This document shows positions 1-36,853 of a stretch of 36,853 nucleotides of DNA, piece after piece. Within the stretch, counting starts at the first letter, position 1, and the number at the start of each line of letters is the position of its first letter. This DNA comes from a virus, in the UHGV virus genome UHGV-0090257; one strand, written 5' to 3'. The notes beneath the pieces are model-generated. The model was not told the origin of the DNA. It ran no database searches and worked only from the letters and a program-made list of their open reading frames with translations. A program made the translations under genes and the position numbers.

Positions 1-13
1 ATCTCATTTAGCA

Positions 14-38
14 TAAGGCCAAAAGTTTTTTGGCCTTA
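14..38 (-). terminator. Palindromic hairpin downstream of the tailspike gene (possible transcript end at the prophage edge)
   Basis: Perfect palindrome TAAGGCCAAAA-g-TTTTGGCCTTA about 50 nt past the tailspike stop; no clean U-tract outside the stem, so a weak call. Confidence 0.3.
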
Positions 39-85
39 TAAACAATAATAAAAAACTTACAAAATAAATCTACTTTTTAGTATTA

Positions 86-1747
86 TTACCATCCTATAAT
101 GACATCAACACTGCCAACATCAACAGGTGATGAGCTAGTGTTTTGGAATGTAACACGAATCATGTCGTCTGATATTGCCAATACATCAGTTATAACCCCT
201 ATTGGCAGATCTCCTAACACCGTCATATTGATTGGAAGTTCATTTTCTATTTTATATCCAGTAGCTACCCTCTGAATTGAAAATCTAGAGTTTGGATTAA
301 TTGAACCAACATTAATTGTTGATTTAATTTTTTTCCCAGAAAACACGATATCATTGAAATCAACATGAGAGTTATTTATTAGCGAATCGGCAATAGAACC
401 TGAAAAATTGCTATTTATACCTACCTGTCTTAAAACTGAGTGTTTTTCAACCCTTACCCCATAATCCACTTTAGCTAAAGAGGCGTCGATATTATTTATT
501 GCGACAACAGCACCATCGACGCAGTTTATCGCATATTTTGCGCTCCCTAGCATAACAATATTTCTTAATGATAAATATGAGGAAAATTGGCTGGTAGCAA
601 ATGCTGAACCTTCACTTCCAACCATATAACAATCAGATATCTCTACAGATGATGAATAACGAGCCGCTACGCAAGACTGAGTTTTCGGTTTTATAATTGA
701 CAATTCTTTTATATAGCAAGATGAAGCATGCTCAACCTTAATTGAGTCTTCATTTGAATTGTATGATGAAAATGAAAAACCTTTCACGCTAGCTGCGTAA
801 ATACATTCCAGCGAAATATTTGCGTTAGTAATATGAACTTCATTGATACAAAACTGAGATCCAGAGCCAGAAACAAGAACTCCACAAACAGAGCCTCCAT
901 TTACAATTAAATTGTTTGCATCCCAAACTACGCAACTACCACATTGTGAATCAGGGTAGTATCCACCTCCGATAATGAGTCCGTAATCACCATCTGTTTC
1001 AATAGCAACATTTTTTATGCTGTATATATTTGATCTAAATTGTATTCCTTTTGTTGTTTTTATTATGGAATTTATTGGTTTTGCCACAACCCCGTTAACC
1101 GGGCCTGAAATTATACCATTGTGACTCATATCCAATGTTAAAACATTTCCATCCTTGGAAATTATCATCGCTCCACATGAAATGTCTCTCCTGCCAGAAA
1201 GTATACAATATTTACCAACATGAAAATTATCTGCATTCTGAACAGAAACTTTAAATATACCAGTCAACACATCATAAGAAACATCATATACATTAACAGG
1301 ACTATAATCCACACCCAATATATTCAGAGGAATATTATCAAACTCATCATAATGTGAATAACCATCAGGAATGTGAATATACTGCCCGTATTCTATCTGT
1401 GATCTAAGCTGATCGGGATCGTACTTCAGCACATTAGGAAAATAGAACTGCTGAGCACCGTACGCATCATAAACAGCCATAGAATGGCCATGTACAGTAA
1501 CGAATTTGGCGATCTGTCCGTTATATACCGGGTAACCAGCAGCGTTAATGATGATTGGTTGCGATACAGGAACGTGAGAACAGTCTTCGTTTTCCACATA
1601 AACCTGAATCTGGTTTTCAGGATTTACAGGGTCAGTGTCAATTTTACCGATATAAATTTTGCCATTAGCTACGGCTTTAAAAGAACGAGCCATAGTGAAG
1701 AGTTGCGAAGGCATGCTTACCACAACATTGGCTGTAATGTCTGTCAT
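86..1747 (-). CDS. Tailspike protein: P22-type N-terminal head-binding domain fused to a divergent receptor-binding domain
   Basis: 553 aa ORF; the first ~110 aa ([11 protein letters not shown]...[25 protein letters not shown]...ENED...) match the P22 gp9 head-binding domain as remembered; the remainder is Gly/Ser/Asn/Val-rich with repeated short strands typical of a beta-helix; last gene of the virion module. Confidence 0.85.
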
Positions 1748-1911
1748 TTAATTTGCTCCAGACGTAGCAATGCCGAACAAGATGCAACTTGCCCTGCATT
1801 GCACTAATGTCAGTTATGATTTGTTAATTATGAGATGAGTCTATGCAAAGAGATCTGTTGAATATTGCGCTCTATATATTTGTTTTTTGCACGTTCCTGG
1901 TGTTTGCGAAG

Positions 1912-3909
1912 CTATTCTGACAACGCATCAGACTTAACACCCTGCGTCATAGCGTTAATAGCCTTTTGTGCCTGCTGCATGGCTTTCTCAAACGCTGTTG
2001 ATCCGTGTGTGGTATTTGCCATTCGTAGCATTGCATTTCTGAATGGCTCACTCTCATAGGCGCGAGTAAGAAGGCCGTAGCTTACTGCTGCGCCAGTTGT
2101 CGCCGGGTTCATTGCCGTACCATATCCGATAATGAACGGGATAGTTTGCTGCCCTGTTGGTGTTGTTACTGCCGCTTTTGCAGCCTGCTGCGTGGATTGC
2201 AGGTAGTTTTTCAATCCCCTCAGGTAAGCAGCATCCTGCCCCTTAAATGTGATACCCGTTTGGTTTTGCAGGATGTTAAGCTGTCGAAGGAACTGGTCAG
2301 GGGATCCACCTGATTTCTCTATCGCCTTTCCAATGATGCCATTGCGCATTTGCGCTCTTCCAACGCGACCAACTGAGTTATACAGCGTCTTAATTTCCGA
2401 TTTGTTCTTGCTGAATAGCATGTTATTCACAACTTCCGGCGTCAGGTCGCCTTTCATGAGAACATTCTTCAGCCTGGTATTCTTTAGTTTCGCCGCTTCG
2501 TCAGCGTAGACGGCATTGGCCTGCTGATATTTACGAAGAGTATCATTGCCAAGATTCTGACCAATGGCACCATTGATATCGTCGGTCATCGCCTTATAAA
2601 CGCGCTGAATGGCAGCATCGGAACGGTTTGGTAACACTGGTCGCTCACCCTTCACGTCCATTCTGAACTGACTGCGCAGGTCGCTTAATTGCTTCAAATC
2701 CAGATTTACCGGACCATCAGGGCCAGCATTGCGAACAAGCTCATCACGATATGACTGAAGTTTTGAAATTGTCTCGTTATCAGCCACCTTACCAAGCTTC
2801 TGCAGATTAGATATCTCAGTATCAATCTGCTGAATTGCTCGCGCAGGCTGTATATTGACTCCCGCCATTGCATTCTGAACCTGCTCAAGACGGTTCCCAG
2901 CAGCACGACGAATTCCTGATGTTTTCGCTTTAAGGCTGTCAATAACAACTGCCGGATCGTACTCGCCGAATTTATCAGCAAATCTCTGCACCAACTGGCT
3001 TCTCGCTTCCTGTTGCGTTGCTCTCATTCCGCTTGTGCCAGCCAGAGGGATATTTTCTGCTGTAGTCTGCGCCATTTTTCCGACGCGGGAAGTTGGTTGT
3101 AACAGGTCTGTGGTGTGCAGAGGAACTCCTTCACGCTCTGCAAATCTGATAGCCTGTTGCGCTTCTGGTGCTATCGAACCACGAACACCACGATAAGCAG
3201 CACCTAATCCACGTCCGGCAGCGTTAATAGCACCGCCAGCCAGCACACCAACGCCTAAATCGGTGGCGAGTGCTTCCGCATCATCTTTCGCACTGTTTGC
3301 AGCAAGTGATCCAACTGCGTTTTCTGCGAGAAGGCGAGTTGCCCCCTGAGCAATTCGACCAGCAAGTGTTGGTGCCTGTGTTGCCGCTCTCTCAACGCCA
3401 GCAGGAGTGAGGTAAGGCAATGCTTCAGCAAACACCCTGCCCTCTGTCGTTTGTGGAGTCAGCGCGCCTTGCTGAAGGCCAAAGTCCTGCTCTAATCCCT
3501 GCGTTGTTACTCGTGGCGCTGGTTGATATGTACCATCGCCAATGCCGAGTTTACCGCCAGCCCATGCAGCCGCACTTGTTACAGCATCGGCAACTGATGC
3601 AGGTATGTTTGCCACGTTCACGCCAGCCTGCACCAGTCCGCGACCAGTCTCTTTTACTGCTTCGCCAAGATCAGACATAAATCCACTTTGCTGTGGTTGT
3701 TGCTGTGCTACTGGTTGCTGTGTCTCCACTTGCTGCACAGATGGCAATGGATAGGCAGCATAGAAAGCTTGCTTAGCCTGCTCTGCATTTTCTCCGGCTT
3801 GCGGGGCCACGACTTCATTGAAGTATTGCTCCTGAGCCTGCGCTTTTTGTTCTGGTGCTAACGCCTGATACTGTGGAGAGGCGATAACATCTTTCCATGC
3901 TTTAGCCAT
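1912..3909 (-). CDS. Ejection (internal virion) protein, P22 gp16-like
   Basis: 665 aa ORF in the gp16 position directly after the gp20-like ORF; Ala/Gln-rich, typical of P22-like ejection proteins. Confidence 0.75.
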   Translation of the reverse strand: MAKAWKDVIASPQYQALAPEQKAQAQEQYFNEVVAPQAGENAEQAKQAFYAAYPLPSVQQVETQQPVAQQQPQQSGFMSDLGEAVKETGRGLVQAGVNVANIPASVADAVTSAAAWAGGKLGIGDGTYQPAPRVTTQGLEQDFGLQQGALTPQTTEGRVFAEALPYLTPAGVERAATQAPTLAGRIAQGATRLLAENAVGSLAANSAKDDAEALATDLGVGVLAGGAINAAGRGLGAAYRGVRGSIAPEAQQAIRFAEREGVPLHTTDLLQPTSRVGKMAQTTAENIPLAGTSGMRATQQEARSQLVQRFADKFGEYDPAVVIDSLKAKTSGIRRAAGNRLEQVQNAMAGVNIQPARAIQQIDTEISNLQKLGKVADNETISKLQSYRDELVRNAGPDGPVNLDLKQLSDLRSQFRMDVKGERPVLPNRSDAAIQRVYKAMTDDINGAIGQNLGNDTLRKYQQANAVYADEAAKLKNTRLKNVLMKGDLTPEVVNNMLFSKNKSEIKTLYNSVGRVGRAQMRNGIIGKAIEKSGGSPDQFLRQLNILQNQTGITFKGQDAAYLRGLKNYLQSTQQAAKAAVTTPTGQQTIPFIIGYGTAMNPATTGAAVSYGLLTRAYESEPFRNAMLRMANTTHGSTAFEKAMQQAQKAINAMTQGVKSDALSE

Positions 3910-5204
3910 TAATCACCCCATAGTGAAGAAAAGTTACTGCCAGTAGTAGATTGTCGCCCTGGCATATTCTGCACCGGCTCCTGATAATCAAACTGTTTTT
4001 TAACAGTGCTCAACTTGCTTTCAAGCTGATTTCTAATCTTTCCGATAGAGTCACGAAAAGCCTTTTCACTCATTTTGGGGCTTAGGGCACCAACCGCATC
4101 GGATAATTTTTTACCCTCAGCATCTGAAAGAGCACCCATACCCTTCAGGGACTGCACCATAGGAAGGAATGTTTGAGCTTTAAAGGTGTCGAGCCTTGCT
4201 TCAAAGTTAGCCGCATCAGAGCCAGGAACTGTCGGAAACGCTGAGCGAATTCCTACTGCTTTTGAAAGGCCGGGGCTTTGCTCTATCTCGTTGAGAGAAT
4301 CAAGCGCGGCGCTGAACGTATCAACTGCACCCTGAGCGGCGGCCTGCCTGTCAGCGCGGGCTATGTCAGCCTTTTGCCGAACATCTGCCTGTTTCTGTTT
4401 TAGCTCTTCAAGCTTTAACTGATTGCTTTCTCTGGCTATCTGTCTGTCAAGAGCCTTTTCTTGTAATTCTGCTCTTTGTATTTCGCGGGAAAGAGCAGCA
4501 TTCTGTGCGCTGATGTTCTGTCCACGTATCTGGATGTCCTGACCACGCGCTGTTAGTGCTTCTCCAGCCTGATTGCTGCGGATTGTCTCTGCCAGCCTGC
4601 CTCGGTCAATTTCACGACCAGCCATCTTGTCCTGAACATTGAAGTAATCAATCGGACCAAGAGCAGCCATTCCAAGGTGATCAACAAACTCACCAAATCC
4701 TGAAGGGTTCTGCTGATACATCTGAGCAACGTTATTAGGGTCAACACCGACGCGAGTCAGTTCCTTGGCGTTGTTTTGCAGCCATGATTGCATTGCTTCT
4801 GGAGACGAGGCCGCTAGGCGTGCGCCAGCCGCTAAGGTGCCGATAGAATTACGTTGGTCTTCATCAATGAATCCCATGCCTTTACGAACGGATTCAATCT
4901 GGTCTGGATATTGAGTAGCTAACTGACGCAAAGCACCGCGATCACCAGACGCATAAGCATTAGCGTACGCCTGCTGAAATTCTTTCTGCCGCTGAGCCTG
5001 CTTTTCCTGCTGAAACACCCCTGCAATACCTGAAAGGCCTTGCAAAGCAGTCAGCCCAACATTGTTAGCGCCTGAACGCTCAATATCATTGTTCTGCCTG
5101 ATAAGCTGAAGCGTATTGCCGATGTCATTTACGCTCGGAGCGTTTGAGTTGACGCCGCCGATACCAGCCAACAATCCGCCATTTGATCCTTGCCAAGTAG
5201 CCAT
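3909..5204 (-). CDS. Ejection protein, P22 gp20-like
   Basis: 431 aa ORF; synteny gp7-gp20-gp16; start overlaps the upstream stop. Confidence 0.75.
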   Translation of the reverse strand: MATWQGSNGGLLAGIGGVNSNAPSVNDIGNTLQLIRQNNDIERSGANNVGLTALQGLSGIAGVFQQEKQAQRQKEFQQAYANAYASGDRGALRQLATQYPDQIESVRKGMGFIDEDQRNSIGTLAAGARLAASSPEAMQSWLQNNAKELTRVGVDPNNVAQMYQQNPSGFGEFVDHLGMAALGPIDYFNVQDKMAGREIDRGRLAETIRSNQAGEALTARGQDIQIRGQNISAQNAALSREIQRAELQEKALDRQIARESNQLKLEELKQKQADVRQKADIARADRQAAAQGAVDTFSAALDSLNEIEQSPGLSKAVGIRSAFPTVPGSDAANFEARLDTFKAQTFLPMVQSLKGMGALSDAEGKKLSDAVGALSPKMSEKAFRDSIGKIRNQLESKLSTVKKQFDYQEPVQNMPGRQSTTGSNFSSLWGD

Positions 5205-5213
5205 GATTACCCC

Positions 5214-5906
5214 TTAAAACAACGAGCCAAGCAATCCGATACCAGCACCAATTCCAGCGCCCCAAGGTGTTGATGTTCCCAAAAGGCTGGCAAGACCTGC
5301 ACCGGCAATCGCACCAGACGTGCCACCGCTAATTGCAGTCTGAAGACTTGATGGTTTATTGGCATTAGCAGCGGCAAGAGCTGCGCTTTGCTGTGCAATG
5401 CTGCTCATGTTGTTGGCGTACGTCTGCCCGGCGTTTGCCTGACCTTGCAGCGCACCAAGCCCAACGTTTGCCAGATTGTTGTAATTGCTCATCTGATTTG
5501 ATAACCAAGACTGACCGAGTGTCGGCGCGATCGTAGCCAGTTGATTGCTTGTGGCTGTCGAACCAAGTCCACCCGTCGCCTCCGCAGCAGCAAGACTCTG
5601 GTAACGAGCCTGACCTGCAAGGTCTTTATACTGCTGAGAGTTGTAATACTGATTAAGTGCCTGCCCCTGACCTTCTAAACTGGAAAGGTTCTGAAGCTGG
5701 TTAACATACTGCTCCGCAAGAGGCGTGAACGGAGCAAGGTTTTTCATGATCGTCTGCCACTGCTGATTTTGCAGGTCTGCTGCATACTTCTGAGCTTCTG
5801 CGGCATACTTTGCGCTTTTATCAGAACTGCCACCTTTCCCGCCTTTTTCAGGGCAATAAGGTTCCTCGCCGCGCAGTTTTCTGCCCAGCTTAAATGCATA
5901 TAACAT
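5214..5906 (-). CDS. Ejection protein, P22 gp7-like
   Basis: 230 aa (P22 gp7 is about 229 aa); Gly/Ala-rich C-terminus; synteny. Confidence 0.75.
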   Translation of the reverse strand: MLYAFKLGRKLRGEEPYCPEKGGKGGSSDKSAKYAAEAQKYAADLQNQQWQTIMKNLAPFTPLAEQYVNQLQNLSSLEGQGQALNQYYNSQQYKDLAGQARYQSLAAAEATGGLGSTATSNQLATIAPTLGQSWLSNQMSNYNNLANVGLGALQGQANAGQTYANNMSSIAQQSAALAAANANKPSSLQTAISGGTSGAIAGAGLASLLGTSTPWGAGIGAGIGLLGSLF

Positions 5907-5908
5907 GG

Positions 5909-6364
5909 CTATCTCCCGTGATTCAGGAAGTCGATTAGTTCTTCGCGTGTGGCGCTGTAAAACGTCACGTCATCCACGCCTTTGAAGTATTTCTTGATGG
6001 TTCCTACACGCTTAAGGCCAATCATTGCGCAGTACATCTGACCGTGGCGGAATTTGCGCGCGGCGAACGATGTGACGCACTGAACGGTGGTGTTAGTCAG
6101 AATGTATCGCCAGAACGCCAGCCCGATTTCCTTGCTGAATCCACGAACCTCTGGCAGGTACATGGCGTGGCAATCGAATGTCAGCGGCTGAATCTCCTGA
6201 TAGTAAACAATGCCGCCGAACTGCCCGTGCACGTTCACCTCAAAGTAACGGCATTCAGGTTTGTAGTCGTATCCATCACCGTTGTTGCTACCAGCGATAA
6301 TGTCAGGGTGATTTCCGACTGCTTCGATCAGGTCGATGTTTCGCGTTGGTTTGAATGTAATCAT
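5909..6364 (-). CDS. P22 gp14-like virion assembly protein
   Basis: 151 aa ORF between the tail needle and gp7-like genes, tightly packed (2 nt gap). Confidence 0.65.
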   Translation of the reverse strand: MITFKPTRNIDLIEAVGNHPDIIAGSNNGDGYDYKPECRYFEVNVHGQFGGIVYYQEIQPLTFDCHAMYLPEVRGFSKEIGLAFWRYILTNTTVQCVTSFAARKFRHGQMYCAMIGLKRVGTIKKYFKGVDDVTFYSATREELIDFLNHGR

Positions 6365-7065
6365 CAGTCAATCAGCCCATGTAATCTAAGTGCCGTTTCA
6401 AGCGCCAGAATACGCTGCCGCGCCTGCTGCAAACCTGTAGCGAGAGCCGCGACTTCGGATTGTGTGTACGTAGTGCCGACCGTGTATGACTGGTTAGCGT
6501 TGAATGAGCCAAGAAGTGGCGTACCTGTGGCTGCAGTCCATCCGGTCTGCCTTGCTCCAACGACCTGAATTCCATCAACTGAATATGATGTTTTTACATC
6601 CAGCGGTGACGCAAGAGACTGCGATTCGGTTACAGTTTTCGATACGTAATCACTCTTAATGTCAGATACATCGCTTTCTACGCCATCCAGTCTTTGGTCA
6701 ACAGTGACCAGATGCGCCTGAATATCGATAACCTCATCCAGCAAGTAATCAACATCGCTACGCAGTACGACTATCTTCCCTTCGGCAGTTGTTAACCTGA
6801 CCTCAAGTAGATTTATCGCTTTTGTGTTTGCGGTGATTCTTGCATCGTGATCAGCCAGTTCGACGTCCTGTTCATCGTTTTTCACCTGAGCATCGTAAGC
6901 GCCCTGACCAGCCTGATTTGCTTTCCCGGCAATTGCGCCGACATCAGCTCCCTGATTTATGACATACAGCAGGTAAGACTGGCTGAATATATTGCGTGGA
7001 AGGATTGATGTATCGAGTCGTGTAGCCTGAATGATTACCGGCTCATTGAGATTCGAATCAGCCAT
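6364..7065 (-). CDS. Tail needle (cell-envelope penetrating) protein, P22 gp26-like
   Basis: 233 aa, the same length as P22 gp26; [18 protein letters not shown] start and C-terminal ...[21 protein letters not shown] resemble gp26 as remembered; coiled-coil heptads. Confidence 0.85.
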
Positions 7066-8483
7066 TACTCGATCCTTATCTGGCAGCCTGACAGAGTGAC
7101 AGGTGACTTAGTGATAACACGCAATTTGAAGCCGACATTTTTCCTGATGCGCCCAACTCGCTTCCACAAAACGCGTTTGTCGTAAACGAACGGTTCATTC
7201 TGCTCAATCATCTGCTCACGTCCGTAATTGATGCCGTCAGTGGTTGCAGAGAGAAAAAGGCGGTCGGCGTACTGCGCAACGCCAGTTGACGATTCAACTT
7301 CAAGGTCGAAAACTCTGGCGTTATCCGCTTTGAACAACGGAGTAAACAGCAGGTGTTCCTGTTGCTTGTCGTACTGGCTGCTGATGTCGAATTGCAGTTT
7401 CCCGGTAACAGATTCCAGCTTATCGCCGCACGTTATCTGATTGCCTTCGTAAATGAAGTCGATAGCGCGGTACACATCGTCATACAAGCCAGTTTTCAAC
7501 ACACACCATTGCGGACCATTGGCGCTTGAAGATGCGTCGTACACCAGAACATGGCGCGGAAGATGGATAATCAGAAGCTCATGCGCATCAAATCGCAGAG
7601 ATTCCATCACGCCATCAGCCAGTTCATCAGCAGTGTAGGAGCGGAGGATTTTCTCAATGCTCGCGCTGGCGATTGGTGATACCTGACCTGATCCGATGAT
7701 GTATACAGACGGCGCACCCGTTGCCGGATTGCTGATAAACGCATACGAATCAGCAAACGGCGTTTTGCAGTAAGTTCCGGCAATGCCTTTCTGCACCATC
7801 AGTGATGGCTGTGCGACATACAAAGCAGCACCAACTGTGGTTGCGCCAGTCAGGGAAAAATATTCAATCGTAGATGAACCAAAGCAGACGATGAAGTCTC
7901 GCCATGTTCCGATTCCGATGATGCCGTCCGGCTGCGATTCTGCGCGATATTGTGCGCTGTAACGGTCAGGATGCGATTCGTCTTCAAGGTCAGTGATAAA
8001 CCATGAATCAGTTCCGTCTTTTGACCACGCATAACGCCCACGTAAGCGCGTAATGTCACGGACCGAACCTAATTCATACTGCGTGAATCCGCTGTCTGTA
8101 GGCCAGTTTGAGACGGTTTTAACCGTGCCATCATAACGATACTCGACCAGTTGACCATTAACGCCTACTGCCTGTGATGTCCTACCATGCGCCATTGATA
8201 CGCGACCACTTCCGGCAACATCACCGACCTCACTTTCGCCCTTATACAGTTTGCCACCACAAACGCGATAAACAGCATTCTGCGCCATGTTGTACTCAAC
8301 TCCGCGCGATACGCCGTTCACATCAGAACGTTTGGCAATGCCCGGGAATGAGCGAAGATATCCGCTGCTGTTCAGGATTTCTTTGGGTGTAGCCAACATA
8401 TTCACTGGCAGATAGTCGATATAGTCGGCGTTTCTAAAGTCTTTGCCGACACCTTTCATAAGCGGAAGTTGCTGAATAGGCAT
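7065..8483 (-). CDS. Tail hub protein, P22 gp10-like
   Basis: 472 aa, the same length as P22 gp10; synteny gp4-gp10-gp26. Confidence 0.85.
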
Positions 8484-8491
8484 TTATTCAC

Positions 8492-8974
8492 CTATGCGTT
8501 TGGGATATCGCCATCAATCAGAGGGAGACCGCCTGGATAATATCGGTCAGATGTGAACACGTCATATTTATTACCCTGCCCTACAGGAAAATCTCCACGT
8601 CGTCGCATTGAAGGAACAACCAGAGTGTCGGTCATCAAGGCATCATATGAGCGTTGGGCGTTACTGAGAACTTGCGGAGTTGGCTCAAGGCTGTAATCAG
8701 ATAGCATTCTCAGCAATAACTGATAGCCTACTGCGTGTTTGTATTTTCTTGGAAGACCTGACTCATCATCTGGTAATGGCTGCTCATCTCCAGTTGCGAA
8801 AGCGTAACCAATGTCGCCGGGGTTAATCATCCACTCGGACATCATATCTTCCAGATCATTTACACCATCTTCAATTGATTGCGGCTCAACATCAGTCAGC
8901 GATGCATTAGAAGCAATAGCAAACTTACGAAGCGCAAAAAGGACGATCTCACCCTTTGTCAGTACTGTTGCCAT
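8492..8974 (-). CDS. Head-to-tail adaptor (tail accessory) protein, P22 gp4-like
   Basis: 160 aa; the motif LTDVEPQS..D.V.DLE.MM.EW resembles P22 gp4 as remembered. Confidence 0.8.
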   Translation of the reverse strand: MATVLTKGEIVLFALRKFAIASNASLTDVEPQSIEDGVNDLEDMMSEWMINPGDIGYAFATGDEQPLPDDESGLPRKYKHAVGYQLLLRMLSDYSLEPTPQVLSNAQRSYDALMTDTLVVPSMRRRGDFPVGQGNKYDVFTSDRYYPGGLPLIDGDIPNA

Positions 8975-9134
8975 TGTCTGCCGCCTTACGACCTCGCTTA
9001 CTGGTCGGTTTCAATTCATCAACTGAGGCAACAAAGCCCAACCTTTCGAAAAACTGGAAGTCTTTTTCTGCGATAACGGCCTGTACATGCCCGGATTCGT
9101 TATCTGCGGCAAGGAATACACTCATGCGATCCAT
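8949..9134 (-). CDS. Small hypothetical protein between coat and gp4-like genes
   Basis: 61 aa ORF starting just after the coat terminator and overlapping the gp4-like start; no recognisable family. Confidence 0.35.
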   Translation of the reverse strand: MDRMSVFLAADNESGHVQAVIAEKDFQFFERLGFVASVDELKPTSKRGRKAADNGNSTDKG

Positions 9135-9148
9135 ATTGTTTCCTTAAA

Positions 9149-9172
9149 ACATAAAAGGGGCGTAAGCCCCTT
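9149..9172 (-). terminator. Intrinsic terminator immediately after the coat gene
   Basis: Minus-strand sense GGGGC-ttac-GCCCC followed by TTTTAT, 5 nt past the coat stop codon. Confidence 0.6.
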
Positions 9173-9176
9173 GTTA

Positions 9177-10448
9177 TTACGGATTACCGAAGAACTGACC
9201 GCCCATGTGAGGGTTAAAGCACACATATGCAGGCAGTAAGTCAAAGCGCATTTTTTGCACGTTGGCATCGCCATCTGCGTATTTATGTACGCGGATGGAG
9301 AAACCTTCATATGTTGCAACAGCAGAATCAATACTGTGCAGTTTCGGCAGTGGGATAGAGCCAAGTCCACAGAAGAACTTGTTATAGAACAGGTTTGGCT
9401 TCATTGTCTGGCTAGCAGTGCCTACTACAGATACGGCATCGCCTGCCTCTACCTGACGACTTACAGAGTTGTACTGCGGGTTTGTAGTGTCATAAATCGG
9501 AACACCAGAAAGCGTAACCGTCACATCGCCACTGCTGTCTGAATTAGCATCAGCAGTAACCGTTGCAGTGAAGCTAATTGGTGTGGCTCCGTTATACAAC
9601 GCCTGTTTGGTCTGCTGTTGCAGCCAGTAGGTATTGGTGAATTTGACCTGATCACCAGCTTTCAGAAAACCTGTAACGCTGGCTGTCGCTCCGGTCAATG
9701 TTACAGTGAACTGGTATGAGTCTTTAACTGCGTTATAGGTAACAGTTGGCTGTGTTTTGACTGTCAGTGTTCCGCCAAATGCCCCCTGCGTACGAGAGGC
9801 AAGCCCATTAGACATCAGTGCGCGAATGCCGCCAAAATTGGTTGGGATCTGTGCGTTCTCCCATGCAGTACGAACCAATTGATCTGAAGCATGCAAACCA
9901 GTCTGCGCATCAGCAAGTCGCTGTGCAGACCATGGATCCATTACAGCATAGTTTTCACCTTCATTAACGCCGAGGTCTTTCAGGAAAGATGCCGTCTGCG
10001 CAACATCAGACCATTTGGTGATTGGAGTATTGGGGCTACCAAGTGACAACGCACCGTTATTCATCATGAAGTGAGCAAGCTCTGTTTCAAGGTCGGTAAC
10101 GATTCGCTGGCGAACCGGCGCGAGAATTTCTTCCAGCTGGTTAAGCTTGATCGCTTCCTCCAGTTGCTGATATTCAACAGCAACAGTGATGTAGTTACCT
10201 ACACGCCCCGTAGCTTTACCTGAGATCAGGTTGTTTTTATTTTGCCCTGAAATATCACCAGTGGGAGTACGGAGGGATGAGAATTGATGCGGACGTTTAA
10301 AGCTAACGCTATCGCCAGTGCTGGAGTTGATTTCACCTGCCAGCAACTGACGGTCTACGGTTTTCGCCAGAACTAAATCTGACATAAAACCCGGAAGGAA
10401 TTTTTTCAGAACGATTTGACTGACGTTACTGTCGAGATTGTTAGGCAT
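9177..10448 (-). CDS. Major capsid (coat) protein, P22/Sf6 gp5-like
   Basis: 423 aa (the Sf6 coat is 423 aa as remembered); lies between scaffold and gp4 with a strong terminator after it. Confidence 0.85.
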   Translation of the reverse strand: MPNNLDSNVSQIVLKKFLPGFMSDLVLAKTVDRQLLAGEINSSTGDSVSFKRPHQFSSLRTPTGDISGQNKNNLISGKATGRVGNYITVAVEYQQLEEAIKLNQLEEILAPVRQRIVTDLETELAHFMMNNGALSLGSPNTPITKWSDVAQTASFLKDLGVNEGENYAVMDPWSAQRLADAQTGLHASDQLVRTAWENAQIPTNFGGIRALMSNGLASRTQGAFGGTLTVKTQPTVTYNAVKDSYQFTVTLTGATASVTGFLKAGDQVKFTNTYWLQQQTKQALYNGATPISFTATVTADANSDSSGDVTVTLSGVPIYDTTNPQYNSVSRQVEAGDAVSVVGTASQTMKPNLFYNKFFCGLGSIPLPKLHSIDSAVATYEGFSIRVHKYADGDANVQKMRFDLLPAYVCFNPHMGGQFFGNP

Positions 10449-10459
10449 TTATCTTTTCC

Positions 10460-11344
10460 TTATTCGATTTTTGCGCCGGGGCATAATTTGTTGAATTCGT
10501 CTTGTTTCGCATCAGCACCGCCACCACGTACTTCCGGCTCTGGCTTGATGGCTTTCTTTGGTTTTGGAGCAAGGCTTACCTGTTTGCTAATCTGCCCCAA
10601 GAGGAATGCTGCGCGAATTGGATCTGTCTCAGCGGCTACACGCTGGCGTAATTGCTGGCTCTTACCTAAGCCATAGGCGAGTAGTTCAGAGCCTTCGTCT
10701 GCACAGTGAATGATGATTTCCTGCTGAATTGGTGGTAGCTCACTAAGAACAATGGCTTCCATTTCCTGATAATCTTTCACAGGAAGTTTGGCTGCCCGTT
10801 GTTTATGCGCTTCTACCCTTTGCTGGAAACGCTGCTGGTATTCCTGTTGCTGACGTAGTTTTTGTTGCTGCTGCTGTTCGACACGGCCTTTTTTCTCATG
10901 CCAATCAGTCAATGCCTGTTCAAACGCCTGTTCGTCATAATCACACGACTCAAGAGTCGGTTTTGGTGGAATAGCGTCTGGTTGTGGTTGCTGATGTTCC
11001 GCTGGCTTGGCTAATGCTTCCTCAAGCTGGCGGCGCAACTCACGGTTTTCTTTCTGTGTTTCTTTGAAGCCTTTGCGAAGATCTTTCACCCATTGCGGTG
11101 CAGGTTGCCCGTCAATGTGATCATCATCGTCAGCGTTAAGCTGAATTTCTTCATCACCAATACGCAAGGCGTAATCTTCTGGTGTCTCTTCGGTTTTTTC
11201 AGGCTCAGTTGCCACCTCTTTACCGTTGTCATCCTGGCTTTCATTCTCAGGCTGTGACTCTGTTTGGATGATGGTTTCTTCTGCATTTTCCTGTGTTTCA
11301 GACAGGCCAATAACCTGACCGTCGATGATCAGTTCGTTTTCCAT
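10460..11344 (-). CDS. Scaffolding protein
   Basis: 294 aa, highly charged and Gln/Glu-rich with a coiled-coil character; positioned between portal and coat. Confidence 0.8.
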   Translation of the reverse strand: MENELIIDGQVIGLSETQENAEETIIQTESQPENESQDDNGKEVATEPEKTEETPEDYALRIGDEEIQLNADDDDHIDGQPAPQWVKDLRKGFKETQKENRELRRQLEEALAKPAEHQQPQPDAIPPKPTLESCDYDEQAFEQALTDWHEKKGRVEQQQQQKLRQQQEYQQRFQQRVEAHKQRAAKLPVKDYQEMEAIVLSELPPIQQEIIIHCADEGSELLAYGLGKSQQLRQRVAAETDPIRAAFLLGQISKQVSLAPKPKKAIKPEPEVRGGGADAKQDEFNKLCPGAKIE

Positions 11345-11357
11345 TGATTACTCCTAG

Positions 11358-13484
11358 TTAACTCGGCATTAAGTCTGCCGGAGACTGTGGTGGTGACTGG
11401 AATTGCTGTTGTTGTGACTCGGAGACATCTTTCAGAAGGCGTATTGCCTCCATCACTGCTTTGTCATCGATGTTTCTGGCTTGGGCCAGTTTATAGACAG
11501 TGTTTGCCTGACTCTCCATCGCATCCTGCTGGGCAGTAAATGCTTTGATTTGAGTTTGAGCAGTTTCGTTAGTTGCTTTTTGCGCTTCTGCCTGCGCTGC
11601 TACCATTTGCGCCTGAGCGAGAACCATTTCAGGATTTGGCTGGCTTTGTGCTGCCATTTGCGCCTGTTGAACAATCTGCTGCTCTTTCTCATTGCGTGGT
11701 TTTGCAATACCAGATATCAGCAGTTGGTTTCGGTTGTACTCTTTGAAGTCATCAAGGCCTTCGCCATCGATATTGTCCAGAATAATACCCTGAATTGCCG
11801 GGCGCATTGGGTCTGTTGGAAGCATAGAGCTAAGGACATTTGTCAGTACAGAAACCGTTGCATCACGTCGTGCTGTGTAGCTTGGTCCAACATCAACCGT
11901 CACATCGTATCGACCGACAGAAAGGTCATTTAACGCAACAACAGCCCCTGTTTGCCTGTCAACAACCTGTGCGCTCAGGACAGCGATATCATCACTTCCA
12001 TCTTCGTTAACGATGCGCACTTCACGTTCTGAACCGTACACTTCACGCGCCATTGACAGCCATACTTCACCAGCGCGTTTAAGACTTTTCGCCATATTGT
12101 CCAGATAGATAAACGAAGCCATATCTGCTCTGTTCATCAAGTTGTTAACCGTTTCCTGAGCAATATTACTTGGCATCTGCTGCATGGCCTGACTGCCGCC
12201 TGTAACCTCCTGAATATCTGCACTGGTTTGCTGTAGTAATGCAGCCAATGCCTGATTCATAACCGCAGGCTGTGTATATCCTGCCGGGGTAGCTCCAGCG
12301 ATAATGTTGCCAGATTTATCTCTCACTTCGCGCAACGGCAAGAACGCTGGGCGTTTCTTGTTGCGAGCCTCCCAGTGCTTCTCAAGTCCACGAATTTGCT
12401 CCATGCCAACTATAGGGATCTGACCGGGGTCTTGCGCTGCAGTATCAGCCAGCATTGAAACCTGAAGGTTGTACAAACGCTGTGGATCCATTGCTTTTGC
12501 AATGTGCCCTTCGACACGCTCAATGTCATCAATGAACCAGCGTTTTCCATAAACCGGGATGAGGGGGATATGCTCACCAGGAATACGTCGAGGTTTCTCA
12601 AGGAAACCATCACCATCCACTACGGATACATACACACGACGGCGCTTCACTGAGCGCCTTGCCACTTCCTGAAATCCAGCTATTGCCAGTTCATCTTCAA
12701 TATCTTCAACCTGATCACTGTCGTATGTTGCAACCTCTCCAGTGATTGGATGTCGATAACTGATGACGTCAACAGACTCTTTACGAACTTCGTAATACTT
12801 CGCTATGTAAATAACATCTTCATCAAACCAGTCATATTCCCAACTGGTCATAGACGTTACGTCCAGAGAAGCAGGAGGTTTCTTTCCGTATTCAGCCTCA
12901 TATTTTTCAGGTGACAACGAATACATGCAGAACGCCCACAACGCGTCAGATTTGTCGTACTTCTTAGCGTCAGGGTCAAACCACACAGAGCGCGACGGGT
13001 CGTATATTGGTTCAATAGCAATACGCTGACGATCGTCCATGGGGTCGTATTCATTGACCAGCATCGACGTCAAACGGAAGCAACCGAAACCACCAGTAGC
13101 AGCGTCGTCAAATGCATTATCGCAAGCCTCACCGCCATCAGTTTCTTCGTAGTCAGCACGGAACAGACCATTTAATTTATTGGCTAACTCTTCGCTTGCC
13201 TCTCTGTCACCAGGACGAAACTTAACGGTGATTCTATTATTGCGGTATTCTGCAATGATGCGGTTAAGTTCAGTTGCTACCTTATTGATTTCAAACTTAG
13301 GATACTTCTCGAACTGCTCATCAAGCTTAGTTCCAGCCGCCGTTGCTCCTTCCCATTGACCTCCGGGGACACGAGCAAACCTCGTAGCTTCAATGCACTT
13401 TTCGCGCACTTCCTTCTGTGGAGAATAGGCGCGGTCAAACCTGAGCATGATCCGCTCATGTTTTTTCTCTAATGTCTCTGCCAT
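11358..13484 (-). CDS. Portal protein
   Basis: Six-frame ORF is 732 aa; the likely start is the internal ATG at 13484 (MAETLEKK...), 2 nt after the terL stop, giving 708 aa, the size of the Sf6 portal as remembered; Gln-rich C-terminal barrel region. Confidence 0.85.
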   Translation of the reverse strand: MAETLEKKHERIMLRFDRAYSPQKEVREKCIEATRFARVPGGQWEGATAAGTKLDEQFEKYPKFEINKVATELNRIIAEYRNNRITVKFRPGDREASEELANKLNGLFRADYEETDGGEACDNAFDDAATGGFGCFRLTSMLVNEYDPMDDRQRIAIEPIYDPSRSVWFDPDAKKYDKSDALWAFCMYSLSPEKYEAEYGKKPPASLDVTSMTSWEYDWFDEDVIYIAKYYEVRKESVDVISYRHPITGEVATYDSDQVEDIEDELAIAGFQEVARRSVKRRRVYVSVVDGDGFLEKPRRIPGEHIPLIPVYGKRWFIDDIERVEGHIAKAMDPQRLYNLQVSMLADTAAQDPGQIPIVGMEQIRGLEKHWEARNKKRPAFLPLREVRDKSGNIIAGATPAGYTQPAVMNQALAALLQQTSADIQEVTGGSQAMQQMPSNIAQETVNNLMNRADMASFIYLDNMAKSLKRAGEVWLSMAREVYGSEREVRIVNEDGSDDIAVLSAQVVDRQTGAVVALNDLSVGRYDVTVDVGPSYTARRDATVSVLTNVLSSMLPTDPMRPAIQGIILDNIDGEGLDDFKEYNRNQLLISGIAKPRNEKEQQIVQQAQMAAQSQPNPEMVLAQAQMVAAQAEAQKATNETAQTQIKAFTAQQDAMESQANTVYKLAQARNIDDKAVMEAIRLLKDVSESQQQQFQSPPQSPADLMPS

Positions 13485-13486
13485 GT

Positions 13487-14899
13487 TTACCAACCGGAGG
13501 ATGAGGGAACGTATATTTCTGTTTCTTCGCGGACCAATGCCGGGCAATGCATACACATCATCAGCGCATCAGCCAGGTTAGGAGATGGAATACCGAGCTT
13601 CTGCTTCATTTCGACCTTAGTCATTAACTCAAGCTTCCCGTTGTTATTGAATTTGCGCTGAATCTGCGTCAGTTCTGCAAACAGCTTCTCCAGCATCTTC
13701 TCGCCTATCGCTTCTTTGTCGAAACTCAGCATGTCGTCGGGGTCTGCATACTCACCGTGAACAACCGCCCGATATGTCAGATACAGCCTGTCAGCCAGCG
13801 CGTAATAGAATTGCGCTCGCTTATTGCGGAACACATCGCCAATAGTGCGAACGTTGTCGCCCTGTACGACTTCATCGGCCCATGCTCCGGCCTGATATGG
13901 TGCATCTTCATCGAATGGCGATTCGCTACCCTTGAACATCGTGGCGGTGATTTTCTTGCCGGAGAACGCTTCCGTTGTCTGTCTGCGCAGCCCTGCACCG
14001 ACACCATCGCCATCCCACAGGTAATGGTCAGCGCCGTCTTCAATCGCCAGCGAAGTAGCCCAGTCAGCACCCTCGTTGATGTCCATCAGCAGACCTTCGG
14101 CAATGCGCTTAACTACCGAACCGTGACGCGATGCATAACCTTTAGCATCTGGCCCTGTATCTGATGGGTCATGCGCAGAGACAACAGCGCCTTTCGCTTT
14201 CCATCCGAGTTTCTTGTGCGCATCGGTTGCGGCTTCAAGCCATTCACGTTTGATGATTGCCATATCACTTGCGCTTACTGGCTCACCAAGCCAGATGTGA
14301 CGATACAGTGTCGGATTTCTGCGTTTGCACTCTTCCATCTCCAGACGGAGAACTTCAGGAAAGTGCGGGTTGTCGGTGTAGTTCACCGTCAGCAGGCAAA
14401 TATCATCGGGAGGATTTACGACGAATCGCTGATAGGTATCGTCGAGAATGTTCTTCGGGTTAAAGCTCACCCATATTTCAGAGAACGGCTTACGGATGGT
14501 TGGGATCAGGATATCCCATGATTCCTTCGTTACCGCTTCCGCTTCTTCCACCCAGCAGATATCAATGCCTTCGAGCGATTTAATCTTCGTCGGGTTGTTT
14601 TTGATGCCGTAGAACATGAATTCAGCATTCGTTCCGAGATGACGAATCATTGAACGCTGAATTTCAAACTCAGCCGAATACCCTTCCCGCTCGATGGTAT
14701 CTTCAAGCAACCGGATTACCGAATCGCTGATACTGTTTTGCAGTTCACGAGCGCAAAGAATACGCACTGGCTGCCGACGCGCCGCTTCAACAAGCAGCCT
14801 CGCAATTGCCCATGACTTACCGCTACCTCGACCGCCTTTGGCGACTTTGTAGCGATGCGCCTCAATGAACGGTTCAAAGATAGGATTAATCGAGGTCAT
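13487..14899 (-). CDS. Terminase large subunit
   Basis: 470 aa; Walker A motif KGGRGSGKS near the N-terminus; the same length as Sf6 gp2; start overlaps the terS stop. Confidence 0.9.
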   Translation of the reverse strand: MTSINPIFEPFIEAHRYKVAKGGRGSGKSWAIARLLVEAARRQPVRILCARELQNSISDSVIRLLEDTIEREGYSAEFEIQRSMIRHLGTNAEFMFYGIKNNPTKIKSLEGIDICWVEEAEAVTKESWDILIPTIRKPFSEIWVSFNPKNILDDTYQRFVVNPPDDICLLTVNYTDNPHFPEVLRLEMEECKRRNPTLYRHIWLGEPVSASDMAIIKREWLEAATDAHKKLGWKAKGAVVSAHDPSDTGPDAKGYASRHGSVVKRIAEGLLMDINEGADWATSLAIEDGADHYLWDGDGVGAGLRRQTTEAFSGKKITATMFKGSESPFDEDAPYQAGAWADEVVQGDNVRTIGDVFRNKRAQFYYALADRLYLTYRAVVHGEYADPDDMLSFDKEAIGEKMLEKLFAELTQIQRKFNNNGKLELMTKVEMKQKLGIPSPNLADALMMCMHCPALVREETEIYVPSSSGW

Positions 14900-15423
14900 T
14901 TTCCGAATAGAGTGCTCATCGGTGATGTTTCAATCTGGATTGCGCCGCCGTCTTTGCCTGTTAATTCGTGAGAAGCTTGTTCTTTAAACGCCTGAACAGA
15001 AACATGCTTACCAAGAAGTTCGAGGTTTTTAACCTTATCAGGCCATTTGATTTTCTTCAGAAGTGCGGCGCTATCTGCGGATACCATCTCCACGACATCC
15101 ATTCCTGATAGCGTTGTGCGCCATACCTTAGGCCAGTCTTTAATTGGCTTTAACTCGCCGTTTTGCAGGAGAATGTCGAGCACATCCATCTGGTCGATTT
15201 CAATAAGGCGATTAAGTACATATTCTGCATTAATACCAACAAGATCATTGCGTTGCGCTTTCAGTTCGGAGATTCTTAACTTGATATCAGGTTTTGACAG
15301 GTTTTCGGATGCGGTACGGTTAGCTGTCTTTGCGCTGTACCCCGCCCGAATAGCCGCTTGCGTGGCATTTAAATCGATGAGGTACTCGCGACAGAACATT
15401 TCTTGTTTGTCGGTGAGTGCCAT
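14896..15423 (-). CDS. Terminase small subunit
   Basis: 175 aa; N-terminal MALTDKQEMFCREYLIDLNATQAAIRAGYS is typical of phage small terminase HTH domains; immediately upstream of and overlapping terL. Confidence 0.8.
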   Translation of the reverse strand: MALTDKQEMFCREYLIDLNATQAAIRAGYSAKTANRTASENLSKPDIKLRISELKAQRNDLVGINAEYVLNRLIEIDQMDVLDILLQNGELKPIKDWPKVWRTTLSGMDVVEMVSADSAALLKKIKWPDKVKNLELLGKHVSVQAFKEQASHELTGKDGGAIQIETSPMSTLFGK

Positions 15424-15449
15424 TTTTTACTTCCCATAAGGAGATTGTT

Positions 15450-15632
15450 ATGAACGATGACTTTAAAACAGGTGACATTGTTAAACTGAAATCAGGCGGA
15501 CCTGACATGACTATCAGGTCATTTTCATCTACCCACGGTAACTCTTTTCTTTGTCAATGGTTTGCTGGCAAGAAGCTTGAGCAAGGATATTTCAAACCGG
15601 AATCTCTTGAGCGCGTTACCCCAAAGCCATAG
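15450..15632 (+). CDS. Small DUF2158/YodC-like protein, antisense to the late operon
   Basis: 60 aa, MNDDFKTGDIVKLKSGGPDMTI...CQWF matches the YodC-type small-protein pattern as remembered; strong SD AAGGAG 7 nt upstream; start is only 27 nt from the divergent terS start. Confidence 0.6.
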   Translation: MNDDFKTGDIVKLKSGGPDMTIRSFSSTHGNSFLCQWFAGKKLEQGYFKPESLERVTPKP

Positions 15633-15676
15633 TCCCAAACACACCAACCTTAACTCTTGATGATATTTCATCATGG

Positions 15677-15916
15677 ATGATGTCCGTTTTATCAACAGAG
15701 GGTTGCCTTTATCAGCAGGATGTTGTGGATTATCTCGTTAAACAACATAACGAGCAGCACCTCAAAGAAAATGCGGATGGCAACCAAGCGCTATCAACAA
15801 AAGTGATTAATAAATTCAGGGTTGATAGCGGTGAAAGTGTTGTTTGGGTTAAGCCAGATAAGTACTGGCGTTTCCGTGTGCCTGAAGACGAAAACGGTCG
15901 TGAAGCTCGCGGTTAA
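15677..15916 (+). CDS. Hypothetical protein, second gene of the antisense cassette
   Basis: 79 aa ORF on the same strand as the YodC-like gene; start uncertain; ends just before the bidirectional hairpin. Confidence 0.4.
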   Translation: MMSVLSTEGCLYQQDVVDYLVKQHNEQHLKENADGNQALSTKVINKFRVDSGESVVWVKPDKYWRFRVPEDENGREARG

Positions 15917-15926
15917 ACTAATCAAC

Positions 15927-15954
15927 GATAAAAGGCAGCATGTTGAGTGCTGCC
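15927..15954 (-). terminator. Hairpin terminator between convergent genes
   Basis: GGCAGCA-tgttgag-TGCTGCC stem; on the minus strand it is followed by TTTTATC; sits between the plus ORF ending 15916 and the minus ORF ending 15992. Confidence 0.5.
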
Positions 15955-15991
15955 ATATTCATCTCACTTATTTGTTATTTCAGGTTGAGCA

Positions 15992-16234
15992 TCATGCTCC
16001 GGTAGTGAACAGGTCTAACGCTTCCTTCGATTTACGCACCGCTTCGATAGTGCGGGTCGTGATATCTGAATTAGCGCCGCCTGACTGGAAGTGAATTTTG
16101 AATAGCTCAAGCTTCAGTTCGTCAGTGCCAATGAACTGAAATGCTTCTTCTGCGGCTGCGTTCTGGTTCATGACCAGCTTGTAAATCTCTAACTGGAATT
16201 TCTGTTCTTCAGTCATGGGAATAATCTCTGCCAT
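15992..16234 (-). CDS. Hypothetical protein
   Basis: 80 aa ORF in the late-operon direction, followed by a terminator hairpin. Confidence 0.5.
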   Translation of the reverse strand: MAEIIPMTEEQKFQLEIYKLVMNQNAAAEEAFQFIGTDELKLELFKIHFQSGGANSDITTRTIEAVRKSKEALDLFTTGA

Positions 16235-16340
16235 TGTTGGCTCCGTTTATCCGTTAAAAGGGATATCAGTTAAGTTATCCCGTGTAGGGTATAAGCCATT
16301 ATCAAAGCCACTCTGTAGGGAATGGCTTTTGTGATGGCAA

Positions 16341-16364
16341 TAAAAAAGGCCGCCTGAGCGACCT
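16341..16364 (-). terminator. Intrinsic terminator after the DUF551-like gene
   Basis: Minus-strand sense AGGTCGC-TCAG-GCGGCCT followed by TTTTTTATT. Confidence 0.5.
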
Positions 16365-16381
16365 TTCATTTTTCATCCGTT

Positions 16382-16600
16382 TTAATCATCTGGGTAATTA
16401 AGCGGCATCCAGTGTGTAACCTTGCTTGCTCCTGAATCGATGAATGCCTTGGTTCTCTGCCAGTAAGAGCCCATACATGATAGTTTGAACACGTCACCAG
16501 TATCAGTAAGAGCTATAACCTCTTTAGACCACATCCCTTCTTTGCTTTCTGGTAGCCGGTGTTCAACATTGATCCATTGGTTTCCGTTATCATCCATCAC
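16382..16600 (-). CDS. DUF551-like phage protein
   Basis: 72 aa; the motif QWINVEHRLPE resembles the W-x-V-x-D/E-R-L-P-E signature of DUF551 proteins as remembered. Confidence 0.5.
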   Translation of the reverse strand: MMDDNGNQWINVEHRLPESKEGMWSKEVIALTDTGDVFKLSCMGSYWQRTKAFIDSGASKVTHWMPLNYPDD

Positions 16601-16816
16601 AACCTCGTCTAGTTGTTCGCCATAGATTCAGTGGCAGGCGGTGACGAGTCCGCTTTTCGGGAGCTACCCTAGCCACTGCTTTATTCTATCCAATGTCTTT
16701 CCATCAGTCCGCCACCACAAAGAATCTTTTTTGCCATAAGGCAGGAGGTTCATCTTTCAGTGGCTGCCAGTGTTATTTCCCCACTTACTGGCTTGGGTTG
16801 TTTCGCTGTACTGCCG

Positions 16817-17359
16817 TTAATTGGTGAGTCCGGGGATTACGGTTTGCCCGTGCTGTTCAAGGCGTTCAATTCTCGCCAGTAGCTGAGGCTTCTTAATTTT
16901 TCCCCAGCGATTAAGCAGGCGGCCTGACATGCTGGCAACATCCTTCTCTTTCATGTACTCCAGCATTACGGCATTTCTCTCTTCTTCAAATTGACGATGA
17001 CCAACCTGAAGCATGGCGTACATCCAGTTGAATGCGTTGATGTAAGCAATTTTGATACGCATTGCTTCTTTTTTGGTGTAGGACATAACCAAAAGCATCA
17101 ACCCATCCTTGCGGAGACGGTAGAATTTTTGCGGCTTACCATTCTGTAACTCATTGTTTTTATAGCAAAGCTCAAAGTTGAGCTTTGTATTAAACTCAGG
17201 AGGGCAAGCTTCTATGGTTCGCTCAATGTCACGGACTACGTTCTTCGGCAGCTTTCCAAATGCTTTTGCCACCATAAAAGAATCTGTAACCGGATCGTTG
17301 TTTGCTACAAAAATTAGGTCTCTGAAATCTATATCGTTAACAACGGTTGGGTAGTTCAT
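16817..17359 (-). CDS. Rha-family phage regulatory protein
   Basis: 180 aa; N-terminal PVTDSFMVAKAFGKLPKNVVRDIERTIE resembles the Rha domain as remembered. Confidence 0.65.
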   Translation of the reverse strand: MNYPTVVNDIDFRDLIFVANNDPVTDSFMVAKAFGKLPKNVVRDIERTIEACPPEFNTKLNFELCYKNNELQNGKPQKFYRLRKDGLMLLVMSYTKKEAMRIKIAYINAFNWMYAMLQVGHRQFEEERNAVMLEYMKEKDVASMSGRLLNRWGKIKKPQLLARIERLEQHGQTVIPGLTN

Positions 17360-17506
17360 TGCGTCTTTACCTTTTAGAAAGATGAGCCTGTTCGCACAGA
17401 AAAGCCGTCCCCGAGATGGTCGCCACCATATACGGCAATTCTCAGGCTCAGCTTTCTGAAAGACTCGGGATTGTTACGCGCTGCGATGCGCGGTTTACTG
17501 CAGATG

Positions 17507-17532
17507 TAAAAAAGCCCCGCGAATGCGAGGCT
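17507..17532 (-). terminator. Intrinsic terminator downstream of Rz
   Basis: Minus-strand sense AGCCTCGC-attc-GCGGGGCT (8 bp with one G-U pair) followed by TTTTTTAC. Confidence 0.45.
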
Positions 17533-17705
17533 AAATCCTGGTGTTTGTGATGACTGGCTCTTATCTCAACGCAGCCCCTTACCGCGCGCCAGATGCTCAA
17601 TATCAAGCATCAGCAATGAGATGTTTAATCTGGATTCTCTCCAGAAGTGATCACCACCCTGTCTACAGAGCCAGATGTGAAGGATGATGAGTAAAATTAT
17701 CGCTA

Positions 17706-18143
17706 TCATCGAAGGCATTGCGTCCTGATGTACTCCTGCAGGTAGTTAACCTGCGCGGTTATCTTGTCGATTCCGCTTCGGAGACGGTAATAATTGAGTT
17801 CAGCATCTGCTGTAAGTCTTGGGCTTTCTCCATCGCCCATGCTGCTGGCTCCGGTCGTTGACTTTGCACAGGTGGCGGCGACTTGCAGGCGCTTACGACC
17901 AGCAGAAACATCAGCACGGAGACTTTCGATAGTCGCGTTAGCATCAGCAAGCTCCTTTGTATATCTGGCATCGAGTTCTGCTACGTCACGTTGACGCTTC
18001 TGCATATCAGCGATTGTGGATGTGGCTTGATCGCGCTGCTCTTTGTAGGCGATGGCGTTATCACGGTAATGATTAACAGCCCATGACAGGCAGACGATGA
18101 TGCAGATAACCAGAGCGGAGATAATCGCGGTTACTCTGTTCAT
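17706..18143 (-). CDS. Rz: Spanin inner-membrane subunit (i-spanin) Rz
   Basis: 145 aa; N-terminal TM segment then coiled coil; follows the endolysin with a 4 nt overlap; matches lambda Rz closely as remembered. Confidence 0.9.
17759..17944 (-). CDS. Rz1: Outer-membrane lipoprotein spanin Rz1, embedded in Rz in the +1 frame
   Basis: Embedded ORF; from the internal Met: signal-like [20 protein letters not shown] with lipobox VSAC followed by the proline-rich stretch [16 protein letters not shown]. Confidence 0.75.
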
Positions 18144-18616
18144 GCCTCAATCTCTCTGACCGTTCCGCCTGCTTCTTTGAATTTTGCAATCAGGCTGTCA
18201 GCCTTATGCTCGAACTGACCGTAACCAGCCCCCGGCAGTGAAGCCCAGATATTGCTGCAACGGTCGATAGCCTGACGAATATCACCGCGATCAATCATCG
18301 GTAAAGCGCCACGCTCCTTAATCTGCTGCAGCGCAACAGCATCCTGGCTTTTCGGAGAGAAGTCTTTCAGTCCAAGTTGCTTACGGTAAGCATCCCACCA
18401 ACGGGAAAGAAGCTGGTAACGTCCGGCTGCTGTTGATTTGAGTTTGGGGTTTAGCGTGACAAGTTTGCGAGGGTGATCGGAGTAATCAGTGAATAGCTCT
18501 CCGCCTACAATGACGTCATAACCATGATTTCTGGTTTTCTGACGTCCGTTATCAGTTCCCTCTGACCACGCCAGCATATCGAGGAACGCCTTACGTTGAT
18601 TATTGATTTCCACCAT
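18140..18616 (-). CDS. R: Endolysin (lytic transglycosylase), lambda R
   Basis: 158 aa, [51 protein letters not shown]... essentially matches lambda R as remembered. Confidence 0.95.
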
Positions 18617-18923
18617 CTTCTACTCCGGCTTTTTTAGCAGCGAAGCGTTTGATAAGCGAACCAATCGAGTCAGTACCGATGTAGCCGATGAACACGCTCG
18701 TTATATAAGCGAGATTGCTACTTAGTCCGGCGAAGTCGAGAAGGTCACGAATGAACCAGGCGATAATGGCGCACATCGTTGCGTCGATTACTGTTTTTGT
18801 AAACGCACCGCCATTATATCTGCCGCGAAGGTACGCCATTGCAAACGCAAGGATTGCCCCGATGCCTTGTTCCTTTGCCGCGAGAATGGCGGCTAACAGG
18901 TCATGTTTTTCTGGCATCTTCAT
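18600..18923 (-). CDS. S: Holin/antiholin, lambda S (dual-start motif M-K-M)
   Basis: 107 aa, [39 protein letters not shown]... matches lambda S107/S105 as remembered. Confidence 0.95.
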
Positions 18924-19248
18924 GTCTTACCCCCAATAAGGGGATTTGCTCTATTTAATTAGGAATAAGGTCGATTACTGATAGAACAAATCCAGGCTAC
19001 TGTGTTTAGTAATCAGATTTGTTCGTGACCGATATGCACGGGCAAAACGGCAGGAGGTTGTTAGCGCAACCTCCTGCCACCCGCGTTCACGAAGGTCATG
19101 TGTAGAAGGCCGCAGCGTAACTATCACTGATGAATTCAGGATAGCCAGTGGCTACGGCTCAGTTTGGGTTGTGCTGTTGCTGGGCGGCGATGACGCCTGT
19201 TCGCATTTGGTGATCCGGTTCTGCTTCCGGCATTCGCTTAATTCAGCA

Positions 19249-19334
19249 CAAAAGGAAGAGCGCTAGTCTACCTCTATCGATTAACGGGCTTGTGGGGCAG
19301 TATCGCCGATTCACCTAACGCTCTTCCTTTTGTG
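19249..19334. repeat. 16-bp perfect inverted repeat flanking a 54-bp spacer in the late leader
   Basis: CACAAAAGGAAGAGCG at 19249..19264 and its exact reverse complement CGCTCTTCCTTTTGTG at 19319..19334. Confidence 0.6.
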
Positions 19335-19346
19335 ATTGTAACGCAA

Positions 19347-19376
19347 AAAGCCCCGAGCTATTAACTCAGGGCTTTA
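19347..19376 (-). terminator. tR'-like intrinsic terminator of the pR' leader transcript
   Basis: Minus-strand sense GCCCTGAG-ttaatag-CTCGGGGC followed by TTTTTGCG, about 30-55 nt downstream of the predicted pR' start. Confidence 0.6.
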
Positions 19377-19402
19377 TTTAACGAGTGCATTTATCCATCG
19401 TT

Positions 19403-19440
19403 GGGTCAAATTTACCCAGCTTTATTCAAAAAGTCAATAT
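19403..19440 (-). promoter_or_regulatory. Late promoter pR' with Q-utilisation (qut) region
   Basis: Minus-strand sense TTGACT-17 bp-TAAATT directly downstream of Q; the string ttgactttttgaataaagctgggtaaatttgac closely resembles lambda pR' as remembered. Confidence 0.7.
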
Positions 19441-19479
19441 TATGCCGTTAATATGTTGCCATCCGTGGCAATCATGCTG

Positions 19480-20103
19480 CTAACGTGTGACCGCATTCAA
19501 AATGTTGTCTGCGATTGACTCTTCTTTGTGGCATTGCACCACCAGAGCGTCATACAGCGGCTTAACAGTGCGTGACCAGGTGGGTTGAGTAAGGTTTGGG
19601 ATTAGCATTGTTACAGCGCGATATGCGGCGCTTGCTGGCATTCTTGAATAGCCGACACCTTTGCATCTTCCGCATTCTTTCTCAACAACTCTCCCCCACA
19701 GCTCTGTTTTGGCAATATCGACCGCACGGCCTGTACCGTGGCAATCTCTGCATCTTGCGCCCGGCGTCGCGGCACTACGGCAATAATCCGCATAAGCGAA
19801 TGTTGCGAGCACTTGCAGTACCTTTGCCTTAGTATTTCCTTCAAGCTTTGCCACGCCACGGTATTTCCCCGATACCTTGTGTGCAAATTGCATCAGATAG
19901 TTGATAGCCTTTTGTTTGTCGTTCTGGCTGAGTTCGTGCTTACCACAGAATGCAGCCATTCCGAATCCGGCTTGTGATTGCGCCATCCCCATAGCAGCCA
20001 TCACATCAGTACCGGAAAGAGAGTCAGAAGCCGTAGCCCGTGGTGAGTCGCTCATCATCGGGCTTTTTGGCGAATGAAATTTAGCTACGCTTTCGAGTCT
20101 CAT
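19480..20103 (-). CDS. Q: Late-gene antiterminator Q
   Basis: 207 aa; sequence matches lambda Q as remembered ([31 protein letters not shown]...). Confidence 0.95.
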
Positions 20104-20765
20104 GCGCCTTCTCCCTGTACCTGAATCAATGTGAGGTTTCCGCAGAACACTGCGCCGGTATCTATATACATCTGGTTGGCAAACTTGAGTGGTTTCACTG
20201 CTGGCGTATGACCAAAGATGAACGTGTCCGCTCCTTTGATTTCTTTTACGATCCCGTCTTGTGAGTTGCTGATTCGTTCGCGGTTCCAGATTACCTGCTG
20301 ATGATCAACTGGCTTTCCAAACTCGTATTCGTCACAAGGATAATCGGCGTGGCAGATGACATATTTTTTACCTTTGCTCACCAGTTCAATGACTAACGGA
20401 AGTTCATCTGCTTTATGGGCAAGAGCTTTAGCCAGAATTTCTTTGTCGTAATCGAGATTAAAGAACCAGCCACCGCCATTAAACAGCCAGTGATTGACGT
20501 TTCCACGCTCTGATAAGCCATCAATCATCATTTGCTCATGGTTTCCACGTACAGCTCGGAACCAGGGGAATGTGATTAATTCCAGACATTCGACGTTCTC
20601 TGTACCGCGATCGACCAAATCGCCAACCGAGATAAGCAGGTCTTTTTTGGTGTCGAATCCTATCGTCTCCAGTTTTTCCATCAGGTTCGTGTAGCATCCG
20701 TGCAGATCGCCAACTACCCAAATATTTCGGTATTTGCTGCCATCAATTTTTTCGTAATAGCGCAT
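20100..20765 (-). CDS. ninI: Ser/Thr protein phosphatase NinI (lambda PPase)
   Basis: From the internal Met [25 protein letters not shown]... (221 aa) with metallophosphatase motifs GDLHG, GDLVDRG and GNHE; the longer six-frame ORF overlaps ninH and is not the real start. Confidence 0.9.
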
Positions 20766-20949
20766 CTCTTTCACTCCATCCGCGATGAACCATGAGAACG
20801 TCGTTGACGATGGCGTGCATTTTCCCGTCTTTATCATCAACGTATTTTCTGACCGTACCGCGACTACATTTCAGTCTGCGTGCTACTTCTGTCTGGTTTC
20901 CGTATGCTTCAACGAGCATGTCTGGAATGGTTTTTACTGAGAACGTCAT
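20743..20949 (-). CDS. ninH: NinH
   Basis: 68 aa, [37 protein letters not shown]... matches lambda NinH as remembered. Confidence 0.85.
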
Positions 20950-21557
20950 GCGGCCTCACTTCTGCTGTTTCGCAGGTCTTTGAGTTTCTGCTGATATTCC
21001 GCCTTGATGGCCCTGCACTCTTCGACAGTCCAGCGATGGCGGTTATGGTTTGATTCGATTTCGTCTACTGCTTCCTGCCCGATGCGGCTAATCAGTTCGA
21101 CGCGATACGGAACGAGATTTCCGCTTTTGTGCTGGTTGCACACCACGCATTGCTTGTGAATATTGCGTTCATCAAATCGGAGTTGAGGTGCCGCAGCAGT
21201 TGTCCGGTAATGTCCGGCATCCCACTGAGCAGACGTGAGCGTTCCGCACGAGATACATGGTAAGTCGCGGTCTCTTTCTCTGATGAAGGCGTTTACGGCT
21301 TGTTGGGCTTGTTTAATCCAGTAACTGCGGGGCTTTAAGGCGAGTTTTCGAATCTTCAGTTTATCTTTCTGTTTCTGCTCCTCTCGTCGTCGTTTCTTCT
21401 CTGCTGCTTTTTCCGCTTTTTCGCGTTCTTTGCTTCGTCGTTCGAGTGCTATCTTGGTTCCACACTCTGGAGAGCACCACCACTGATTAGCGAATGCAGG
21501 GTGAAACCATTCCCGACATTCATCGTTTTTACATCGTCTTCGCGCTGGTTTAGCCAT
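20946..21557 (-). CDS. ninG: NinG (Rap recombination-associated endonuclease)
   Basis: 203 aa, [33 protein letters not shown]... matches lambda NinG as remembered. Confidence 0.9.
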
Positions 21558-21726
21558 CGTCTTCTTCCTCGTACATTGAGCTATTCGGATCGCTCATCAG
21601 TTCTGCACAGCAGTGCTCACACACGTGAACTTCCAGCACATGCAGCTTCTGACCGCAGTTAGCGCACGTTAAAGCCCGCTCGACGCTTTCTTTCTGGTAT
21701 TGAATGGATTGAGATGGGCTAAGCAT
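21550..21726 (-). CDS. ninF: NinF
   Basis: 58 aa ORF below the 60-aa track cutoff, translated by hand: [58 protein letters not shown]; stop overlaps the ninG start. Confidence 0.75.
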
Positions 21727-22102
21727 TATTGGCCTCCTGCATCAGGAGAAAGACAATCATGGCGGCGCGGAGAGGTCTGGCATCAAATATTGGGCTTACG
21801 CCTTTTGCATCCACACACCATTCAGTTAACTGGTCTAAGATAGAAATCCTGTATTTCTCAATAATCGGCCATGAAGCGCTCGGATCATTGCAGTAGTCAG
21901 GCAAATGATTTAATGGCTCAAAAGTTGTATCAGCATTTCCGTAATACCATTTGTTGGTGTTATTCCCTGATGTTTCCGGTTTACTTGCCCAAAGGCCTTT
22001 AAAAATTATGTCTCCTACCATTCTGTTAATTTCAAAATCACTTAACTGTGAATAATCCATTGTCATTTCCTCGCACGATTTCTTAGCCACCGGATATCCC
22101 AC
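21719..22102 (-). CDS. Hypothetical nin-region protein (NinX/NinE slot)
   Basis: 127 aa ORF between the zinc-ribbon ORF and ninF; the real start may be an internal Met (MTMDYSQ...); no family recognised with certainty. Confidence 0.5.
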
Positions 22103-22205
22103 AGGTGAGCCGTGTAATTGAAGGTTTTTACGTCAGATTCTTTTGGGATTGGCTTGCGTTTATTTCTGGAGCGTTTCGTTGGAAGGTATTTGCAGTTTTC
22201 ACAGA

Positions 22206-22379
22206 TTATGTCGGTGATACTTCGTCGCTGTCTCGCCACACGTCCTCCTTTTCCTGAGGTAGTGGTAACACCCCTGTTGGTGTTCTTTCACACCGGAGAC
22301 ACCATCGATTCCAGTAAGGCTGTCCTGGTCGAAAGCGATCGTCTTCCTTTCGCTCTCCACATCGATAACAGTGCTTCAT
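22206..22379 (-). CDS. ninD: Small zinc-ribbon protein, NinD-like
   Basis: From the internal Met: [34 protein letters not shown]..., 57 aa with two CxxC pairs; NinD assignment rests on size, position and memory. Confidence 0.5.
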
Positions 22380-22966
22380 GCGATCACCATTTTGCATGGT
22401 TTAATCGCCATGCCGGGAGCCAGTTCAAAATCGGAGTCGCACTGATTTCCCCACATATCCCACCCGGTCACTTTGTCGCGGCTAAATAACTCACAGCGCG
22501 GCACGTCGCCAAGCAACTTAGCTAACATGTCTCTTACGATCGGTGGTTTTGCACTGTGCTCCATTCTCGGTGCGGTAAAGTGCTGGCATATTGAAGCGTC
22601 CATTCTCTCAGGCAACCGCCCTCGAACGGCAAACAAGCAATCCTCGCTATTTGCCCGGGTCATATGCCCCATTCCGATCGCACTGTTGCCTTTGTGCTTA
22701 TTGGTTTTGTGCCAAGTAAAGCCTTTCATAGTCATCAACCTGAATCCCCACGCCTCAATTACCTTTAGCGCTTCGGCTGGCTGTGTCGGCACCCACCACA
22801 TCGCTAACAAGCAAGATTCTGGATCCGCTAAATCCCATACTGGCAGTCGGCAAATGTCCTGAACATTCATAACATCGTATTTATGTCCAGCACCGCGATT
22901 GCCATCGTTGGCTTTGTCGCGATATTGCCAAGGTGGATCTGCGTAAATAAGTCGGTATTTGTTCAT
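22376..22966 (-). CDS. DNA N6-adenine methyltransferase, MT-A70-like
   Basis: 196 aa; catalytic DPPW motif in [10 protein letters not shown]; occupies the slot of ninC between ninB and the NinD-like ORF. Confidence 0.75.
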
Positions 22967-23406
22967 GCAGCTTTATCTCCCCATCTCGCTTTCCACTCCA
23001 GAGCCAGTCGCGCTTCGTCTGACCATTTAACGCCACGTTCTGTACCGAATGCCTGTATAAGCTCTAATAACTCCGCAAATTCGCTTACACGCATCCTGCT
23101 GGTTGACTGGCCTATTACCACAAAGCCATTCCCGGCAAGGTTAGGAACAACGTCCTGCTGCTTTAATGCTGCGGTAAACACACACTTCCAGCTTTCTGCA
23201 TCCAGCCAGCGACCATGCCATTCAACCTGACGAGAGACGTCACCAAGGCAAGCCCAAAGCTTTCGGTTTTGGTCTAAGCTGCGGTTGCGTTCCTGAATGG
23301 TTACTACGATTGGTTTGGTTGGGTCTGGAAGAATTTGCTGGATAGCTTGAATGGCGTTCTGCTGATGGATGGGGCTTCTTAGTTCAAACGTTAGTTTCCT
23401 CACCAT
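22963..23406 (-). CDS. ninB: NinB (recombination mediator)
   Basis: 147 aa, ...KLTFELRSPIHQQNAIQAIQQILPDPTKPIVVTIQERNRSLDQNRKLWACLGDVSRQVEWHGRWLD... near-matches lambda NinB as remembered. Confidence 0.9.
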   Translation of the reverse strand: MVRKLTFELRSPIHQQNAIQAIQQILPDPTKPIVVTIQERNRSLDQNRKLWACLGDVSRQVEWHGRWLDAESWKCVFTAALKQQDVVPNLAGNGFVVIGQSTSRMRVSEFAELLELIQAFGTERGVKWSDEARLALEWKARWGDKAA

Positions 23407-23547
23407 TTACGCTCCTGTAATCGTCAAGTGCAGCTGCAATAGTCCCTATCGGGTCATGGTCTTGTCCGATAATCTCATTTACGTTTTCATCTTCTTCCAC
23501 ACCGAAAAAGAATCGCAGGGCTAACATGATTTCTTCGTATGCGCTCA
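23407..23547 (-). CDS. Small hypothetical protein
   Basis: 46 aa ORF read by hand (MSAYEEIMLALRFFFGVEEDENVNEIIGQDHDPIGTIAAALDDYRSV) filling the gap between the 83-aa ORF and ninB; its stop directly abuts the ninB start. Confidence 0.3.
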
Positions 23548-23550
23548 TAC

Positions 23551-23802
23551 TCACTCCTTCACTTTGATTCCAGCGGCGCGGATGGCGTCAGCGCAATAAT
23601 CGATAGCGCAGTTGTGTCCTTTGTCGAAATCATCCTCAGCCATCACTTTGTCATCGAGTTTTATCTCGATAGCTGCGCGAGACTTAACCCATGACTGCCA
23701 GGCAATCATCTTGATGGCCTGAACGTGAAGTTCTTCGCTGCTGTTAATAGACTCGAACTCTTCACCAAACCACTCCAAAAACTGCTTTCTTGATTCGTCC
23801 AT
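23551..23802 (-). CDS. Hypothetical protein (ren-slot cluster)
   Basis: 83 aa acidic ORF in the early-right operon direction. Confidence 0.5.
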   Translation of the reverse strand: MDESRKQFLEWFGEEFESINSSEELHVQAIKMIAWQSWVKSRAAIEIKLDDKVMAEDDFDKGHNCAIDYCADAIRAAGIKVKE

Positions 23803-23813
23803 ATCAATCCCCG

Positions 23814-24014
23814 TTATGACAGGTTAATTTTCACCCAACCCTTCCCACGCACATTTGCAACAAGCCCTTTCTTTCTCAGGTATTGCATACGGCGATCGAT
23901 GGTTTCGATATACATTCCATTGCTCCGCCATTTAAGCCAGATATCAAAAACAGGTGTTGGTCTTTCACTCAGCATTGAAAGAATGTTTTGATCTAATTTT
24001 TCGTACTTGCTCAC
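23814..24014 (-). CDS. Hypothetical protein (ren-slot cluster)
   Basis: 66 aa basic ORF; stop overlaps the upstream gene start region. Confidence 0.5.
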   Translation of the reverse strand: MSKYEKLDQNILSMLSERPTPVFDIWLKWRSNGMYIETIDRRMQYLRKKGLVANVRGKGWVKINLS

Positions 24015-24337
24015 AAATACCCTCTCTCACTTAATCGCGCCCACGCTTCGTTAAACTCTTCTCGGGTTGCGCCGGATTTTCTTTCTTCAAACATCATGCA
24101 TTCGCTGATGTCTCCCCATGACTTTGGTCGCTTTTCAGCGAACAGATCATCCCATTCGAATACCCAGCGGCCTGATTTTCGGTAGTGGTAAATGGTCAGC
24201 CATGTTGTGCTGTTCGCTGGATACCCATAGAGAACTTCGACTTTTTGATCACGGTCTTTATGCTTCTTCAGCAGGATAAAGCCAGCAACCAGCGAAGCTC
24301 CGGCAAGAATGATGATTGGAATTTGCCAGTCAGCCAC
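24011..24337 (-). CDS. Hypothetical membrane-anchored protein (ren-slot cluster)
   Basis: 108 aa; N-terminal hydrophobic segment IPIIILAGASLVAGFILL; GTG start preceded by the SD GGGAGAGGGA. Confidence 0.5.
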   Translation of the reverse strand: MADWQIPIIILAGASLVAGFILLKKHKDRDQKVEVLYGYPANSTTWLTIYHYRKSGRWVFEWDDLFAEKRPKSWGDISECMMFEERKSGATREEFNEAWARLSERGYL

Positions 24338-24352
24338 AATTCCCTCTCCCCC

Positions 24353-24384
24353 AAATAAAAAGGCCTGCGATTACCAGCAGGCCT
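24353..24384 (-). terminator. tR2-like intrinsic terminator within the early-right operon
   Basis: Minus-strand sense GGCCTGC-tggtaatc-GCAGGCC followed by TTTTTATTT, between the HTH gene and the ren-slot genes. Confidence 0.65.
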
Positions 24385-24409
24385 GTTATTAGCTCAGTGA
24401 TGTAGATGG

Positions 24410-24700
24410 TCATTGCCTTACCTCCATAAGCGCCCTATTAATAAACGCCGTCATTGGATTTGCACACCCCCACCCCGTACCATCTGGATTTCTTTTAATT
24501 GGCTCCTTCTTCACTTTGCGTTTTGCATAAATAACCGTCTTCCACTTACGCTCAACAACACTCAAATGTCCTTGTTTCACCATATGCCTTGCTGCTTGAG
24601 CGATTCTGTTATTTGGTATTCCGGTGATCAGTGCTAATTCATGTGGGGAGAATTGTTCATGAGTTTTCAGATATTCCAAGATGATTTCTTTTCCAGTCAC
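24410..24700 (-). CDS. Small helix-turn-helix DNA-binding protein
   Basis: 96 aa; SPHELALITGIPNNRIAQAARHMVKQGHL resembles a winged-helix/HTH recognition region. Confidence 0.5.
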   Translation of the reverse strand: MTGKEIILEYLKTHEQFSPHELALITGIPNNRIAQAARHMVKQGHLSVVERKWKTVIYAKRKVKKEPIKRNPDGTGWGCANPMTAFINRALMEVRQ

Positions 24701-25590
24701 GATCTGCTCCTGTAACTATCCCATGTAAACGCAAGAGTGCACCCGCCGCCATCATTCATCCTGTCAATAACACGCTCACCAATGAATGCCGAAAGTTCAT
24801 CTTTGCTCTGATTACTAATCAGGATTGTTGGCTTCATGTATTCATATCTGGTGTTGATAATTTCGAACATGATTAGCTTTTCAGCATCACTGCCGAACTG
24901 CACGCCAACCTCATCGATTATTAACAAGTCAGGATGCGTAAATTGCCTAATGACTTCTTCTTCAGTTCTGGTTGCAGCCTTAGACCATGTTGATTTGTAC
25001 TCTCTGGCAATTTTCAAAGCAGTGGTAAATATCACAGAGCTTTGATGCTCGATAATGGCGTGCCTAGCGATAGCCAGTGCAAGGTGGTTCTTTCCAGTTC
25101 CAGGCTTACCACACATGACCAGTCCGCCACCTTTCTGAAGGCGTTCAGGCCACTTACTGGCATATGCCTGGCATACCTTAAGAACTCGCTTTGCATCATC
25201 ATTAACAGGCTCATAATTCTGAAGAGTGCAATATTTGAACCTCTCTGGAATATTGAGAGAATTCAACAAGTATTCAATTTTTGATTGTCTTGCTCTTTGT
25301 TCTGCCTGCTCACATTCAATCTCTTTCTTACGAATTTTCTCCTCAAGGCACTGTGGGCACTCAGATTTACTTGAAGTAATTCTTTTTCCTGAGATGGTCA
25401 GATATTTCTCATAGGAAGTATATTTACCGTGTTTCTCGCACTCTTCCACTGTGCTGGTAACTGACATTCCATCTGATGCTGATCCAATTTTGCTAAACTC
25501 AAGTTTCTGTTTAAGATCAGAAATGTCATTGATTTTTGAGTCTACAAGTTGCCTTTGCAGTGCCAGATTGTAACCATTTGTCGTATTCAT
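24697..25590 (-). CDS. DnaC-like replicative helicase loader (AAA+ ATPase) with N-terminal Cys-containing extension
   Basis: Walker A CGKPGTGKNHLA and Walker B LLIIDEVG; probable start at the Met of MNTTNGY overlapping the O stop; N-terminal region has CPQC. Confidence 0.8.
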   Translation of the reverse strand: MNTTNGYNLALQRQLVDSKINDISDLKQKLEFSKIGSASDGMSVTSTVEECEKHGKYTSYEKYLTISGKRITSSKSECPQCLEEKIRKKEIECEQAEQRARQSKIEYLLNSLNIPERFKYCTLQNYEPVNDDAKRVLKVCQAYASKWPERLQKGGGLVMCGKPGTGKNHLALAIARHAIIEHQSSVIFTTALKIAREYKSTWSKAATRTEEEVIRQFTHPDLLIIDEVGVQFGSDAEKLIMFEIINTRYEYMKPTILISNQSKDELSAFIGERVIDRMNDGGGCTLAFTWDSYRSRS

Positions 25591-25592
25591 AT

Positions 25593-26438
25593 TCACTCCT
25601 GCGCCCATGAAGGCATTTCAGTTTGTCCGTAATCTTTGGCGGCAAAGTTTTCCTGCATAGCTCGATGCTGCGGCCTCGGTTGAGATTTCCCCTTTGGAGT
25701 CTTGGGCTCAAAAATCCCCTGCCAACCACTGGCGATGCTCTGGTTTATAATTTCTTCAGGTGTATATCCCTTCTCCAGACTTCTGCTTAGAACGTTGATA
25801 GCCTGAGTGACACTTTGCTTAGACTTGATCGACTTACCTATCTCCTTGCGATAGGTAACCCACGACAACCATGTTTCTGCAGATAACCAATCAGGCAACT
25901 CTGTTTCTAGCGGGTCGAACTTCTGAGAAACTTTTTTGGGGGATATAGGGGGTTTATTAATATTTTCTTTTGTCTTTAAAGAATGTCTTTTGTGTGTCTC
26001 TAACTTCGAGACATTGAGTGTCTCTAATTTGGAGACATTTTTTGTCTCTAACTTCGAGACAAAGTTGCTAACTTGGAGACACTTGCTGAATAGCCACGCA
26101 GATACCTCCCTGTTTACACCGATTTGATTTCCATCCATAAACAGGCAATTCATTGAAATCAGTTCTTTTTTAGCCTTGTTAACATTCTGCCTTGACAGTC
26201 CTGTTAACTGAGCAATTTGCTCATCGGCTATTCGATCTGTTTTCTTATTGAATCCATATGTTTTCCTGACGTAGGCCAGCATAACTTTCAACTGGCGAGC
26301 GGTTAAATCGGCACTTGCGATAGCTTCCAGCAGCTCGTTAGCGAATCTGGTGTAACCATCATCGATATCAGCCACTCTTCGCTCCTGTTCGGCAAAGTTA
26401 CCTCTGCCGAAGTTGAGTATTTTTGCTGTATTTGTCAT
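25593..26438 (-). CDS. O: Replication initiator, lambda O-like, containing the origin
   Basis: 281 aa; N-terminus MTNTAKILNFGRGNFAEQERRVADIDDGYTRF... closely resembles lambda O as remembered; the middle of the gene carries iterons. Confidence 0.85.
   Translation of the reverse strand: MTNTAKILNFGRGNFAEQERRVADIDDGYTRFANELLEAIASADLTARQLKVMLAYVRKTYGFNKKTDRIADEQIAQLTGLSRQNVNKAKKELISMNCLFMDGNQIGVNREVSAWLFSKCLQVSNFVSKLETKNVSKLETLNVSKLETHKRHSLKTKENINKPPISPKKVSQKFDPLETELPDWLSAETWLSWVTYRKEIGKSIKSKQSVTQAINVLSRSLEKGYTPEEIINQSIASGWQGIFEPKTPKGKSQPRPQHRAMQENFAAKDYGQTEMPSWAQE
25995..26081. repeat. Origin iterons (4 copies of an ~19-bp dyad-symmetric repeat) inside the O-like gene
   Basis: TGTCTCTAACTTCGAGACA at 25995 and 26043, TGTCTCTAATTTGGAGACA at 26019, and a degenerate copy at 26063; followed on the O-sense side by an AT-rich tract at 25925..25985. 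Confidence 0.75.
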
Positions 26439-26472
26439 AATGACTCCTGTGGATTGATCCAGTCTTTCTACA

Positions 26473-26751
26473 TCAGGCCTCGAAGAATTCGCCGTTCTTC
26501 GGGGCTTTTTCTTTTGTCAGCATTCTTGCTACTTTCTTAGCCAGTTCCGCCAACTCCTCGTCTTCAACACCCCATTCAAGAACAGCCAGAAGCATTCCCA
26601 TTTTTGGGATGAAGCTGTCTTTCCATCGCGAAATTTGCGATTCATTAATCCCTAACGCGTCGGCAACCTTTCGCTGACCACGTACAGCAATTCGATTCAG
26701 GATGTTGCTTGTAATTGCATTCGCTTTCTTGCGAGTACTTGTAAGTTCCAT
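26473..26751 (-). CDS. cII: CII-like lysogeny establishment activator
   Basis: From the internal Met: ...GINESQISRWKDSFIPKMGMLLAVLEWGV... aligns with the lambda CII core (VDKSQISRWKRDWIPKFSMLLAVLEWGV); SD AAGGAAAT upstream; the longer six-frame ORF overlaps nutR. Confidence 0.85.
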   Translation of the reverse strand: MELTSTRKKANAITSNILNRIAVRGQRKVADALGINESQISRWKDSFIPKMGMLLAVLEWGVEDEELAELAKKVARMLTKEKAPKNGEFFEA

Positions 26752-26783
26752 ATGTAAGTATTTCCTTAACAAATAAGAAGTTA

Positions 26784-26801
26784 TGCGCATCAACTTATGC
26801 G
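26784..26801 (-). terminator. Hairpin between nutR and cII (tR1 position)
   Basis: Perfect GCGCAT-aagttg-ATGCGC stem; the downstream sequence is only partly U-rich. Confidence 0.35.
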
Positions 26802-26807
26802 CGTTGT

Positions 26808-26853
26808 ATTCCCGCATTTCGGCGGGAATGAGGACCATGACTGTTAAAGAGCG
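26808..26853 (-). promoter_or_regulatory. nutR (boxA plus boxB)
   Basis: Minus-strand sense boxA CGCTCTTTAACAG and boxB hairpin TTCCCGC-CGAAAT-GCGGGAA, between cro and cII. Confidence 0.7.
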
Positions 26854-26859
26854 GTGTTA

Positions 26860-27054
26860 CTATTTGTTTTTCTTGTTGCTTGGGAAAGGACGAACTTCCT
26901 CTCCAATCACACTGCCATCAGGCTTTACCGTAACCATGATGTTACGGCCTGCCAGAATGGCCTTGCTGATAGCGCACTGGATTACACCAAAGTCACTGGC
27001 TGCTTTAGCCTGTCCATGGATTTTGGCGTAATCGGCAAGTGTCATTCGAATCAT
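26860..27054 (-). CDS. cro: Cro repressor
   Basis: About 64 aa from the ATG at 27054; ...[35 protein letters not shown]...[16 protein letters not shown] aligns with lambda Cro; SD GGAGA upstream. Confidence 0.85.
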
Positions 27055-27083
27055 ATGCACTCTCCGTTATTAACCATGAACAA

Positions 27084-27154
27084 AGAATACTACAGGTATT
27101 CAAAGCAATCAATACTCAGGGTATTTTTAGTTTAAGTACTTTAGCTATTAGAAT
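27084..27154. promoter_or_regulatory. Right operator region with divergent pR and pRM
   Basis: Operator-like dyads AATACTACAGGTATT (27086..27100), AATACTCAGGGTATT (27111..27125) and weaker AGTACTTTAGCTATT (27135..27149); pR -10 TATTCT and -35 TTGATT on the minus strand; candidate pRM -10 TAGAAT at 27149..27154 about 7 nt before the cI ATG. Confidence 0.6.
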
Positions 27155-27160
27155 TAAGCT

Positions 27161-27877
27161 ATGGAAAATAAAAAATCACTGACGACAGAACAGCTCGAAG
27201 ACGCTAAGCGGCTTAAGGCTTTGTATGAGTCAAAAAAGAAAGAATTGGGAATAACCCAATACTCAATCGCTGATGAACTGGGTATCACCCAAGGAGCGGT
27301 AGGGCATTATCTTAATGGCAGAAACGCGCTAAACGTTGAGGTTGCATCTGGTTTTGCACGACTGTTGCAAGTCTCAATTGCTGATTTTAGCCAGTCAATT
27401 GCTGCCAAGGTTGCAGAACAGGCAGAAAGCCTTAAGAGCGATGCCAACGTAAGGTATGCAGGGGAATACAGAGCAGGAAAGAGGTATCCGGTGTTAAGCA
27501 GTATCCAGGCTGGCTCGTGGTGTGAAGCATGCGAACCATACACCATTAAAGACATAGATGTTTGGCTTGAGTCTGACGCGCATATTCAAGGTAATGCGTT
27601 CTGGCTTAAAGTGGAAGGTGATTCAATGACGGCACCGGTTGGGTTAAGCATTCCAGAGGGAACATTCGTTCTTTTCGATACCGGAAGGGAGGCGATCAAC
27701 GGCAGCTTGGTCATAGCAAAACTTTCTGACTCTAACGAAGCAACATTCAAGAAGCTGATAATCGACGGCGGAAATAAATACCTCAAGGGACTTAATCCTG
27801 CATGGCCTCTCGTGCCAATCAATGGAAACTGCAAGATTATAGGCGTTGCAATTGAGACAAAACTAAGGCTGGTTTGA
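27161..27877 (+). CDS. cI: CI-type prophage repressor (HTH plus S24 LexA-like autopeptidase domain)
   Basis: 238 aa; N-terminal HTH (ITQYSIADELGITQGAVGHYLNG), A-G cleavage site in QAGSW, catalytic Ser in GDSM and Lys in FKKL. Confidence 0.9.
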   Translation: MENKKSLTTEQLEDAKRLKALYESKKKELGITQYSIADELGITQGAVGHYLNGRNALNVEVASGFARLLQVSIADFSQSIAAKVAEQAESLKSDANVRYAGEYRAGKRYPVLSSIQAGSWCEACEPYTIKDIDVWLESDAHIQGNAFWLKVEGDSMTAPVGLSIPEGTFVLFDTGREAINGSLVIAKLSDSNEATFKKLIIDGGNKYLKGLNPAWPLVPINGNCKIIGVAIETKLRLV

Positions 27878-27894
27878 TCACGCAAGGGGCGATT

Positions 27895-28263
27895 ATGGTT
27901 GGAACAGCTATAGCAAGCTTTTTTGGGATGTTGGCAATCTCGACAATTTACGGCTTAGCGCATGCTTTTATTGCGAAATCTCTATCAGAAAAAATAAGCC
28001 AGGCTTGGGCGCATAGATTAGCTCGTTTCATGATTCTAGTGATCATAGCAATACAAGGGATATCTGCATTTATCCTCTATGGTTCAAGCTTATACCTGTT
28101 GTATCAAGGCGCGACATTTACGCCTTACACCAGTGATTACGGAACGCTATACGATGGTAGTGAAGACATCTCTATGGCTTGGATCGTCTTTGGTTTATCT
28201 ATGGCCGTGTCTGTTGTAGCAGACATCATTAAGGTAATTCTCGTCTTAACCTTCGCTGACTAA
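27895..28263 (+). CDS. Small polytopic membrane protein co-oriented with cI (lysogenic accessory gene in the rex slot)
   Basis: About 122 aa from the ATG at 27895 (SD AAGGGG); at least three hydrophobic helices; starts 18 nt after the cI stop and ends before OL. Confidence 0.6.
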   Translation: MVGTAIASFFGMLAISTIYGLAHAFIAKSLSEKISQAWAHRLARFMILVIIAIQGISAFILYGSSLYLLYQGATFTPYTSDYGTLYDGSEDISMAWIVFGLSMAVSVVADIIKVILVLTFAD

Positions 28264-28350
28264 ACCATAATCCCGGCAGCAATAGCTATCGGGATCCACT
28301 TCACATATCCCGCATAAAAAACACTGAACAAGCAGACACCGAAAAAAATA

Positions 28351-28437
28351 AATATCCTTTGTATTCATTTGCTTATCATTATTTCACCAAAAATAAATAC
28401 CTTGGGTATTTACACAATAAAATACCTACAGTATTCT
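28351..28437. promoter_or_regulatory. Left operator region with pL
   Basis: Dyads AATATCCTTTGTATT (28351..28365), AATACCTTGGGTATT (28396..28410) and AATACCTACAGTATT (28421..28435), the same family as OR; pL -35 TTTACA (28409..28414) and -10 TATTCT (28432..28437) pointing toward N. Confidence 0.6.
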
Positions 28438-28482
28438 TTAGCCATCAGCAGGACGCTGGAAGCCAAACGGAACAGATTGGCA

Positions 28483-28524
28483 GGCTCTTTAACATTGATG
28501 GGATTGTCCCGCCGAAATGCGGGA
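28483..28524 (+). promoter_or_regulatory. nutL (boxA plus boxB)
   Basis: boxA GGCTCTTTAACA followed 12 nt later by hairpin TCCCGC-CGAAAT-GCGGGA, the same boxB core as nutR. Confidence 0.7.
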
Positions 28525-28838
28525 ACCAAAGAGTAGTTGGCTTTGGGGTGACGTGAAGTGCAGCTGCACGACGGCAACCGGAAGATAAGCACCCGGCGCG
28601 TCACCGCCAAAGTCAATTCCATAGGCGTTATGCAGCCGCCACCATATTCAAGAAAGCTGCACAAGAGGTAGGAGGATTTATGTGAATACTTACATTCAAT
28701 TGAGAGATTAATTAAATAGAACTGATCGAGCAGAGTCCATGAAGGCTCATAAATGCTCTTCCATCCCCGTCTAATTGGCGGGGAAGGAAACCACTTTGTA
28801 ATAAAAAAAATTCCAAAGTTGTTTCATCGGAGGTCAAC

Positions 28839-29138
28839 ATGACAGTAGTCATTACATATCTGGCTGACGATAACGCCAGAAATCGCCGCAGAGCACGCAG
28901 ACAGGCTCAACGTGAACAGGCAATGCAAGAGCAGCGACTGGCGCGAAAAATTGCGCTAAAGCTCTCTGGTTGCGTCAGAGCAGATAAAGCAGCATCACTC
29001 GGAAGCCTTCGCAGCAAGAAGGCAGAAGAAGTCGAGCGTAAACAGAACCGTATTTACTACCGCAAGCCCCGCAGTGAAATGGGTGTGACATGTGTTGGTC
29101 GCCAGAAAATGAAATTAGGCAGCAAACCACTTATTTGA
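28839..29138 (+). CDS. N: N-type transcription antiterminator
   Basis: 99 aa; N-terminal arginine-rich motif NARNRRRARRQAQREQA; first gene downstream of pL/nutL; SD GGAGGT. Confidence 0.8.
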   Translation: MTVVITYLADDNARNRRRARRQAQREQAMQEQRLARKIALKLSGCVRADKAASLGSLRSKKAEEVERKQNRIYYRKPRSEMGVTCVGRQKMKLGSKPLI

Positions 29139-29146
29139 GGTGATAT

Positions 29147-29338
29147 ATGGAACGTAAATTTGAAATTTGGTTGGATTCCGGCGCAAACATTCATTCTTGC
29201 AAAAAGACAGTTGTAACACTCGGTGATCTTGGCTTATCCGAGAATGAGTGGGATGAAATGGATCGGGACGAAAAAGACGAAAACATGCGTGATGTAGCAT
29301 TTGAAACGCTTGATTGGGGATGGAAGGAAATTAAGTGA
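29147..29338 (+). CDS. Hypothetical protein (N-proximal accessory ORF)
   Basis: 63 aa acidic ORF in an AT-rich segment immediately after N. Confidence 0.5.
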   Translation: MERKFEIWLDSGANIHSCKKTVVTLGDLGLSENEWDEMDRDEKDENMRDVAFETLDWGWKEIK

Positions 29339-29386
29339 TGGCCGCATAGTCGGCCTTTATTTTTGGCATAAACAACAGAGGCCAAC

Positions 29387-29683
29387 ATGGAATTTAAAGG
29401 TACTGAAGGTAAGTGGGAAATAATGATGGATGGCGATGAGATTAAAATCATCCAGGCAGACTCACTTGAAAATGGCGCAGGCTGGCGTTCGTATATTGCA
29501 ATCTGTGAGGAAGTTCAATGCATTGAAGATGCCAATCTAATAGCGGCAGCACCTGACCTTCTCGAAGCACTTCAGTTATTACTTAAGCAAACCAAAAATA
29601 GAACAACGACAACATATCCAGAATGGTATGGAGCTGTTAATAAAGGTCTTGTGGCAATCAGAAAAGCTCTTGGGGAAGAATGA
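29387..29683 (+). CDS. Hypothetical protein (N-proximal accessory ORF)
   Basis: 98 aa ORF, AT-rich codon usage, no family recognised. Confidence 0.5.
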   Translation: MEFKGTEGKWEIMMDGDEIKIIQADSLENGAGWRSYIAICEEVQCIEDANLIAAAPDLLEALQLLLKQTKNRTTTTYPEWYGAVNKGLVAIRKALGEE

Positions 29684-29841
29684 TGAATAAGAAATACATT
29701 GTTGAAGTTATAGAGCGAGAAACAAAAGAAGTAATTAAACATTTCGAATTTGATAATTATAGAAAAGCTGATCGCGTAGAAGAAGGATTGTTGCGACAAA
29801 GTAATCTCGAAAAATTTGATGTTGTCATGCGATGCGAATAA
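29680..29841 (+). CDS. Small hypothetical protein
   Basis: 53 aa ORF read by hand (MMNKKYIVEVIERETKEVIKHFEFDNYRKADRVEEGLLRQSNLEKFDVVMRCE), ATGA overlap with the previous ORF, very AT-rich. Confidence 0.4.
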   Translation: MMNKKYIVEVIERETKEVIKHFEFDNYRKADRVEEGLLRQSNLEKFDVVMRCE

Positions 29842-29934
29842 GCACCTATAGCAGATTTACGAGTCTGCTATGTGAGCAATGTCGCTCGTAACTAAACAGG
29901 AGCCGACTTGTTCTGATTATTGGAAATCTTCTTT

Positions 29935-29961
29935 GCCCTCCAGTGTGAGGGCGATTTTTTA
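29935..29961 (+). terminator. Intrinsic terminator in the early-left operon (tL-like)
   Basis: GCCCTC-cagtgt-GAGGGC followed by GATTTTTTAT. Confidence 0.65.
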
Positions 29962-29980
29962 TCTATGAGGATATGAATAG

Positions 29981-30349
29981 ATGTCAAACATCAAAAAATA
30001 CATCATTGATTACGACTGGAAAGCATCAATAGAAATTGAAATCGATCATGACGTAATGACAGAGGAAAAACTTCACCAGATTAATAATTTCTGGTCAGAC
30101 TCTGAATACCGACTCAATAAACACGGCTCTGTATTAAATGCTGTATTAATCATGCTGGCGCAACATGCTCTGCTTGTAGCAATTTCAAGCGACTTAAATG
30201 CATATGGTGTTGTGTGTGAGTTCGACTGGAATGATGGAAATGGTCAGGAAGGATGGCCTCCAATGGATGGTAGCGAAGGAATAAGGATTACCGATATCGA
30301 TACATCAGGAATATTTGATTCAGATGATATGACTATCAAGGCCGCCTGA
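29981..30349 (+). CDS. Hypothetical protein
   Basis: 122 aa acidic ORF, followed by the hairpin GCCGC-ctgagt-GCGGC at 30341..30360. Confidence 0.55.
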   Translation: MSNIKKYIIDYDWKASIEIEIDHDVMTEEKLHQINNFWSDSEYRLNKHGSVLNAVLIMLAQHALLVAISSDLNAYGVVCEFDWNDGNGQEGWPPMDGSEGIRITDIDTSGIFDSDDMTIKAA

Positions 30350-30424
30350 GTGCGGCTTTACCGCATACCAATAACGCTTCATTCGAGGCGTTTTCGTTAT
30401 GCAATCAAATATAAGGAGTTACCC

Positions 30425-30559
30425 ATGATGCACTTTCAGCTCGCGGGTAGCGGCGTCATGTCCGCTTTCTACCCGCACGAATCTGAATTATCACGCCGAG
30501 TTAAACAATTAATCAGAGCAGCAAAGAAACAACTGGAGGCGTTATGCGCAATGAAATAG
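30425..30559 (+). CDS. cIII: CIII-like protease (FtsH) inhibitor
   Basis: 44 aa from the ATG at 30425 (SD AAGGAG); MMHFQLAGSGVMSAFYPHESELSRRVKQLIR resembles lambda CIII (MQYAIAGWPVAG..ESLLERITRKLR) in pattern and position. Confidence 0.6.
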   Translation: MMHFQLAGSGVMSAFYPHESELSRRVKQLIRAAKKQLEALCAMK

Positions 30560-30696
30560 CCATCAATCACCAGATGCTTCGTGCGGCACAAAACAAAGCA
30601 GTAATAGCCAGATTTATTGGTGATTCAAAAATGTGGCTTGAAGCAAATAAAGCGATGAAATCAGCTATCAACCTTCCGTGGTATCGCAGGAAATGA
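30544..30696 (+). CDS. Kil-like small protein
   Basis: 50 aa ORF read by hand; ...IARFIGDSKMWLEANKAMKSAI resembles the lambda Kil segment IATFIGDEKMFREAVDAYKK as remembered; lies immediately after cIII as in lambda. Confidence 0.45.
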   Translation: MRNEIAINHQMLRAAQNKAVIARFIGDSKMWLEANKAMKSAINLPWYRRK

Positions 30697-30800
30697 GTTT
30701 TACAGATAACTGGTCAGACGAAGAATTCATTCGTCAGATGAACAAAATGCTCAATCAGCACAAAGAACAGGAGAAAGATGATGATTCTGACTCTGAATGA
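30693..30800 (+). CDS. Very small acidic ORF
   Basis: 35 aa (MSFTDNWSDEEFIRQMNKMLNQHKEQEKDDDSDSE), overlaps both neighbouring ORFs; may not be expressed. Confidence 0.25.
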   Translation: MSFTDNWSDEEFIRQMNKMLNQHKEQEKDDDSDSE

Positions 30801-31089
30801 TAAGCGTGAAATATCGCAAATAATCGCAAGTTTTACTGATGAAGATTACGAACGAATCAACAGTGAAGTTGATCGCCTCTGCAAACGTTGCGACCCAATA
30901 AGCGAAATGCTTCGCTCATATAAACCAGATGAACACACTAAGGACGCTATCGACTGGCTGGAAGATGATGACTGTAACTATCAGGAAAAAGCCGCTGAAT
31001 GGTTCTGGGATGCAATAACCGAAAGAGTTAAGGCTGAATATGCCTTCGCAATATTCAAACGCAGACATATTTATGGAGAAGCTGCATGA
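30778..31089 (+). CDS. Hypothetical protein upstream of recT (Gam/Abc slot)
   Basis: 103 aa ORF, stop overlapping the recT start. Confidence 0.5.
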   Translation: MMILTLNDKREISQIIASFTDEDYERINSEVDRLCKRCDPISEMLRSYKPDEHTKDAIDWLEDDDCNYQEKAAEWFWDAITERVKAEYAFAIFKRRHIYGEAA

Positions 31090-31988
31090 GCAATATCGTT
31101 GAATTCGTTAAACAGCAAGAGCAGTTATTCTGCGGAGCATTGACTGAACAGACGGTGACATGGGCTAAGGAAAGCCAGTTTGCAATTCAGTATTTCCAGA
31201 AAAACGATTACCTGGCTAAAACAGCACTGGCAAATCCAACCAGCGCACAGAACGCCATTATCAATGTTGCGGCGATCGGCATCACCTTAAACCCGGCCAG
31301 CAAACTGGCTTATCTGGTTCCTCGCGAAGGCATGGTGTGCCTTGATATCAGTTACATGGGATTACTTCATCTTGCGCAATCGACAGGATCAATTAAGTGG
31401 GGGCAATGCAAACTGGTGTACTCAAACGACACCTATGAATCAAATGGCCTTGATTCAGCACCAACCCACAAATACAACGCATTTGGTGAGCGAGGCTCTA
31501 TTGTTGGAGGTTATTGCACGGTTAAAACAGCAGATGGTGACTACCTGACTGAAGAAATGAGTCTGGCAGAAATTAAAGCAGTTGAAGCAACGAGCAAGGC
31601 AAAGAATGGACCGTGGAAAACATTCTGGGAAGAGATGGCGCGTAAAACAATAGTTAAACGCGCCAGCAAATACTGGCCTAAAGCCCAGCGACTGGATAAT
31701 GCCATTCACCTGCTTAACGAAGATGAAGGTATGCATCAGGAACCAGTTATGCCGCACAAATCAGAGGAAGATATCCGCGAAGATGAACGGAAACGCCAGC
31801 AGGAAATAATGGATAAAGCACAACTTCTTTGCGATGAAATGGCTCAGGCAGAAAACATGGACGATTTGAAGCGATATTTTGCAGAAGCATATCGCCTGAC
31901 ATCTGGAATGAAATTGCAGCAGAACGTACAAGCCATTTACATAGAATGCAAAGCGAAACTGGAGGTTGCCAGTGAGCAAACTGTATGA
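31086..31988 (+). CDS. recT: RecT-family single-strand annealing protein
   Basis: 300 aa; NGPWKTFWEEMARKTIVKRASKYWP matches the conserved RecT core (NGPW..HWEEMAKKTA.RRL.KYLP) as remembered. Confidence 0.85.
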   Translation: MSNIVEFVKQQEQLFCGALTEQTVTWAKESQFAIQYFQKNDYLAKTALANPTSAQNAIINVAAIGITLNPASKLAYLVPREGMVCLDISYMGLLHLAQSTGSIKWGQCKLVYSNDTYESNGLDSAPTHKYNAFGERGSIVGGYCTVKTADGDYLTEEMSLAEIKAVEATSKAKNGPWKTFWEEMARKTIVKRASKYWPKAQRLDNAIHLLNEDEGMHQEPVMPHKSEEDIREDERKRQQEIMDKAQLLCDEMAQAENMDDLKRYFAEAYRLTSGMKLQQNVQAIYIECKAKLEVASEQTV

Positions 31989-32454
31989 AATTGCCAATGA
32001 ATACGCAAAATTGATGGATTCAGATTTAGAACCAGAGATGATTGCTGACACAATAGAAGGCATGGAAGGAGAATTTACCGATAAAATAGAGCAACTTCTT
32101 GCCATTATTAAAAATGAATCTGGTTATGCTGAACGCCTCAAGGAAGAGGCAAAGTCACTAAATGAGCGAGCCGCAGTAATTCAAAACAAGATTGACAGCA
32201 TTATGGCGTATATAGCGTCATCGCTTGAAATGGTTGGCAAGAAAAAGATTCGAGCAGGTATTCACCAGGTAACAATCCGCAAACCGTCAGAAACTGTAGA
32301 AATCATCGACTCAAGCGCCCTTCCTCCTGAATACGTTGAGTTTGAAACGACAATTAAAGCCGACAAACTGGCAATCAAACACCAACTAAAAGCAGGAATA
32401 AATATCCCCGGCGCTCAACTCAAAGTTGGGAAACCTTCACTTCTTATCAAATAA
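31972..32454 (+). CDS. Gp157-like protein commonly paired with phage recombinases
   Basis: About 160 aa; probable GTG start at 31972 with SD GGAGG; N-terminal SKLYEIANEYAKLMD pattern; the assignment is from memory and tentative. Confidence 0.5.
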   Translation: MSKLYEIANEYAKLMDSDLEPEMIADTIEGMEGEFTDKIEQLLAIIKNESGYAERLKEEAKSLNERAAVIQNKIDSIMAYIASSLEMVGKKKIRAGIHQVTIRKPSETVEIIDSSALPPEYVEFETTIKADKLAIKHQLKAGINIPGAQLKVGKPSLLIK

Positions 32455-32465
32455 CGGTATCGCCT

Positions 32466-32780
32466 ATGAAAAAGACTCCATGGGAGAAATGGGAGGTCGA
32501 TTTCTTGCGCGAAGTGGCGGCGACAATGCCAGTTGAAGTTATCGCTGAAAAACTGGAAAGGACTGAAAAAGCAGTAATGGCGAAAGCAACAAGGATTGGA
32601 GCTGACATTGTTAGCCGACTTCGTGGAAGACGCTGGACAAGAGCCGAAGTATCACTTTTCGGTAAGTTCTCCGCAGAAGAAATAGCAATTGCAACCTGCC
32701 GCTCAATTTATTCAGTAAGAGCTATGCGATACAAGCTAAAAAAACTCGATGAAGAAAGAGCAGGCATACGAATAAATTAA
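32466..32780 (+). CDS. Hypothetical protein
   Basis: 104 aa basic ORF. Confidence 0.5.
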   Translation: MKKTPWEKWEVDFLREVAATMPVEVIAEKLERTEKAVMAKATRIGADIVSRLRGRRWTRAEVSLFGKFSAEEIAIATCRSIYSVRAMRYKLKKLDEERAGIRIN

Positions 32781-32796
32781 CATGGAGTAATTAACA

Positions 32797-33078
32797 ATGA
32801 AGCTAAACATCGACCTCGGAAAATACGTTATTACCGGAACTAAACACGATCTGATTCTTAGCGAAAGAGGAATTATCAAAGAAGGTGAGAATGCAGGGAA
32901 AGAAACACTAAGCCGTATCGGTTATTACAGCAAGTTTGAGCATCTGGTCAAAGAGTTATGCAACCGTGAAATCCTGTTATCTCAGGCGCAGACGCTACAG
33001 GATATTCAGCAGCATATCGAGACTTTAGGTGTATCACTTAGCATGGCTGTTGACCAGTTCATGGAGAGTAAATCATGA
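32797..33078 (+). CDS. Hypothetical protein
   Basis: 93 aa ORF. Confidence 0.5.
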
Positions 33079-33239
33079 GAGGACTTGCATACAATCCCGG
33101 CATTCTTCCGGCAGAAATGATTATTCGCCAACGCGTAAAGCCAATGCCATCGAGAGAGGAATTGCTTAAGAGAAATTCTTTTCCATCAGTGAATCAAAAC
33201 AAATATCTGAATGCGATGTTGCGGAGTGGGAAGAAATGA
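33075..33239 (+). CDS. Small hypothetical protein
   Basis: 54 aa ORF read by hand ([54 protein letters not shown]), ATGA overlaps at both ends. Confidence 0.35.
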
Positions 33240-33712
33240 AACAAATGTCACTAATTGAGATGGATGGATTTCTGAAAGGTAAATGCATCCCAAGTGATTT
33301 AAAGGTTAACGAAACAAACGCTGAATATCTGGTGCGTAAGTTCGGTGAGCTTGAATCAAAACTGGAAACGGCGTTGCGGGAGTGTCGTTCTGCTGGAATC
33401 ACGATTGATAACCTTGAGGCTAAATGCGCGAAGATGGCTGCAGAAAATACCTCGCTTAAGCAATCTGAGAAGGAATTTAATGACTTTTGTCGTGAGGAGT
33501 TTAGCGAATGGGAAGATGATGTTACTGAAACCACAGCCACCGATGCTTTCCTGGCTGAAGTACGGGCGCAGGGCGTGGATATGGCTCGTAACGCGATGAT
33601 TGATTTTGTCGATGGTGAAGTTGGGCCAAACAAGAACGTTCCGGGGCTGATTAGAGGCGCAGAGATATGCGTAAGTATTGCTGAACAGCTTCGCAAAGGA
33701 GGCAACCAGTGA
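33236..33712 (+). CDS. Hypothetical protein
   Basis: 158 aa acidic ORF with coiled-coil character. Confidence 0.55.
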
Positions 33713-33942
33713 CTGTATGTCTTATTGATAAACGTCGACGTGGACAACAAATACCATCTGTTGAAATGCCGAATCACACATGGTTTTGCGTACTTGATAT
33801 CGATGGTATGGATACGTTGATCGACACTCGTCATTACTGCGATACCGCAACAGCTACTCCTGCAAAAGCAAAGAAAATGGCTGCTCTGATAGAAAACTGG
33901 ACTCCACCTGATGGTTGGTGCAATGGGAATGATCGAGATTAG
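33709..33942 (+). CDS. Hypothetical protein
   Basis: 77 aa ORF, overlaps the previous stop. Confidence 0.5.
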   Translation: MTVCLIDKRRRGQQIPSVEMPNHTWFCVLDIDGMDTLIDTRHYCDTATATPAKAKKMAALIENWTPPDGWCNGNDRD

Positions 33943-34009
33943 CACGAAAAAATGAAGGGCTATATCTGCGATTTTTTACGTAAATGCAACGGCTTCAGGG
34001 TGATGTGAC

Positions 34010-34693
34010 ATGAGCAAGATTGACTATCAGGCACTGCGTGAAAAGGCAGAGAAAGCAACGTGTGGTGTGTGGTCGCTCGAATATGGAGAGGGCCGATTTG
34101 ATGGTGATGATGCACTAATTCATCGCGAGGCTGCTGGGTATATTCCCATTTGCAGAATTGAAGGAGCGCATCCAGAAAGCGGTTTCGATGAAGATTTCCA
34201 AATGGAACAGCAGGCCAATGCTGAATTCATCGCCGCAGCCAGTCCAGCTACCGTGCTGGCGCTGCTGGATGAACGGGAAAGAAACCAGCAATACATCAAA
34301 CGCCGCGACCAGGAGAACGAGGATATTGCGCTAACAGTAGGGAAACTGCGTGTTGAGCTTGAAACAGCAAAATCAAAACTCAACGAGCAGCGTGAGTATT
34401 ACGAAGGTGTTATCTCGGATGGGAGTAAGCGTATTGCTAAACTGGAAAGCAACGAAGTCCGTGAAAACGGAAACCAGTTTCTTGTTGTTCGCCATCCTGG
34501 GAAGACTCCTGTTATCAAGCACTGCACTGGTGACCTGGAAGAGTTTCTGCGGCAGTTAATCGAACAAGACCCGTTAGTAACTATCGACATCATTACGCAT
34601 CGCTATTACGGGGTTGGAGGTCAATGGGTTCAGGATGCAGGTGAGTATCTGCATATGATGTCTGACGCTGGCATTCGCATCAAAGGAGAGTGA
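34010..34693 (+). CDS. Ead/Ea22-like protein
   Basis: 227 aa; the segment ANAEFIAAASPATVLALLDERERNQ is the motif remembered from the Ead/Ea22 family of lambdoid early-left proteins. Confidence 0.6.
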   Translation: MSKIDYQALREKAEKATCGVWSLEYGEGRFDGDDALIHREAAGYIPICRIEGAHPESGFDEDFQMEQQANAEFIAAASPATVLALLDERERNQQYIKRRDQENEDIALTVGKLRVELETAKSKLNEQREYYEGVISDGSKRIAKLESNEVRENGNQFLVVRHPGKTPVIKHCTGDLEEFLRQLIEQDPLVTIDIITHRYYGVGGQWVQDAGEYLHMMSDAGIRIKGE

Positions 34694-34884
34694 GATCGGT
34701 TTTGTAAAAGATAACGCTTGTGAAAATGCTGAATTTCGCGTCGTCTTCACAGCGATGCCAGAGTCTGTAGTGTCAGATGATGACCGTACTCAAACATCGG
34801 GTTGAGTATTATCTTACTGTTTCTTTACATAAACATTGCTGATACCGTTTAGCTGAAACGGCATACATTGCAAGGAGTTTATAA

Positions 34885-35166
34885 ATGCGTATCAATGAGT
34901 TAGAGTCTGAGCAAAAAGATTGGGCGTTATCAATGTTGTGCAGATCCGGTGTCTTGTCTCCATGCAGACATCACGAAGGTGTTTATGTAGATGAAGGTAT
35001 AGATATAGAGTCGGCATACAAATATTCCATGAAGGTTTATAAGTCTAATGAAGACAAATCCCCATTCTGCAATGTGCGAGAAATGACTGATACCGTGCAA
35101 AATTATTATCACGAGTACGGTGGAAACGATACTTGCCCTCTCTGTACAAAACATATAGATGATTAA
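34885..35166 (+). CDS. Hypothetical Cys/His-containing small protein
   Basis: 93 aa; SD AAGGAG; contains C...SPC.HH...C...CPLC, which could be a small zinc-binding fold. Confidence 0.5.
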   Translation: MRINELESEQKDWALSMLCRSGVLSPCRHHEGVYVDEGIDIESAYKYSMKVYKSNEDKSPFCNVREMTDTVQNYYHEYGGNDTCPLCTKHIDD

Positions 35167-35189
35167 ACCAAATATTACATAACAATCCT

Positions 35190-35248
35190 CGCACTCGCGG
35201 GGATTTCTTTTATCTGAACTCGCTACGGCGAGTTTTGTTTTATGGAGA
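35190..35248 (+). terminator. Tandem intrinsic terminators
   Basis: ATCCTCGC-actc-GCGGGGAT followed by TTCTTTTAT, then AACTCGC-tacg-GCGAGTT followed by TTGTTTTAT. Confidence 0.6.
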
Positions 35249-35254
35249 TGATAA

Positions 35255-35422
35255 ATGCACTTCCGAGTCACAGGTGAATGGAATGGAGAACCATTCAACA
35301 GAGTTATCGAAGCAGAGGACATCAACGACTGCTATGCCCACTGGATGCTGTGGGCGCAGATAGCACATGCAGACGTAACCAATATTCGAATTGAAGAACT
35401 GAAAGAACACCAAGCCGCCTGA
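35255..35422 (+). CDS. Small hypothetical protein between terminators
   Basis: 55 aa ORF read by hand (MHFRVTGEWNGEPFNRVIEAEDINDCYAHWMLWAQIAHADVTNIRIEELKEHQAA). Confidence 0.35.
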   Translation: MHFRVTGEWNGEPFNRVIEAEDINDCYAHWMLWAQIAHADVTNIRIEELKEHQAA

Positions 35423-35436
35423 TGGCGGTTTCTTTT
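35411..35436 (+). terminator. Intrinsic terminator upstream of xis
   Basis: GCCGCC-tgat-GGCGG followed by TTTCTTTTT. Confidence 0.55.
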
Positions 35437-35452
35437 TGCCTGGAGAATTAAG

Positions 35453-35644
35453 ATGACCGATACCAGCCTGATTCCTGAGAAAGAAGTGATGAACAAGCTC
35501 GGTGTTTCATCACGTCAGACAATCTGGAACTATACCAAACGGCACGGATTTCCGAAGCCAGTCAGAACCCACCCCAAATCATACCTTCGTGAAGCTGTTG
35601 AAGGGTGGATTCTTAACGGTGGCGTTAATCAGAAATGCTCCTGA
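35453..35644 (+). CDS. xis: AlpA-family excisionase / transcriptional regulator
   Basis: 63 aa; LGVSSRQTIWNYTKRHGFPKPV matches the AlpA-type HTH pattern (...STIYRLIKEGKFPKPV) as remembered; adjacent and convergent to the integrase. Confidence 0.7.
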   Translation: MTDTSLIPEKEVMNKLGVSSRQTIWNYTKRHGFPKPVRTHPKSYLREAVEGWILNGGVNQKCS

Positions 35645-36803
35645 TGTGCCAGAACAATTTATCAGCGTGAAGCTCATACGCTTTGCGCTGAGCCTCTATC
35701 CAATCGTGTTTATTGTATACGGACATTATCCCGCCAAGTTCATGACCGAGCATTCGCTCAGTAACATGAGGCTCGACATTCATCTCGGACAGACGTGTAA
35801 CAAGCGTTCTTCTGAAATCATGTGTTCGCCAGTAACCTATATCCATCCCTCCCCTTATTCTATTTACGAATCGGTTGGCTGCAGCGATGCTGATCGGTTT
35901 GTTTATGTCTTCTCCAGGGAAAAGAACATCATTGTACGTTGTCATGGCCTTATCGAGGAAAGGCTTAATTTGTTCGAAGATTGGACGGCGGATAACATTA
36001 CCCATCTTGCTATGCTCTTTCGGTACGGTCCATACGTTGTCCAGCAGGTCAAATTCTGTCTTTGTTGCCAGCCTAAGCTCTGAGAGCCTCGCCCCCCACA
36101 GCATAAGCATCTGATGAAGTAGCTTATTTGACGTAGACGCACGGCTTCTTTCAATAGCAAGCCAAATCTTAGCCAGTTCGTGATACGACAGTACCCGATC
36201 CCCTACCTCAGCGCGGGAGCCGAAGTCCCTTGGTTGGATGCTCATAATTGCGCAACTATCTATCAACTGACGCCGCATGCACCAACTTATTGCTGATCTT
36301 AGTTGACTTAGCACCTGCCTTGCTCGGCGTGGATTATCTCTTTCTTCTTCGGTAAGCAGGTCAACCCATTGCTTAACCGTGATAGAAGATGCCGGACGAT
36401 TAGGAAAGGCGTCATGCATGCGCTTCATAACCGTTGATCGGTAAAGTGCCTGGGTCTTTTCTCTGAGAGTTGTAGAGACGTAGTTGTCGAACCAGTAGTC
36501 GAGACACTGGGCGACCGTCATGGAGTTCTCCACCTTCTCTTCAAAATAGGTGCGTGGATCCGTTCCTGAGAAATAGAGCTTTCGCAAGTCAGCAGTGATC
36601 TGTCTGGCATCCTTCAAAGACAGGGATGGGTATCGACCAAGCCCAAGTCGATTAGGCTTGCCATGCCAGCGATAGCGGTACTGGAACTGGATGACCCCCT
36701 TCGGTGAAATTCGTACGCTGAGGCCATCGGCATCAGCCACTTCTTGTGGGCCCGAATATGGTTTACCATAAATAGTACGCAGTTTTGTGTCGCTTATAGC
36801 CAT
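35625..36803 (-). CDS. int: Tyrosine recombinase (P4-type phage integrase)
   Basis: 392 aa; N-terminal arm-binding type domain (GLSVRISPKGVIQFQYRYRWHGK), catalytic-region motifs HDFRRT and MLGH, and a tyrosine in SVYNKHD. Confidence 0.9.
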   Translation of the reverse strand: MAISDTKLRTIYGKPYSGPQEVADADGLSVRISPKGVIQFQYRYRWHGKPNRLGLGRYPSLSLKDARQITADLRKLYFSGTDPRTYFEEKVENSMTVAQCLDYWFDNYVSTTLREKTQALYRSTVMKRMHDAFPNRPASSITVKQWVDLLTEEERDNPRRARQVLSQLRSAISWCMRRQLIDSCAIMSIQPRDFGSRAEVGDRVLSYHELAKIWLAIERSRASTSNKLLHQMLMLWGARLSELRLATKTEFDLLDNVWTVPKEHSKMGNVIRRPIFEQIKPFLDKAMTTYNDVLFPGEDINKPISIAAANRFVNRIRGGMDIGYWRTHDFRRTLVTRLSEMNVEPHVTERMLGHELGGIMSVYNKHDWIEAQRKAYELHADKLFWHIRSISD

Positions 36804-36853
36804 AAATAATATTTGGTACGCTCAGAAATAATAGTTTGGTACACATCTGGTAC
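36804..36853. repeat. Direct repeats upstream of int (candidate integrase arm sites / att-proximal)
   Basis: AAATAATATTTGGTAC (36804..36819) and AAATAATAGTTTGGTAC (36826..36842), plus CTGGTAC at the window end. Confidence 0.4.

Follow-up and report, generated by a model that had tools for sequence, protein, structure and literature searches.

An apparently complete Sf6/HK620-type temperate phage with an uncommon tailspike and TerS, probably integrated at sbcB of Escherichia coli

Among the closest described phages, Sf101 was isolated from a lysogenic Shigella strain, and HK140 and lambda are siphoviruses that package at cos. Sf6 is a headful packager (PMC5630979). The attP core published for Sf101 and for phage 2851, TTTCACGATTACG, corresponds to the 5′ end of sbcB (PMC4159516). 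The DNA analysed here, hereafter called the window, is the whole 36,853-nucleotide virus genome UHGV-0090257. Its genes were compared one by one with those of six annotated phages by tblastn (Table 1). About 65 ORFs occupy 91% of the window, and the non-coding parts are the expected control regions only. The modules listed in the initial annotation (integration, recombination, immunity, replication, nin, Q, lysis, packaging, head and tail) are all present in lambdoid order. In summary, the sequence is that of an ordinary, apparently complete temperate phage of the Sf6/HK620 type.

Alignment to Sf6 spans 54% of the window. Over the stretch from the terS 3′ end through gp16, the virion module is 95-97% identical to that of Sf6 in nucleotides and 98-100% in amino acids. 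As in Sf6, gp16 and the tailspike are not separated by an immI region, and S, R, Rz, Rz1, ninA, gp46, gp47 and kil are the same. On the other hand, Sf6 has its own TerS body, needle (55%), tailspike receptor domain and immunity region, a phage 21-type Q, replication genes with a DnaB-type helicase, Erf/SSB recombination genes, an integrase for argW and an oac gene. It also has two tRNA genes and IS911, neither of which occurs in the window. HK620 has a matching Q, PR′ and qut, a needle with 96% identity, and coat, scaffold, portal, TerL and gp10 homologues with 99-100% identity, while it differs in the gp20 and gp16 ejection proteins (34-47%), tailspike receptor domain, replication genes and integrase, and has roi and rus where the window has ninG and ninI. 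The virion had been described as P22/Sf6-type. More specifically it is Sf6/HK620-type; the coat, scaffold and TerL gave no P22 match (tblastn, E<=1e-6) and the portal is only 33% identical to that of P22. P22 does share the gene order, gp10, gp14, gp7 and the tailspike head-binding domain (75-93%), and Q, ninG, ninF, Rz and Rz1 (88-97%), but it has another TerS, immunity region and integrase, and its immI (mnt, arc, ant), sieA and gtrABC are absent from the window.

The immunity region, which had been called distinct, indeed differs from those of lambda and P22 but is not new. It is of the HK620/HK140 type, operators included; cI, cro, the operators, nut sites, pRE, cII and N residues 1-65 are identical or nearly so in HK620, and OR1-3, OL1-3, pR, pL, nutL, nutR, pRE, PR′ and qut each match HK620 exactly or with one mismatch. 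N is chimeric: residues 1-65 are 95% identical to HK620 N, and the C-terminus is 78-83% identical to residues 72-108 of Sf101 N. HK140 also shares the RecT/Gp157 block, although it is an HK97-like siphovirus. Sf101 encodes the identical Int and Xis (100%; 99% and 100% for HK140), and both phages share the 13-bp core and insert at the same place, the sbcB 5′ end. Sf101 is likewise an Sf6-like phage with an acyltransferase gene beside the tailspike, but its coat, scaffold and portal are of another type (33-56%), and it has Erf, a primase-type replication gene and 434-like immunity.

Lambda aligns with 17% of the window (92-98% identity in nucleotides) and has the same overall regulatory logic. 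The two have an identical Q and near-identical S, R, ninB/D/E/G/H/I, ea10, ea8.5 and ea22 C-terminus, while the virion, immunity region, N, the O C-terminus and P, red genes, int/xis/att and Rz/Rz1 differ. The near-identity to lambda claimed for S, R, Q and ninB/F/G/H/I was borne out at 89-100% amino-acid identity, the lowest being ninF (89%, versus 97% to P22). Lysis is lambda-type as to S (99%) and R (98%), but Rz/Rz1 are of the Sf6/P22 type (57% to lambda, 97% to Sf6). The window does combine an Sf6-type virion with lambda-type Q, nin and lysis genes, in blocks of 0.2-10 kb whose best match varies among lambda, Sf6, HK620, HK140, Sf101 and mEpX1. This mosaic is nothing special; Sf6, HK620 and Sf101 are themselves normally built in this way.

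Where does the element reside? The window matches positions 262986-299838 of the ENA contig k119_156365, which is 321 kb in length and has the element between the E. coli genes dacD-sbmC-yeeA and sbcB-plaP-his. The 13-bp exact core TTTCACGATTACG flanks the element at the 5′ end of sbcB, to which int is adjacent, and comparison with the empty K-12 site revealed a 30-bp imperfect duplication containing this core. The attP rebuilt from both att copies differs from HK140 attP by one base. The full element measures 38,327 bp in this contig, and the window is about 96% of it. Thus, positions 1-36853, initially given as the prophage bounds, are wrong; just beyond it lie roughly 1.3 kb holding the acyltransferase gene together with attR, and roughly 0.18 kb holding attL, which were seen solely in the matching public contig. 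The window is probably 36.85 kb of a 38.3-kb prophage at sbcB, a short-tailed temperate lambdoid phage that belongs with Sf6 and HK620 in the genus Lederbergvirus, and its chromosomal site in E. coli is very likely between dacD and sbcB, at the 5′ end of sbcB. A search of IMG/VR turned up no copy of this particular element in excised or phage form.

Are the genes intact? The virion, lysis, late-control, immunity and integration genes all gave full-length matches in the tblastn comparison, and the essential proteins are all full length and 96-100% identical to those of the isolated phages Sf6, HK620, HK140, Sf101, mEpX1 or lambda. The O-like, DnaC-like and Ren-like proteins have the same lengths as their mEpX1 counterparts. 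The reading frames, initially described as intact throughout, are so for every essential ORF but not for one accessory ORF. A check for frameshifts and premature stops revealed one defect only: in the homologue of Sf6 gp22/DUF7739, a dispensable early-left gene, the TGG codon at 33940-33942 now reads TAG (amber), giving 77 aa versus 99 aa; the frame runs on to 34008, and the same allele occurs in loci L016-L021. All other sequence-level tests of intactness that could be run were passed, which supports the first reading.

The TerS is unusual. Only its last 36 residues resemble Sf6 gp1 (61%), as a C-terminal tail, and the rest belongs to a different family. The DNA homology to Sf6 ends at 14958, where a foreign N-terminal TerS body joins the Sf6-type tail about 21 codons from the TerS end. 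The nearest relative in an isolated phage is that of Cronobacter ES2 (78%), and this TerS-TerL pairing was not seen in any isolated phage. The pac specificity is presumptive, and the TerS family differs from that of Sf6 gp1.

A cryptic prophage may look complete and yet form no plaques, owing to a missense or regulatory mutation, TerS-TerL incompatibility or the absence of any host bearing the receptor it needs. The amber codon shows that mutations accumulate, the foreign TerS body is fused to an Sf6-type tail, and no isolated phage in INPHARED covers more than 61% of either window half; any of the missense changes (0-4% per protein), or a fault in regulation, could yet make the phage non-functional. 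Nevertheless, a defective element is unlikely, considering the full-length essential ORFs at 96-100% identity to viable phages, the conserved regulatory sites and the two intact att copies in the source contig. Moreover, 10 complete E. coli genomes contain the entire terS segment at 98-100% identity, and the virion end recurs nearly unchanged in several independent NCBI assemblies (L012-L014, 99.96% identity), which fits a recently mobile element. The same assemblies bear on another reading, in which the window would be either the genome of a free phage or a chimera made in assembly from several lambdoid prophages, rather than a single integrated element, as its patchwork of blocks and its lack of host DNA might suggest. 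This reading is very improbable, because the entire 36.85 kb lies in one contig between E. coli genes, other NCBI assemblies have the same early-left end beside sbcB, and the mosaic joints are at the usual lambdoid recombination places. Headful machinery can package host DNA, but a tailocin or gene-transfer agent is hardly credible for structural genes linked to a complete replication, immunity, integration and lysis set and a dedicated TerS, in a 38.3-kb genome similar in length to those of Sf6 (39.0 kb) and HK620 (38.3 kb), all three having the same coat protein.

For the apparently complete temperate phage, alongside the gene content, integrity, regulatory sites and integration site observed here, near-identity to studied phages suggests that each step of the following life cycle would be active. 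In the lysogen, the HK620-type CI would bind OR1-3 and OL1-3 and keep pR and pL off. On induction, RecA-stimulated self-cleavage of the CI S24 domain would derepress the early operons, and N acting at the HK620-type nutL and nutR would let transcription read through. The AlpA-type Xis and the Sf101-type integrase would recombine both 13-bp cores for excision. The O-like initiator would bind the iterons located in its own gene and bring in host DnaB via the DnaC-like loader. The lambda-identical Q probably modifies RNA polymerase at PR′/qut so that the entire late operon is read. TerS and TerL would cut concatemers at a pac site, with headful filling of Sf6-type T=7 heads, and the cell would be lysed by S, R, Rz and Rz1. 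RecT may afterwards recircularise the terminally redundant DNA. Inducibility and generalised transduction, both proposed in the initial annotation, are thus predictions that the sequence supports.

Table 1. Features of the window (percentages are identities).
Feature	Position	Strand	Evidence
Tailspike, 553 aa	86-1747	-	PF09008 E=8e-66
Ejection protein, P22 gp16/Sf6 gp13 homologue, 665 aa	1912-3909	-	98% Sf6 gp13, full length
Ejection protein, P22 gp20/Sf6 gp12 homologue, 431 aa	3909-5204	-	98% Sf6 gp12, full length
Ejection protein, P22 gp7 homologue, 230 aa	5214-5906	-	99% Sf6, Sf101
P22 gp14 homologue, 151 aa	5909-6364	-	99% HK620
Tail needle, P22 gp26 homologue, HK620 type, 233 aa	6364-7065	-	96% HK620, full length; 55% Sf6
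Tail hub/head closure, P22 gp10 homologue, 472 aa	7065-8483	-	100% HK620
Head-tail adaptor, P22 gp4 homologue, 160 aa	8492-8974	-	99% Sf6, HK620
Small conserved ORF, HK620 hkbT/Sf6 gp6 homologue, 61 aa	8949-9134	-	98%
Major coat protein, 423 aa	9177-10448	-	100% Sf6, HK620; PF11651 (same gene, locus L010)
Scaffolding protein, 294 aa	10460-11344	-	100% Sf6, HK620
Portal protein, 708 aa	11358-13484	-	99% Sf6, HK620, full length
TerL, large terminase subunit, 470 aa	13487-14899	-	100% Sf6 gp2; PF04466
TerS, small terminase subunit, Terminase_2, 175 aa	14896-15423	-	PF03592 E=1e-39, residues 3-151
YodC/DUF2158 small protein, accessory moron, against late-operon direction	15450-15632	+	PF09926 E=4e-18; PGAP 'YodC family protein' in 10 E. 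coli genomes
DUF6953 protein, second gene of reversed cassette	15677-15916	+	PF22266 E=6e-18; no match in PADLOC search
Stem-loop downstream of DUF6953 gene	15934-15954		
DUF2560 protein, HK620 hkbM/P22 orf80 homologue	15992-16234	-	100% Sf6, HK620, Sf101; PF10834
Small DUF551 protein	16382-16600	-	PF04448 E=1e-9, profile positions 1-66 of 68
Rfam int-alpA RNA motif match, 16 nt upstream of DUF551 ORF	16617-16679	-	RF02996, 45.1 bits (gathering score 35.8), E=2.5e-6
Rha-family regulator, 180 aa	16817-17359	-	99% Sf101 Rha
Sf6 gp65 homologue, 50 aa	17566-17718	-	94-96%
Rz spanin, Sf6/P22 type	17706-18143	-	97% Sf6, 88% P22, 57% lambda
Rz1, embedded in Rz	17759-17944	-	97% Sf6
Endolysin R, lambda type, 158 aa	18140-18616	-	98% lambda R, 99% HK620
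Holin/antiholin S, lambda type, 107 aa	18600-18923	-	99% lambda S, 100% Sf6
qut region with leader terminator hairpin (19345-19387)	19345-19437	-	exact match to annotated HK620 qut
Late promoter PR′ (TTGACT-17-TAAATT)	19402-19437 (region 19345-19437)	-	one mismatch to HK620 and P22 PR′
Late antiterminator Q, 207 aa	19480-20103	-	100% lambda Q
nin region, whole	20100-23403	-	
ninI	20100-20765	-	96% lambda
ninH	20743-20949	-	100% lambda
ninG	20946-21557	-	98% lambda
ninF	21550-21726	-	89% lambda, 97% P22
ninX	21719-22066	-	PF10765
ninE	22063-22239	-	
ninD	22206-22379	-	91% lambda
MT-A70 DNA methyltransferase	22376-22966	-	PF05063 E=5e-25; PADLOC MTase_II E=5e-70
ninB	22963-23403	-	95% lambda
Sf6 gp48-like ORF	23551-23802	-	35% Sf6 protein
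gp47	23814-24014	-	98% Sf6
gp46	24011-24337	-	99% Sf6
ninA	24330-24413	-	96% Sf6
Ren-like protein, 96 aa	24410-24700	-	100% mEpX1 gp48
DnaC-like helicase loader, 303 aa	24697-25608	-	99.3% mEpX1 gp47, full length; PF01695
O-like replication initiator, 281 aa	25593-26438	-	98.6% mEpX1 gp46; PF04492
Origin iterons within O-like gene	25990-26084		three to four copies, ~24 nt each
CII-like activator, 92 aa	26473-26751	-	98% HK620, Sf6 cII
pRE region	26728-26767		one mismatch to HK620
nutR (boxA CGCTCTTTAACA and boxB hairpin)	26808-26853	-	exact match to annotated HK620 nutR
Cro, 64 aa	26860-27054	-	100% HK620, HK140
OR1-OR2-OR3 with pR	27077-27150	.	OR1, OR2, pR exact; OR3 one mismatch to HK620
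CI repressor, LexA-like, 238 aa	27161-27877	+	100% HK620, HK140 cI; HTH and Peptidase_S24 (PF01381, PF00717 on same gene in locus L017)
hkaS homologue, downstream of cI, 122 aa	27895-28263	+	97-98% HK620, HK140; no match in Pfam or PADLOC
OL3-OL2-OL1 with pL	28373-28444	+	OL1, OL2, pL exact; OL3 one mismatch to HK620
nutL	28483-28524	+	exact match to HK620
N antiterminator, chimeric, 99 aa	28839-29138	+	residues 1-65 HK620-type, C-terminus Sf101-type
Early-left accessory genes, whole (DUF7167 to orf35)	29147-30800	+	
DUF7167	29147-29338	+	gene call and Pfam match from locus L017
P22_Y8K6-like ORF	29387-29683	+	gene call from locus L017
orf52	29683-29841	+	gene call from locus L017
ea10	29981-30349	+	99% lambda
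cIII	30425-30559	+	PF08134
kil	30544-30696	+	100% Sf6
orf35	30693-30800	+	gene call from locus L017
Recombination block, HK140 type	30781-33239	+	PF03837, PF05565
gp42-like	30781-31089	+	100% HK140
RecT	31086-31988	+	87% HK140
Gp157	31972-32454	+	99% HK140
gp39-like	32466-32780	+	99% HK140
gp38-like	32797-33078	+	98% HK140
DUF2737	33075-33239	+	98% HK620/Sf101, 94% HK140
hkaH homologue, 158 aa	33236-33712	+	78% HK620 hkaH
Sf6 gp22/DUF7739 homologue with amber codon, accessory	33709-33942	+	alignment to Sf6 gp22 and locus L011
Ea22-like chimera	34010-34693	+	N-terminus 91% HK140; C-terminus lambda ea22
ea8.5	34885-35166	+	99% lambda
lambdap35-like ORF	35255-35422	+	
Excisionase/AlpA-type regulator (Xis), 63 aa	35453-35644	+	100% Sf101, HK140; overlaps int 3′ end
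Tyrosine integrase, sbcB-specific, 392 aa	35625-36803	-	100% Sf101 Int, 99% HK140; PF13356, PF00589

The uncommon parts of this phage are cargo only, namely the tailspike receptor domain, the unusual TerS and a few small accessory genes including the reversed DUF2158/DUF6953 cassette. Residues 1-113 of the tailspike are the P22-type head-binding domain, and this N-terminus is 86-95% identical to those of HK620, Sf6 and CUS-3. Residues ~120-553 are a rare receptor-binding domain, encoded by DNA of 34% G+C. It was found in one of 5,426 complete E. coli genomes and in three clusters at 90% identity, and among 1.84 billion proteins it occurs in seven clusters at 50%; no relative of it has a solved structure. 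Since homologues of 552 and 570 aa share its C-terminal end, the tailspike is not truncated. The tailspike would set the host range; its rare receptor domain is likely to bind and cleave one particular polysaccharide at the cell surface. In the lysogen, this polysaccharide is probably also the one modified by the acyltransferase whose convergent gene lies just beyond the window.

The analysed stretch has the standard lambdoid gene order, inverted relative to the usual map, with a G+C content of 46% and about 65 ORFs that bring 91% of the sequence under coding. No tRNA genes were found in the window, whereas Sf6 has them. The positions of the main features are collected in the table below. Megablast of the window against 50,697 phage records (INPHARED) and 5,426 complete E. 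coli genomes returned hundreds to thousands of partial matches. The best of these were to Sf6, HK620, and vB_EcoP-683R2 for the late half and to HK140, HK630, mEpX1, and Sf101 for the early half. No record in either collection covers at least 80% of either window half. Thus, identity with a named phage was rejected, since no whole-window match exists in INPHARED or in the 5,426 genomes.

Positions of features discussed in the text, in window coordinates unless stated otherwise
Feature	Position	Strand	Remarks
Acyltransferase gene, 197 aa	L010 (locus on the tailspike side) 11748-12341, directly left of window base 1		converges on the tailspike gene; RefSeq name "acyltransferase"
13-bp repeat, copy 1	1,298-1,310 bases before window base 1
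Late operon, nin region, and replication genes	~27,050 down to 86	-
Virion genes	15423 down to 86	-
Tailspike gene	86-1,747
Mosaic joint inside terS	14896-15006
YodC/DUF6953 cassette	15417-15960	+	stem-loop 15934-15954 at its end
YodC/DUF2158 gene, 60-71 aa	15,450-15,632	+	between the DUF2560 gene and terS, against the late operon
DUF6953 gene, 79 aa	15,677-15,916	+	second gene of the cassette
int-alpA motif (RF02996)	16,617-16,679	-	45.1 bits; gathering score 35.8; sole Rfam match
qut region and leader hairpin	19,345-19,387		exact match to annotated HK620 qut, including hairpin and T-run
PR' (TTGACT-17-TAAATT)	19,402-19,437		between Q and S; promoter hexamers span 19437-19409; one mismatch to HK620 and P22 PR'
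MT-A70-family DNA methyltransferase gene, 196 aa	22376-22966	-	PADLOC MTase_II, E=5e-70; ninC position of lambda
Iterons in the O-like gene	25,990-26,084		three to four copies of ~24 nt each
pRE	26,728-26,767
nutR	26,808-26,853
OR1-3 and pR	27,077-27,150		OR1 and OR2 exact, OR3 one mismatch to HK620
cI and pL operon	27,161-35,644	+
OL1-3 and pL	28,373-28,444		OL1 and OL2 exact, OL3 one mismatch to HK620
nutL	28,483-28,524
N	28839-29138		in-frame chimera
Amber codon (TGG to TAG)	33,940-33,942		Sf6 gp22/DUF7739 homologue
Ea22-like gene	34010-34693		in-frame chimera
Tyrosine integrase gene	35,625-36,803	-
sbcB	L017 12976 onward, 132 bp right of the window end
13-bp repeat, copy 2	window-equivalent 37,018-37,030		5' end of sbcB, codons 7-17 of the K-12 gene

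Exact matching of the tailspike and Ea22-like proteins led to the source of the sequence, contig k119_156365 (321 kb) of ENA assembly ERZ27256388. The window occupies positions 262,986-299,838 of this contig, reversed, and the two are 100% identical over the 11,747 comparable bases. Other carrier strains include those of assemblies GCA_020669235.1 and GCA_053712735.1. Beyond the tailspike gene, the contig has a convergent acyltransferase gene, about 700 bp of further phage DNA, and then dacD-sbmC-yeeA. Beyond int, sbcB starts 132 bp past the window end and is followed by plaP and the his operon. Since the copies of the att site were placed outside both window ends, the complete element is 38,327 bp in length. 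The initial annotation gave 1-36853 as the coordinates of the prophage; all the modules do lie there, but the att sites and the acyltransferase gene do not.

The integration module is of the Sf101/phage 2851/HK140 type, with a matching integrase and a convergent AlpA-type Xis. When aligned with the empty K-12 site, the junctions show an imperfect duplication of 30 bp whose last 13 bp, TTTCACGATTACG, are repeated exactly. Read on the other strand (CGTAATCGTGAAA), these 13 bp are the attP core published for Sf101 and phage 2851, both of which insert at the 5' end of sbcB (PMC4159516). The attP sequence predicted by joining the element ends contains CCTACCTTCCTCTTTCACGATTACGCGCAACACCCCTGAG and is one base off the HK140 attP. 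Integration swaps the first ~10 codons of sbcB and its promoter region for phage DNA. The start of sbcB in the lysogen is thus phage-supplied (MTDTDKQPTFLF… instead of MMNDGKQQSTFLF…), and SbcB begins with MTDTDKQPTFLFHDYETF where the native protein has MMNDGKQQSTFLFHDYETF; a remnant of the native sbcB start remains beside dacD. No excised (attP) form of the element was found in IMG/VR, where the contigs carrying the tailspike gene stop directly beside it. One IMG/VR contig with an attP junction was rejected as an excised copy because it belongs to a different phage.

Are the genes intact? All annotated CDSs of HK620, Sf6, HK140, Sf101, lambda, and P22 were translated and compared with the window by tblastn. 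Every virion protein was aligned from the first to the last residue. Identity to the best match is 100% for TerL (Sf6), scaffold, coat, and the gp10-like protein, 99% for portal and the gp4-like, gp14-like, and gp7-like proteins, 98% for the gp20-like and gp16-like proteins (both of Sf6 type), and 96% for the needle (HK620 type). For lysis, S and R are 99% and 98% identical to those of lambda, and Rz and Rz1 are 97% identical to those of Sf6. Q is identical to lambda Q at 207 of 207 residues, and the nin genes are also close to those of lambda (ninI 96%, ninH 100%, ninG 98%, ninD 91%, and ninB 95%). cI and cro show 100% identity to their HK620 and HK140 counterparts, and cII is 98% identical to that of HK620. 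Int does not differ from the Sf101 protein, nor Xis from those of Sf101 and HK140 (100% identity each). The O-like, DnaC-like, and Ren-like proteins equal those of the isolated phage mEpX1 in length, with 98.6, 99.3, and 100% identity. Among the other ORFs, complete Pfam or PHROG domains were found for TerS (Terminase_2), the MT-A70 methyltransferase, RecT, Gp157, NinX, DUF2560, and DUF551.

The sole premature stop is the amber codon in the homologue of Sf6 gp22/DUF7739, which leaves 77 aa compared with 99 aa. The identical allele was found in six loci of other assemblies (L016-L021) whose neighbouring modules differ. Thus, the allele is inherited and tolerated, in a dispensable gene of the early-left region (ea region), and it spreads with the early-left segment. 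The initial annotation had held that all modules of a temperate phage are present with intact reading frames. The first part was borne out by the full-length tblastn matches, int, xis, both att sites, and a repressor with an S24 self-cleavage domain. The second holds for all the essential genes, which the alignments show to be full length and uninterrupted, but one accessory ORF carries the amber codon.

The control sites tell a similar story: the annotated regulatory sites of HK620 were found in the window, either exactly or with one mismatch. Repressor, Cro, and the operator set all match, and the immunity type is that of HK620/HK140. The immunity region, which had been called distinct, does differ from those of lambda and P22, but it is exactly that of HK620 and HK140. 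N is of HK620 type (95%) in residues 1-65 and Sf101-like in the C-terminus. Since residues 1-65 carry the RNA-binding arm, N agrees with the HK620 nut sites. Lambda-type Q, PR', the adjoining qut, and a leader terminator are all present, constituting late control of the lambda Q type.

It is quite likely that the element is a complete, functional temperate phage. The competing reading, that it is a cryptic prophage inactivated by changes invisible to sequence comparison, is improbable. Judged from its sequence, the proposal of a functional phage that would probably be inducible, would package DNA by headful, and would be a candidate transducer is supported.

With respect to packaging, TerL is indistinguishable from Sf6 gp2, and Sf6 packages its DNA by headful (PMC5630979), so that headful packaging, and hence a potential for generalised transduction, would be a reasonable expectation. 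TerS is a different matter. It belongs to Terminase_2 (PF03592), its resemblance to Sf6 gp1 is confined to the last 36 residues (61%), and no match to P22 gp3 was obtained. A known pac site and TerS specificity could not be assigned to this PF03592 protein, foreign as it is to Sf6 gp1 except for the C-terminus. Among isolated phages, Cronobacter phage ES2 has the closest TerS (78%), and phages of Cronobacter, Erwinia, and Hafnia provide the nearest TerS matches to the body (72-78%). Homology to Sf6 in the DNA extends to 14,958, some 21 codons ahead of the stop codon of terS. A mosaic joint lies inside terS, beyond which the last ~21 codons are Sf6-like in DNA and the last 36 residues in protein. 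Leavitt et al. 2013, a study cited in PMC8022706 and PMC5630979, reportedly found that the DNA-binding body of TerS and the pac site in its coding sequence transfer horizontally together, while the C-terminal part of TerS is said to remain with TerL. The terS gene described here fits such a joint movement of the TerS body and the pac site, and the pac site is probably within 14,960-15,423.

How does the element stand among lambdoid phages? As in the Sf6 subgroup of P22-like podophages (genus Lederbergvirus), the virion genes follow one another collinearly (terS, terL, portal, scaffold, coat, gp4, gp10, gp26, gp14, gp7, gp20, gp16, tailspike). Coat, scaffold, portal, and TerL have 99-100% amino-acid identity to those of Sf6 and HK620 and are thus of the Sf6 sequence type, whereas P22 coat, scaffold, and TerL show no detectable similarity and P22 portal only 33% identity. 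Hence, of the P22/Sf6-like virion module described initially, the Sf6 part stands for the head genes, but the likeness to P22 does not extend to the sequences of coat, scaffold, and TerL. Similarly, lambda-type lysis, Q, and nin genes were confirmed for S, R, Q, and most of nin (91-100%), but not for Rz/Rz1, to which the lambda proteins are only 57% identical. The lambda-like blocks comprise S-R, Q through ninF, ninE-ninD, ninB, ea10, and ea22'-ea8.5. The Ea22-like protein is of HK140/HK620 type in residues 1-124, and its C-terminus is that of lambda ea22. Lambda-type S and R are likewise present in Sf6, HK620, and Sf101, the last two of which have a lambda-type Q as well. Since these phages already have lambda-type genes, the mosaic is normal for the group rather than an uncommon hybrid.

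At the nucleotide level, Sf6 covers 54% of the window, HK620 45%, Sf101 39%, HK140 29%, P22 22%, and lambda 17%. The best single-phage coverage ranges from that of Sf6 to 61% for vB_EcoP-683R2 (first 25 kb only), at ~96-97% identity. The ICTV rule of thumb for a genus is at least about 70% genome-wide nucleotide similarity to a member; accepted members of Lederbergvirus are equally mosaic. In summary, the initial observation was confirmed with these corrections; the element combines known modules into a new mosaic within a very well known phage group.

In the tailspike, a 434-residue receptor domain, encoded by DNA with a G+C content of 34%, comes after the conserved head-binding domain. The head-binding domain is of P22 type (PF09008, residues 1-113, E=8e-66) and corresponds to the N-terminal parts of the PDB entries for the Sf6 and P22 tailspikes. 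The receptor domain occurs in one of the 5,426 complete E. coli genomes, that of strain 1190, where it lies in an argW prophage and adjoins the same acyltransferase. Over window 1-1500, this prophage has 99.7% nucleotide identity to the tailspike end. The domain forms three 90%-identity clusters among 5.8 billion proteins and seven 50%-identity clusters among 1.84 billion proteins. A PDB sequence search gave no solved relative of it, the matches ending at the head-binding domain. The receptor domain belongs to a very small family in which no member has been characterised. An AlphaFold2 model of the domain is all-beta with a mean pLDDT of 59 (low confidence, from a three-sequence alignment), and each of its top Foldseek matches is a phage beta-helix tailspike or depolymerase, at a TM score of ~0.2, which gives only a hint of a beta-helix fold. 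PHROG 8280 was aligned only at profile positions 1-456 of 632, but truncation was rejected because the homologues end alike: those of 552 and 570 aa share the tailspike C-terminus, and in each of the seven distant relatives the alignment reaches the end.

The acyltransferase has no Pfam match at E ≤ 0.001, and its DNA is AT-rich like that of the tailspike gene. Since the pair is present in sbcB and argW prophages, tailspike and acyltransferase seem to be one portable unit that moves between phages with different integrases. By analogy with oac of Sf6 and Sf101, the acyltransferase probably modifies a surface polysaccharide, leading to serotype conversion.

The second rare feature is the reversed YodC/DUF6953 cassette. 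Together with the TerS body it was found whole in 10 of the 5,426 E. coli genomes. Sf6, HK620, and Sf101 lack the cassette, as does the closest E. coli prophage (L030). PADLOC gave no defence-model match for the cassette. It could represent a new kind of defence or toxin-antitoxin module expressed from the prophage. Of the ten accessory ORFs examined with PADLOC, only the MT-A70 methyltransferase gave a defence match; it stands without a partner restriction gene, probably as an orphan methylase with an anti-restriction role. The int-alpA motif lies 16 nt upstream of a late-region DUF551 ORF, about 19 kb from int and the alpA-type xis, and no such motif was found in four related loci containing DUF551 genes or the int-xis pair. 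An ORF of Salmonella phage BIS08P22 at the DUF551 position was rejected as a relative, being unrelated.

The element is one more mosaic member of a well studied group in which such mosaics are the rule. It documents an Sf6-like coliphage that integrates in sbcB and gives this gene a new 5' end, and its terS is an example of a TerS domain swap, joined some 21 codons short of the 3' end of the gene. Provided that it can be induced, the prophage would act as a generalised transducer in those E. coli lineages that carry it. The only leads worth following are the tailspike/acyltransferase pair and the reversed small-gene cassette. That the former represents a new depolymerase specificity in a serotype-converting phage and, separately, that the latter is a new kind of defence or toxin-antitoxin module is a tentative proposal, on balance doubtful. 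The rare pair could be exploited as a polysaccharide depolymerase or in work on serotype conversion. Should a so far uncharacterised E. coli O-antigen or capsule be cleaved by the tailspike and masked by the acyltransferase, the two would define a new specificity of depolymerase, and the phage would be a new serotype converter.

Follow-up and report, generated by a model that had tools for sequence, protein, structure and literature searches.

Tailspikes have been described for several P22-like phages, including the endorhamnosidases gp9 of P22 (667 aa) and gp14 of Sf6 (623 aa; structures 7sg7 and 2vbk), and the O18A1-specific endo-N-acetylglucosaminidase gp9 of HK620 (710 aa). The O-antigen is established as the receptor of these three phages. 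Their endoglycosidases carry carboxylates on adjacent rungs of a beta-helix, at a distance of about 30 residues, and the catalytic role of carboxylates so placed is established for HK620 gp9 and P22 gp9; in the tailspike described here it is predicted. In Sf6 the tailspike gene is followed by a convergent O-antigen acetyltransferase gene (gene 14/oac). The P22-like prophage CUS-3 has the same anchor, with a hexapeptide-repeat O-acetyltransferase gene (neuO) after the spike; however, its receptor domain is an endosialidase of the beta-propeller type, which targets the K1 capsule and is unrelated to the beta-helix reported below.

The DNA analysed (the window) is a stretch of 36,853 nt, the virus genome UHGV-0090257. 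It is an almost complete P22-like (Lederbergvirus) genome, and the phage that carries the tailspike is a temperate E. coli phage of the Sf6/HK620 type. Identities to Sf6 and HK620 are 96-97% for the genes of the ejection proteins, needle, portal, coat and terminase (about 97% for the Sf6 backbone). The tailspike gene lies at the late operon's end; the upstream ORFs 1912-3909, 3909-5204 and 5214-5906 are the gp16, gp20 and gp7 homologues, which also share 96-97% nucleotide identity with Sf6 and HK620. Other genes in the window encode an integrase, a CI-type repressor, RecT, NinG, Rha and an MT-A70 methylase, and no tRNAs were found in the window. The tailspike gene and its flanking signals are as follows.

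86-1747, minus strand: tailspike gene, 553 codons plus a stop at 86-88 (ORF list; ATG start, frame intact)

1756-1759, minus strand: ribosome-binding site GGAG, about 8-9 nt ahead of the ATG at 1747 (read from the sequence)

about 12-40, strand not assigned: perfect 13-bp hairpin between the tailspike gene and a convergent acetyltransferase gene, inside the 85-nt spacer

The 85-nt spacer 3' of the tailspike is 100% identical across three lysogens. The hairpin (RNA fold -19.5 kcal/mol, z -3.07) is a probable bidirectional terminator; it is missing from the consensus terminator scan because its stem is not followed by a T-run. The promoter and terminator scans were uninformative, with the same counts as in shuffled sequences.

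The initial annotation had assigned the N-terminal ~110 aa to the P22 gp9 head-binding type and had proposed that the remainder is a different, AT-rich domain gained by module swapping. Both parts of this assignment held. The corresponding features are listed below.

1409-1747, minus strand: P22-type head-binding (tail-attachment) domain, aa 1-113 (Pfam PF09008)

1400-1408, minus strand: junction of the two modules, aa 114-116; the similarity to all other P22-like tailspikes does not extend past it

Residues 1-113 matched the Pfam model PF09008 Head_binding over all of its 113 positions (1-113/113; E 7.6e-66; 219.9 bits against a cutoff of 24). In the phmmer search of the PDB, residues 1-115 showed about 93% identity to Sf6 gp14 (7sg7; E 3.6e-63), and the matches to Sf6 and P22 structures ranged from E 1e-63 to 1e-44, with the P22 gp9 N-terminal domain at about 1e-49. 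At the DNA level, the megablast matches to other phages (Sf6, HK620, CUS-3, N7 and others; 86-93% identity, and 91.8% for CUS-3) were confined to nt 1 to about 343 of the gene. These matches end at about nt 343, and the junction was therefore placed at about aa 114-116; individual megablast alignments stop at query nt 334-357 and the PDB alignments at aa 115-117. The GC content is 34.9% in the receptor domain, 42.6% in the head-binding part and 46.8% in the rest of the window. The head-binding residues 1-113 joined to an unrelated part (residues 117-553) are a further example of the well-known module swapping of tailspikes. In concept, this confirms established modular tailspike evolution and does not challenge current understanding; what is new here is the prediction of O166 specificity, the rarity and spread of the receptor-module family, a candidate active site, an intragenic mosaic and the partner acetyltransferase.

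The receptor module had been described as Gly/Ser/Asn-rich, which is roughly right but incomplete, since Ile and Val are enriched just as much (Ser 13%, Ile 11.7%, Val 10.5%, Gly 8.7%, Asn 7.8%). The whole tailspike contains 12 Cys residues, 11 of them in the receptor part. This is an unusually high number, as the other structural proteins contain 0.6% Cys. Codon 56 (1580-1582), in the head-binding domain, also encodes Cys (ENEDCSHV); Sf6, P22, the family member P0002 and E. coli strain 1190 have Gly at this position.

Residues 117-553 showed no Pfam match at E values up to 10 and no NCBIfam match, and thus do not belong to the Beta_helix (PF13229) or Pectate_lyase_3 (PF12708) profiles; one distant relative, P0008, scored 25.3 bits against the Pfam cutoff of 25.9 for Beta_helix. 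The full-length protein matched PHROG 8280, "tail spike protein with colanic acid degradation activity", at E 1e-104. This label was rejected because the match comes entirely from the head-binding domain and is lost once that domain is removed; the receptor domain alone had no PHROG match better than E 0.17. Automatic annotation by the best full-length match would mislabel such spikes, given the shared N-terminal anchor. Sequence (phmmer) and profile searches of the PDB gave no match for the receptor domain, a kinesin-light-chain repeat at E 0.029 being spurious, and tblastn against 50,697 phage records also gave none. In hhalign, the receptor part reached a probability of 0.3% against the Sf6 spike and 0.1% against the HK620 spike, and catalytic residues were not transferable; the Foldseek TM-scores against Sf6 gp14 were 0.22-0.29. 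Near-identity of the C-terminal part to a characterised tailspike, which would have argued against a divergent domain, was looked for by tblastn, PDB search and hhalign, and not even detectable similarity was seen.

The receptor-module family is real but rare. Only one of 5,426 complete E. coli genomes, that of strain 1190, contains the module; its homologue is 99.7% identical in nucleotide sequence over the receptor-domain part, and the same ORF is annotated there as a "phage head-binding domain-containing protein". A word-indexed search of 5.8 billion proteins returned three clusters, and its repetition with the family alignment gained P0008 alone, without P0004-P0007. Only seven relatives, with identities of 77, 59, 39, 35, 31, 30 and 33%, were revealed by an exhaustive HMMER scan of 1.84 billion representatives (50% identity). 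There are 35 near-identical member sequences, on 15 or more contigs.

These relatives are mounted on different anchors. P0002 has the same P22 anchor and belongs to an E. coli-type P22-like phage. P0003 (59% identity) has a Tail_spike_N anchor that is about 70% identical to the anchor of the N4-like phage G7C (gp66-like). P0005 (35% identity) is an anchor-less spike of 442 aa at the end of a Vectrevirus-like (K1-5-type, T7-type) genome; it directly precedes a second spike of 640 aa (Pect-lyase and Peptidase_S74), and the two form a K1-5-style dual-spike layout (8001-11337 of contig L012). P0008 is from an unrelated podovirus, in which it follows the genes for giant internal proteins; no near relative of this phage was found in the phage collection. 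Spikes of the G7C gp66 type (N4-like Gamaleyavirus) and of the Vectrevirus (K1-5-like) type include P0003 and P0005, whose receptor modules are homologous to the present one; however, they differ in anchor, in phage lifestyle and presumably in glycan specificity, and these homologues are uncharacterised. Judging from these sequence comparisons, the receptor module is a horizontally acquired unit that moves between phage types. Exchange of receptor-binding domains across genera has been described by Pas et al. 2023 (PMC10408124), and the P22-like, N4-like and T7-type carriers of the module agree with that description.

The AlphaFold2 monomer model built from the eight-sequence alignment had a pLDDT of 86.7 and a pTM of 0.76; a three-sequence alignment gave a pLDDT of 60.8 and was unusable. 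Three domains follow the anchor in the model.

1115-1399, minus strand: receptor module, small N-terminal all-beta subdomain, aa 117-211 (AlphaFold2 strands E6-E89, numbered within the receptor domain; pLDDT mostly 85-97)

341-1105, minus strand: right-handed parallel beta-helix, aa ~215-469

89-331, minus strand: C-terminal beta-sandwich, aa 473-553 (AlphaFold2 strands E357-E436)

The N-terminal beta subdomain is common to all eight family members, whatever the anchor. The predicted central right-handed beta-helix is a feature that characterizes the pectin-lyase-fold phage depolymerases, and it would have about 10 rungs. A glycan hydrolase or lyase had been suggested for this part of the protein, and the predicted fold is indeed typical of these enzymes. 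The C-terminal beta-sandwich has a conserved motif (DLPxG...D..xR..F.N). The functional spike is presumably a trimer, by analogy with P22 and Sf6. Sf6 gp14 also has a beta-helical receptor part, but with no detectable sequence similarity. HK620 gp9 and P22 gp9 belong to the same N-terminal domain family and share the layout of anchor plus beta-helix; however, their receptor parts are unrelated in sequence, and the present tailspike is 110-160 aa shorter, with an additional beta subdomain (about 95 aa) preceding the helix and with a C-terminus formed by a compact beta-sandwich. The sole global structural match to the whole module was the tail fibre of the T7-like Escherichia phage IMM-002 (BFVD A0A384WW92; 932 aa; TM 0.64 over 435 columns; 15% identity), which both HMMER searches had missed. 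IMM-002 was reported to depend on CS3 fimbriae (PMC6301781), and therefore its function is not transferable to this receptor module.

The tailspike had been noted as shorter than those of P22, Sf6 and HK620, and with 553 aa against 667, 623 and 710 aa this is the case. The short length, together with the odd composition and the 12 Cys residues, might point to a decaying or non-functional gene of a defective prophage, shortened by truncation. This explanation is very improbable, since the ORF is intact and has a ribosome-binding site and a terminator hairpin, all family members align end to end and close on the same C-terminal motif, and near-identical copies (35) occur on 15 or more contigs. 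Moreover, the model shows three complete and confidently folded domains, and the remainder of the window makes up a complete P22-like genome.

Across the eight members 33 positions are invariant, and these include a cluster of polar residues on the beta-helix.

515-748, minus strand: conserved polar patch, a putative catalytic and sugar-binding groove, invariant in 8 sequences that are 29-78% identical

The patch comprises 12 invariant polar or charged residues within aa 334-411: D334, K337, E339, Y345, R363, Y364, E369, Q387, Y391, S393, R395 and D411. They recur at intervals of about 24-27 residues, the length of one rung in the AlphaFold2 model, and by this periodicity the patch should stack on one face over four successive rungs. 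The carboxylates D334, E339 and E369, together with K337, R363, R395 and the Tyr residues, might form the active site; in P22 and HK620 such a site is located inside a single subunit, and in Sf6 between subunits. Cleavage by hydrolysis is more likely than lyase action; the Lys, Arg and Tyr residues in the patch may also allow a lyase mechanism.

On the whole, the receptor module of this P22-like phage tailspike probably binds and cleaves the host O-antigen, with E. coli O166 as the predicted target. Residues 1-113 would attach the spike to the tail in the manner of P22 and Sf6, and the beta-helix would bind the O-antigen along its length and cleave it; by this cleavage the virion could move down to the outer membrane. 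Alternatively, the spike might bind a surface glycan without cleaving it, as an adhesin-type beta-helix in which the conserved polar residues are sugar-binding. This seems rather unlikely: E339 and E369 (about 30 residues apart, on neighbouring rungs) and D334 are invariant carboxylates in an arrangement like that of the P22, Sf6 and HK620 endoglycosidases, and a short-tailed podovirus must pass the long O-antigen layer.

The proposed O166 target comes from the hosts of the prophages. Strain 1190, the only lysogen among the complete genomes, has the O166 wzx/wzy cluster, and O166 wzy is present in 18 of the 5,426 complete E. coli genomes, among them strains deposited as O166:H15; the chance of one random lysogen being O166 is thus about 0.3%. 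In the second lysogen, SRR14092267, the prophage is located elsewhere, beside dacD, and its integrase is unlike the IntS/argW type of strain 1190. Eleven genomes match the 4.6-kb host flank of this prophage at 100.0% identity, and each of them (11/11) has the O166 wzy; the next four genomes in the same listing, at 99.9% identity, are not O166. In strain 1190 the equivalent of this flank and the O-antigen locus are about 16-25 kb apart. Integration into O166-type hosts thus took place twice independently, and this is good but indirect evidence, from sequence, for the O166 O-antigen as the receptor; the link is based on two lysogens, which may represent one host lineage, and the second of them was typed only through its linked flank.

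The O166 cluster of strain 1190 contains wzx, wzy, four glycosyltransferase genes and galE, with gne upstream and with no cluster-specific uronic-acid genes. Since ugd adjoins the cluster, a uronic acid is possible by gene content alone, and the sugar composition considered here was deduced from gene content throughout. The titles of the respective papers give the O166 repeat as a pentasaccharide (Si & Misra 2015) and as closely related to Salmonella O66 (Liu et al. 2010); Ali et al. 2007 also belongs to the literature on the repeat-unit structure. No O166-directed spike was found in the literature searched, and none is described in the SpikeHunter paper or by Pas et al. (PMC10408124).

In every lysogen the tailspike and the identical 85-nt spacer are followed by a convergent gene for a hexapeptide-repeat acyltransferase (197-201 aa, GC 34%), located at 21401-22006 in contig L001 and at 7748-8341 in L005, L006 and L007. 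The window begins at the first base past this coding sequence, and the partner gene is thus cut off, to the left of position 1. The order of tailspike and convergent acetyltransferase is the same as in Sf6; however, Sf6 Oac is a membrane acyltransferase, whereas the partner here is of the soluble hexapeptide-repeat type and is 33% identical to CUS-3 NeuO. It presumably O-acetylates the same polysaccharide as the spike would cleave, which would guard the lysogens from superinfection. The best phage relatives of the enzyme include a K1 capsule O-acetyltransferase and not the O-antigen type, and this counts against the O-antigen reading.

The module might be a depolymerase of a capsule or another exopolysaccharide (K antigen, colanic acid), acting as a polysaccharide lyase in which Lys, Arg or Tyr would serve as base and acid. 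Such an activity is considered unlikely, since the lysogens have the O-type or an O-linked flank in common, the anchor is mostly found on O-antigen users among the P22-like phages, and the PHROG label of colanic acid degradation belongs to the head-binding domain only.

A comparison with P0002 (tailspike gene at 10001-11659 of contig L003) also revealed a mosaic structure within the receptor module.

850-862, minus strand: recombination breakpoint relative to the variant P0002, at about aa 297/298 (...SGSGSQF/C...), marked by an identity drop

The nucleotide identity to the P0002 gene is 97-100% over gene nt 348 to about 887 and then falls to 55-75%; the protein identity is 99-100% over aa 117-297 and 58-64% over aa 298-553. 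The C-terminal half of P0002 is nearer to that of the G7C-anchored P0003 (74-77%). The break at about aa 297/298 indicates that the beta-helix itself has also undergone recombination, at a point shortly upstream of the conserved patch. A more specific, and tentative, proposal is that the module represents an unclassified family of glycoside hydrolases or lyases with its own constellation (D334/K337/E339...R363/Y364/E369...Q387/Y391/S393/R395/D411), specific for O166 and perhaps for Salmonella O66, in which the swap at about aa 298 retunes the specificity. If so, exchanging only the distal half of a beta-helix can re-tune specificity.

Tailspike receptor domains set the serotypes within reach of phages, tailocins and diagnostic reagents. 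Diarrhoeagenic strains of serotype O166:H15 belong to O166, and O166:H15 strains were among the matched genomes. The compact module of 437 aa, with its natural carriers among P22-like, N4-like and T7-like phages, could be placed on other anchors for serotype-specific detection or killing; if catalytic, it would also extend the repertoire of polysaccharide depolymerases by an enzyme family.

Several other features of the window and of the related prophages were observed. One tailspike-acetyltransferase module is found on prophages with two different integrases and sites, that is, L001 (strain 1190, argW/IntS) and L005, which adjoins dacD. The integrase of the window (35625-36803; 392 aa) is of the L006 type and not IntS. 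A gene for an MT-A70 family DNA methyltransferase is located in the nin region (22376-22966, minus strand; E 4.8e-25), and a gene for a Rha/ORF11CD3 regulatory protein (16817-17359, minus strand) occupies a typical moron position, with the lysis cassette on one side and the terminase genes on the other. At the tail-needle position (6364-7065, minus strand) the window has an ORF of 233 aa without a Pfam match; whereas the same slot in strain 1190 and L003 contains a "tail needle knob protein" of 317 aa, and the needle is thus another swapped module.

Follow-up and report, generated by a model that had tools for sequence, protein, structure and literature searches.

The interval between the lysis and packaging genes of the viral genome analyzed here (the window, a stretch of 36,853 nt) appears to be the standard hypervariable accessory region of the late operon of P22-like phages (Lederbergvirus), with exchangeable slots and conserved linkers, and its three intrinsic terminators appear to belong to three different things: a lysis cassette, a DUF551 mini-cassette and a reverse cassette. 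T1, together with a weaker hairpin, T1b, would end the lysis cassette with its trailing small ORF and form part of a leader that reaches to the start codon of the first slot; T2 would form the 3′ end of a mini-cassette of ~347 bp that is complete in itself; and T3 would serve as convergent terminator for a pair of genes inserted as a cassette in reverse orientation between DUF2560 and terS. We give this explanation, taken as a whole, a probability of roughly 70%. An earlier note on this DNA had described a Rha-family gene, a DUF551-like gene and an 80-aa ORF, with three terminators, and all six features lie within 2 nt of where it had placed them (Table 1). It did not list the 50-aa ORF after Rz, T1b, the int-alpA RNA or the two plus-strand genes.

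Table 1. Features of the late region of the window, with position, strand and the basis on which each was assigned.
Feature	Position	Strand	Basis or detail
Lambda-type late antiterminator Q	19480..20103	-	PF03589 Antiterm, 6e-58
P_R′-like late promoter, TTGACT-17-TAAATT	19409..19437	-	consensus scan and sequence reading
tR′-like terminator, directly 3′ of late promoter	19349..19373	-	-16.8 kcal/mol hairpin, then UUUUGCGU
Rz i-spanin, final lysis gene	17706..18143	-	PF03245, 2e-37; annotated in relatives
Rz1, embedded in Rz	17759-17971	-	annotated in relatives
50-aa hydrophobic ORF, overlaps Rz stop	17566..17718	-	PHROG 11822, 6e-37
Weak promoter-like site inside 50-aa ORF, TAAACA-17-GATATT	17599-17627	-	relaxed scan; invariant in alignment
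T1, predicted intrinsic terminator closing lysis cassette, 5′ of variable Rha slot	17507..17532	-	hairpin and U tract
T1b, second terminator-like hairpin, 45 nt 5′ of Rha ATG	17403..17436	-	followed by UUUUCUGUG
Rha-family regulator, slot-1 cargo	16817..17359	-	PF09669, 9e-22; PF10549 ORF11CD3, 5e-26
Conserved spacer with 18-codon stub (16683-16739, MAKKILCGGGLMERH...)	16691..16816	-	comparison with relatives
-10-like hexamer TAGAAT, 3 nt 5′ of int-alpA motif	16683..16688	-	relaxed scan
int-alpA RNA (Rfam RF02996), three-stem leader	16617..16679	-	45.1 bits against gathering score of 35.8
int-alpA P2 loop, ACUCGUCA	16642-16649	-	part of Rfam match
int-alpA box 1, UGGCGA	16617-16622	-	complementary to loop
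int-alpA box 2, GACGAG, overlapping SD GAGG	16604-16609	-	complementary to loop
DUF551 ORF, 71 aa from ATG at 16597	16382..16600	-	PF04448, 1e-9; PGAP annotation
T2, predicted terminator, 3′ end of DUF551 cassette	16339..16366	-	strict definition; indel mapping
Conserved 10-bp hairpin 5′ of DUF2560, no U tract	16304..16329	-	-16.7 kcal/mol, z -4.67
DUF2560, 80-aa ORF, P22 orf80 family, conserved anchor gene	15992..16234	-	PF10834, 1e-43
T3, predicted terminator between convergent DUF2560 and DUF6953	15926..15954	.	U tract better on minus strand
DUF6953 gene, reverse cassette	15677-15916	+	Pfam, PHROGs, PGAP annotation
YodC/DUF2158 gene, reverse cassette	15450-15632	+	Pfam, PHROGs, PGAP annotation
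Strong hairpin and U6 over first 14 terS codons, just 5′ of YodC	15381..15428	+	fold energy
terS, first packaging gene	14896..15423	-	PF03592, 1e-39
Post-coat hairpin, terminator-like	9155-9172	-	strict terminator definition

The window holds nearly all of a P22-like prophage, which has a lambda-type Q and its late genes on the minus strand. It encodes an integrase, a P22 portal, a P22 coat protein and a tailspike head-binding domain besides Q, and the phages closest to it are CUS-3, Sf101, epsilon34, HK620, Sf6 and P22. A promoter just past the Q gene and a terminator close behind that promoter complete the arrangement of a lambda-type, Q-antiterminated late operon. In P22 the late mRNA, which was determined experimentally, runs over this end of the genome into the packaging genes, according to the paper describing epsilon34 (PMC2629481). 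The earlier note was right that accessory genes lie in the late transcript path. They are non-essential and polymorphic in relatives, the 80 loci with an identical DUF2560 protein showing ~60 gene orders. Measured against seven relatives, the breakpoints coincide with ORF edges and with 16313|16687. The GC content of the cassettes (0.42-0.46) is near that of the window (0.46), and they therefore carry no foreign signature. With regard to a defense function, PADLOC gave no match for six small proteins, and a comparison with solved structures brought up nothing meaningful for Rha, DUF551, DUF2560, DUF6953 or YodC.

A permissive terminator finder returned dozens of matches per strand and was replaced by one strict definition, which found only five sites on the late strand between positions 1 and 19400: tR′, T1, T2, T3 and the post-coat hairpin. 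Three of the four sites other than tR′ fall within 1.6 of the 19.4 kb (binomial ~0.002, a rough and post hoc figure). Delimited more narrowly than in Table 1, T1 (17513-17532) has the form AGCCUCGC-AUUC-GCGGGGCU followed by U6 (-13.6 kcal/mol). T2 (16345-16366), which starts 17 nt past the DUF551 stop codon, has a stem of 9 bp that runs into UUUAUUGC (-12.8 kcal/mol), and T3 (15934-15954) has one of 7 bp that runs into UUUUAUCG (-10.5 kcal/mol). Each is a GC-rich hairpin directly abutting a U tract on the late strand and each is more stable than shuffled sequence (z -3.0 to -3.6), and judged by sequence they are real terminators. T1b (-12.4 kcal/mol, or -17.2 kcal/mol with flanks) follows the strict definition in many relatives and is conserved in Gally and epsilon34.

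Relatives indicate what T1 goes with. Of 72 related loci, 57 have a terminator at the T1 position before the Rha slot, independently of the cargo, and the counterpart of T1 in epsilon34 is annotated as a Rho-independent terminator. Between Rz and T1 lies the 50-aa ORF, a member of the Sf6 gp65 / epsilon34 gp67 family that is annotated in Sf6, epsilon34, Sf101 and E. coli. Downstream of T1, the slot-1 ORF is swapped in relatives with ORF precision for KilA-N, GIY-YIG, Gp49-family or other Rha genes, while alignment shows a leader that includes T1 and T1b, is common to all cargo types and extends to the cargo ATG. Transcription of this region has been recorded in Gally, a relative that carries a different Rha allele and that shares with the window the leader 5′ of Rha (by alignment). 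In those data, which are gene counts with RNA ends not mapped, the homologue of the 50-aa ORF reached log2 values of up to 7.4, with Rz and Rha near 3.5 (PMC9928086 S1 Table). The Gally rha gene stood at background (log2 3.1-3.8) in 10 of 10 RNA-seq samples, with the repressor at 8.9-12 (PMC9928086 S1 Table), the local background being raised by high spontaneous induction. With the small ORF high and both Rz and Rha low, a transcript would therefore end at or near T1, across which the signal drops ~16-fold from the small ORF to Rha.

This drop also bears on whether the hairpins are terminators at all. They might instead be patches of homology at module boundaries that serve cassette exchange, or processing or 3′-stabilizing elements of the late mRNA, which we consider unlikely. 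T1 and the leader flank every cargo type, with breakpoints at their edges, as such patches should, and the Sf6 annotation places a “boundary sequence” inside Rz. Moreover, a similar hairpin stands after the coat gene, and P22 makes stable small RNAs in the matching intergenic regions: P22F ends 6 nt 5′ of rha, while the 204-nt P22G, to which the conserved spacer of the window is homologous, spans the rha 3′ end and the spacer (PMC13397905). However, T1, T2 and T3 are canonical stems placed directly before their U tracts, variants of the T1 stem among relatives preserve its pairing, and the Gally signal falls across T1. The two roles, terminator and boundary patch, are mutually compatible. The 18-codon stub within the spacer corresponds to the N-terminus of P22 orf25 and of ST64T orf118, and a literature search on P22 rha and orf80 transcripts gave no specific result.

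The earlier note had read Rha, DUF551 and the 80-aa gene as three morons, each with a private promoter active in the lysogen and a terminator of its own. This is improbable, and less probable to us than the boundary elements just discussed, even though the terminators are real by sequence and clustered, the genes are polymorphic in relatives and the DUF551 unit does have the anatomy of a moron. Rha is a clear member of its family (Phage_pRha domain 77.9 bits against a Pfam cut-off of 29.9; ORF11CD3 91.2 bits; PHROG 518, 2e-81), but it lies behind both T1 and T1b, neither consensus nor relaxed scans found a promoter-like site 5′ of it (17360-17512), and under the strict definition the window holds no terminator between Rha and the next unit. 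Most relatives are alike in this respect, only 7 of 59 loci having a terminator that separates the last cargo gene from DUF2560. Hence Rha shows neither a promoter nor a terminator of its own, and the Gally data argue against expression in a lysogen; the authors of that study report no moron in Gally (PMC9928086). Independent expression of Rha, as suggested in the note, is not borne out by these data. The Rha family has been associated with inhibition of phage growth in IHF-deficient hosts (Henthorn and Friedman 1995, as cited in PMC8951638). A search for the IHF consensus WATCAANNNNTTR found one site in the whole window, below chance expectation and far from the interval, and none in the interval.

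For DUF2560, too, the neighboring terminator has another owner. A terminator 3′ of the gene is present in four of four loci that have the reverse cassette and in none of the 41 without it; in all 41 of the latter, DUF2560 has none before the terminase genes. T3 lies between convergent genes because YodC/DUF2158 and DUF6953 are on the plus strand, in a cassette located between DUF2560 and terS that occurs in ~16 of 5426 E. coli genomes and whose DUF6953 gene, like the cassette, had no tblastn match in 50,697 GenBank phage records. The only sites that the promoter scans returned match 8-9 of 12 positions and are located elsewhere; consensus and relaxed scans found no promoter-like site upstream of DUF2560 or for the YodC/DUF6953 pair. 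In Gally, DUF2560 and the orf59c homologue exceeded their flanks 2-5 fold in some samples (PMC9928086). This modest excess favors independent expression, and a weak promoter that consensus scans do not find may therefore lie upstream of DUF2560. The 10-bp hairpin stem before this gene is maintained in Sf101, epsilon34 and P13-6 despite base changes. At the other end of the reverse cassette, the hairpin over the start of terS, just before YodC, is stronger on the plus strand (-24.2 kcal/mol, z -3.6) than on the minus strand (-16.1 kcal/mol, z -1.9).

The DUF551 unit is moron-like, judged by its predicted anatomy, and is the sole unit of the interval to be so. Its order is a -10-like box, an int-alpA RNA, the DUF551 ORF and T2, and it corresponds to an indel of ~347 bp, from about 16339/16345 to 16690, which is present in five loci and absent from Sf101, epsilon34, Sf6 and four E. 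coli prophages. Among 5426 E. coli genomes, 29 carry the int-alpA/DUF551/T2 cassette. It thus has a precise point of presence or absence and a downstream intrinsic terminator. The promoter is a weak prediction: the candidate CGGACT-17-TAGAAT matches 8 of 12 positions, its -35 element CGGACT being poor. Terminators of the T2 family also follow other, unrelated small ORFs that this leader precedes. Of the moron proposal and its pattern of a gene followed by its own terminator, then, the DUF551 portion stands as regards anatomy, with its indel, T2 and a weakly predicted promoter, and the portions concerning Rha and DUF2560 do not, neither gene having a promoter-like site or a terminator of its own. 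Comparison with relatives that lack these genes, one of the checks proposed at the time, likewise gave a precise indel for DUF551 and showed T1 to be independent of cargo and T3 to be tied to the reverse cassette.

The int-alpA RNA in this cassette is a full-length match to the Rfam model (positions 1-71), lies 17 nt before the DUF551 start codon and has the conserved junction bases CUAG, CGAAAAG and CCUG. It is also present in all four other DUF551 loci, and 15 of 16 sampled instances score above Rfam’s own threshold. In a library scan the viral contigs with the motif are very diverse, and the genes that it precedes include HNH, Rha, GIY-YIG and Dam genes, among others; a start codon falls 24-48 nt past it in 58 of the 62 instances for which a start is predicted. 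In a set of 59 viral instances, the loop of the second hairpin is complementary to a nearby box and to the SD region: pairing with the proximal box averages 6.05 bp against 3.94 ± 0.12 for permuted loci, and pairing with the SD region 5.53 bp against 4.47 ± 0.11. Both helices reach at least 5 bp in 46 of the 59 instances, where 11.3 are expected. This complementarity suggests a portable translational leader, and in the window the RNA most likely acts in cis on translation of DUF551. Upstream of the motif, hexamers matching the -10 element at five or more of six positions are enriched between -14 and -4 (in 21 of the 68 viral instances), and some family members have a terminator instead of a promoter just 5′ of it. 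The outer stem was also considered as a terminator and dropped; a U run follows it in about one-sixth of instances and not in the window copy. Searches of the literature found no functional study of int-alpA, and the main text of the paper describing the motif does not mention it.

A different function, as a trans-acting small RNA or a 5′ stabilizer in place of translational control of DUF551, seems to us unlikely, if somewhat less so than the alternatives raised above. Rfam types int-alpA as an sRNA, the occasional U run 3′ of the outer stem would suit one, and, judging by the -10 boxes, transcripts would often begin where the outer stem does, as for a 5′-terminal protective hairpin. Set against this are the fixed short distance to the start codon in nearly all instances, the covariation of loop and SD region far above permuted controls, and the window copy, which ends without a U run. 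Returning to translational control, we can tentatively propose a broader generalization, somewhat short of even odds: int-alpA may be a portable leader that acts in cis and moves together with small accessory or selfish cassettes (HNH, GIY-YIG, Rha, Dam, DUF551). A loop mimicking the anti-Shine-Dalgarno sequence, mounted on a three-way-junction core, would pair with the ribosome binding site or with a decoy box beside it, and would in this way gate translation at whatever site the cassette enters. At least five unrelated small ORFs of enterobacterial phages would be enclosed by one leader subtype and the T2 family, an arrangement resembling a plug-in expression cassette.

Taken together, the proposed explanation would operate as follows. 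During lytic growth, by analogy with the properties of lambda Q, Q-modified polymerase starting at P_R′ would pass tR′, T1, T1b, T2 and T3; Rha, DUF551 and DUF2560 would be expressed as late genes, and polymerase would traverse the reverse cassette antisense en route to terS. In the prophage, where Q is absent, the terminators would split the region into compartments, a step for which a relative provides partial evidence: T1 and T1b would silence the slot-1 cargo and end the short small-ORF transcript, while T2 and T3 would block local transcripts from entering the terminase genes. In the DUF551 transcript, the P2 loop of int-alpA would pair with the Shine-Dalgarno region or with the nearby decoy box.

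The interval itself is ordinary, another arrangement of a known mosaic region, and the finding as stated changes very little. A terminator adjoining a phage gene is not enough to class the gene as a moron, and ownership of terminators must be read from relatives. Of wider relevance, int-alpA is an orphan Rfam motif that precedes mobile accessory genes of many kinds, in phages from several groups of bacteria, and its covarying arrangement of loop, ribosome site and decoy is directly testable by reporter fusions. If it does control translation, this would explain how small cassettes maintain a defined expression level after landing in foreign operons.

The equivalents of this interval are rha-orf25-orf80-orf59c in P22, genes 65-68 in Sf6, hkbK-hkbN in HK620 and genes 67-71 in epsilon34. 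The P22 interval shares with that of the window its position between Rz/Rz1 and terS, the orf80 (DUF2560) anchor, a slot-1 gene of Rha or KilA-N type, and the same small ORF and terminator past Rz, while the window adds the int-alpA/DUF551/T2 and reverse YodC/DUF6953 cassettes and is without orf59c. The concept of the moron reportedly goes back to the comparison of HK97 and HK022. An “ant moron” has been described in P22-like phages (PMC2629481). The DUF551 unit resembles lambdoid morons in being an extra unit amid late genes, precisely absent from relatives and provided with an intrinsic terminator; it differs in that its promoter is a weak prediction and its GC content is not deviant, and Rha and DUF2560 depart further, in both promoter and terminator. 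RF02996 is named for int and alpA neighbors elsewhere, whereas the window copy lies in a late operon between Rha and DUF551, with the integrase 19 kb off. Finally, an antisense layout within the late block has been described as characteristic of accessory loci, and in ST64B the accessory gene STMMW_20121 lies antisense to prophage late genes (PMC7067206), as does the YodC/DUF6953 pair, which differs from that example in that scans found no promoter-like site for it.

The window represents a P22-like prophage that is nearly complete. Its gene products include an integrase, an S24 repressor, an antiterminator Q of lambda type, a P22-type portal, the P22 coat protein and a tailspike head-binding domain; its nearest phages are CUS-3, Sf101, epsilon34, HK620, Sf6 and P22. 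The late genes lie on the minus strand, where Q is followed by a promoter-like site, a terminator, holin, lysozyme and Rz/Rz1 genes, the accessory interval, terS, terL and the portal gene. Domain matches bore out the identities that an earlier note had proposed for three genes of the interval, namely Rha (PF09669 with an ORF11CD3 domain), DUF551 (PF04448) and an 80-aa ORF of DUF2560, the family of P22 orf80. The three hairpin-plus-U-tract sites named there (T1, T2, and T3) were also recovered, folding clearly better than shuffled sequence (z -3.0 to -3.6). Under a strict definition, which required a compact hairpin at or below -9 kcal/mol with a U-rich tail directly behind it, positions 1-19400 of the late strand held only five sites: T1, T2 and T3, the terminator behind the late promoter, and a hairpin that follows the coat gene. 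The clustering of terminators in the interval is real. The post-coat hairpin, a perfect 7-bp GC-rich stem with U-rich tails on both strands, is the sole further canonical terminator-like site within the structural genes. The earlier note did not mention four features: an ORF of 50 aa that lies between Rz and T1, another terminator-like hairpin (T1b), an Rfam RNA motif ahead of DUF551, and a reverse cassette of two plus-strand genes between DUF2560 and terS.

Features of the accessory interval and its surroundings
Feature	Position	Strand	Remarks
Late promoter-like site		minus	downstream of Q; TTGACT-17-TAAATT
Strong terminator behind late promoter	19349-19373	minus	strict hairpin-plus-U definition
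Small ORF (50 aa)	17566-17718	minus	hydrophobic; GALLYPH_52 in Gally
Promoter-like site in small ORF	17599-17627	minus	TAAACA-17-GATATT; weak, invariant
T1	17507-17532	minus	hairpin-plus-U
T1b	17403-17436	minus	45 nt ahead of Rha start
Slot 1 exchange boundaries	17355-17362; 16817-16839
Rha	16817-17359	minus	occupant of slot 1
Homology to P22G RNA	16691-16880		spacer and Rha 3' end
18-codon stub	16683-16739	minus	MAKKILCGGGLMERH...
Block missing in most relatives	16314-16686		DUF551 and T2
-10-like box	16683-16688	minus	TAGAAT
int-alpA RNA (RF02996)	16617-16679	minus	ends 17 nt ahead of DUF551 start
DUF551	16382-16600	minus
T2	16339-16366	minus	hairpin-plus-U
10-bp hairpin	16304-16329	minus	no U tract
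DUF2560	15992-16234	minus	80 aa
T3	15926-15954	minus	hairpin-plus-U, with the better U tract on this strand; beside reverse cassette
YodC/DUF2158 + DUF6953	15450-15916	plus	reverse cassette, backwards in late operon
42-nt hairpin, then U6	15381-15428	plus	over first 14 codons of terS
Post-coat hairpin	9155-9172	both	between coat gene and next head gene

Breakpoint mapping against seven annotated relatives showed that the Rha ORF is swapped, nearly exactly from start to stop codon, for KilA-N, GIY-YIG, or other genes. Conserved sequence borders the ORF at both ends: the leading side comprises the small ORF, T1, T1b, and the ribosome site and takes in even the ATG, and a 126-bp spacer lies behind. 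The block carrying DUF551 and T2 is missing in most relatives, and homology also breaks directly 3' of the DUF2560 stop codon. In a survey of 80 viral contigs encoding an identical DUF2560 protein, which had about 60 different gene orders, a strict terminator followed Rz or the small ORF in 57 of the 72 loci that also had Rz, irrespective of the next gene. Only 7/59 loci had a terminator separating the last recognised cargo gene from DUF2560; one separated DUF2560 from the terminase genes in 0/41 loci without the reverse cassette vs 4/4 with it. T1 stem variants keep their base pairs across loci, and the T3 sequence occurs solely beside the reverse pair. The comparison thus makes T2 part of the DUF551 insert and T3 part of the reverse cassette, with T1 belonging at the operon's lysis end. 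Neither Rha nor DUF2560 owns a terminator, and the claim that each gene is followed by its own fails for both. The reading of the genes as morons survives in part: exchangeable accessory genes are present, but only the DUF551 unit looks moron-like.

Slot 1, the cargo position behind the T1/T1b leader, is exchanged with ORF precision for Rha, KilA-N, and GIY-YIG alike (loci L001, L004, L007, and L013), homology among relatives running through the ATG inclusive and resuming at most ~20 nt from the stop codon. In Huey (L009), slot genes at 382-762 and 997-1497 carry the label 'anti-CRISPR protein' in the phage's record; one belongs to the Gp49/Sf6 gp66 family, which is common in the slot (18/72 loci). 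Within the conserved post-Rha spacer begins an 18-codon stub that elsewhere extends into P22 orf25, ST64T orf118, or a 37-aa Huey ORF. The spacer and Rha 3' end are homologous to the 204-nt 'P22G' RNA of P22 infections (PMC13397905). Additionally, 70 nt ahead of DUF2560 stands a hairpin of 10 bp (-16.7 kcal/mol, z -4.67), which is retained in Sf101, epsilon34, and one E. coli prophage, with bases changed on both stem sides.

Relatives without DUF551 miss, in alignment, the whole stretch from the -10-like box through int-alpA and the ORF to the T2 hairpin; a short repeat leaves the right-hand end uncertain to within a few bases. The unit has moron anatomy, with a predicted promoter that is only a weak match and has a poor -35. 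It was found in 29/5426 complete E. coli genomes. At least five unrelated ORFs, 57-83 aa long, are found in enterobacterial contigs with a single leader subtype on one side and a terminator of the T2 family on the other; one contig has such a cassette not after Rz but between the Q and holin genes. In one viral contig (L160), an Rfam match to the Hfq-binding sRNA isrJ (4498-4648, minus, 60.8 bits) lies immediately before a 74-aa ORF that has an int-alpA leader and a T2-type terminator, and the unit as a whole is flanked by the holin gene and an antiterminator-like gene.

The int-alpA RNA was the one above-threshold match in an Rfam scan of the whole window (45.1 vs 35.8 bits), and it was present in 4/4 other DUF551-bearing loci. 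Scanning a viral collection for its conserved junction bases yielded 69 non-redundant instances in very diverse contigs; 15 of 16 sampled loci reached Rfam's own threshold, and among the 62 instances for which a start was predicted, 58 had the codon 24-48 nt past the motif. The second hairpin has a loop complementary both to a box 3-12 nt past the motif and to the Shine-Dalgarno region, with mean helices of 6.05 bp (3.94 +/- 0.12 with loci permuted) and 5.53 bp (4.47 +/- 0.11), respectively; both helices reached at least 5 bp in 46/59 instances vs 11.3 expected. In the window, the loop ACUCGUCA is complementary to UGGCGA and to GACGAG, the latter overlapping the GAGG ribosome site. Downstream genes are of accessory or selfish types (HNH, Rha, HTH_36, Dam, GIY-YIG, endonuclease VII, Bro-N, and DUF551). 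A -10-like box stands 4-14 nt ahead of the motif in 21/68 instances, with a terminator or tRNA end there elsewhere, and matches to the leader by itself, at 75-85% identity, occur in phages of Vibrio, Pseudomonas, Klebsiella, Edwardsiella, and Pantoea. These patterns suggest that int-alpA is a cis-acting translational leader. A literature search found no functional work on the motif, and this leader with its loop/box design is the sole feature of the interval that merits experimental follow-up.

The reverse cassette is rare (~16/5426 complete E. coli genomes) and, in the loci examined, always accompanies the window's terS type. In a tblastn search it had no match among 50,697 GenBank phage records, although PHROG 10782 does match. 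Its orientation means that late transcription must cross the pair antisense. No promoter-like site was found for it. At -24.2 kcal/mol (z -3.6), the plus-strand form of the hairpin over the start of terS is much stronger than the form on the terS mRNA strand (-16.1, z -1.9); it looks like a plus-strand terminator that protects the cassette against antisense transcription coming from the terminase genes.

Expression could be followed in Gally, a related prophage of E. coli LF82, where the small ORF, T1, T1b, and leader match the window nearly base for base. Gally also carries DUF2560 and a copy of T2, and its slot 1 is occupied by a Rha-family gene. The published RNA-seq covers 10 samples in five conditions, three of which have labels that the text leaves undefined (PMC9928086, S1 Table); the values are gene counts rather than mapped RNA ends, and Gally's spontaneous induction is high. 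In 10/10 samples rha is silent, at log2 3.1-3.8, the level of the silent structural genes, vs 8.9-12 for the repressor, and the conclusion drawn by the authors was that Gally lacks morons (PMC9928086). The small ORF reached log2 7.4 in two samples between Rz and rha at ~3.5 (PMC9928086), and these gene counts therefore point to a short, locally made transcript with its end at T1 or close by. At this spot, with up to 16-fold more RNA than its neighbours, the promoter-like site may give rise to a ~85-nt RNA that ends at T1, instead of or besides protein. DUF2560 and the orf59c homologue were 2-5 fold over their flanks in some samples (PMC9928086), so weak local transcription is possible there.

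By analogy with lambda, Q-modified polymerase from the late promoter would ignore T1, T1b, T2, and T3, making the accessory genes late genes, and would traverse the reverse cassette antisense before reaching terS. When Q is absent, T1 and T1b would hold slot-1 cargo off, a reading to be set beside the silence of the slot-1 gene in the Gally lysogen, while T2 and T3 would bar local transcripts from the terminase genes.

The interval itself is an ordinary region, already described in P22-like phages. In P22, the same place holds rha, orf25, orf80, and orf59c; its counterparts are genes 65-68 in Sf6, hkbK-hkbN in HK620, and genes 67-71 in epsilon34, whose record marks a Rho-independent terminator at the T1 position. 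The late mRNA of P22, experimentally determined, crosses this genome end into the packaging genes (epsilon34 paper, PMC2629481).

Follow-up and report, generated by a model that had tools for sequence, protein, structure and literature searches.

The late switch of phage lambda is textbook material and, to our knowledge, the RNA transcribed right after its terminator tR' has drawn almost no attention. In the window, a stretch of 36,853 nucleotides of viral DNA (UHGV-0090257), a short terminated late leader is followed by an inverted repeat, and the first-pass annotation had offered three readings of this arrangement: a replaced tR' region, a small inserted element or a structured RNA in the late leader.

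Taken overall, the window represents a prophage of the Sf6/HK620-like (P22-type) kind, whose early, nin, Q and lysis modules are of lambda type. Its late genes lie on the minus strand, which corrects the strand of the first-pass description, and all features described below are given in that sense. The late antiterminator gene Q (19480..20103) encodes a 207-aa ORF that is identical to lambda Q at 207/207 residues, while the first gene of the late operon, the holin/antiholin gene S (18600..18923, a 107-aa ORF), matches lambda S; R and Rz are located further left of S on the same strand. The late leader was aligned across the window, lambda, P22-pbi, HK544, HK022 and Dewey. In this alignment, the window has mosaic junctions at two places, the terminator and the 3' arm of the inverted repeat, and the interval 18,924-19,440 is probably a recombinant late-control region within the Sf6/HK620-like prophage. 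Past the repeat and up to S, the rest of the leader (18924..19246) is lambda-type, with ~96 % identity, so that the alignment confirms the return to lambda-like sequence that had been noticed there. An inverted-repeat search identified a conserved 12-bp hairpin followed by GUUUUG (19078-19049) in this remainder.

The components of a lambda-type Q-dependent control region, namely Q upstream, a sigma-70 promoter with qut and a pause element, are all present in the window. A promoter scan placed pR' at 19409..19437, with a −35 of TTGACT (19437-19432), a −10 of TAAATT (19414-19409) and a spacer of 17, and this position aligned with the annotated features of P22-pbi, HK544 and the mEp phages. Together with the identity of Q, the presence of both hexamers on the minus strand bears out the earlier description of Q and pR' as lambda-like. 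The Q-binding/qut spacer between the hexamers has three mismatches to the lambda qut string in the mEp/HK records. A −10-like AACGAT (19402-19397), which we take to be the element that induces a sigma-dependent pause in lambda, is invariant in the late-leader alignment. The predicted +1 is 19402, the position homologous to the '5'-nucleotide of P late RNA' of P22-pbi. The strong hairpin and U-tract that had been reported close to the start of transcription were also recovered, as a 13-bp hairpin (19375-19347) with a U-tract running to 19345 and a folding energy of −23.4 kcal/mol (z = −4.0; 0/200 shuffles as good). This tR' of the P22/HK022 type (19345..19375) is predicted to be an intrinsic terminator on the basis of hairpin and U-tract and is homologous to the annotated tR' of P22. 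The terminated leader RNA is predicted to be ~58 nt in length (19402-19345).

The leader and terminator have close counterparts in other phages. Between +1 and the terminator end, the window matches HK544 at every base, differs from HK022 by a single base and is ~92 % identical to P22, and the leader with the conserved AAAGCCCUGAG...CUCGGGGCUUUUU terminator has 92–98 % identity to P22, HK620 and mEp235. The P22-pbi record annotates P late/PR', qut, the late RNA's 5' nucleotide and tR' at the homologous sites and labels the homologous hairpin 't late or t R', antiterminated by gene 23 protein'. Short late-promoter RNAs have been recorded for lambda, 21, phi80, 82 and P22 (PMC7547250). The P22/HK022-type leader stands where lambda has its 194-nt 6S region, so the reading as a replaced tR' region holds, and the ~58-nt RNA of the window is the P22-type counterpart of lambda 6S RNA, a terminated RNA of 194 nt. 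Given its identity to HK544, its similarity to P22 and the annotation of the same features in P22, the short leader is a known module that reflects ordinary lambdoid mosaic exchange and carries no novelty. The inverted repeat past it very probably belongs to an RNA family with interchangeable interiors.

The inverted repeat spans 19334-19247 and starts 10 nt past the U-tract of tR'. Perfect 16-nt arms (19334-19319 and 19262-19247) had been described and were confirmed, but the spacer between them is 56 nt rather than the 54 bp first given. The arms can be extended to 20 nt, with 95 % complementarity as DNA, to give a 5' arm CACAAAAGGAAGAGCGUUAG (19315..19334), a 3' arm CUAGCGCUCUUCCUUUUGUG (19247..19266), an interior of 48 nt (19267..19314) and an element of 88 nt. 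In the sense of the late transcript, the sole non-Watson-Crick position in the 20-bp helix is a U.G (19318/19263). The termini of this helix, referred to here as the clamp helix, are CACAAA...UUUGUG, and the 3' flank is CUGAAU, of which CUGAA corresponds to the NUGAA flank of the family described below. RNA structure prediction, which had been proposed as a check, gave −38.7 kcal/mol for a 101-nt stretch containing the element (z = −5.6), with 0/200 shuffles as good.

Alignment with lambda detected an imperfect, homologous inverted repeat at lambda 44787-44862, right after lambda's own tR'. The arms past tR' in lambda and Dewey are CACAACAGGTAAGAGCA...TGCTCTTTCCGTTGTG and are followed by CTGAATTAAGCGAAT, as in the window. 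The lambda helix contains a bulged A and a U.U mismatch, whereas the window helix is uninterrupted and has neither the bulged A after position 6 nor the U.U at position 9. The interior in lambda is 36 nt long and unrelated to the 48 nt of the window. The first-pass annotation had conceded that the whole segment might prove to be lambda sequence; the architecture of the repeat is indeed part of lambda, but the segment is not identical and its interior has been swapped. By this alignment, the repeat is not foreign to lambda, since the architecture is common to both and the interior is what has been exchanged. The reading as a small inserted element is not supported, given the homologous repeat at the same position in lambda and the absence of target-site duplications.

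The search for relatives was then extended beyond the late leaders of the alignment. No full match to the 88-nt element was found among 50,697 phage records. In 86 phage-plasmids of E. coli, each ~110 kb in size, one site matched it at ~84 %, and part of the window element matched Klebsiella phage-plasmids. The E. coli phage-plasmids carry an array in the order tRNA-Asn, tRNA-Tyr, tRNA-Thr, the window-like element, a second element, tRNA-Ser and another element. The window-like element begins 1 nt past a tRNA 3' end and the last element 2 nt past tRNA-Ser, while the second element has different arms and a different interior. In Klebsiella, the same interior as in the window is located under an unrelated and shorter stem, GACACCG/CGGUGUC, just upstream of tRNA-Asn.

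IMG/VR was searched twice, each time with a query that disregarded part of the structure. With just the interior motif as query, 41 loci with 22 distinct sequences were retrieved, or 15 when these were cut to the element alone. Their outer stems belong to several classes unrelated to one another; nearly all of these pair, and one locus (L015) has two mismatches. The 5' arm alone retrieved at least 120 loci with at least ~95 distinct 100-mers. Among the matches listed, nearly all had the cognate 3' arm 45–170 nt downstream, with completely different interiors. A pairing-based finder applied to the retrieved loci identified 243 non-overlapping elements, as compared to 23 raw matches in shuffled sequence. 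The retrieved loci contained 99 unique elements, whose interiors range from 27 to 169 nt and form 56 unrelated clusters. The helices share CACAAC...GUUGUG ends, a conserved U.G and, frequently, a bulged A. A genome-wide scan with a 16-base pattern yielded mostly chance matches and lambda contamination, such that a 3'-arm filter was needed. Species-representative genomes served as a negative control: the 5' arm occurred in them 91 times by chance, in no case with a 3' arm, and the 29 true genome matches were lambda contamination or prophages of nine genera (Serratia, Yersinia, Rahnella, Pantoea, Klebsiella, Kluyvera, Trabulsiella, Rouxiella and Superficieibacter). A stem-only covariance model, which was unable to span the 48-nt insert, gave only noise and carries no negative evidence.

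Elements were found in the Enterobacterales in two contexts, past late terminators in lambdoid prophages and 1–2 nt past tRNAs in phage-plasmid arrays, and are carried by lambdoid siphoviruses, P22-like podoviruses and SSU5-like phage-plasmids. The slot after tR' contains four different interiors across phages. One of these, of 169 nt, opens with a type I hammerhead core that scores 24.7 bits, under the Rfam threshold. Conversely, one and the same interior was found behind three kinds of terminator or a tRNA. The clamp element is absent from P22, HK022, HK544 and 933W and hence is dispensable for late expression; in mEp506 and HK446, tRNA-Asn and tRNA-Thr occupy the slot instead. No family member was found in the K-12 prophages DLP12 and Qin or in phage 933W, and published maps of RNase III sites and transcript ends are therefore uninformative on the family. 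Within the scope of Rfam 15 and the searchable literature, this large clamp family of temperate enterobacterial phages is apparently undescribed.

Evidence for selection on the helix was obtained from an alignment of 79 distinct arm pairs. Standard pairs occupied 86.9 % of cells as compared to 33–46 % with a slid partner. Double changes were observed at 18/22 pairs and 0/500 shuffles reached the observed values, although the counts for the outer 16 positions are partly circular because the finder required pairing there. Positions 17–20 were outside detection and still pair, with the conserved U.G present as U.G in 55 rows, U-A in nine and C-G in seven. The CACA/UGUG termini occur in 79/79 rows by construction, since they were required by the finder; the helix ends of the family are CACA(A/G)...(C/U)UGUG and its 3' flank is GUGAA. 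A bulged A after position 6 is found in 68/99 elements and is absent in 29/99, and the bulged A and the U.U at position 9 define the main class rather than the whole family. Elements that could be oriented by neighbouring tRNAs had 47 G.U and 6 A.C oppositions on the transcribed strand, and 11 elements begin 1–2 nt past a tRNA 3' end. A T-tract in the sense orientation was located upstream of 18/69 canonical elements, as compared to one mirror case. The clamp helix is selected at the RNA level, in the sense orientation. Of the readings first offered, that of a structured RNA in the late leader is the one upheld by the co-variation, the excess of G.U over A.C and the size of the family. The window element has the termini, the ~20 pairs, the U.G at position 17, the post-terminator position and the NUGAA flank of this family; its arms align with those of the lambda element and its interior recurs under canonical arms in two other loci (L032 and L008). 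The inverted repeat of the window is very probably a selected RNA structure and a member of the clamp family.

The interior of the window was compared with that of 12 homologues collected by the loop motif alone. This interior is kept under three unrelated stems, in E. coli lambdoid phages, E. coli phage-plasmids and Klebsiella phage-plasmids. The inner closing stem has double changes at 5/7 pairs in the 12-sequence alignment. An internal helix, CUGCC (19300-19296) with GGUAG (19272-19268) in the window, is supported by co-variation, with exchanges of U-A for A-U, C-G for A-U and G-C for G.U, while the unpaired stretches are almost invariant between the E. coli and Klebsiella elements. RNA-level selection acts on the interior of the window. 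Family-wide, most interiors are not unusually stable alone (median z = −0.43) and many may be neutral filler. Hairpins resembling a tRNA T-arm were detected in 9/99 interiors, with 0.12 expected.

Known RNA classes were searched for a match to these elements. Rfam 15 returned no relevant match for the window interval at E ≤ 10 or for the canonical elements at E ≤ 5, and at the Rfam gathering score the element was unmatched in the window and 27 related loci, in which only flanking tRNAs were identified. No tRNA was detected by ARAGORN, either in the window or in the elements, and matches to the Rfam tRNA models were confined to the true tRNAs flanking the elements. The AgvB, AsxR, STnc100, YrlA/Y RNA and hammerhead families gave no score near threshold for the window element. 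The prophage small RNAs AgvB/AsxR, Pas and STnc100 occupy the same neighbourhood but were rejected as candidates, being terminator-ended Hfq sRNAs. A full-text search of the literature with the arm sequences found no paper.

Several other explanations of the repeat were weighed against that of a selected RNA structure. The repeat could be a recombination scar or module boundary, in which the arms provide homology for swaps and do not function as RNA. The window is plainly mosaic, with junctions that coincide with the terminator and the 3' arm, a single slot accommodates four interiors while a single interior follows three terminator kinds or a tRNA, and the arms are nearly identical across genera. 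However, a recombination site would keep its sequence and not its pairing, yet several differing stem classes all pair; the 47:6 ratio of G.U to A.C is strand-specific, and, for one and the same interior, the inner stem co-varies between Klebsiella and E. coli. Recombination without an RNA function is thus an unlikely account, but an RNA role and recombination are compatible, and the arms may also promote exchange. Insertion of a MITE, or a remnant of one, into the late leader would fit the terminal inverted repeats of 16–20 bp, the size of ~70–170 bp, the CACA...TGTG termini and the many copies in mobile DNA. We consider this the least probable of the alternatives: target-site duplications at k ≥ 4 were detected in 0/99 elements, the arms co-vary rather than hold a transposase-binding sequence, different copies have unrelated interiors, contrary to what MITE families show, position and sense are fixed relative to terminators and tRNAs, and a clean empty site was not found in the late-leader alignment.

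The presence of elements in tRNA arrays, 1–2 nt past tRNA 3' ends and with a tRNA-like length, the tRNA-Asn and tRNA-Thr in the mEp506/HK446 slot and the excess of T-arm-like hairpins would all be expected if the element were a tRNA-like gene of degenerate or unconventional type, acting as a decoy or mimic and forming part of the lambdoid tRNA cargo between Q and the lysis genes. Against this stand the ARAGORN and Rfam results, a 20-bp terminal helix that is not an acceptor stem, a window interior that has no T-arm or anticodon-arm motif and the 47/56 interior clusters with no T-arm-like hairpin at all, which make a tRNA-like gene improbable. It is more doubtful still that the structure is an extra terminator or attenuator, or an independent sRNA expressed from the abutting promoter-like TTAATA-18-TACAAT. 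This site (19364-19335) has its −10 in the six bases before the element, and sRNA genes are known from the moron slot after pR' (PMC4104026). However, a second terminator is contradicted by the flank past the helix, CUGAAUUAAG, which has no U-tract; the promoter-like match is at chance level (2 found versus 1.2 expected) and is missing from other contexts of the family; and the known sRNAs of the slot (AgvB/AsxR, Pas and STnc100) are terminator-ended and are in Rfam, which gives no match here. Finally, the hairpin could act in single-stranded DNA, as a signal for replication, recombination or packaging. G.T is the least destabilising mismatch in DNA, so the strand asymmetry alone is not decisive, but the elements invariably follow the direction of transcription and lie within transcribed leaders that are not translated or within tRNA operons, the phages that host them (lambdoid, P22-like and SSU5-like) replicate and package differently, and the internal helix of the interior co-varies with G.U intermediates. 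A function in DNA is accordingly very improbable.

A selected RNA structure is the preferred reading, and a sequence of events can be proposed for it. Lambda Q and the lambda-type pR'/qut would drive the late transcript of the window. When Q is not present, transcription would stop at the P22/HK022-type terminator and release the ~58-nt leader RNA, whereas Q-modified polymerase would read through tR' and transcribe the 88-nt structured RNA first. Leaving aside the chance-level promoter-like site, the element is predicted to be transcribed only after readthrough of tR'. The 20-bp helix may then serve as a double-strand-specific (RNase III-type) processing and stabilising site. Processing at the helix would split the upstream leader or tRNA from the downstream RNA, free or display the interior RNA and give the lysis-gene mRNA its 5' end.

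The 20-bp intramolecular duplex has the length of about two helical turns that is typical of an RNase III substrate. RNase III processing is the likeliest candidate for the mechanism of the clamp helix, but one that we put forward with reservation. Daniels, Subbarao, Blattner and Lozeron reportedly described RNase III processing sites in lambda late RNA in 1988 (Virology 167:568, cited in PMC7547250). The clamp helix is the only duplex of ~20 bp in the lambda late leader and is therefore an obvious candidate for these sites, an identification that we infer from the title of that paper and the length of the duplex. Geometrically, the helix is compatible with the rules for E. coli RNase III in vivo, which are not discriminating in this case (PMC6212723). 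The sequence of the helix is conserved across genera, which RNase III alone would not require, and an additional specific partner is suggested by the conservation of the helix ends, of the U.G and of the GUGAA flank.

A wider role is conceivable, though more speculative. The clamp helix might be the portable frame of a modular 'small-RNA cassette' system in temperate enterobacterial phages and phage-plasmids. As a tentative extension, the ~20-bp helix could express, excise or stabilise varied small RNAs from late-operon leaders and tRNA arrays, with the cassettes being swapped whole between phages. The contents of such cassettes would possibly include the ~48-nt RNA of the window, RNAs that resemble tRNA arms and one or more hammerhead ribozymes, and lambda itself would carry an unrecognised cassette just past tR'. 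A shared processing frame, if it exists, would explain the maturation, in lambdoid phages and phage-plasmids, of the untranslated RNA ahead of the lysis genes, in which tRNAs, toxin genes and sRNAs are located. It would also expose dozens of uncharacterised phage small RNAs, some of which are conserved across genera, with lysis timing, tRNA supply and counter-defence as candidate roles. For annotators, the clamp signature is of help in recognising a recurrent non-coding feature that now either lacks annotation or is overlain by doubtful ORFs, lambda orf-64 being one.

The late region of the window combines features of two known phage classes. The promoter, qut, AACGAT, ~58-nt leader and terminator are common to the window and to phages of the P22/HK022/HK97 class, but in these phages the sequence past the terminator is unrelated and has no clamp, whereas in the window it consists of the element followed by the lambda-type leader. 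With lambda, the window shares Q, the architecture of the promoter, the position of the clamp after the terminator, homologous arms and the downstream leader. The AgvB/AsxR anti-sRNAs, PasA-D and STnc100 are encoded in the same part of lambdoid prophages as the element, past Q and ahead of the lysis genes. They are 50–90 nt Hfq-binding RNAs with their own terminators, are often convergent to the late operon and are represented in Rfam, whereas the element has no Rfam match and no U-tract after its helix. The tRNA cluster of phage T4 encodes two small stable RNAs that are not tRNAs and are matured by host RNases including RNase III; we know of no sequence or structural relationship between these and the clamp elements. 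Another parallel is provided by the RNase III stems of rRNA operons, in which complementary sequences flank and enclose a functional RNA (16S or 23S) within a polycistronic, untranslated and tRNA-adjacent transcript. The clamp elements differ from these stems in that the enclosed RNAs are only 27–169 nt in length and mostly unrelated to one another, while it is the sequence of the helix itself that is conserved.

Phage-plasmid tRNA arrays can carry as many as four clamp elements interspersed among the tRNAs, as in L008 (865–1986), a locus carrying a window-type interior. A separate IMG/VR viral contig of 70 kb (L109) contains a six-tRNA array and two clamp elements at 9203–10730. One tRNA of this array has a CUA (amber-reading) anticodon and was called as tRNA-Pyl by ARAGORN; the two clamp elements are located approximately 800 nt downstream. 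At a third locus (L148, 7835–7905), a decayed family member with arms GGCAAGAGCG...CAGTGCTCTTTCC and an interior belonging to cluster 4, one of the groups of related interiors, lies just after two tRNAs. This suggests that clamp elements can erode in place.

Many of the elements at loci L051–L169 have a small hairpin ending in ...GCA on the 5' side and are followed on the 3' side by GUGAAU and a further small hairpin (GCGCAGGCUGAUGCGC). The repeated unit may therefore extend beyond the clamp element. One family member, on the minus strand of L153 (7779–7987), occupies the same slot as the element of the window, with lambda-like CTGAATTAAGCGAAT coming next. At the start of its 169-nt interior is a complete type I hammerhead core, which scored 24.7 bits (local E=9e-4), below the Rfam gathering score of 34.

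In the main class of the family, the alignment of helix arms (A3) has UGCUCUUU, the first 8 nt of rrn boxA, within the 3' arm. The 3' arm of the window's element (19247–19266, minus strand) contains CGCUCUU, as does lambda boxA. The likeness may be a coincidence, as the motif is lost in co-varying stem variants. A promoter-like site, TTAATA-18-TACAAT (window 19335–19364, minus strand), directly abuts the clamp element at its -10 end and is present only in the window-type junction; the region holds about as many promoter-like sites as expected by chance.

Exact matches to the lambda late leader, apart from one differing flanking base in L211, were detected on 12 small contigs (L181, L185, L204, L209, L211, L224, L226, L238, L239, L258, L264 and L273) from unrelated genomes and MAGs (Pseudomonas, Psychrobacter, Algoriphagus, Oceanobacillus, Segatella and others). 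These almost certainly represent contamination of the assemblies with lambda DNA. In lambda itself, the annotated orf-64 (lambda 44621–44815; 453–647 of the late-region locus L001), which the Dewey record also carries as a hypothetical ORF, is doubtful as a gene, since it is situated in the 6S RNA region, runs across tR' and shares 29 nt with the start of the clamp element.

Two further minus-strand features of the window lie outside the clamp element. An int-alpA RNA motif (16617–16679; Rfam match of 45.1 bits versus a gathering score of 35.8) is located in the P22-like late region, just past Rz and an antirepressor-like ORF (16817–17359). In the late leader, a perfect 12-bp hairpin followed by GUUUUG (19049–19078) lies upstream of S and resembles either a stability element or an additional terminator weaker than the first; both hairpin and GUUUUG are kept in lambda, P22, HK022 and HK544.

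Follow-up and report, generated by a model that had tools for sequence, protein, structure and literature searches.

Solitary adenine methyltransferases on mobile elements

The biochemically described relatives of the methyltransferase reported here are encoded by phages and a transposon. Over-production of M.EcoGV from Stx2a phages in vivo resulted in GATC methylation (Fang et al., 2012, as relayed in PMC10810198), and the enzyme has been entered as a GATC 'Dam homolog' (Forde et al., PMC6602927). Many relatives are also listed under GATC in REBASE (PMC10810198). The p32 protein of Serratia phage BZS1, also a member of the MT-A70 family, was found to be GATC-specific by MboI/DpnI protection in a dam- host (Bartosik and colleagues, PMC7556043). 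The same authors cite M.EfaBMDam of Tn1549, a beta-class member of the group to which BZS1 p32 belongs, as specific for GATC (PMC7556043). Enzymes of the beta-class/MT-A70 type work as dimers (PMC7544214).

The Stx2a-phage enzyme M.EcoPA8orf6770P (gp5 of phiPA8) was studied by Gong et al., who reported that the protein alone showed near-background SAM consumption on DNA or RNA, with dam- DNA among the substrates offered to the purified protein in vitro (PMC10810198). When bound 1:1 to PNB-2, the product of the gene upstream, gp5 preferred 16S rRNA and 30S subunits over DNA by >13-fold; this rRNA activity was read as SAM consumption and the modified base was unmapped (PMC10810198). The flanks of the mutagenesis primers of Gong et al. 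match the Stx-phage gene that was retrieved for comparison in this study, and the PA8-type PNB-2 (143 aa, phrog_1680) was recognised in three of the loci compared (L149, L151 and L152) from the terminator sequence given in PMC10810198.

Solitary adenine methyltransferases of other families are also found in prophages. M.EcoGII, a solitary beta-class m6A methyltransferase carried by a prophage, is non-specific and silent in the lysogen (PMC5778455), and M.EcoVT2Dam is GATC-specific (PMC6602927).

An MT-A70 family gene in the nin region

The DNA analysed here (36,853 nucleotides of the virus genome UHGV-0090257, hereafter the window) belongs to a P22/lambda-like temperate phage with virion genes, a lysis cassette, Q and a nin region, and it also contains O-type and DnaC-type replication genes, an immunity region, RecT and an integrase. 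The gene under study is located on the minus strand (22376..22966). It is an intact ORF of 196 aa with an ATG start, and it was assigned to the MT-A70 family of N6-adenine methyltransferases by sequence profiles and fold. Directly upstream lies ninB, which encodes the Orf recombination mediator (22963..23406, minus strand; PF05772, E=2.4e-54; PHROG 72), and directly downstream lies ninD (22206..22379, minus strand; PF17466, E=9.7e-40). The rest of the nin operon (19480..22239, minus strand) was identified with Pfam and comprises NinE, NinX, NinF, NinG/Rap, NinH, a NinI-like phosphatase and the Q antiterminator. An earlier note on this DNA had described ninB, the NinD-like ORF and ninF-I as lambda-like, and the Pfam matches (NinB, D, E, X, F, G, H and NinI-like) agree with this in the form of a lambda/P22-like set. 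NinX, located between NinE and NinF (21719-22102, minus strand; PF10765), is of the P22 type, and the nin region is a lambda/P22 mosaic. Elsewhere in the window, two small ORFs on the plus strand (15417-15916), one of which matches DUF6953 (E=6e-18), are opposed to the minus-strand terminase and lysis genes and have the appearance of a moron-like insertion.

Both borders of the methyltransferase gene are formed by ATGA overlaps on the minus strand. The overlap of the ninB stop with the methyltransferase start (22963..22966) was established from the coordinates and an alignment of the lambda junction, and the overlap of the methyltransferase stop with the probable ninD start (22376..22379) from the sequence, RefSeq and the alignment of the corresponding lambda junction. 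In RefSeq, an identical arrangement is annotated with a NinD of 57 aa and a 4-nt overlap, and the true ninD start is probably 22379, which gives the 4-nt overlap, and not 22397. These overlaps suggest that the methyltransferase is translationally coupled to ninB and ninD. In lambda, the slot between ninB and ninD is occupied by NinC, a 290-aa PAPS-reductase-like protein (locus L170, 1582-2454), with the same 4-nt overlaps. Near-identity to lambda DNA runs to GCTGCATGA, at the ninB stop and the start of the next gene, with none beyond it, and identity to lambda restarts at GCATGA, at the ninD start. As the borders of the ORF are exactly where the DNA similarity to lambda is lost and regained, ninC has been swapped ORF for ORF, and the replacement of ninC proposed in the earlier note was thereby confirmed at both gene junctions. 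The window gene has its position and junction overlaps in common with lambda ninC, but the two proteins are unrelated, and no PAPS-reductase-like Pfam match was found in the 196-aa protein.

The same position is used by a methyltransferase of a different family in phage 933W, where a PF05869 Dam-family gene follows ninB directly, again with a 4-nt overlap (locus L171, 3324-3851). The 933W/VT2-Sakai Dam (M.EcoVT2Dam type) is also a solitary phage adenine methyltransferase, but it belongs to PF05869 and has no detectable sequence similarity to the 196-aa protein; in this slot one methyltransferase seems to have been replaced by a non-orthologous one with the same kind of function. With NinC, the PF05869 Dam and the MT-A70 enzyme, three unrelated proteins have been found in this place, which suggests that the slot after ninB is a hot spot at which cassettes are precisely exchanged.

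The 196-aa protein matched the Pfam family PF05063 (MT-A70) with E=4.8e-25 and 88.9 bits (cut-off 23.9), and the match was full-length, residues 4-175 being aligned to profile positions 1-172 of 172. MT-A70 was the only Pfam family matched. Further matches were obtained to PHROG 359 'DNA methyltransferase' (E=8e-107) and to the PADLOC Type II MTase model PDLC03262 (MTase_II; E=4.9e-70), while no NCBIfam model matched the protein. The catalytic motif IV, DPPW (residues 10-13), is encoded at 22928..22939 on the minus strand (reverse complement GAT CCA CCT TGG). In an alignment of 15 family members D10, P11, P12 and W13 were invariant, as were the residues of a C-terminal R-x-E-L-F-x-R block (R157, E159, L160, F161 and R163). 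The E-L-F-x-R part of this block, which we take to be the AdoMet-binding motif I by equation with METTL3, follows the DPPW near the N-terminus, and this permuted order of motifs is that of the beta class. A mutated catalytic motif, which the earlier note had suggested looking for, was not seen in the protein alignment, and its description of the gene product as an MT-A70-type methyltransferase of 196 aa with DPPW proved correct; the strand is minus.

Among solved structures, the best sequence matches were Tetrahymena MTA1 and human METTL3, and the DPPW of the window protein aligned with theirs. An AlphaFold2 model of the 196-aa protein (pLDDT 74.9, pTM 0.78) had the METTL3 catalytic domain and MTA1 as top Foldseek matches (E ~1e-12, TM ~0.68, range 0.66-0.69). 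The loops 15-30, 88-107 and 125-140 were modelled with low confidence, so that the model does not bear on specificity. Judged from profiles, motif order and predicted fold, the protein is most likely an S-adenosylmethionine-dependent N6-adenine methyltransferase of the beta class, MT-A70 clade.

The gene was found at 95-99.8% nucleotide identity in 39 of 5426 complete E. coli genomes, in one copy each and always on the chromosome. The ORF was intact in all 39, and every listed row of these copies had the order NinB, 'MT-A70 family methyltransferase', NinD. Comparison with the orthologues of Erwinia phage 59, epsilon15, Stx phages and phiV10 indicated purifying selection (dN 0.15-0.32, synonymous sites saturated); with respect to the copy of E. 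coli 09-00049, dN was 0 and dS 0.008. By megablast the only GenBank phage with a DNA match was Erwinia phage vB_EhrS_59 (74%), the wider family being visible by protein search only. At the protein level relatives were present in 517 phage records, including epsilon15, phiV10, TL-2011b, Tyrion and ~120 Stx2a/Stx2-converting phages, and on 176 plasmids; a protein search returned >1000 homologues, named chiefly 'MT-A70 family methyltransferase', 'adenine methylase' or 'IME4'. The closest homologues in phage records were gp65 of Erwinia phage vB_EhrS_59 (82.5% amino-acid identity) and the proteins of epsilon15, phiV10 and Tyrion (70-79%), and the literature searched contained no biochemical characterisation of the Erwinia 59, epsilon15, phiV10 or Tyrion enzymes. 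The gene itself is already annotated in RefSeq as 'MT-A70 family methyltransferase'; the family and its likely specificity are known, and this particular member is uncharacterised.

Pfam and PADLOC scans of 38 window ORFs revealed no restriction endonuclease domain, and no endonuclease of any kind besides NinG/Rap, in line with the statement of the earlier note that no such gene is adjacent. The methyltransferase does not have the arrangement of a Type II restriction-modification system, as it is flanked by ninB and ninD and no cognate endonuclease adjoins it. Within the reach of profile methods the gene is solitary, although an endonuclease without a Pfam model is conceivable.

Target sequence, expression and proposed role

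The earlier note had regarded the target sequence as unknown, which now appears too pessimistic: three characterised relatives are all reported to be GATC-specific, and GATC is the default prediction. The 196-aa protein has full-length homology to the GATC-specific MT-A70 subgroup formed by M.EfaBMDam, BZS1 p32 and M.EcoGV. Over residues 2-187 it shares 62-64% identity with the Stx2a-phage protein (gp5/M.EcoGV type); it is ~50% identical to gp05 of phiES15, a 70% homologue of BZS1 p32, and 42% identical to a Tn1549-like copy from E. faecium. The three tested enzymes diverge from each other more than any of them does from the 196-aa protein and yet all recognise GATC, which makes GATC the parsimonious prediction.

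We consider it probable, if by no means certain, that the gene encodes a stand-alone, active, Dam-like m6A DNA methyltransferase that would target GATC and, from its place in the nin operon, act on replicating phage DNA. The DNA substrate and the GATC specificity we infer from the homologies described above. A homodimer is the probable working form of the enzyme, because the beta class requires dimers (PMC7544214).

Sequence specificity can change at 42-64% identity, and loop residues 86-103 differ between the window-type protein and the Stx type, NKCGKRQTDKLVMGMGS. An N6-adenine DNA methyltransferase with a non-GATC or relaxed specificity, giving broader protection against restriction, would fit the same family and fold evidence, and the putative substrate loops of the window protein are unlike those of every characterised relative. 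Small prophage methyltransferases without specificity exist (M.EcoGII, PMC5778455; Serratia OS31 p25, PMC7556043), and the bacterial MT-A70 radiation includes methyltransferases of restriction-modification systems with other sites, e.g., BglII (PMC4738411). However, non-specificity is known from enzymes of other families, and the three tested members of the clade all recognise GATC despite their differing loops. A different or relaxed specificity is therefore considered unlikely, though worth keeping in mind. A non-specific enzyme of the M.EcoGII kind in particular was rejected: M.EcoGII has 349 aa, a DPPY motif, a central target-recognition domain and a C-terminal FxGxG, and belongs to another family, whereas the window protein has 196 aa and DPPW.

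The distribution of GATC sites in the window was also determined. There were 96 GATC sites as compared with 158 +/- 12.5 in dinucleotide shuffles, and among 4-bp palindromes only CTAG was avoided more strongly than GATC, whose observed/expected ratio was 0.52 (Markov estimate). Five GATC sites lie in the 591 bp of the methyltransferase gene, and one of these falls within the DPPW codons (22936-22939). In favour of the GATC reading, the 96 sites leave the phage with targets in need of protection. Avoidance of GATC would be less called for in a phage that relied on a GATC methylase of its own, and this counts against the GATC reading; in a mosaic phage, GATC avoidance neither supports nor refutes a GATC methylase. 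E. coli hosts already possess Dam, so the added benefit of a phage GATC methylase is not obvious. Two further points weigh against the GATC reading: the result for M.EcoGV was obtained by over-expressing the enzyme in vivo, and the purified Stx homologue alone showed near-background SAM consumption on DNA in vitro (PMC10810198).

A terminator scan identified a strong tR2-like intrinsic terminator (24361..24384, minus strand) that separates the Ren-like ORF from the nin genes and has a stem of 8 bp, six of the pairs being G-C, followed by a T run. The hairpin reads AGGCCTGC...GCAGGCCT and is followed by TTTTATTT; its place at 24361-24384 is that of lambda tR2, after ren. No convincing promoter was found before the methyltransferase gene. 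By analogy with lambda, a gene of the nin operon would be read from pR only after N antitermination, past the tR2-like terminator. Expression of the methyltransferase would be off in the lysogen and fall in the delayed-early phase of lytic growth, together with that of the recombination and replication functions.

If the protein is a GATC methyltransferase that acts on DNA, it would ensure that the fast-replicating phage DNA is fully methylated at GATC by the time of packaging. From this role and the position of the gene we infer both when it is expressed and how it benefits the phage, which would probably be by shielding phage DNA against methylation-sensitive GATC cutters of the MboI/DpnII type at times when host Dam lags behind. 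A second benefit may be that under-methylated or recombining phage DNA would escape nicking by MutH. Protection of phage DNA from host restriction, the function named in the earlier note, is plausible.

Upstream partners and comparison with known systems

The activity of gp5 with PNB-2 raises a different reading, namely that the window protein is an RNA methyltransferase acting on 16S rRNA or other RNA, which would alter host translation during phage development. Its 62-64% identity to the phiPA8-type catalytic subunit, the >13-fold preference of the Stx enzyme with PNB-2 for 16S rRNA/30S over DNA (PMC10810198) and the nature of the closest solved structures, METTL3 and MTA1, which are RNA or eukaryotic m6A writers, are consistent with this. 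The published support, however, is SAM consumption with no modified base mapped (PMC10810198), and the targeting of rRNA is ascribed to PNB-2. Searches of the window with tblastn and phmmer yielded no homologue of PNB-2 (in its 76-aa short form or its 143-aa form, phrog_1680) or of PerC-like proteins, the small ORFs nearby were assigned to PHROGs other than phrog_1680, and the gene upstream of the window methyltransferase is ninB, not PNB-2. The C-terminal extension of the Stx type, which is the proposed region of interaction with PNB-2, is absent as well: the Stx enzyme carries ~20 extra C-terminal residues, and the window protein ends ~12 residues earlier with an unrelated tail. Finally, the gene lies in the nin operon among genes of DNA recombination and not beside int. 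An rRNA-directed activity is disfavoured because the partner PNB-2 is absent from the window, and we regard an RNA methyltransferase of the phiPA8 type as improbable. A variant in which the nin-operon form would be a partner-independent m6A writer, acting during lytic growth on RNA (rRNA, tRNA, phage or host mRNA) or on both DNA and RNA, seems quite improbable too.

The genes directly upstream of the methyltransferase were surveyed in 115 related loci with 55% identity or more, a sample that is redundant. The upstream neighbour was PerC-like in 21 of the 115 loci, DUF1317 in 12, a form of PNB-2 in six and NinB in five; a few loci had other small wHTH proteins and many had unrelated singletons. 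A small gene of the wHTH/PerC type often directly precedes the relatives of the methyltransferase, and its products (PNB-2, Tyrion gp30, PerC and wHTH-PerC fusions) belong to unrelated families. Such a neighbour was seen in L003-L007, L011, L012, L091, L149-L153 and contigs resembling phiV10, loci that are redundant and give an unreliable frequency. These neighbours could be interchangeable regulators or targeting subunits.

In the window, the usual position of ren is occupied by a Ren-like/MarR-type ORF of 96 aa (24410-24700, minus strand; PHROG 1687, E=6e-40; PHROG 142). It weakly resembles the wHTH genes beside relatives of the methyltransferase (Tyrion and L091), with E values of 3e-4 to 5e-3 in a database of 14 sequences. 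Four small ORFs lie on the minus strand between the terminator and ninB (24011-24337, 23814-24014, 23551-23802 and 23384-23554; PHROGs 5903, 7185, 343 and 1603), and none of these ORFs of 23384-24337 had a Pfam match. A hydrophobic stretch was predicted at the N-terminus of the 108-aa ORF in this group. The ORFs of 96 aa, 66 aa and 108 aa were considered as dedicated partners and rejected, as no homologues were found within 4 kb on either side of the methyltransferase in other loci; the same three ORFs also had no homologues in the 20-kb flanks of the 99.8% identical E. coli copy. That the wHTH ORFs at 24410-24700 and 23814-24014 have no counterparts in the other loci carrying this methyltransferase, the 99.8% identical copy included, argues further against the RNA reading. 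Since the upstream neighbour is highly variable and the small ORFs of the window are absent elsewhere, the methyltransferase appears to travel as a cassette of one gene, without an obligate partner.

The near inactivity in vitro of the Stx homologue alone (PMC10810198) and the action of beta-class enzymes as dimers (PMC7544214) would also be compatible with a protein that is catalytically silent by itself, either a decaying passenger or a subunit in need of a further partner. Roughly a quarter to half of the related phage loci in the redundant sample have a small wHTH/PerC-like gene just upstream, as expected for such a subunit. The strong purifying selection, the invariant catalytic residues and the intact ORF in 39 E. 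coli genomes argue against silence, BZS1 p32 (PMC7556043) and M.EcoGV (as relayed in PMC10810198) worked in vivo when expressed alone, and a homodimer would satisfy the need for a dimer. We consider a silent protein highly improbable.

On its own the gene matters little, as it is one more solitary phage adenine methyltransferase in a slot known for the exchange of accessory genes, and it shows how modules can be exchanged exactly, ORF for ORF, where the ATGA junctions are conserved. If the window protein were an RNA writer, a lambdoid phage would reprogramme host translation with a minimal METTL3-like enzyme, and the wHTH/PerC neighbours of the relatives would be interchangeable targeting subunits.

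Compared with the described systems, the gene shares its immediate context with Erwinia phage 59, in which the methyltransferase gene also follows a NinB-type gene directly in a nin-like region. In the epsilon15-like phages it is located beside int, behind PerC-like or wHTH genes, and not in nin. BZS1 p32 and M.EfaBMDam of Tn1549 have the same Pfam family and architecture and, like the window gene, are solitary and carried on mobile elements. The phiES15 homologue (locus L168, 2498-3154) has DPAW rather than DPPW, and its loop corresponding to residues 90-95 of the window protein carries an insertion of 22 residues; the contexts of the phiES15 and Tn1549-like genes differ from the nin slot, one being downstream of int and the other in a conjugation module. 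M.EcoGV/gp5 resembles the window protein in being a prophage-encoded MT-A70 enzyme of ~200 aa with an N-terminal DPPW and no endonuclease, but the Stx gene is found close to int, at the distal end of the early-left region, with PNB-2 before it, whereas the window gene lies in the nin operon. The two offer a clean natural comparison of the same catalytic core with a partner in the Stx phages, for which methylation of rRNA and an influence on virulence have been claimed, and without a partner here. The partner-less nin form could help to decide whether DNA, as for Dam, or RNA is the basic substrate of this bacterial MT-A70 clade.

Follow-up and report, generated by a model that had tools for sequence, protein, structure and literature searches.

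In the viral genome UHGV-0090257 (36,853 nt, called the window here), a cluster of small genes at 23407-24700 raises the question of what these genes are and what they might do for the phage. The initial annotation listed an HTH protein, a terminator, a membrane-anchored 108-aa protein and small ORFs in this interval, and we found that all of these are present, on the minus strand; nothing that we found contradicts this architecture. On the same strand, the cluster is preceded by the gene for a DnaC-like helicase loader (24697-25608; Pfam IstB_IS21, E 3.9e-18; PHROG 50 DnaC-like, E 1.1e-84), and its slot is bounded downstream by ninB, which encodes the Orf recombination mediator (22963-23406, minus strand; Pfam NinB, E 2.4e-54). 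The flanking genes are those for cro, cII, O, the DnaC-like protein, NinB, MT-A70, NinE, NinX, NinF, NinG, NinH, a phosphatase and Q, and the structural genes are 96-97% identical to those of Sf6 and HK620. The interval is very probably the promoter-proximal end of the nin region in a P22-like (Sf6/HK620-type) lambdoid phage, and in all likelihood this phage carries a lambda-style immunity, replication and ren module. The base composition of the cluster is like that of its flanks, and an Rfam scan of 22000-29500 gave no match.

We found that the HTH protein (24410-24700, minus strand) is itself a homologue of lambda Ren. Both proteins have 96 aa, and residues 1-58 align without gaps at 43% identity (E 3e-15), with only scattered identities in the C-terminal 38 residues. 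Profile searches matched it to PHROG 142 (Ren-like, E 3.5e-13) and to PHROG 1687 (MarR-like, E 6e-40); the protein is basic (pI 10.1), its N-terminal domain is winged-helix/MarR-like, and a PDB search with it found no relative. The start of the gene overlaps the stop of the DnaC-like gene (GTGA) and its stop overlaps the ninA start (ATGA), and its position after the helicase loader and before ninA/tR2 matches the lambda layout. Because the HTH protein is the Ren homologue, the small genes occupy the slot between ninA/tR2 and ninB, and the initial annotation was wrong to place them in the ren slot.

The terminator at 24351-24384 (minus strand) was identified by a terminator scan, by RNA folding and by its identity to lambda. 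The scan placed an 8-bp stem with six GC pairs and an 8-nt loop at 24384-24361 on the minus strand, followed by TTTTTATTT; the stem-loop reads AGGCCTGC-TGGTAATC-GCAGGCCT and then TTTTTATTTGG, and the hairpin was recovered in both the MFE and the centroid folds. The ninA/tR2 block is identical to lambda at 73 of 74 nt, and the same sequence carries the tR2 annotation in Sf6. Its earlier description as tR2-like was therefore right about the terminator and too weak about its identity, which is that of lambda tR2. The termination efficiency of lambda tR2 in vivo is about 0.9 (PMC4824070).

Spanning this terminator is ninA (24330-24413, minus strand), a hydrophobic 27-aa ORF (MTIYITELITGLLVIAGLFIWGRGNCG) that was missing from the initial annotation and whose stop lies 5 nt inside the 108-aa gene (GTGGCTGA). 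The Sf6 counterpart is annotated as gene 45, as 'phage 21 NinA-like' and with the 'boundary sequence bsq6', and the NinA start site has been reported to be active (PMC4824070). Since the NinA sequence is under purifying selection, in 35 of the 49 loci surveyed the product of the gene after ninA is a small membrane protein, and some database entries show an in-frame fusion of NinA with the 108-aa protein, NinA may be a functional membrane peptide that works with the 108-aa protein and similar small membrane proteins.

The interval from ninA/tR2 to ninB, which is empty in lambda, holds four genes. We found that each of them, all on the minus strand, has a full-length profile match to a PHROG family without assigned function: a 108-aa protein equivalent to Sf6 gp46 (24011-24337; PHROG 5903, E 1.1e-75), a 66-aa basic protein equivalent to Sf6 gp47 (23814-24014; PHROG 7185, E 1.2e-34), an 83-aa acidic protein of the phiTE_015/PF26207 family (23551-23802; PHROG 343, E 1.4e-25; the PF26207 assignment was precomputed on close homologues) and a very acidic protein of 54-56 aa (23384-23554; PHROG 1603, E 1.7e-32). 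The three ORFs of 46-83 aa that had been listed behind the 108-aa gene do exist, but the length of 46 aa comes from a later Met. Compared with their homologues, the four ORFs have dN/dS values of 0-0.55 (0.25 for the 54-56-aa gene), and their junctions consist of GTGA/ATGA overlaps or Shine-Dalgarno sequences. Because dN/dS is below 1, the start sites have Shine-Dalgarno sequences or overlapping codons, and homologues occur in temperate and virulent phages, the sequences indicate that all four are real genes. The opposite reading, that they are spurious ORFs or functionless decaying remnants, could appeal to their shortness and to their annotation only as 'hypothetical protein'. It is nevertheless scarcely credible and already largely refuted by the dN/dS values, by the strong PHROG matches, by confident AF2 models for two of the proteins (pLDDT 86 and 91) and by conservation across temperate, virulent and jumbo phages.

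The AF2 model of the 108-aa protein, which is 99% identical to Sf6 gp46, shows an N-terminal transmembrane helix at residues 5-27. A conserved domain of about 75 aa, with the motifs YGYP, TWLTIYH.R, FEWDDLF and RPKSWGD, follows this anchor and would be cytoplasmic. An exhaustive profile search of the family returned 36 clusters, all of them small stand-alone proteins; two long matches to the family profile proved to be spurious repeat matches and offer no domain-fusion clue. The 66-aa protein is basic (pI 10.2) and 98.5% identical to Sf6 gp47; a GTGA overlap joins its start codon to the stop codon of the 108-aa gene. This protein may bind DNA through a winged helix: its HTH matches are all sub-threshold (HTH_Crp_2, E 0.067; IscR, E 0.016-0.3), a single-sequence PDB search gave only weak IscR/ETS-type matches, and its family profile found nothing significant in the PDB. 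We rejected the idea that it is a second Ren-like paralogue, as it has no similarity to the Ren homologue.

The two remaining proteins are acidic. The 83-aa protein (pI 4.8, net charge -7) is a diverged allele of Sf6 gp48, with 42% identity, and belongs to a family whose ends are conserved and whose centre is hypervariable. The 54-56-aa protein (pI 4.05, net charge -11) has no cysteines and is 82-89% identical to the products of BTP1-group genes and 57-61% identical to those of Klebsiella jumbo-phage genes. Its true length is more likely 54 aa, starting at the ATG at 23548, which stands behind AAGGAG; the PHROG 1603 profile begins at residue 3. The last 23 nt of this ORF overlap ninB.

The initial annotation had proposed homology and structure searches. 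These yielded the four PHROG families and the Sf6 relatives, but no search gave a function. Pfam, NCBIfam and PADLOC scans of the four proteins returned nothing above threshold, known anti-defence and defence families included; single-sequence PDB searches with the 108-, 83- and 56-aa proteins gave no match, and fold searches gave no significant fold match. A Foldseek search against BFVD found only the query's own uncharacterised family, in Goslar and IME207, and a literature search on phiTE_015, PF26207, DUF4752 and DUF7301 found no papers. The gene neighbourhoods of distant homologues were uninformative on function, as on large conjugative plasmids, where homologues of the 66-aa protein lie within runs of hypothetical genes.

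Expression of the cassette can be judged from the regulatory signals around it. An N-like antiterminator gene is present at 28839-29138 on the plus strand (PHROG 271 'anti-termination protein N-like', E 2.3e-36); its product has the arginine-rich motif NARNRRRARRQAQRE and matches Pfam N_peptide at E 0.0017, below the curated cut-off. Upstream of this gene lies nutL (28483-28525, plus strand), with one mismatch in boxA and one in boxB. The nutR site (26809-26853, minus strand) lies between cro and cII and consists of boxA CGCTCTTTAACA at 26853-26842 and boxB at 26828-26809, which forms the hairpin TTCCCGC-CGAAAT-GCGGGAA; the boxB motif occurs twice in the window and not once in 100 shuffles. 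A sigma-70 consensus scan of the minus strand at 23400-24700, which weak or non-sigma-70 promoters could escape, returned no promoter-like site. After tR2, the terminator scan found none between the cassette and ninB and only a weak 5-bp terminator-like match, inside the 108-aa gene. Because the N-like gene, nutL, nutR and tR2 are present and there is no internal promoter-like site, N-dependence of the cassette is a sound deduction. By analogy with lambda, in which every gene past cro is N-dependent (PMC10695390), it is plausible that tR2 stops unmodified polymerase here and is passed by N-modified polymerase, and that the cassette is expressed only in the N-antiterminated delayed-early pR transcript. 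The further step from a position behind the terminator to counter-defence is not borne out: NinB, NinE/F/G/H, the phosphatase and Q all lie behind the same tR2, and because all nin genes and Q share this position, it is no pointer to such a role.

To place the cassette among related phages, we surveyed 120 IMG/VR loci that share the tR2 core. Among them, ren was found upstream in 48 loci, 46 of which had a recognised P or DnaC-type loader, and it was absent from all 45 loci with a DnaB-type helicase. In the 112 loci where ninB was found downstream, ninB followed tR2 directly in 61, and the other 51 carried an insert of 0.2-1.3 kb. Cargo was scored in 50 of the insert loci. The commonest cargo was the 83-aa family, present in 36 and situated immediately upstream of ninB in 20 of those 36; a 68-aa protein with two transmembrane segments was the first gene in 24 of the 50. 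The 108-aa gene was found in 11 and the 66-aa gene in 7, in each of which it followed the 108-aa gene; it never occurred without it. Other recurrent families of the slot are DUF7301 and DUF4752. These families recur in varied combinations between the same two joints, the ninA stop and the first ~20 nt of ninB.

Lar is the one cargo family with a known function among those scanned; all others are DUFs or unknown PHROGs. In E. coli 2017.15.02CC, the Lar gene (Pfam PF14354, 44.9 bits; cut-off 28.6) stands fourth in the slot, flanked by an 83-aa-family gene and ninB. We also found the identical four-gene order of our cassette in other contigs. In phage records and complete E. coli genomes, none covers at least 80% of the arrangement, yet its uniqueness has to be rejected, since IMG/VR contigs do cover at least 80% of it and one of them (L162) is 100% identical over 1901 nt.

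The closest known counterparts are in lambda and Sf6. The lambda order ren, ninA/tR2, ninB is reported to form the start of the ninR region (Kroger & Hobom 1982; Cheng, Court & Friedman 1995). As in lambda, the 96-aa Ren (here its homologue) follows the helicase loader with overlapping stop and start codons, ninB lies downstream, the genes form a chain linked by ATGA or GTGA, and the N/nut antitermination logic is the same. Unlike in lambda, where ninB comes directly after ninA with an ATGA overlap, 1.0 kb and four genes intervene here; furthermore, the C-terminal 38 residues of Ren have diverged, the loader is DnaC-like instead of P, and the NinC slot holds an MT-A70 methyltransferase. Sf6 genes 45-50 (AF547987 / NC_005344) present ninA with tR2 and bsq6, gp46, gp47, a gp48-family gene, a small gene and ninB, and its virion genes are 96.5% identical to those in the window. 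However, upstream of these genes Sf6 encodes a DnaB-type helicase and lacks ren, and the product of its fourth gene, gp49 (FlbD-like), has no relation to the acidic 54-aa protein beyond the shared C-terminal EETNV, which overlaps ninB.

We are thus highly confident that the locus comprises a Ren homologue, ninA-tR2 and a four-gene accessory cassette of the nin region that would be N-dependent, dispensable and exchangeable. The cassette would be made only within the pR delayed-early transcript, once N-modified RNA polymerase passes tR2, and translation would be handed along a chain of overlapping or close stop and start codons. The cassette would be dispensable cargo, as lambda lacks one and so do about half of the phages that share this tR2; deletions of the nin region are viable in lambda and P22. 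It would be exchanged by recombination at the conserved joints. Our best guess is that each of these small proteins acts by itself in lytic growth, binding or modulating functions of the host or of competitors: the 108-aa protein might present a cytoplasmic domain tethered to the inner membrane, the 66-aa protein might accompany it as a small basic protein that binds nucleic acid, and the 83- and 54-aa proteins might be acidic protein-binding inhibitors.

Whether these functions amount to counter-defence in the strict sense is a separate matter, and we consider that role possible but somewhat unlikely. The corresponding explanation, which we hold only tentatively, is that one or more of the four proteins inhibits an anti-phage system of the host or of a prophage, candidates being a membrane-associated abortive-infection system for the 108-aa protein and, for the two acidic proteins of 54 and 83 aa, a nuclease or restriction system. 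The Lar restriction-alleviation gene at the fourth position of the same slot argues for it, as do the fast turnover of the slot, the conserved ends and hypervariable centre of the 83-aa family, the net charges of the two acidic proteins, and the homologues of the 108-, 66- and 54-aa proteins in virulent and jumbo phages, which imply action in lytic growth. However, Pfam, NCBIfam and PADLOC linked none of the four proteins to an established anti-defence or defence family, the fold searches gave no match, the recombination, methylase, phosphatase and Q genes lie equally behind tR2, Lar is the sole scanned cargo with a known function, and acidity and small size are non-specific. Lar itself, known from restriction alleviation by the Rac prophage, is similarly small, but it has no sequence relation to the four proteins, and it is a zinc-ribbon protein whereas the 54-aa protein lacks cysteines.

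A role in phage DNA metabolism, by anchoring or regulating the replisome or by helping NinB/Orf, appears quite unlikely to us. The slot does lie between the replication genes and ninB, with the 83-aa family so often next to ninB; a homologue of the 108-aa protein directly follows a family-A DNA polymerase gene in a virulent phage contig and another follows a lambda-P-like loader in a different prophage, and in virulent siphoviruses homologues of the 66-aa protein have ParB-like or 'DNA binding protein' genes as neighbours. However, being neighbours says little where early operons are so densely packed, the proteins show no nucleic-acid-enzyme motifs or domain matches, and replication and recombination proceed without these genes in lambda and in half of the related phages. 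Lambdoid morons, reportedly described by Juhala et al. in 2000, are said to be autonomous promoter-gene-terminator insertions. The cassette resembles them in being a set of extra, dispensable genes at a mosaic joint with conserved genes on either side, the slot is a hot spot for insertions, and the 108-aa protein is membrane-anchored like many exclusion proteins. Nevertheless, it is highly improbable that the lysogen expresses these genes from a promoter of their own for lysogenic conversion or superinfection exclusion, as the cassette has no promoter-like site or flanking terminator of its own, is translationally chained into the pR operon, lies downstream of a ~90% terminator in a repressed operon and has homologues in virulent phages.

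In its makeup, then, the locus is ordinary mosaic nin-region cargo of an already known kind: its ORFs were sequenced and catalogued years ago, and four small swap-in genes have been seen before in Sf6 and in many prophages. We consider it rather unlikely that any of the proteins represents a novel type of effector for counter-defence or host takeover; the best candidates may be the 54-aa protein of net charge -11, which takes exactly the position that Lar has in another prophage, and the membrane-tethered 108-aa protein together with the 66-aa protein as its obligate partner. Together, these results mark the tR2-ninB slot as a hot spot, easy to recognise by the nearly invariant sequence of ~70 nt that anchors it, where small delayed-early genes gather; one of these (Lar) encodes a known anti-restriction factor. 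Screening its recurrent cargo families, with the 83-aa PF26207 family, the 68-aa two-TM protein, the 108/66-aa pair, DUF7301, DUF4752 and the acidic 54-aa protein as a shortlist, could give functions to proteins in thousands of enterobacterial prophages.

All coding sequences at 23407-24700 are on the minus strand. A DnaC-like helicase loader (24697-25608; Pfam IstB, E 3.9e-18; PHROG 50) is followed by a basic 96-aa HTH protein (24410-24700) and an intrinsic terminator (stem 24384-24361, then TTTTTATTT). Next come four small genes, here called the cassette, encoding a 108-aa protein (24011-24337), a 66-aa protein (23814-24014), an 83-aa protein (23551-23802) and a 56-aa ORF (23384-23554), and then ninB (22963-23406; Pfam NinB, E 2.4e-54), all likewise on the minus strand. 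The initial annotation had this inventory right apart from the strand and the smallest ORF, given as 46 aa, for which the likelier start is the ATG at 23548 behind AAGGAG, yielding 54 aa. Upstream lie Cro, CII, an O-like initiator and the loader, as in a lambdoid early-right operon; downstream lie NinB, an MT-A70 methyltransferase, NinE, NinX, NinF, NinG, NinH, a Ser/Thr phosphatase and Q. In the first 20 kb, the virion genes share 96-97% identity with Sf6, HK620 and related P22-like podoviruses. The MT-A70 DNA methyltransferase (22376-22966, minus strand; Pfam E 4.8e-25; PHROG 359) occupies the place of lambda ninC, overlaps ninB by ATGA and could plausibly serve self-protection or anti-restriction within the same operon as the cassette. 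Within the O-like gene, three tandem 24-bp iterons (25990-26061, consensus TTGTGTGTCTCTAACTTCGAGACA) encode a repeated NVSKLET motif and are likely to be the replication origin; they also produced a false terminator-like match at 26016-26040.

We found that the HTH protein is itself, by homology, Ren. Like lambda Ren it has 96 residues, and the two align ungapped with 43% identity over residues 1-58 (E 3e-15); its profile matches are PHROG 142 (Ren-like) and PHROG 1687 (MarR-like). Its start overlaps the loader stop (GTGA) and its stop overlaps the next ORF start (ATGA), the same place as lambda ren. Thus the ren slot is already filled, and the cassette, which had been assigned to it, was mislabelled and lies in a different slot. 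Among the matches listed in our database survey (L007-L126), a Ren homologue lies 5' of tR2 in 48 loci, with a helicase loader recognised beside it in 46 of these (lambda P in 42, DnaC-like in 4), and is absent from all 45 loci with a DnaB-type helicase replication module. From this distribution, Ren seems to travel with the loader and not with the nin genes.

The terminator, described before as strong and tR2-like, is by near-identity lambda tR2 lying inside ninA: the block from ATGACC to GGGAA is identical to lambda at 73 of 74 nt and nearly identical to Sf6, where the same block is annotated as gene 45 (NinA-like), terminator tR2 and 'boundary sequence bsq6'. The initial annotation had overlooked ninA, a 27-aa hydrophobic ORF (24413-24330, minus strand) that spans tR2 and encodes a TM-like peptide. 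For lambda tR2, published work puts the maximal in-vivo termination efficiency at ~0.9, calls the start site of NinA 'not weak' and finds that NinA translation reduces termination by only ~10% (PMC4824070); given the near-identity, the label 'strong' appears justified. The ninA ORF also looks protein-constrained. In the survey of L007-L126, the 26 nt (first eight codons) 5' of the fixed search core occurred as 14 DNA variants in 121 sequences among the matches listed, and 12 of the 14 encode an identical MTIYITEL through synonymous swaps (ACC/ACT, ATC/ATT/ATA, CTA/CTT/CTG/TTA/TTG); the only peptide-changing substitutions among these matches were I5V, T6S and I9V. In all scorable loci listed, the stop of the upstream gene, whatever that gene is, is fused to the ninA ATG, and among the same matches the ninA stop usually overlaps the start of the next gene. 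Three 133-aa database proteins (P0003, P0005 and P0008) are in-frame fusions of NinA with the 108-aa protein.

A search of IMG/VR with the exact 37-nt tR2 core returned at least 120 loci, in which ninA/tR2 is preceded by at least five different genes, among them lambda ren, a ren of the type in this phage and two helicases of the DnaB type. Among the 112 listed loci with ninB 3', 61 have it directly after ninA, as in lambda, and 51 carry an insert of 0.2-1.3 kb. In the 50 scored insert loci among the matches listed, the 83-aa family was present in 36 (abutting ninB in 20), a 68-aa two-TM protein (PHROG 1165) led the insert in 24, and the 108-aa gene occurred in 11; the 66-aa gene, found in 7, was always directly 3' of the 108-aa gene. 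Further cargo includes DUF7301, DUF4752 and FlbD-like proteins, and the only cargo of known function among these matches is Lar, Pfam-confirmed and occupying the fourth place in one E. coli prophage. In 35 of 49 listed insert loci, the gene next to ninA/tR2 codes for a predicted small membrane protein (the 68-aa protein in 24, the 108-aa protein in 9). The EETNV tail of the 54-aa protein, encoded by the 23 nt overlapping ninB (23384-23406, minus strand), also ends unrelated ninB-upstream genes elsewhere (Sf6 gp49-like, PHROG 29435), which places the downstream recombination joint inside the ninB 5' end. Coverage of at least 80% of the interval was found in no phage record and no complete E. 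coli genome; several IMG/VR contigs have the same four-gene order, and one 36,238-bp metagenome contig (L162, IMGVR_UViG_3300029619_000266), 100% identical over the 1901 nt of 22900-24800, is probably the same phage. The tR2-ninB interval is a known mosaic hot spot.

An N-type antitermination system is present in full, the phage having an arginine-rich N-like protein (28839-29138; PHROG 271, E 2.3e-36), nutR between cro and cII (boxA CGCTCTTTAACA, boxB TTCCCGCCGAAATGCGGGAA), and nutL upstream of N, whose boxA and boxB each differ from the nutR copy by one mismatch. The gene junctions are, in order, GTGA, ATGA, GTGGCTGA, GTGA, a spacer of 11 nt containing GGGGA, one of 2 nt behind AAGGAG and the 23-nt overlap with ninB. 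By analogy with lambda, transcription of the cassette would start at pR alone, once the phage has infected or been induced, and would need N-modified polymerase to pass tR2, and translation would be handed along the gene chain. This supports the N-dependent expression proposed before, but it does not single out the cassette, since every nin gene and Q share it (PMC10695390). Directly 3' of cI, and on its strand, lies a gene for a 129-aa multi-TM protein (27874-28263, plus strand; PHROG 6534); lambda has rexA/rexB in this position, which makes it a candidate for an exclusion or defence gene expressed by the prophage.

The cassette proteins each match one functionally unannotated PHROG family (5903, 7185, 343 and 1603; E 1e-75 to 1e-25), and dN/dS against homologues is 0-0.27 for the 108-aa, 0 for the 66-aa, 0.04-0.55 for the 83-aa and 0.25 for the 54-aa gene. 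The 108-aa protein is Sf6 gp46 (99% identity), in which an acidic N-terminus precedes a TM helix followed by KKHKDRDQK, a layout that suggests N-out/C-in topology and a domain in the cytoplasm. This putative domain has invariant Y37 G38 Y39 P40 T48 Y50 H51 R53 E61 W62 L65 F66 R70, and the AF2 model (pLDDT 86) has the TM helix, four strands and one helix. A search of 1.84 billion representatives yielded 36 clusters, a small family in which no domain fusion was informative. The 66-aa protein is Sf6 gp47 (98.5% identity) and basic (pI 10.2), with winged-helix hints that are all sub-threshold. Its distant full-length homologues (33-37% identity) occur on 537 large, mostly conjugative Klebsiella/Citrobacter plasmids, in runs of small hypothetical genes (for example L134, NC_023911.1, 13114-13323). 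The 83-aa protein (pI 4.8, net charge -7) is 99% identical to a RefSeq 'phiTE_015 family protein', and its homologues have a precomputed Pfam assignment, PF26207; Sf6 gp48 is an allele, 42% identical. Its model (pLDDT 91) has three helices and two short strands and gave only generic matches in a fold search. The family alignment (A3) is mosaic inside the gene, with a near-invariant start (MDESRKQFE.W), centre (W..W.ASRAAIEI) and end (AIRAAGIKVKE), between which segments are exchanged among unrelated variants. The 54-aa protein (pI 4.05, net charge -11) has relatives in BTP1-group Salmonella phages and Klebsiella jumbo phages.

On the PHROG matches and dN/dS, the four ORFs are real genes, as first annotated; with dN/dS below 1 for all of them, we regard spurious ORFs as a negligible prospect. 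A prophage-expressed moron is very improbable, because a sequence scan found no promoter-like site on the coding strand within the cassette and the genes are chained by overlaps and close junctions. The homology and structure searches suggested earlier found families, but neither sequence nor fold assigned a function. A role in counter-defence or host takeover, as first proposed, is tentative and less likely than not: Lar in the same slot, homologues of cassette proteins in virulent phages, the acidity of two of the proteins and the 83-aa family's hypervariable centre are circumstantial pointers to it. An accessory role in replication or recombination, suggested by gene neighbourhoods, is rather unlikely.

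Collectively, these data indicated that the initial observation is real and its interpretation half right. The whole arrangement is an ordinary one: the nin region begins in the standard mosaic fashion described in lambda, P22, L, epsilon34 and Sf6, with ORFs that had already been catalogued. What value remains lies in a defined hot spot from which to screen a handful of recurrent small proteins.

Follow-up and report, generated by a model that had tools for sequence, protein, structure and literature searches.

The replication module described here lies in the window, the whole 36,853-nucleotide stretch of virus genome UHGV-0090257 that was analyzed. As assigned from the list of open reading frames and from Pfam, NCBIfam, and PHROG matches, a lambdoid early-right operon occupies the minus strand. 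The plus-strand repressor gene cI (positions 27161–27877) is followed on the minus strand by cro (26860–27060) and cII (26473–26838), all three being intact reading frames with full-length family matches. Next come an O-type replication initiator gene of 281 aa (25593–26438), a gene for a DnaC-like AAA+ helicase loader of 303 aa (24697–25608), a Ren-like/MarR-like gene (24410–24700), and the nin genes, including NinB (22963–23406), all on the same strand. The order cI/cro–cII–O–loader–ren-like–nin is that of lambda, whose operon reads cro–cII–(oop)–O–loader–ren–nin; the loader gene sits directly downstream of O, the two genes sharing 16 nt where O ends and the loader begins. The window as a whole is a mosaic, with structural genes that are HK620/Sf6-like. 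A scan of the window against Rfam gave no match in the replication module; the sole match was an int-alpA RNA at 16617–16679.

The assignment of the initiator rests on its N-terminal domain, the predicted origin-binding domain (aa 1–117; 26088–26438, minus strand), which matches the Pfam family Phage_rep_O (PF04492) over residues 21–115 (E 4e-36; 123.8 bits against a cut-off of 28.7) and TIGR01610 phage_O_Nterm (108.9 bits against a cut-off of 45.5). The protein also matches PHROG 678, “replication initiation O-like” (E 2e-83). Alignment with lambda O gives 58% identity over residues 1–117 and no similarity beyond, which bears out the earlier note in its claim that the N-terminal ~100 residues resemble lambda O. 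The core of the C-terminal domain (aa ~177–262; 25653–25910, minus strand) belongs to no named family: Pfam and NCBIfam searches with the C-terminal domain returned no match even at an E value of 10. PHROG 18589 covers residues 148–280, and the core is shared with the O protein of Klebsiella phage RCIP0098, where it is joined to a different N-terminal domain and accompanied by different iterons. A likeness of this domain to DnaT, an idea that came from the PHROG label “primosomal protein” and from the dnaT–dnaC gene order of E. coli, was rejected at this sensitivity (BLASTP against MG1655 DnaT, E 19; no Pfam or NCBIfam match). Searches of solved structures by sequence and by profile gave only weak winged helix-turn-helix (wHTH) matches for O, and a single-sequence AlphaFold model of the full-length protein was unusable (mean pLDDT 44.9). 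A search for homologues of O returned only sequences that are 88–100% identical; the database entry “replication protein [Escherichia coli]” (P0001) has the same sequence, and copies that are 100% identical occur on 20 contigs.

Directly after the Phage_rep_O domain, the O gene carries four 19-bp units, three of them full and one degenerate. The full iteron is an inverted repeat of the form TGTCTC-N7-GAGACA. In the direction of O, iteron 1 (26063–26081; AGTTGCTAACTTGGAGACA) is the degenerate unit, with one good arm and three mismatches to the pattern, and is followed by three full palindromes: iteron 2 (26043–26061; TGTCTCTAACTTCGAGACA), iteron 3 (26019–26037; TGTCTCTAATTTGGAGACA), and iteron 4 (25995–26013; TGTCTCTAACTTCGAGACA), the last of which adjoins an AT-rich region. 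The spacing is 24, 24, and 20 bp by plus-strand coordinate and 20, 24, and 24 bp in the direction of O. A scan for the degenerate pattern, allowing up to three mismatches and counting both strands of each palindrome, found seven matches where 0.08 were expected, and none of 100 shuffles reached seven. These coordinates and the scan agree with the earlier note, which had claimed four iterons at spacings of about 24, 24, and 20 bp, and its further claim that they encode a KLET-like peptide repeat is likewise correct: translated in the frame of O, the iterons give CLQVSN and then VSKLET three times. A plus-strand reading frame of 63 aa across the same region (25936–26127), with VSNFET repeats, was dismissed as the palindromic iterons read in mirror image.

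The half-degenerate first iteron is kept in nearly all relatives. Copy number varies in frame, with 2, 4, or 5 iterons in IMG/VR loci and 6 or 8 in the genes of two further proteins (P0065 and P0002, respectively). This plasticity of the GTCTC type is comparable to the difference between lambda, with four iterons, and the Stx phages, with six (PMC7466680). Every functional relative carries the repeats, among them the plaque-forming phages mEpX1, N7, and Bas106 at 99% identity.

Next to iteron 4 lies an AT-rich region (~25953–25994), a probable DNA unwinding element, with 25–27% GC in 40-nt windows against ~45% in the flanks. It opens with the junction motif CACAAAAGACA (the ACACAAAAGACA junction), identical to the one that follows iteron 4 of lambda and likewise leads there into an AT-rich stretch. 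The junction is conserved in every O-family locus examined, including the lambda, P22, and phi80-neighbor types. The far side of the AT-rich region is bordered by a C-rich motif, CCCCCTATATCCCCC (25938–25952, minus strand), which is found in origin types whose O lacks the lambda-type C-terminal domain; loci with lambda-type C-terminal domains carry the palindrome TTCGTCnGAGAATTCTGnCGAA in its place, and lambda itself has the palindrome TTCGTCAGAGAATTCTGGCGAA on the right-hand side of its AT-rich stretch.

In terms of its build, the site closely parallels ori-lambda (NC_001416, iterons at 39034–39118), which also lies within O, right after a homologous N-terminal domain, and consists of four ~19-bp palindromic iterons spaced 20, 24, and 23 bp apart. 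The arms differ: NC_001416 annotates iterons of the ATCCCTCAAAACGAGGGA type, with TCCCTC/GAGGGA arms, whereas those of the window are GTCTC/GAGAC, as expected from the earlier claim that these iterons are of a non-lambda type. The window therefore falls, by its arms and also by the recognition segment considered below, outside the lambda origin specificity group (lambda, 21, and the 933W/Stx type). The C-terminal domain of lambda O is unrelated to that of the window, and the partner protein in lambda is P, as opposed to a DnaC-like AAA+ ATPase here.

Five further O types have palindromes of their own at the same position in the gene, each followed by the junction ACACAAAAGA(C/A)A. These are P22 (gene 18/12; iteron TTTACCGAATCGGTAAA, arms TTACCG..), phi80 (gp15/gp14; iteron TTCCCGAAAACGGGAA, the annotated gp15 sites, arms TTCCCG..), the HK97-like type (Stx2-1717; iteron TTAGCCAAGTCGGCTAA, arms TTAGC..), PhiR12_1 (iteron TGTCACCAAAACGGTGACA, arms GTCAC..), and Klebsiella RCIP0098 (iteron TTACCCGAATCAGGTAA, arms TTACCC..). 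The gene after O varies as well: P22 and the HK97-like type have a DnaB-type helicase there, phi80 and PhiR12 have P, and the Klebsiella phage has a DnaC-like loader.

The protein encoded after O in the window matches Pfam IstB_IS21 (PF01695; E 4e-18, 66.3 bits against a cut-off of 24.1), PHROG 50, “DnaC-like helicase loader” (E 1e-84), and the E. coli DnaC structure 6qel over residues 42–239 (E 2e-32). It is 33% identical to MG1655 DnaC (residues 39–239), and the alignment shows Walker A (GKPGTGKNH) and Walker B (DLLIIDE) motifs; the AAA+ domain and the linker helix that precedes it align with E. coli DnaC and IstB-type loaders. Against the NCBIfam DnaC equivalog NF005931, it scores 161.7 bits, below the cut-off of 357, with an alignment that starts at residue 93. 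The loaders of two loci (L001 and L002), which are 99% identical to that of the window, matched only the DnaC-like reference and gave no lambda P match at E ≤ 1e-3. Binding and loading of DnaB by the phage protein would follow from this homology.

The first ~99 residues of the loader have no counterpart in DnaC, the alignment to which begins at ~97–100. Where E. coli DnaC has a DnaB-binding N terminus of ~41 residues, the phage protein has this longer extension, with a Cys/His cluster, C57-x2-H60 ... C84-x2-C87 (25348–25440, minus strand). The earlier note, which had described a DnaC-like loader with a Cys-containing N-terminal extension in place of lambda P, was thus right on both counts. None of the four residues varies among 29 distinct homologues, whose sequences in this region otherwise share only 27–40% identity, and from this pattern the cluster is probably a zinc site. 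By analogy with DnaI, a zinc-binding, helicase-contacting role for the region is a reasonable guess; the DnaI match of the loader is itself confined to the AAA+ part. The N-terminal region matches no Pfam or NCBIfam family, and its profile found only unrelated proteins among solved structures (best E 0.45).

Comparison of O genes across loci reveals a mosaic replication module, as had been proposed, in which N-terminal domains, C-terminal domains, and loaders are recombined. GTCTC-type N-terminal domains are joined to at least four types of C-terminal domain, and the gene that follows encodes a DnaC-like (284–303 aa), a lambda-P-like (224–253 aa), or a DnaB-like (448–470 aa) protein. Conversely, Klebsiella phage RCIP0098 has both the C-terminal domain and the loader of the window behind another N-terminal domain and other iterons. 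The point of exchange is the conserved junction together with the AT-rich segment. Clusters of C-terminal domains correspond nearly one-to-one to clusters of loaders, with five exceptions in which a core like that of the window is followed by a P-like loader. These five exceptions resolve if the last ~20 residues of O alone are considered: the ending (E)(N/S/R)FxxKDYGxT(E/D/Q)xPxWAxx is shared by all 39 O proteins encoded before a DnaC-like gene, and either WNxxExWxxFI or TDWIYGV closes each of the 31 encoded before a P-like gene. Two loci (L025 and L028) combine a different C-terminal core with the DnaC-type tail. In the window, this tail is ENFAAKDYGQTEMPSWAQE (aa 263–281; 25596–25652, minus strand), a candidate loader-docking peptide. 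Conservation reaches 0.85 in the tail, against 0.71 in the preceding linker and 0.49 in the loader head that follows, and the island is a moderate one. Because the tail abuts and overlaps the loader gene, linkage alone could yield the association of tail with loader, and docking is accordingly kept as a hypothesis.

The tails also bear on whether the DnaC-like protein serves this origin at all. O might recruit the host DnaC–DnaB complex, or the phage protein might mainly hijack or sequester DnaB as a factor of host takeover. The 33% identity of the AAA+ part to host DnaC means that the host loader could in principle substitute, and the phage protein shows no conservation of the DnaB-binding N-terminal part of E. 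coli DnaC, which would also suit such a scheme. We nevertheless consider it unlikely, as the 16-nt overlap couples translation of the loader to that of O, the loader always accompanies the ENFxxKDYG tail of O (39/39), and the tail of O changes where a P-like or DnaB-like gene replaces the loader. The last observation fits a cognate pair and has its counterpart in lambda O–P.

The iterons would differ from those of lambda because the predicted DNA-reading helix of the initiator differs. A putative recognition helix of the N-terminal domain, GLSRQNVNKAKKELIS, spans aa 80–95 (26154–26201, minus strand). The winged-helix alignments that place it are weak (CRP family, E 0.08; 2d1h, MarR-like, and RIO2 wHTH, E 0.09–0.6); they agree, however, in making residues ~70–104 a helix-turn-helix and residues 82–93 its recognition helix, from which we infer that the segment at ~82–91 is the recognition helix of a winged-helix domain. 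In 39 distinct GTCTC-type N-terminal domains, the segment reads G80-L-S-R-Q-N-V-N-K-A-K-K91, with S82, R83, Q84, N85, V86, K88, and K91 invariant and G at position 80 in 38 of the 39. Eight distinct lambda-type domains read K-L-P-V-K-R-C-N-E-A-K-L, a difference at 8 of the 12 positions.

Among 80 IMG/VR loci with relatives of the O N-terminal domain and nine reference phage loci, GLSRQNVNKAKK, the segment of the window, pairs with GTCTC arms and KLPVKRCNEAKL, that of lambda, with TCCCTC arms, with no exception in 82 loci, a covariation whose statistical weight is overstated by the count since the loci share descent. The SRQNVNKAKK segment occurs with GTCTC iterons in 59 of 59 IMG/VR and phage loci, and the lambda segment with TCCCTC iterons in 23 of 23 and with GTCTC iterons in none. 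The pairing was also approached from the DNA side by an independent scan in which a single genome represented each bacterial species and the DNA pattern alone, two phased GTCTC iterons, was sought. Matches came from 13 Enterobacterales species, including Pantoea, Erwinia, Tatumella, Providencia, Proteus, Morganella, Xenorhabdus, Arsenophonus, and Dryocola, and every one of the 13 carries its iterons within an O gene that has SRQNVNKAK(K/N). Some of these N-terminal domains are only 59–60% identical to that of the window, equal to the distance of lambda; identity to all GTCTC-type relatives spans 59–98%. As judged from sequence, the iterons are tracked by the motif in the predicted helix and not by overall similarity of the N-terminal domain.

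Two near neighbors narrow the candidate determinants. PhiR12_1, the nearest neighbor, has GTCAC/GTGAC arms, which differ by one base, and the helix RLPRQKVNKAKN (RQKVNKAKN). The Arsenophonus O with CLSRQNVNKAKN keeps GTCTC iterons, so that positions 80 and 91 tolerate change, leaving S82/P and N85/K as candidate specificity determinants. Type-specific iterons matched to type-specific O N-terminal domains are an established rule of the family (PMC8022706); together with the covariation of arms and predicted helix, this rule means that the earlier note overstated the matter in presenting the specificity of iteron recognition as an open question.

The same module is carried by known phages. The DNA of O and loader is 98.9% identical to that of the window in mEpX1 and Bas106 and 94% identical in N7, and the origin segment is 99.4%, 99.4%, and 98.9% identical in mEpX1, Bas106, and N7, respectively; the structural genes of all three differ from the HK620/Sf6-like genes of the window. 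Bas106 has an 88% variant of the N-terminal domain with the same helix and iterons. In mEpX1 (NC_019709), gp46 is annotated as “replication protein” and gp47 as “DnaC-like helicase loader”; CurroJimenez_Bas106 is annotated with “O-like replisome organizer” and “DnaC-like helicase loader”; and the records of mEpX1, N7, and Bas106 carry no annotation of iterons. The origin type is also present in Hafnia, Morganella, and Proteus phages, and the full module occurs in 31 of 5,426 complete E. coli genomes. These comparisons make it very unlikely that the module is a decaying remnant with iterons that are relics and no longer fire. The prophage-like mosaic character of the window would fit such decay; against it, the reading frames of cI, cro, cII, O, and the loader are unbroken and give full-length family matches, the module is 98.9% identical to those of viable phages, and the O protein is unchanged across its 20 contigs.

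Whether selection acts on the DNA of the iterons or on the peptide that they encode was addressed by a codon test on 31 distinct iterons, which were chosen by non-synonymous positions only to avoid circularity. The Val codon in the arms, which is four-fold degenerate, is GTC in 31 of 31 instances (background use in the same genes, 23%), and the Glu codon is GAG in 31 of 31 (background, 49%), counts that overstate their statistical weight, as duplication within arrays and common descent relate the instances to one another. Within the spacer, the wobble position of the Ser codon is variable (T in 20, C in 7, and G in 4), and this contrast between arm and spacer wobble, taken within the same sequences, does not rest on independence of the instances. 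Across GTCTC-type loci, the arms are invariant, the spacers and the gaps between iterons drift, and 15 different hexapeptides result. The freezing of synonymous arm positions therefore indicates that what is selected is the DNA palindrome, not the VSKLET peptide. That the repeats are a tandem VSKLET linker kept for protein reasons, without a role as DNA sites, is extremely unlikely: the units are in frame, form a regular hexapeptide, and change in number without loss of frame, but a peptide has no use for inverted repeats in the DNA, the synonymous arm positions stay fixed while the peptide varies, the position, phasing, and AT-rich neighbor copy the experimentally defined lambda origin, and the arm sequence covaries with the predicted DNA-binding helix, not with the linker.

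We conclude that positions 25938–26081 are very probably a lambdoid prophage replication origin with the build of ori-lambda and the specificity of a different group. To the observed anatomy, family memberships, covariation of arms and helix, constraint on the arm DNA, and association of tail with loader, the lambda paradigm adds a plausible mechanism. Expression of the gene in which the origin lies would supply the O protein, and O dimers would bind the four phased GTCTC-N7-GAGAC iterons through the winged-helix N-terminal domain (SRQNVNKAKK, residues ~82–91). The resulting O–iteron nucleoprotein complex would destabilize the adjacent AT-rich stretch. The C-terminal part of O, probably its last ~19 residues, may then recruit the phage DnaC-like AAA+ loader carrying host DnaB, with the tail and the Cys/His N-terminal domain as the presumed contact, and the loader would place the DnaB helicase onto the opened DNA.

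It is long established that the O genes of lambdoid phages fall into types, each enclosing iterons of its own type, and that these phages swap cassettes of N-terminal domain plus iterons and of C-terminal domain plus loader. The observation is real and the origin looks functional, and annotated records of several phages already contain this module, so the finding carries little weight as a discovery. In the searchable literature, we found no paper on GTCTC-type iterons or on mEpX1 replication, no binding or replication experiment for this iteron type, and no biochemical study of the recruitment of DnaC-like rather than P-type loaders by O-type initiators. The modest value of the locus is as part of a clean natural dataset, in which one invariant 12-residue segment corresponds to one palindrome across more than 70 loci in several genera, the near-cognate PhiR12_1 (GTCAC, RQKVNKAKN) narrows the candidate determinants to residues 82 and 85, and the last 19 residues of O track loader type.

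A more tentative and, for now, doubtful extension is that O is a three-part adaptor in which residues 82 and 85 set the iteron and a portable tail picks the loader by docking on its zinc-binding N-terminal domain. GTCTC and GTCAC specificity would then differ by one or two residues, the docking element would be the tail ENFxxKDYGxTExPxWAxE and not the whole C-terminal domain, and the C-x2-H...C-x2-C domain would be peculiar to phage DnaC-like loaders. If this were true, the natural mosaics would amount to a ready swap table for the engineering of orthogonal sets of initiator, origin, and loader.

Natural variants of the O gene of the window (25593–26438, minus strand; 281 aa), which encodes a lambda-like replication initiator and contains four iterons with GTCTC/GAGAC arms (25995–26081), carry two (locus L014), five (loci L006, L016, and L018), six (homologous protein P0065), or eight (homologous protein P0002) iterons, corresponding to O lengths of 265, 289, 297, and 313 aa, respectively. 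The array expands among these variants in steps of 24 or 48 bp, in frame. This variation in copy number parallels that between lambda (four iterons) and Stx phages (six iterons), and one lambda-type contig, L071, has eight. The iteron palindrome and T-run at 26016–26040 also score as a terminator-like site. A 63-aa open reading frame antisense to O (25936–26127, plus strand), with VSNFET repeats, mirrors the iteron palindromes and is almost certainly not a gene.

In terms of iteron specificity, the nearest-neighbor type is that of phage PhiR12_1 (L086, 2800–2960), which has GTCAC/GTGAC arms, one arm base away from the type in the window, and the helix RLPRQKVNKAKN. The Arsenophonus locus (L097) has the helix CLSRQNVNKAKN and retains GTCTC arms. 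Taken together, these helix and arm pairs point to residues 82 and 85 of O (Ser82 and Asn85 in the window), which lie in the predicted recognition helix, as candidate specificity determinants.

Directly after the AT-rich stretch of the origin lies a C-rich motif, CCCCCTATATCCCCC (25938–25952, minus strand), which could be an unwinding boundary or a loading site. Among the loci examined, akin motifs are present in every origin whose O lacks a lambda-type C-domain; the counterpart is ACCCCCTTACCCCC in P22 and CCCCTATATCCCCAGAGGGGA in DnaB-paired origin types, whereas origins with lambda-type C-domains have the palindrome TTCGTCnGAGAATTCTGnCGAA in its place.

The type of the last ~19 residues of O (25596–25652, minus strand) follows that of the downstream loader, whatever the C-domain core (L025, L028, L038, L046, L048, L052, and L054): DnaC-like loaders accompany the tail ENFxxKDYGxTExPxWAxE and P-like loaders the tail WNxxExWxxFI. 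This association could be due to linkage.

The 3′ end of cII is opposed by an oop-like antisense RNA unit (26413–26517, plus strand), comprising a promoter-like site (26413–26441; TTGAGT-17-CATAAT with TG) and a terminator with a 14-bp stem (26475–26507), after which comes a T-run. The promoter segment is near-identical to the lambda oop promoter region. No Rfam family matched this unit; the sole family detected across the window is the int-alpA RNA (RF02996; 16617–16679, minus strand; 45.1 bits versus a gathering score of 35.8).

The gene following the loader (24410–24700, minus strand) matches two PHROG entries, one labeled "MarR family transcription regulator" (E = 6e-40) and the other "Ren-like exclusion protein" (E = 4e-13), and both labels are in use for it among public records. 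The structural and injection genes (1400–24400) are 96–97% identical to those of HK620/Sf6-type (P22-like) podoviruses, and the replication module is shared with the siphovirus mEpX1. Judged by these sequence matches, the window is clearly an inter-morphotype mosaic, in which podovirus-type structural genes are joined to a siphovirus replication module.

Follow-up and report, generated by a model that had tools for sequence, protein, structure and literature searches.

Two copies of one hairpin, each preceded by the same short element, lie on either side of the immunity cassette in the viral genome UHGV-0090257, the whole 36,853-nt stretch of which was analysed here (the window). Are these elements the N-utilisation sites of the prophage, and do they form, together with the N protein encoded nearby, a pair with its own specificity? 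An earlier note on this DNA had named them nutL and nutR and had described an identical boxA and an identical boxB, TCCCGC-CGAAAT-GCGGGA, at both. Two exact copies of each were indeed found. The boxB 18-mer TCCCGCCGAAATGCGGGA occurs exactly twice in the window, with 0.01 copies expected in shuffled sequences and at least two matches in 0 of 100 shuffles. The boxA GCTCTTTAACA also has exactly two copies; as 14 of 100 shuffles reach this 11-mer with one mismatch allowed, it is not rare alone. The spacing between boxA and boxB is 12 nt in nutL and 14 nt in nutR. Judged from sequence and position, the two sites are N-utilisation sites of an HK620/CUS-3-like (P22-like, HK620/Sf6/CUS-3-type) lambdoid E. 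coli prophage, with the following elements:

28484-28524, + strand: nutL, between pL and N
28484-28494, + strand: nutL boxA GCTCTTTAACA, an exact match within the HK620 'nutL' feature
28507-28524, + strand: nutL boxB UCCCGC-CGAAAU-GCGGGA, with a 6-bp stem that covaries in relatives and a 6-nt loop
26810-26852, - strand: nutR, between cro and cII
26842-26852, - strand: nutR boxA GCTCTTTAACA, an exact match within the HK620 'nutR' feature
26808-26829 (core 26810-26827), - strand: nutR boxB, its core identical to the nutL boxB and its stem extended to 8 bp by an A-U and a U-A pair

The identification as nutL and nutR is borne out both by placement downstream of pL and pR and by identity to annotated features. 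Base for base, the sites are the nutL and nutR features of phage HK620 (AF335538), which are labelled 'putative' in GenBank; the 42-nt nutL of HK620 maps to 28483-28524 and its 46-nt nutR to 26808-26853, with 0 mismatches each. Open reading frames, Pfam matches and the mapping of HK620 features place nutL in the pL-to-N interval and nutR in the cro-to-cII interval, and in both early transcripts a boxA of the CGCUCUU(U)A type lies 5' of the hairpin. Compared with the lambda map, the window runs in the opposite orientation. The neighbouring features are:

28409-28444, + strand: early leftward promoter pL, mapped from HK620 with 0-1 mismatch
28373-28436: operators OL1-OL3, HK620 OL features with 0-1 mismatch
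27161-27877, + strand: cI repressor, at the centre of the immunity cassette between the nut sites (Pfam HTH_3 and Peptidase_S24; same as HK620 cI)
27085-27150: operators OR1-OR3, HK620 features with 0-1 mismatch
27077-27112, - strand: early rightward promoter pR, HK620 feature with 0-1 mismatch
26860-27060, - strand: cro (Pfam Cro, E = 4e-26)
26473-26751, - strand: cII, the first gene 3' of nutR (Pfam Phage_CII, E = 1e-42)

A promoter scan likewise reported TTTACA-17-TATTCT at 28409-28437.

The candidate partner of the hairpins is encoded downstream of nutL:

28839-29138, + strand: gene of the N antitermination protein, 99 aa (open reading frame; PHROG 271; mosaic by tblastn)
28872-28922, + strand: codons of the arginine-rich motif, N residues 12-28 NARNRRRARRQAQREQA (in-register alignment with lambda, P22 and phi21)

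The protein matches PHROG 271, 'anti-termination protein N-like', with E = 2e-36, and there is a C-terminal match to the lambda N of the antitermination complex PDB 6GOV (E = 7e-5); the Pfam N_peptide score of 19.3 bits is below the gathering threshold of 27.9. By homology, it is thus an N protein, small and basic, with its arginine-rich motif near the N-terminus and, at the C-terminus, a probable region for binding RNA polymerase. Its gene is mosaic, with an HK620-type N-terminal part and a phi21-type C-terminal part (aa 37-99). The motif had been called distinct, and residues 12-28 do differ from the motifs of lambda, P22 and phi21, A13, R16, R20 and R21 being invariant in the alignment of the four; Ala28 is aligned with Trp18 of lambda N. 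The motif core D[NT][AS][RK]NRR[RK] is kept across 169 loci.

Comparison of the motifs with the hairpins in 11 reference phages gave four motif classes, each with one boxB class:

lambda motif class: boxB GCCCUGAAGAAGGGC; lambda, HK544, Sf6
phi21 motif class: boxB with a CUAACC hexaloop; phi21, mEp235, HK629
P22 motif class: boxB with a GACAA loop; SH2026Stx1
HK620 motif class: CGAAAU hairpin; the window, HK620, mEpX2, CUS-3

In these phages the C-termini of N differ inside each motif class. Further, 8 unrelated immunity cassettes lie between boxB cores that are identical. Hence each motif class travels with its own boxB class (in the 11 reference phages, the 169 loci and the 8 immunity cassettes), with the remainder of N and the immunity region recombining freely. 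The sample contained no locus in which an HK620-type boxB stood beside a lambda-type motif, nor any in which a lambda-type boxB stood beside an HK620-type motif. One locus with the same N and without nut sites is a deletion remnant abutting tail genes. The earlier note's suggestion of a separate specificity for this N-boxB pair gains support from the co-inheritance, and the HK620-type motif and boxB appear to form a specificity class beside those of lambda, P22 and phi21.

The sites could also be genuine and the specificity shared, so that HK620-type and lambda-type N proteins read each other's boxB, both hairpins offering a GNRA-like GAAA fold to an A-x-x-RRR-x-RR helix; the sixth base of the loop would then be neutral variation. 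It is plausible that such cross-recognition with partners of the lambda type occurs, because the A-x-x-R-R-R-x-R-R core, with its identical arginine spacing when the motif is aligned with lambda N, is common to both and because the loop contains GAAA, all variants of which stay within GNRA; moreover, boxB hairpins remade with a GNRA tetraloop are tolerated by the lambda N peptide. However, free exchange of the N C-terminus and of the immunity cassette has left no mixed motif/boxB locus in the sample, the HK620-type motif has Ala28 where lambda has Trp18, and the flanking C and U of the loop are invariant together with the G-C-rich upper stem. We therefore regard shared specificity as unlikely. 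The HK620-type N would be orthogonal to other N proteins to some degree.

The structure of the hairpin bears on how such a class could be recognised. Folded in isolation, the boxB has 6 bp in its stem and 6 nt in its loop (dG -10.5 kcal/mol, z = -3.8; 0 of 200 shuffles as stable), and the stem and loop sizes agree with those given in the earlier note, which had set them against the 5-nt loop of lambda (GAAAA in nutR, GAAGA in nutL). In nutR the AU and UA pairs lengthen the stem to 8 bp. The loop is the same in nutL and nutR, and the structure is backed by compensatory change in relatives: both partners change in 4 of 8 stem pairs, the proposed register has 87.5% of cells paired as against 36-59% in slid registers, and the observed score was reached in 0 of 500 shuffles. 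Among the 169 motif loci, the same-strand sites have the CGAAAU loop except one CGAGAU and one AGAGAU, and the opposite-strand sites have it except two CGCAAU, so that the evidence from loop variants comes from only four sites in three loci. As all variants fit, the loop can be written as [C/A]-GNRA-U; in the AGAGAU variant, the flanking bases turn into a Watson-Crick A-U pair that closes a GAGA tetraloop. The six-base CGAAAU is not a pentaloop of the lambda or P22 type (GAAAA/GAAGA or GACAA, that is, GNRA with one base extruded), and a hexaloop is not unusual in the boxB family since the phi21 boxB has the CUAACC hexaloop. The loop has the length of a phi21-type hexaloop, and its variants fit [C/A]-GNRA-U; by analogy with phi21, its fold may be a four-base GNRA-like turn between the bases of a non-canonical pair. 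We infer that it may be a GAAA (GNRA) tetraloop on a non-canonical C·U platform.

At the top of the stem a single G stands opposite two adjacent C residues, and the sequence thus permits a slipped register, in which the first loop C pairs with the post-loop G, the preceding C is bulged, and the resulting pentaloop GAAAU agrees in length with those of lambda and P22. This register is improbable because of the AGAGAU variant, the first A of which can pair with U but not with G. Both the minimum free energy and the centroid structures computed by ViennaRNA also give the 6-nt loop, and in phi21 a non-canonical pair is already known to flank a hexaloop (PMC12550061). Returning to the hexaloop, we consider it an even question whether the HK620-type pair represents a fourth way, distinct in structure, for an N peptide to recognise boxB: a canonical GNRA tetraloop on a C·U (occasionally A-U) platform would be bound by the tryptophan-less motif DNARNRRRARRQAQ, orthogonally to lambda, P22 and phi21.

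That the hairpins are not N targets at all, but terminators, RNase III sites or operators duplicated around the immunity region, is suggested by the stable G+C-rich hairpins starting both early operons but can practically be dismissed, given the absence of a U-tract and of any call in the terminator scan, the boxA preceding each hairpin at nut-like spacing, the covariation of the hairpins with the N motif rather than with the repressor/operator cassette, and a stem of 6-8 bp, too short for RNase III.

A second hairpin is found between nutR and cII:

26785-26802, - strand: hairpin GCGCAU-AAGUUG-AUGCGC, 7 nt after the nutR boxB, with about 34 nt left to the cII AUG

This perfect 6-bp hairpin, which had been placed in the tR1 position, is present there (fold dG -9.0), adjoins the 7-nt 'tR1' feature of HK620 (26802-26808) and is conserved as a structure, since relatives keep a hairpin at the nutR-cII position, either through compensatory changes or with wholly different sequences. 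Its reading as tR1 in the form of an intrinsic terminator was rejected, the hairpin having no U-tract (its tail is AUAACUUCUUAUUUGUU) and no call in the terminator scan. Lambda tR1 is Rho-dependent (PMC3526286), so a tR1 role is still compatible with the missing U-tract.

We are confident in the overall explanation, namely HK620-type nutL and nutR sites on which N acts through boxB, as a specificity class of its own. The pL and pR transcripts would each bear a GCUCUUUAACA-consensus boxA, which in the lambda paradigm is the site for NusB/NusE, followed 12-14 nt later by the boxB hairpin. The prophage's own N is predicted to bind the boxB loop through its arginine-rich motif (approximately residues 12-28); the rest of N, with a C-terminus homologous to that end of lambda N which binds RNA polymerase, would then turn RNA polymerase termination-resistant together with Nus factors, the dependence on which is presumed. 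The resistant polymerase would read into cII-O-P and the leftward early genes. In the loop, GNRA (GAAA) on a C·U pair may parallel the phi21 hexaloop, where a C·C pair encloses UAAC.

The class is a common one: among 5426 complete E. coli genomes, 1711 have some level of match to the nutL-N segment, and in 145 of these the match covers 80% or more of the segment. A scan of species-representative genomes by motif alignment was swamped by degenerate-pattern hits, and only two loci were confirmed, in Escherichia sp. and Phytobacter ursingii. The Rfam search of the whole window at gathering thresholds returned nothing in the nut region and only int-alpA elsewhere, and a permissive Rfam search of 26400-28900 gave one chance scaRNA match only. 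In the searchable literature, our search for the HK620-type boxB and motif strings, hexaloop boxB and mEp phages found no paper with the boxB or motif sequence and no experimental study of the pair, be it of binding or of antitermination.

N-boxB pairs are a classic model of hairpin recognition by arginine-rich peptides and are widely used as tethering tools. The pair in the window would be an ordinary fourth flavour of the textbook N/nut system; if characterised, it would be the fourth natural cognate N-boxB pair and would show how boxBs with tetraloops, pentaloops and hexaloops can evolve into one another by a simple route. Should the recognition mode prove distinct, a natural orthogonal peptide-RNA tether would be added, as would a new data point on the small-step evolution of motif specificity. 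For the window, the practical value is one of annotation, as the sites would mark where delayed-early transcription turns termination-resistant.

The nut sites were already known, having been annotated in HK620 in 2001, and hexaloop boxBs were already known from phi21, two points that the earlier note had missed. The HK620 genome (GenBank AF335538) was reportedly described by Clark et al. 2001, J Mol Biol 311:657. HK620 is like the window in pL, pR and the operators (0-1 mismatch) and in N residues 1-64, which are 97% identical and include the whole arginine-rich motif. It differs in the C-terminal third of N, which is of the H-19B/P22 type in HK620 and of the phi21 type in the window, in the replication genes, and in the interval from nutL to N, where the window has about 200 extra bases that are common to CUS-3.

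Phage phi21 shares with the window the boxA, the first spacer bases and a nearly identical N from residue 37 to the end, as well as a six-base loop that may be read in both as a four-base GNRA-like turn with a non-canonical pyrimidine-pyrimidine flank. The NMR structure of the phi21 N-boxB complex, PDB 1NYB, is said to be that of Cilley & Williamson 2003. According to PMC12550061, which cites this structure, the hexaloop of the phi21 boxB folds in a GNRA-like manner and is flanked by C·C. However, the phi21 loop is CUAACC (UMAC), whereas that of the window is CGAAAU, a true GNRA; the stem sequences are different, and the motif is ARNRRRARRQAQ in the window and AKSRYKARRAEL in phi21. Since loop sequence and motif differ, the pair in the window does not belong to the phi21 specificity class.

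Lambda has the same order of boxA, spacer and boxB, with nutL before N and nutR between cro and cII, the same arginine spacing in the motif and a homologous N C-terminus. It differs in the 5-nt loop (GAAAA/GAAGA), which takes a GNRA-like fold with one base extruded, in the 5-bp GCCCU/AGGGC stem, in a boxA short of one U, and in having Trp18 in place of Ala28. The P22 N protein, gp24, has an N-terminus of the same MTV(I/V)xTY type, and its boxA agrees in consensus type with that of the window, as does the start of the P22 spacer in part; phages of the phi21 and P22 types share the boxA of the window. Unlike the window, P22 has the motif AKTRRHERRRKLAIERD and a GACAA pentaloop (PDB 1A4T), in which the C is extruded.

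By sequence, the window is a P22-like prophage with virion genes like those of HK620, Sf6, and CUS-3, and it runs in the opposite orientation to the conventional lambda map. Its immunity region is ~98% identical to those of HK620, HK630, mEpX2, and related phages, and the HK620 record AF335538 (Clark et al. 2001) already contains the features 'nutL; putative N-utilization leftward' and 'nutR; putative N-utilization rightward', together with pL, pR, OL1-3, OR1-3, tR1, and pRE.

Genes and mapped HK620 features in the immunity region of the window
26473-26751, minus strand: cII
26808-26853, minus strand: nutR, HK620 feature mapped with 0 mismatches
26860-27060, minus strand: cro
27077-27112, minus strand: pR, HK620 feature mapped with 0 mismatches
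27161-27877, plus strand: cI
27874-28263, plus strand: ORF for a hydrophobic membrane protein of 122-129 aa, between cI and pL
28409-28444, plus strand: pL, HK620 feature mapped with 0 mismatches
28483-28524, plus strand: nutL, HK620 feature mapped with 0 mismatches
28839-29138, plus strand: N

The HK620 OL and OR operators map with 0-1 mismatch, and pL was recovered independently by a consensus promoter scan. The mapping of pL and pR and the promoter scan thus place the nut sites in transcripts from the early promoters. The nut sites themselves are already annotated in the public record, being identical in sequence to features of a phage that was published in 2001. The hydrophobic ORF at 27874-28263 (+), which has no Pfam match, corresponds to HK620 hkaS and occupies the slot of rex in lambda, typical for accessory genes expressed in the lysogen.

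The boxB 18-mer TCCCGCCGAAATGCGGGA has exactly two copies in the window, at 28507-28524 (+) and 26810-26827 (-), with 0.01 expected from shuffles. The boxA 11-mer GCTCTTTAACA also occurs exactly twice, upstream of the same-strand boxB by 12 nt in nutL and 14 nt in nutR. In isolation, boxB forms a stem of 6 bp closed by a loop of 6 nt (dG -10.5 kcal/mol, z = -3.8), and two extra pairs extend the nutR stem to 8 bp. The earlier note, which had read both sites as a boxA followed by an identical boxB of this shape, is confirmed on these and its other points of fact.

The N protein is assigned to PHROG 271 ('anti-termination protein N-like', E = 2e-36), and its last 39 residues match the lambda N C-terminus in the antitermination complex 6GOV (E = 7e-5). 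By tblastn, it is a mosaic: residues 1-64 are of the HK620 type, shared with HK630, HK140, mEp213, and ECP1, and residues 37-99 are of the phi21 type, as in DE3 and phage 21, whereas the C-terminus is of the H-19B/P22 type in HK620 itself and of yet another type in mEpX2. The arginine-rich motif noticed previously is NARNRRRARRQAQREQA (residues 12-28); it aligns in register with the lambda, P22, and phi21 motifs, with A13, R16, R20, and R21 invariant and lambda Trp18 aligned with Ala28.

The leader between nutL and N is highly variable among phages with the same N (149 to 660 nt from boxA to the N start). That of the window (28525-28838) has about 200 bases more than that of HK620; the insert, at about 28625-28825, is common to CUS-3 (99%) and HK140 (75%) and contains a strong Shine-Dalgarno sequence AGGAGG (28670-28675) followed by ATG TGA (28680-28685), as well as a hairpin at about 28762-28785. 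The predicted leader RNA, 28445-28865 (+), is unusually structured (z = -4.1, 0/100 shuffles as stable). Its predicted helix of about 17 bp, GGCUUUGGGGUGACGUG with CGCGUCACCGCCAAAGUC (about 28539-28620, just past nutL), could correspond to the RNase III site that the lambda N leader carries.

Among the reference phages, lambda-type motifs (lambda, HK544, Sf6) always occur with GCCCUGAAGAAGGGC; phi21-type motifs (phi21, mEp235, HK629) occur with a CUAACC hexaloop, the P22-type motif (SH2026Stx1) with GACAA pentaloops, and the DNARNRRRARR motif (window, HK620, mEpX2, CUS-3) with the CGAAAU hairpin. The N C-termini vary inside each motif class, so it is the motif and boxB that keep company with each other. 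In a larger sample, combining 80 IMG/VR loci selected by N similarity, loci from two N-independent DNA patterns, and reference phage regions, the motif D[NT][AS][RK]NRR[RK] is encoded in 169 loci, where the loop of the boxA-linked hairpins is CGAAAU on the same strand (nutL) and on the opposite strand (nutR), except for four cases. Conversely, all nutL-type CGAAAU sites with a downstream ORF precede an N of this class. Further, identical boxB core pairs surround eight unrelated immunity cassettes of 1.1 to 2.9 kb, so the match between nutR and N outlasts replacement of all intervening DNA. These observations provide strong comparative support for the HK620-type motif and boxB forming a cognate pair, and they support the proposal that this pair probably has its own specificity.

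Other combinations were found in IMG/VR. In loci L212, L222-L224, and L226, a boxA-linked CCGC-UGGAAGU-GCGG accompanies an N-like protein bearing NARERRRIKRENERK, and in L216, L219, L220, and L229, a boxA-linked UACCGC-CGCUU-GCGGUA accompanies NSKSRRMRERGEH; both look like further N-boxB specificity classes. In L033 (IMGVR_UViG_2731957842_000007), a 98% identical N gene directly adjoins tail genes and has neither boxA nor boxB within 3.5 kb; this locus is apparently what a deletion has left of a prophage.

The 16 distinct hairpins of the class have 87.5% paired cells, versus 36-59% when the register is shifted by 1-3 columns. Both sides change in 4/8 stem pairs (the second pair, for instance, occurs both as G-C and as A-U), and the covariation score was reached by 0/500 shuffles.

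Loop variants of the CGAAAU hairpin
CGAGAU: nutL of L211
AGAGAU: nutL of L214
CGCAAU: nutR of L101 and nutR of L214

All four variant sites are compatible with [C/A]-G-N-R-A-U; the chance that three random substitutions would all be GNRA-compatible is estimated at roughly 6%. By analogy with other boxB folds, this boxB would present a genuine GAAA tetraloop supported by a C·U platform, a reading for which these four sites are suggestive. In the AGAGAU variant, the outer bases form an A-U pair of Watson-Crick type that closes a GAGA tetraloop; this variant makes less likely the alternative slipped register, in which a C would bulge out and the loop would be a GAAAU pentaloop. The parallels for the tetraloop reading are the phi21 boxB hexaloop CUAACC (PDB 1NYB), described as a UAAC turn that resembles GNRA and has a C·C pair at its flanks, and the lambda and P22 pentaloops, in which one base is extruded from a GNRA fold (PMC12550061).

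The perfect 6-bp hairpin that the earlier note correctly placed between nutR and cII, in the tR1 position, is at 26785-26802 (-). This hairpin, GCGCAU-AAGUUG-AUGCGC, lies 7 nt past the nutR boxB and about 34 nt upstream of the cII AUG, adjoining the HK620 'tR1', a 7-nt feature mapped to 26802-26808. Close relatives have compensatory variants, such as GCGCAUC-AGUU-GGUGCGC, and divergent relatives with other nutR stems have unrelated hairpins at the same position (GUUAGCC-AUAA-GGCUAAU, GUGAC...GUCAC), so a structure there seems to be under selection. The hairpin has no adjacent U-tract and drew no call in the terminator scan; candidate roles are pausing or Rho termination, RNA processing, and control of cII translation. 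In lambda, too, the nutR boxB is followed by small hairpins; the lambda tR1 overlaps nutR and depends on Rho (PMC3526286).

The nutR-cII leader, 26740-26856 (-), is predicted to fold (z = -2.9) so that the ribosome-binding region of cII, UUGUUAAGGA, is paired to boxA, UCUUUAACAG, with boxB and the second hairpin enclosed; given the UUAA palindrome, this pairing may be a chance product. Antisense to the cII 3' end, a strong hairpin that resembles a terminator and has a T-tract, 26475-26507 (+), lies downstream of a promoter-like TTGAGT-17-CATAAT with an extended TG, 26413-26441 (+). The arrangement is that of the lambda oop RNA; 26413-26507 (+) has no Rfam match. The only Rfam family in the window is the int-alpA sRNA, 16617-16679 (-), at 45.1 bits, above the gathering score.

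The HK620-type nut feature is an ordinary one whose initial interpretation is supported, and the class is common, since the nutL-N segment has matches in 1711/5426 complete E. coli genomes. No paper giving the boxB or motif sequence, or an assay of the pair, was found in the searchable part of the literature. The residual interest is that an abundant N-boxB class, whose hexaloop probably holds a canonical GNRA tetraloop, is apparently uncharacterised biochemically. The boxA GCUCUUUAACA is shared with phages of the phi21 and P22 types, whereas the lambda boxA, GCUCUUA(A/C), is shorter and different. GCUCUUUAACA matches the E. coli rrn boxA consensus. A hexaloop boxB is already known from phi21. 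It is standard for lambdoid phages to differ in N-boxB specificity, located in the N-terminus of N, as discussed for epsilon34 (PMC2629481) and phage L (PMC8022706).
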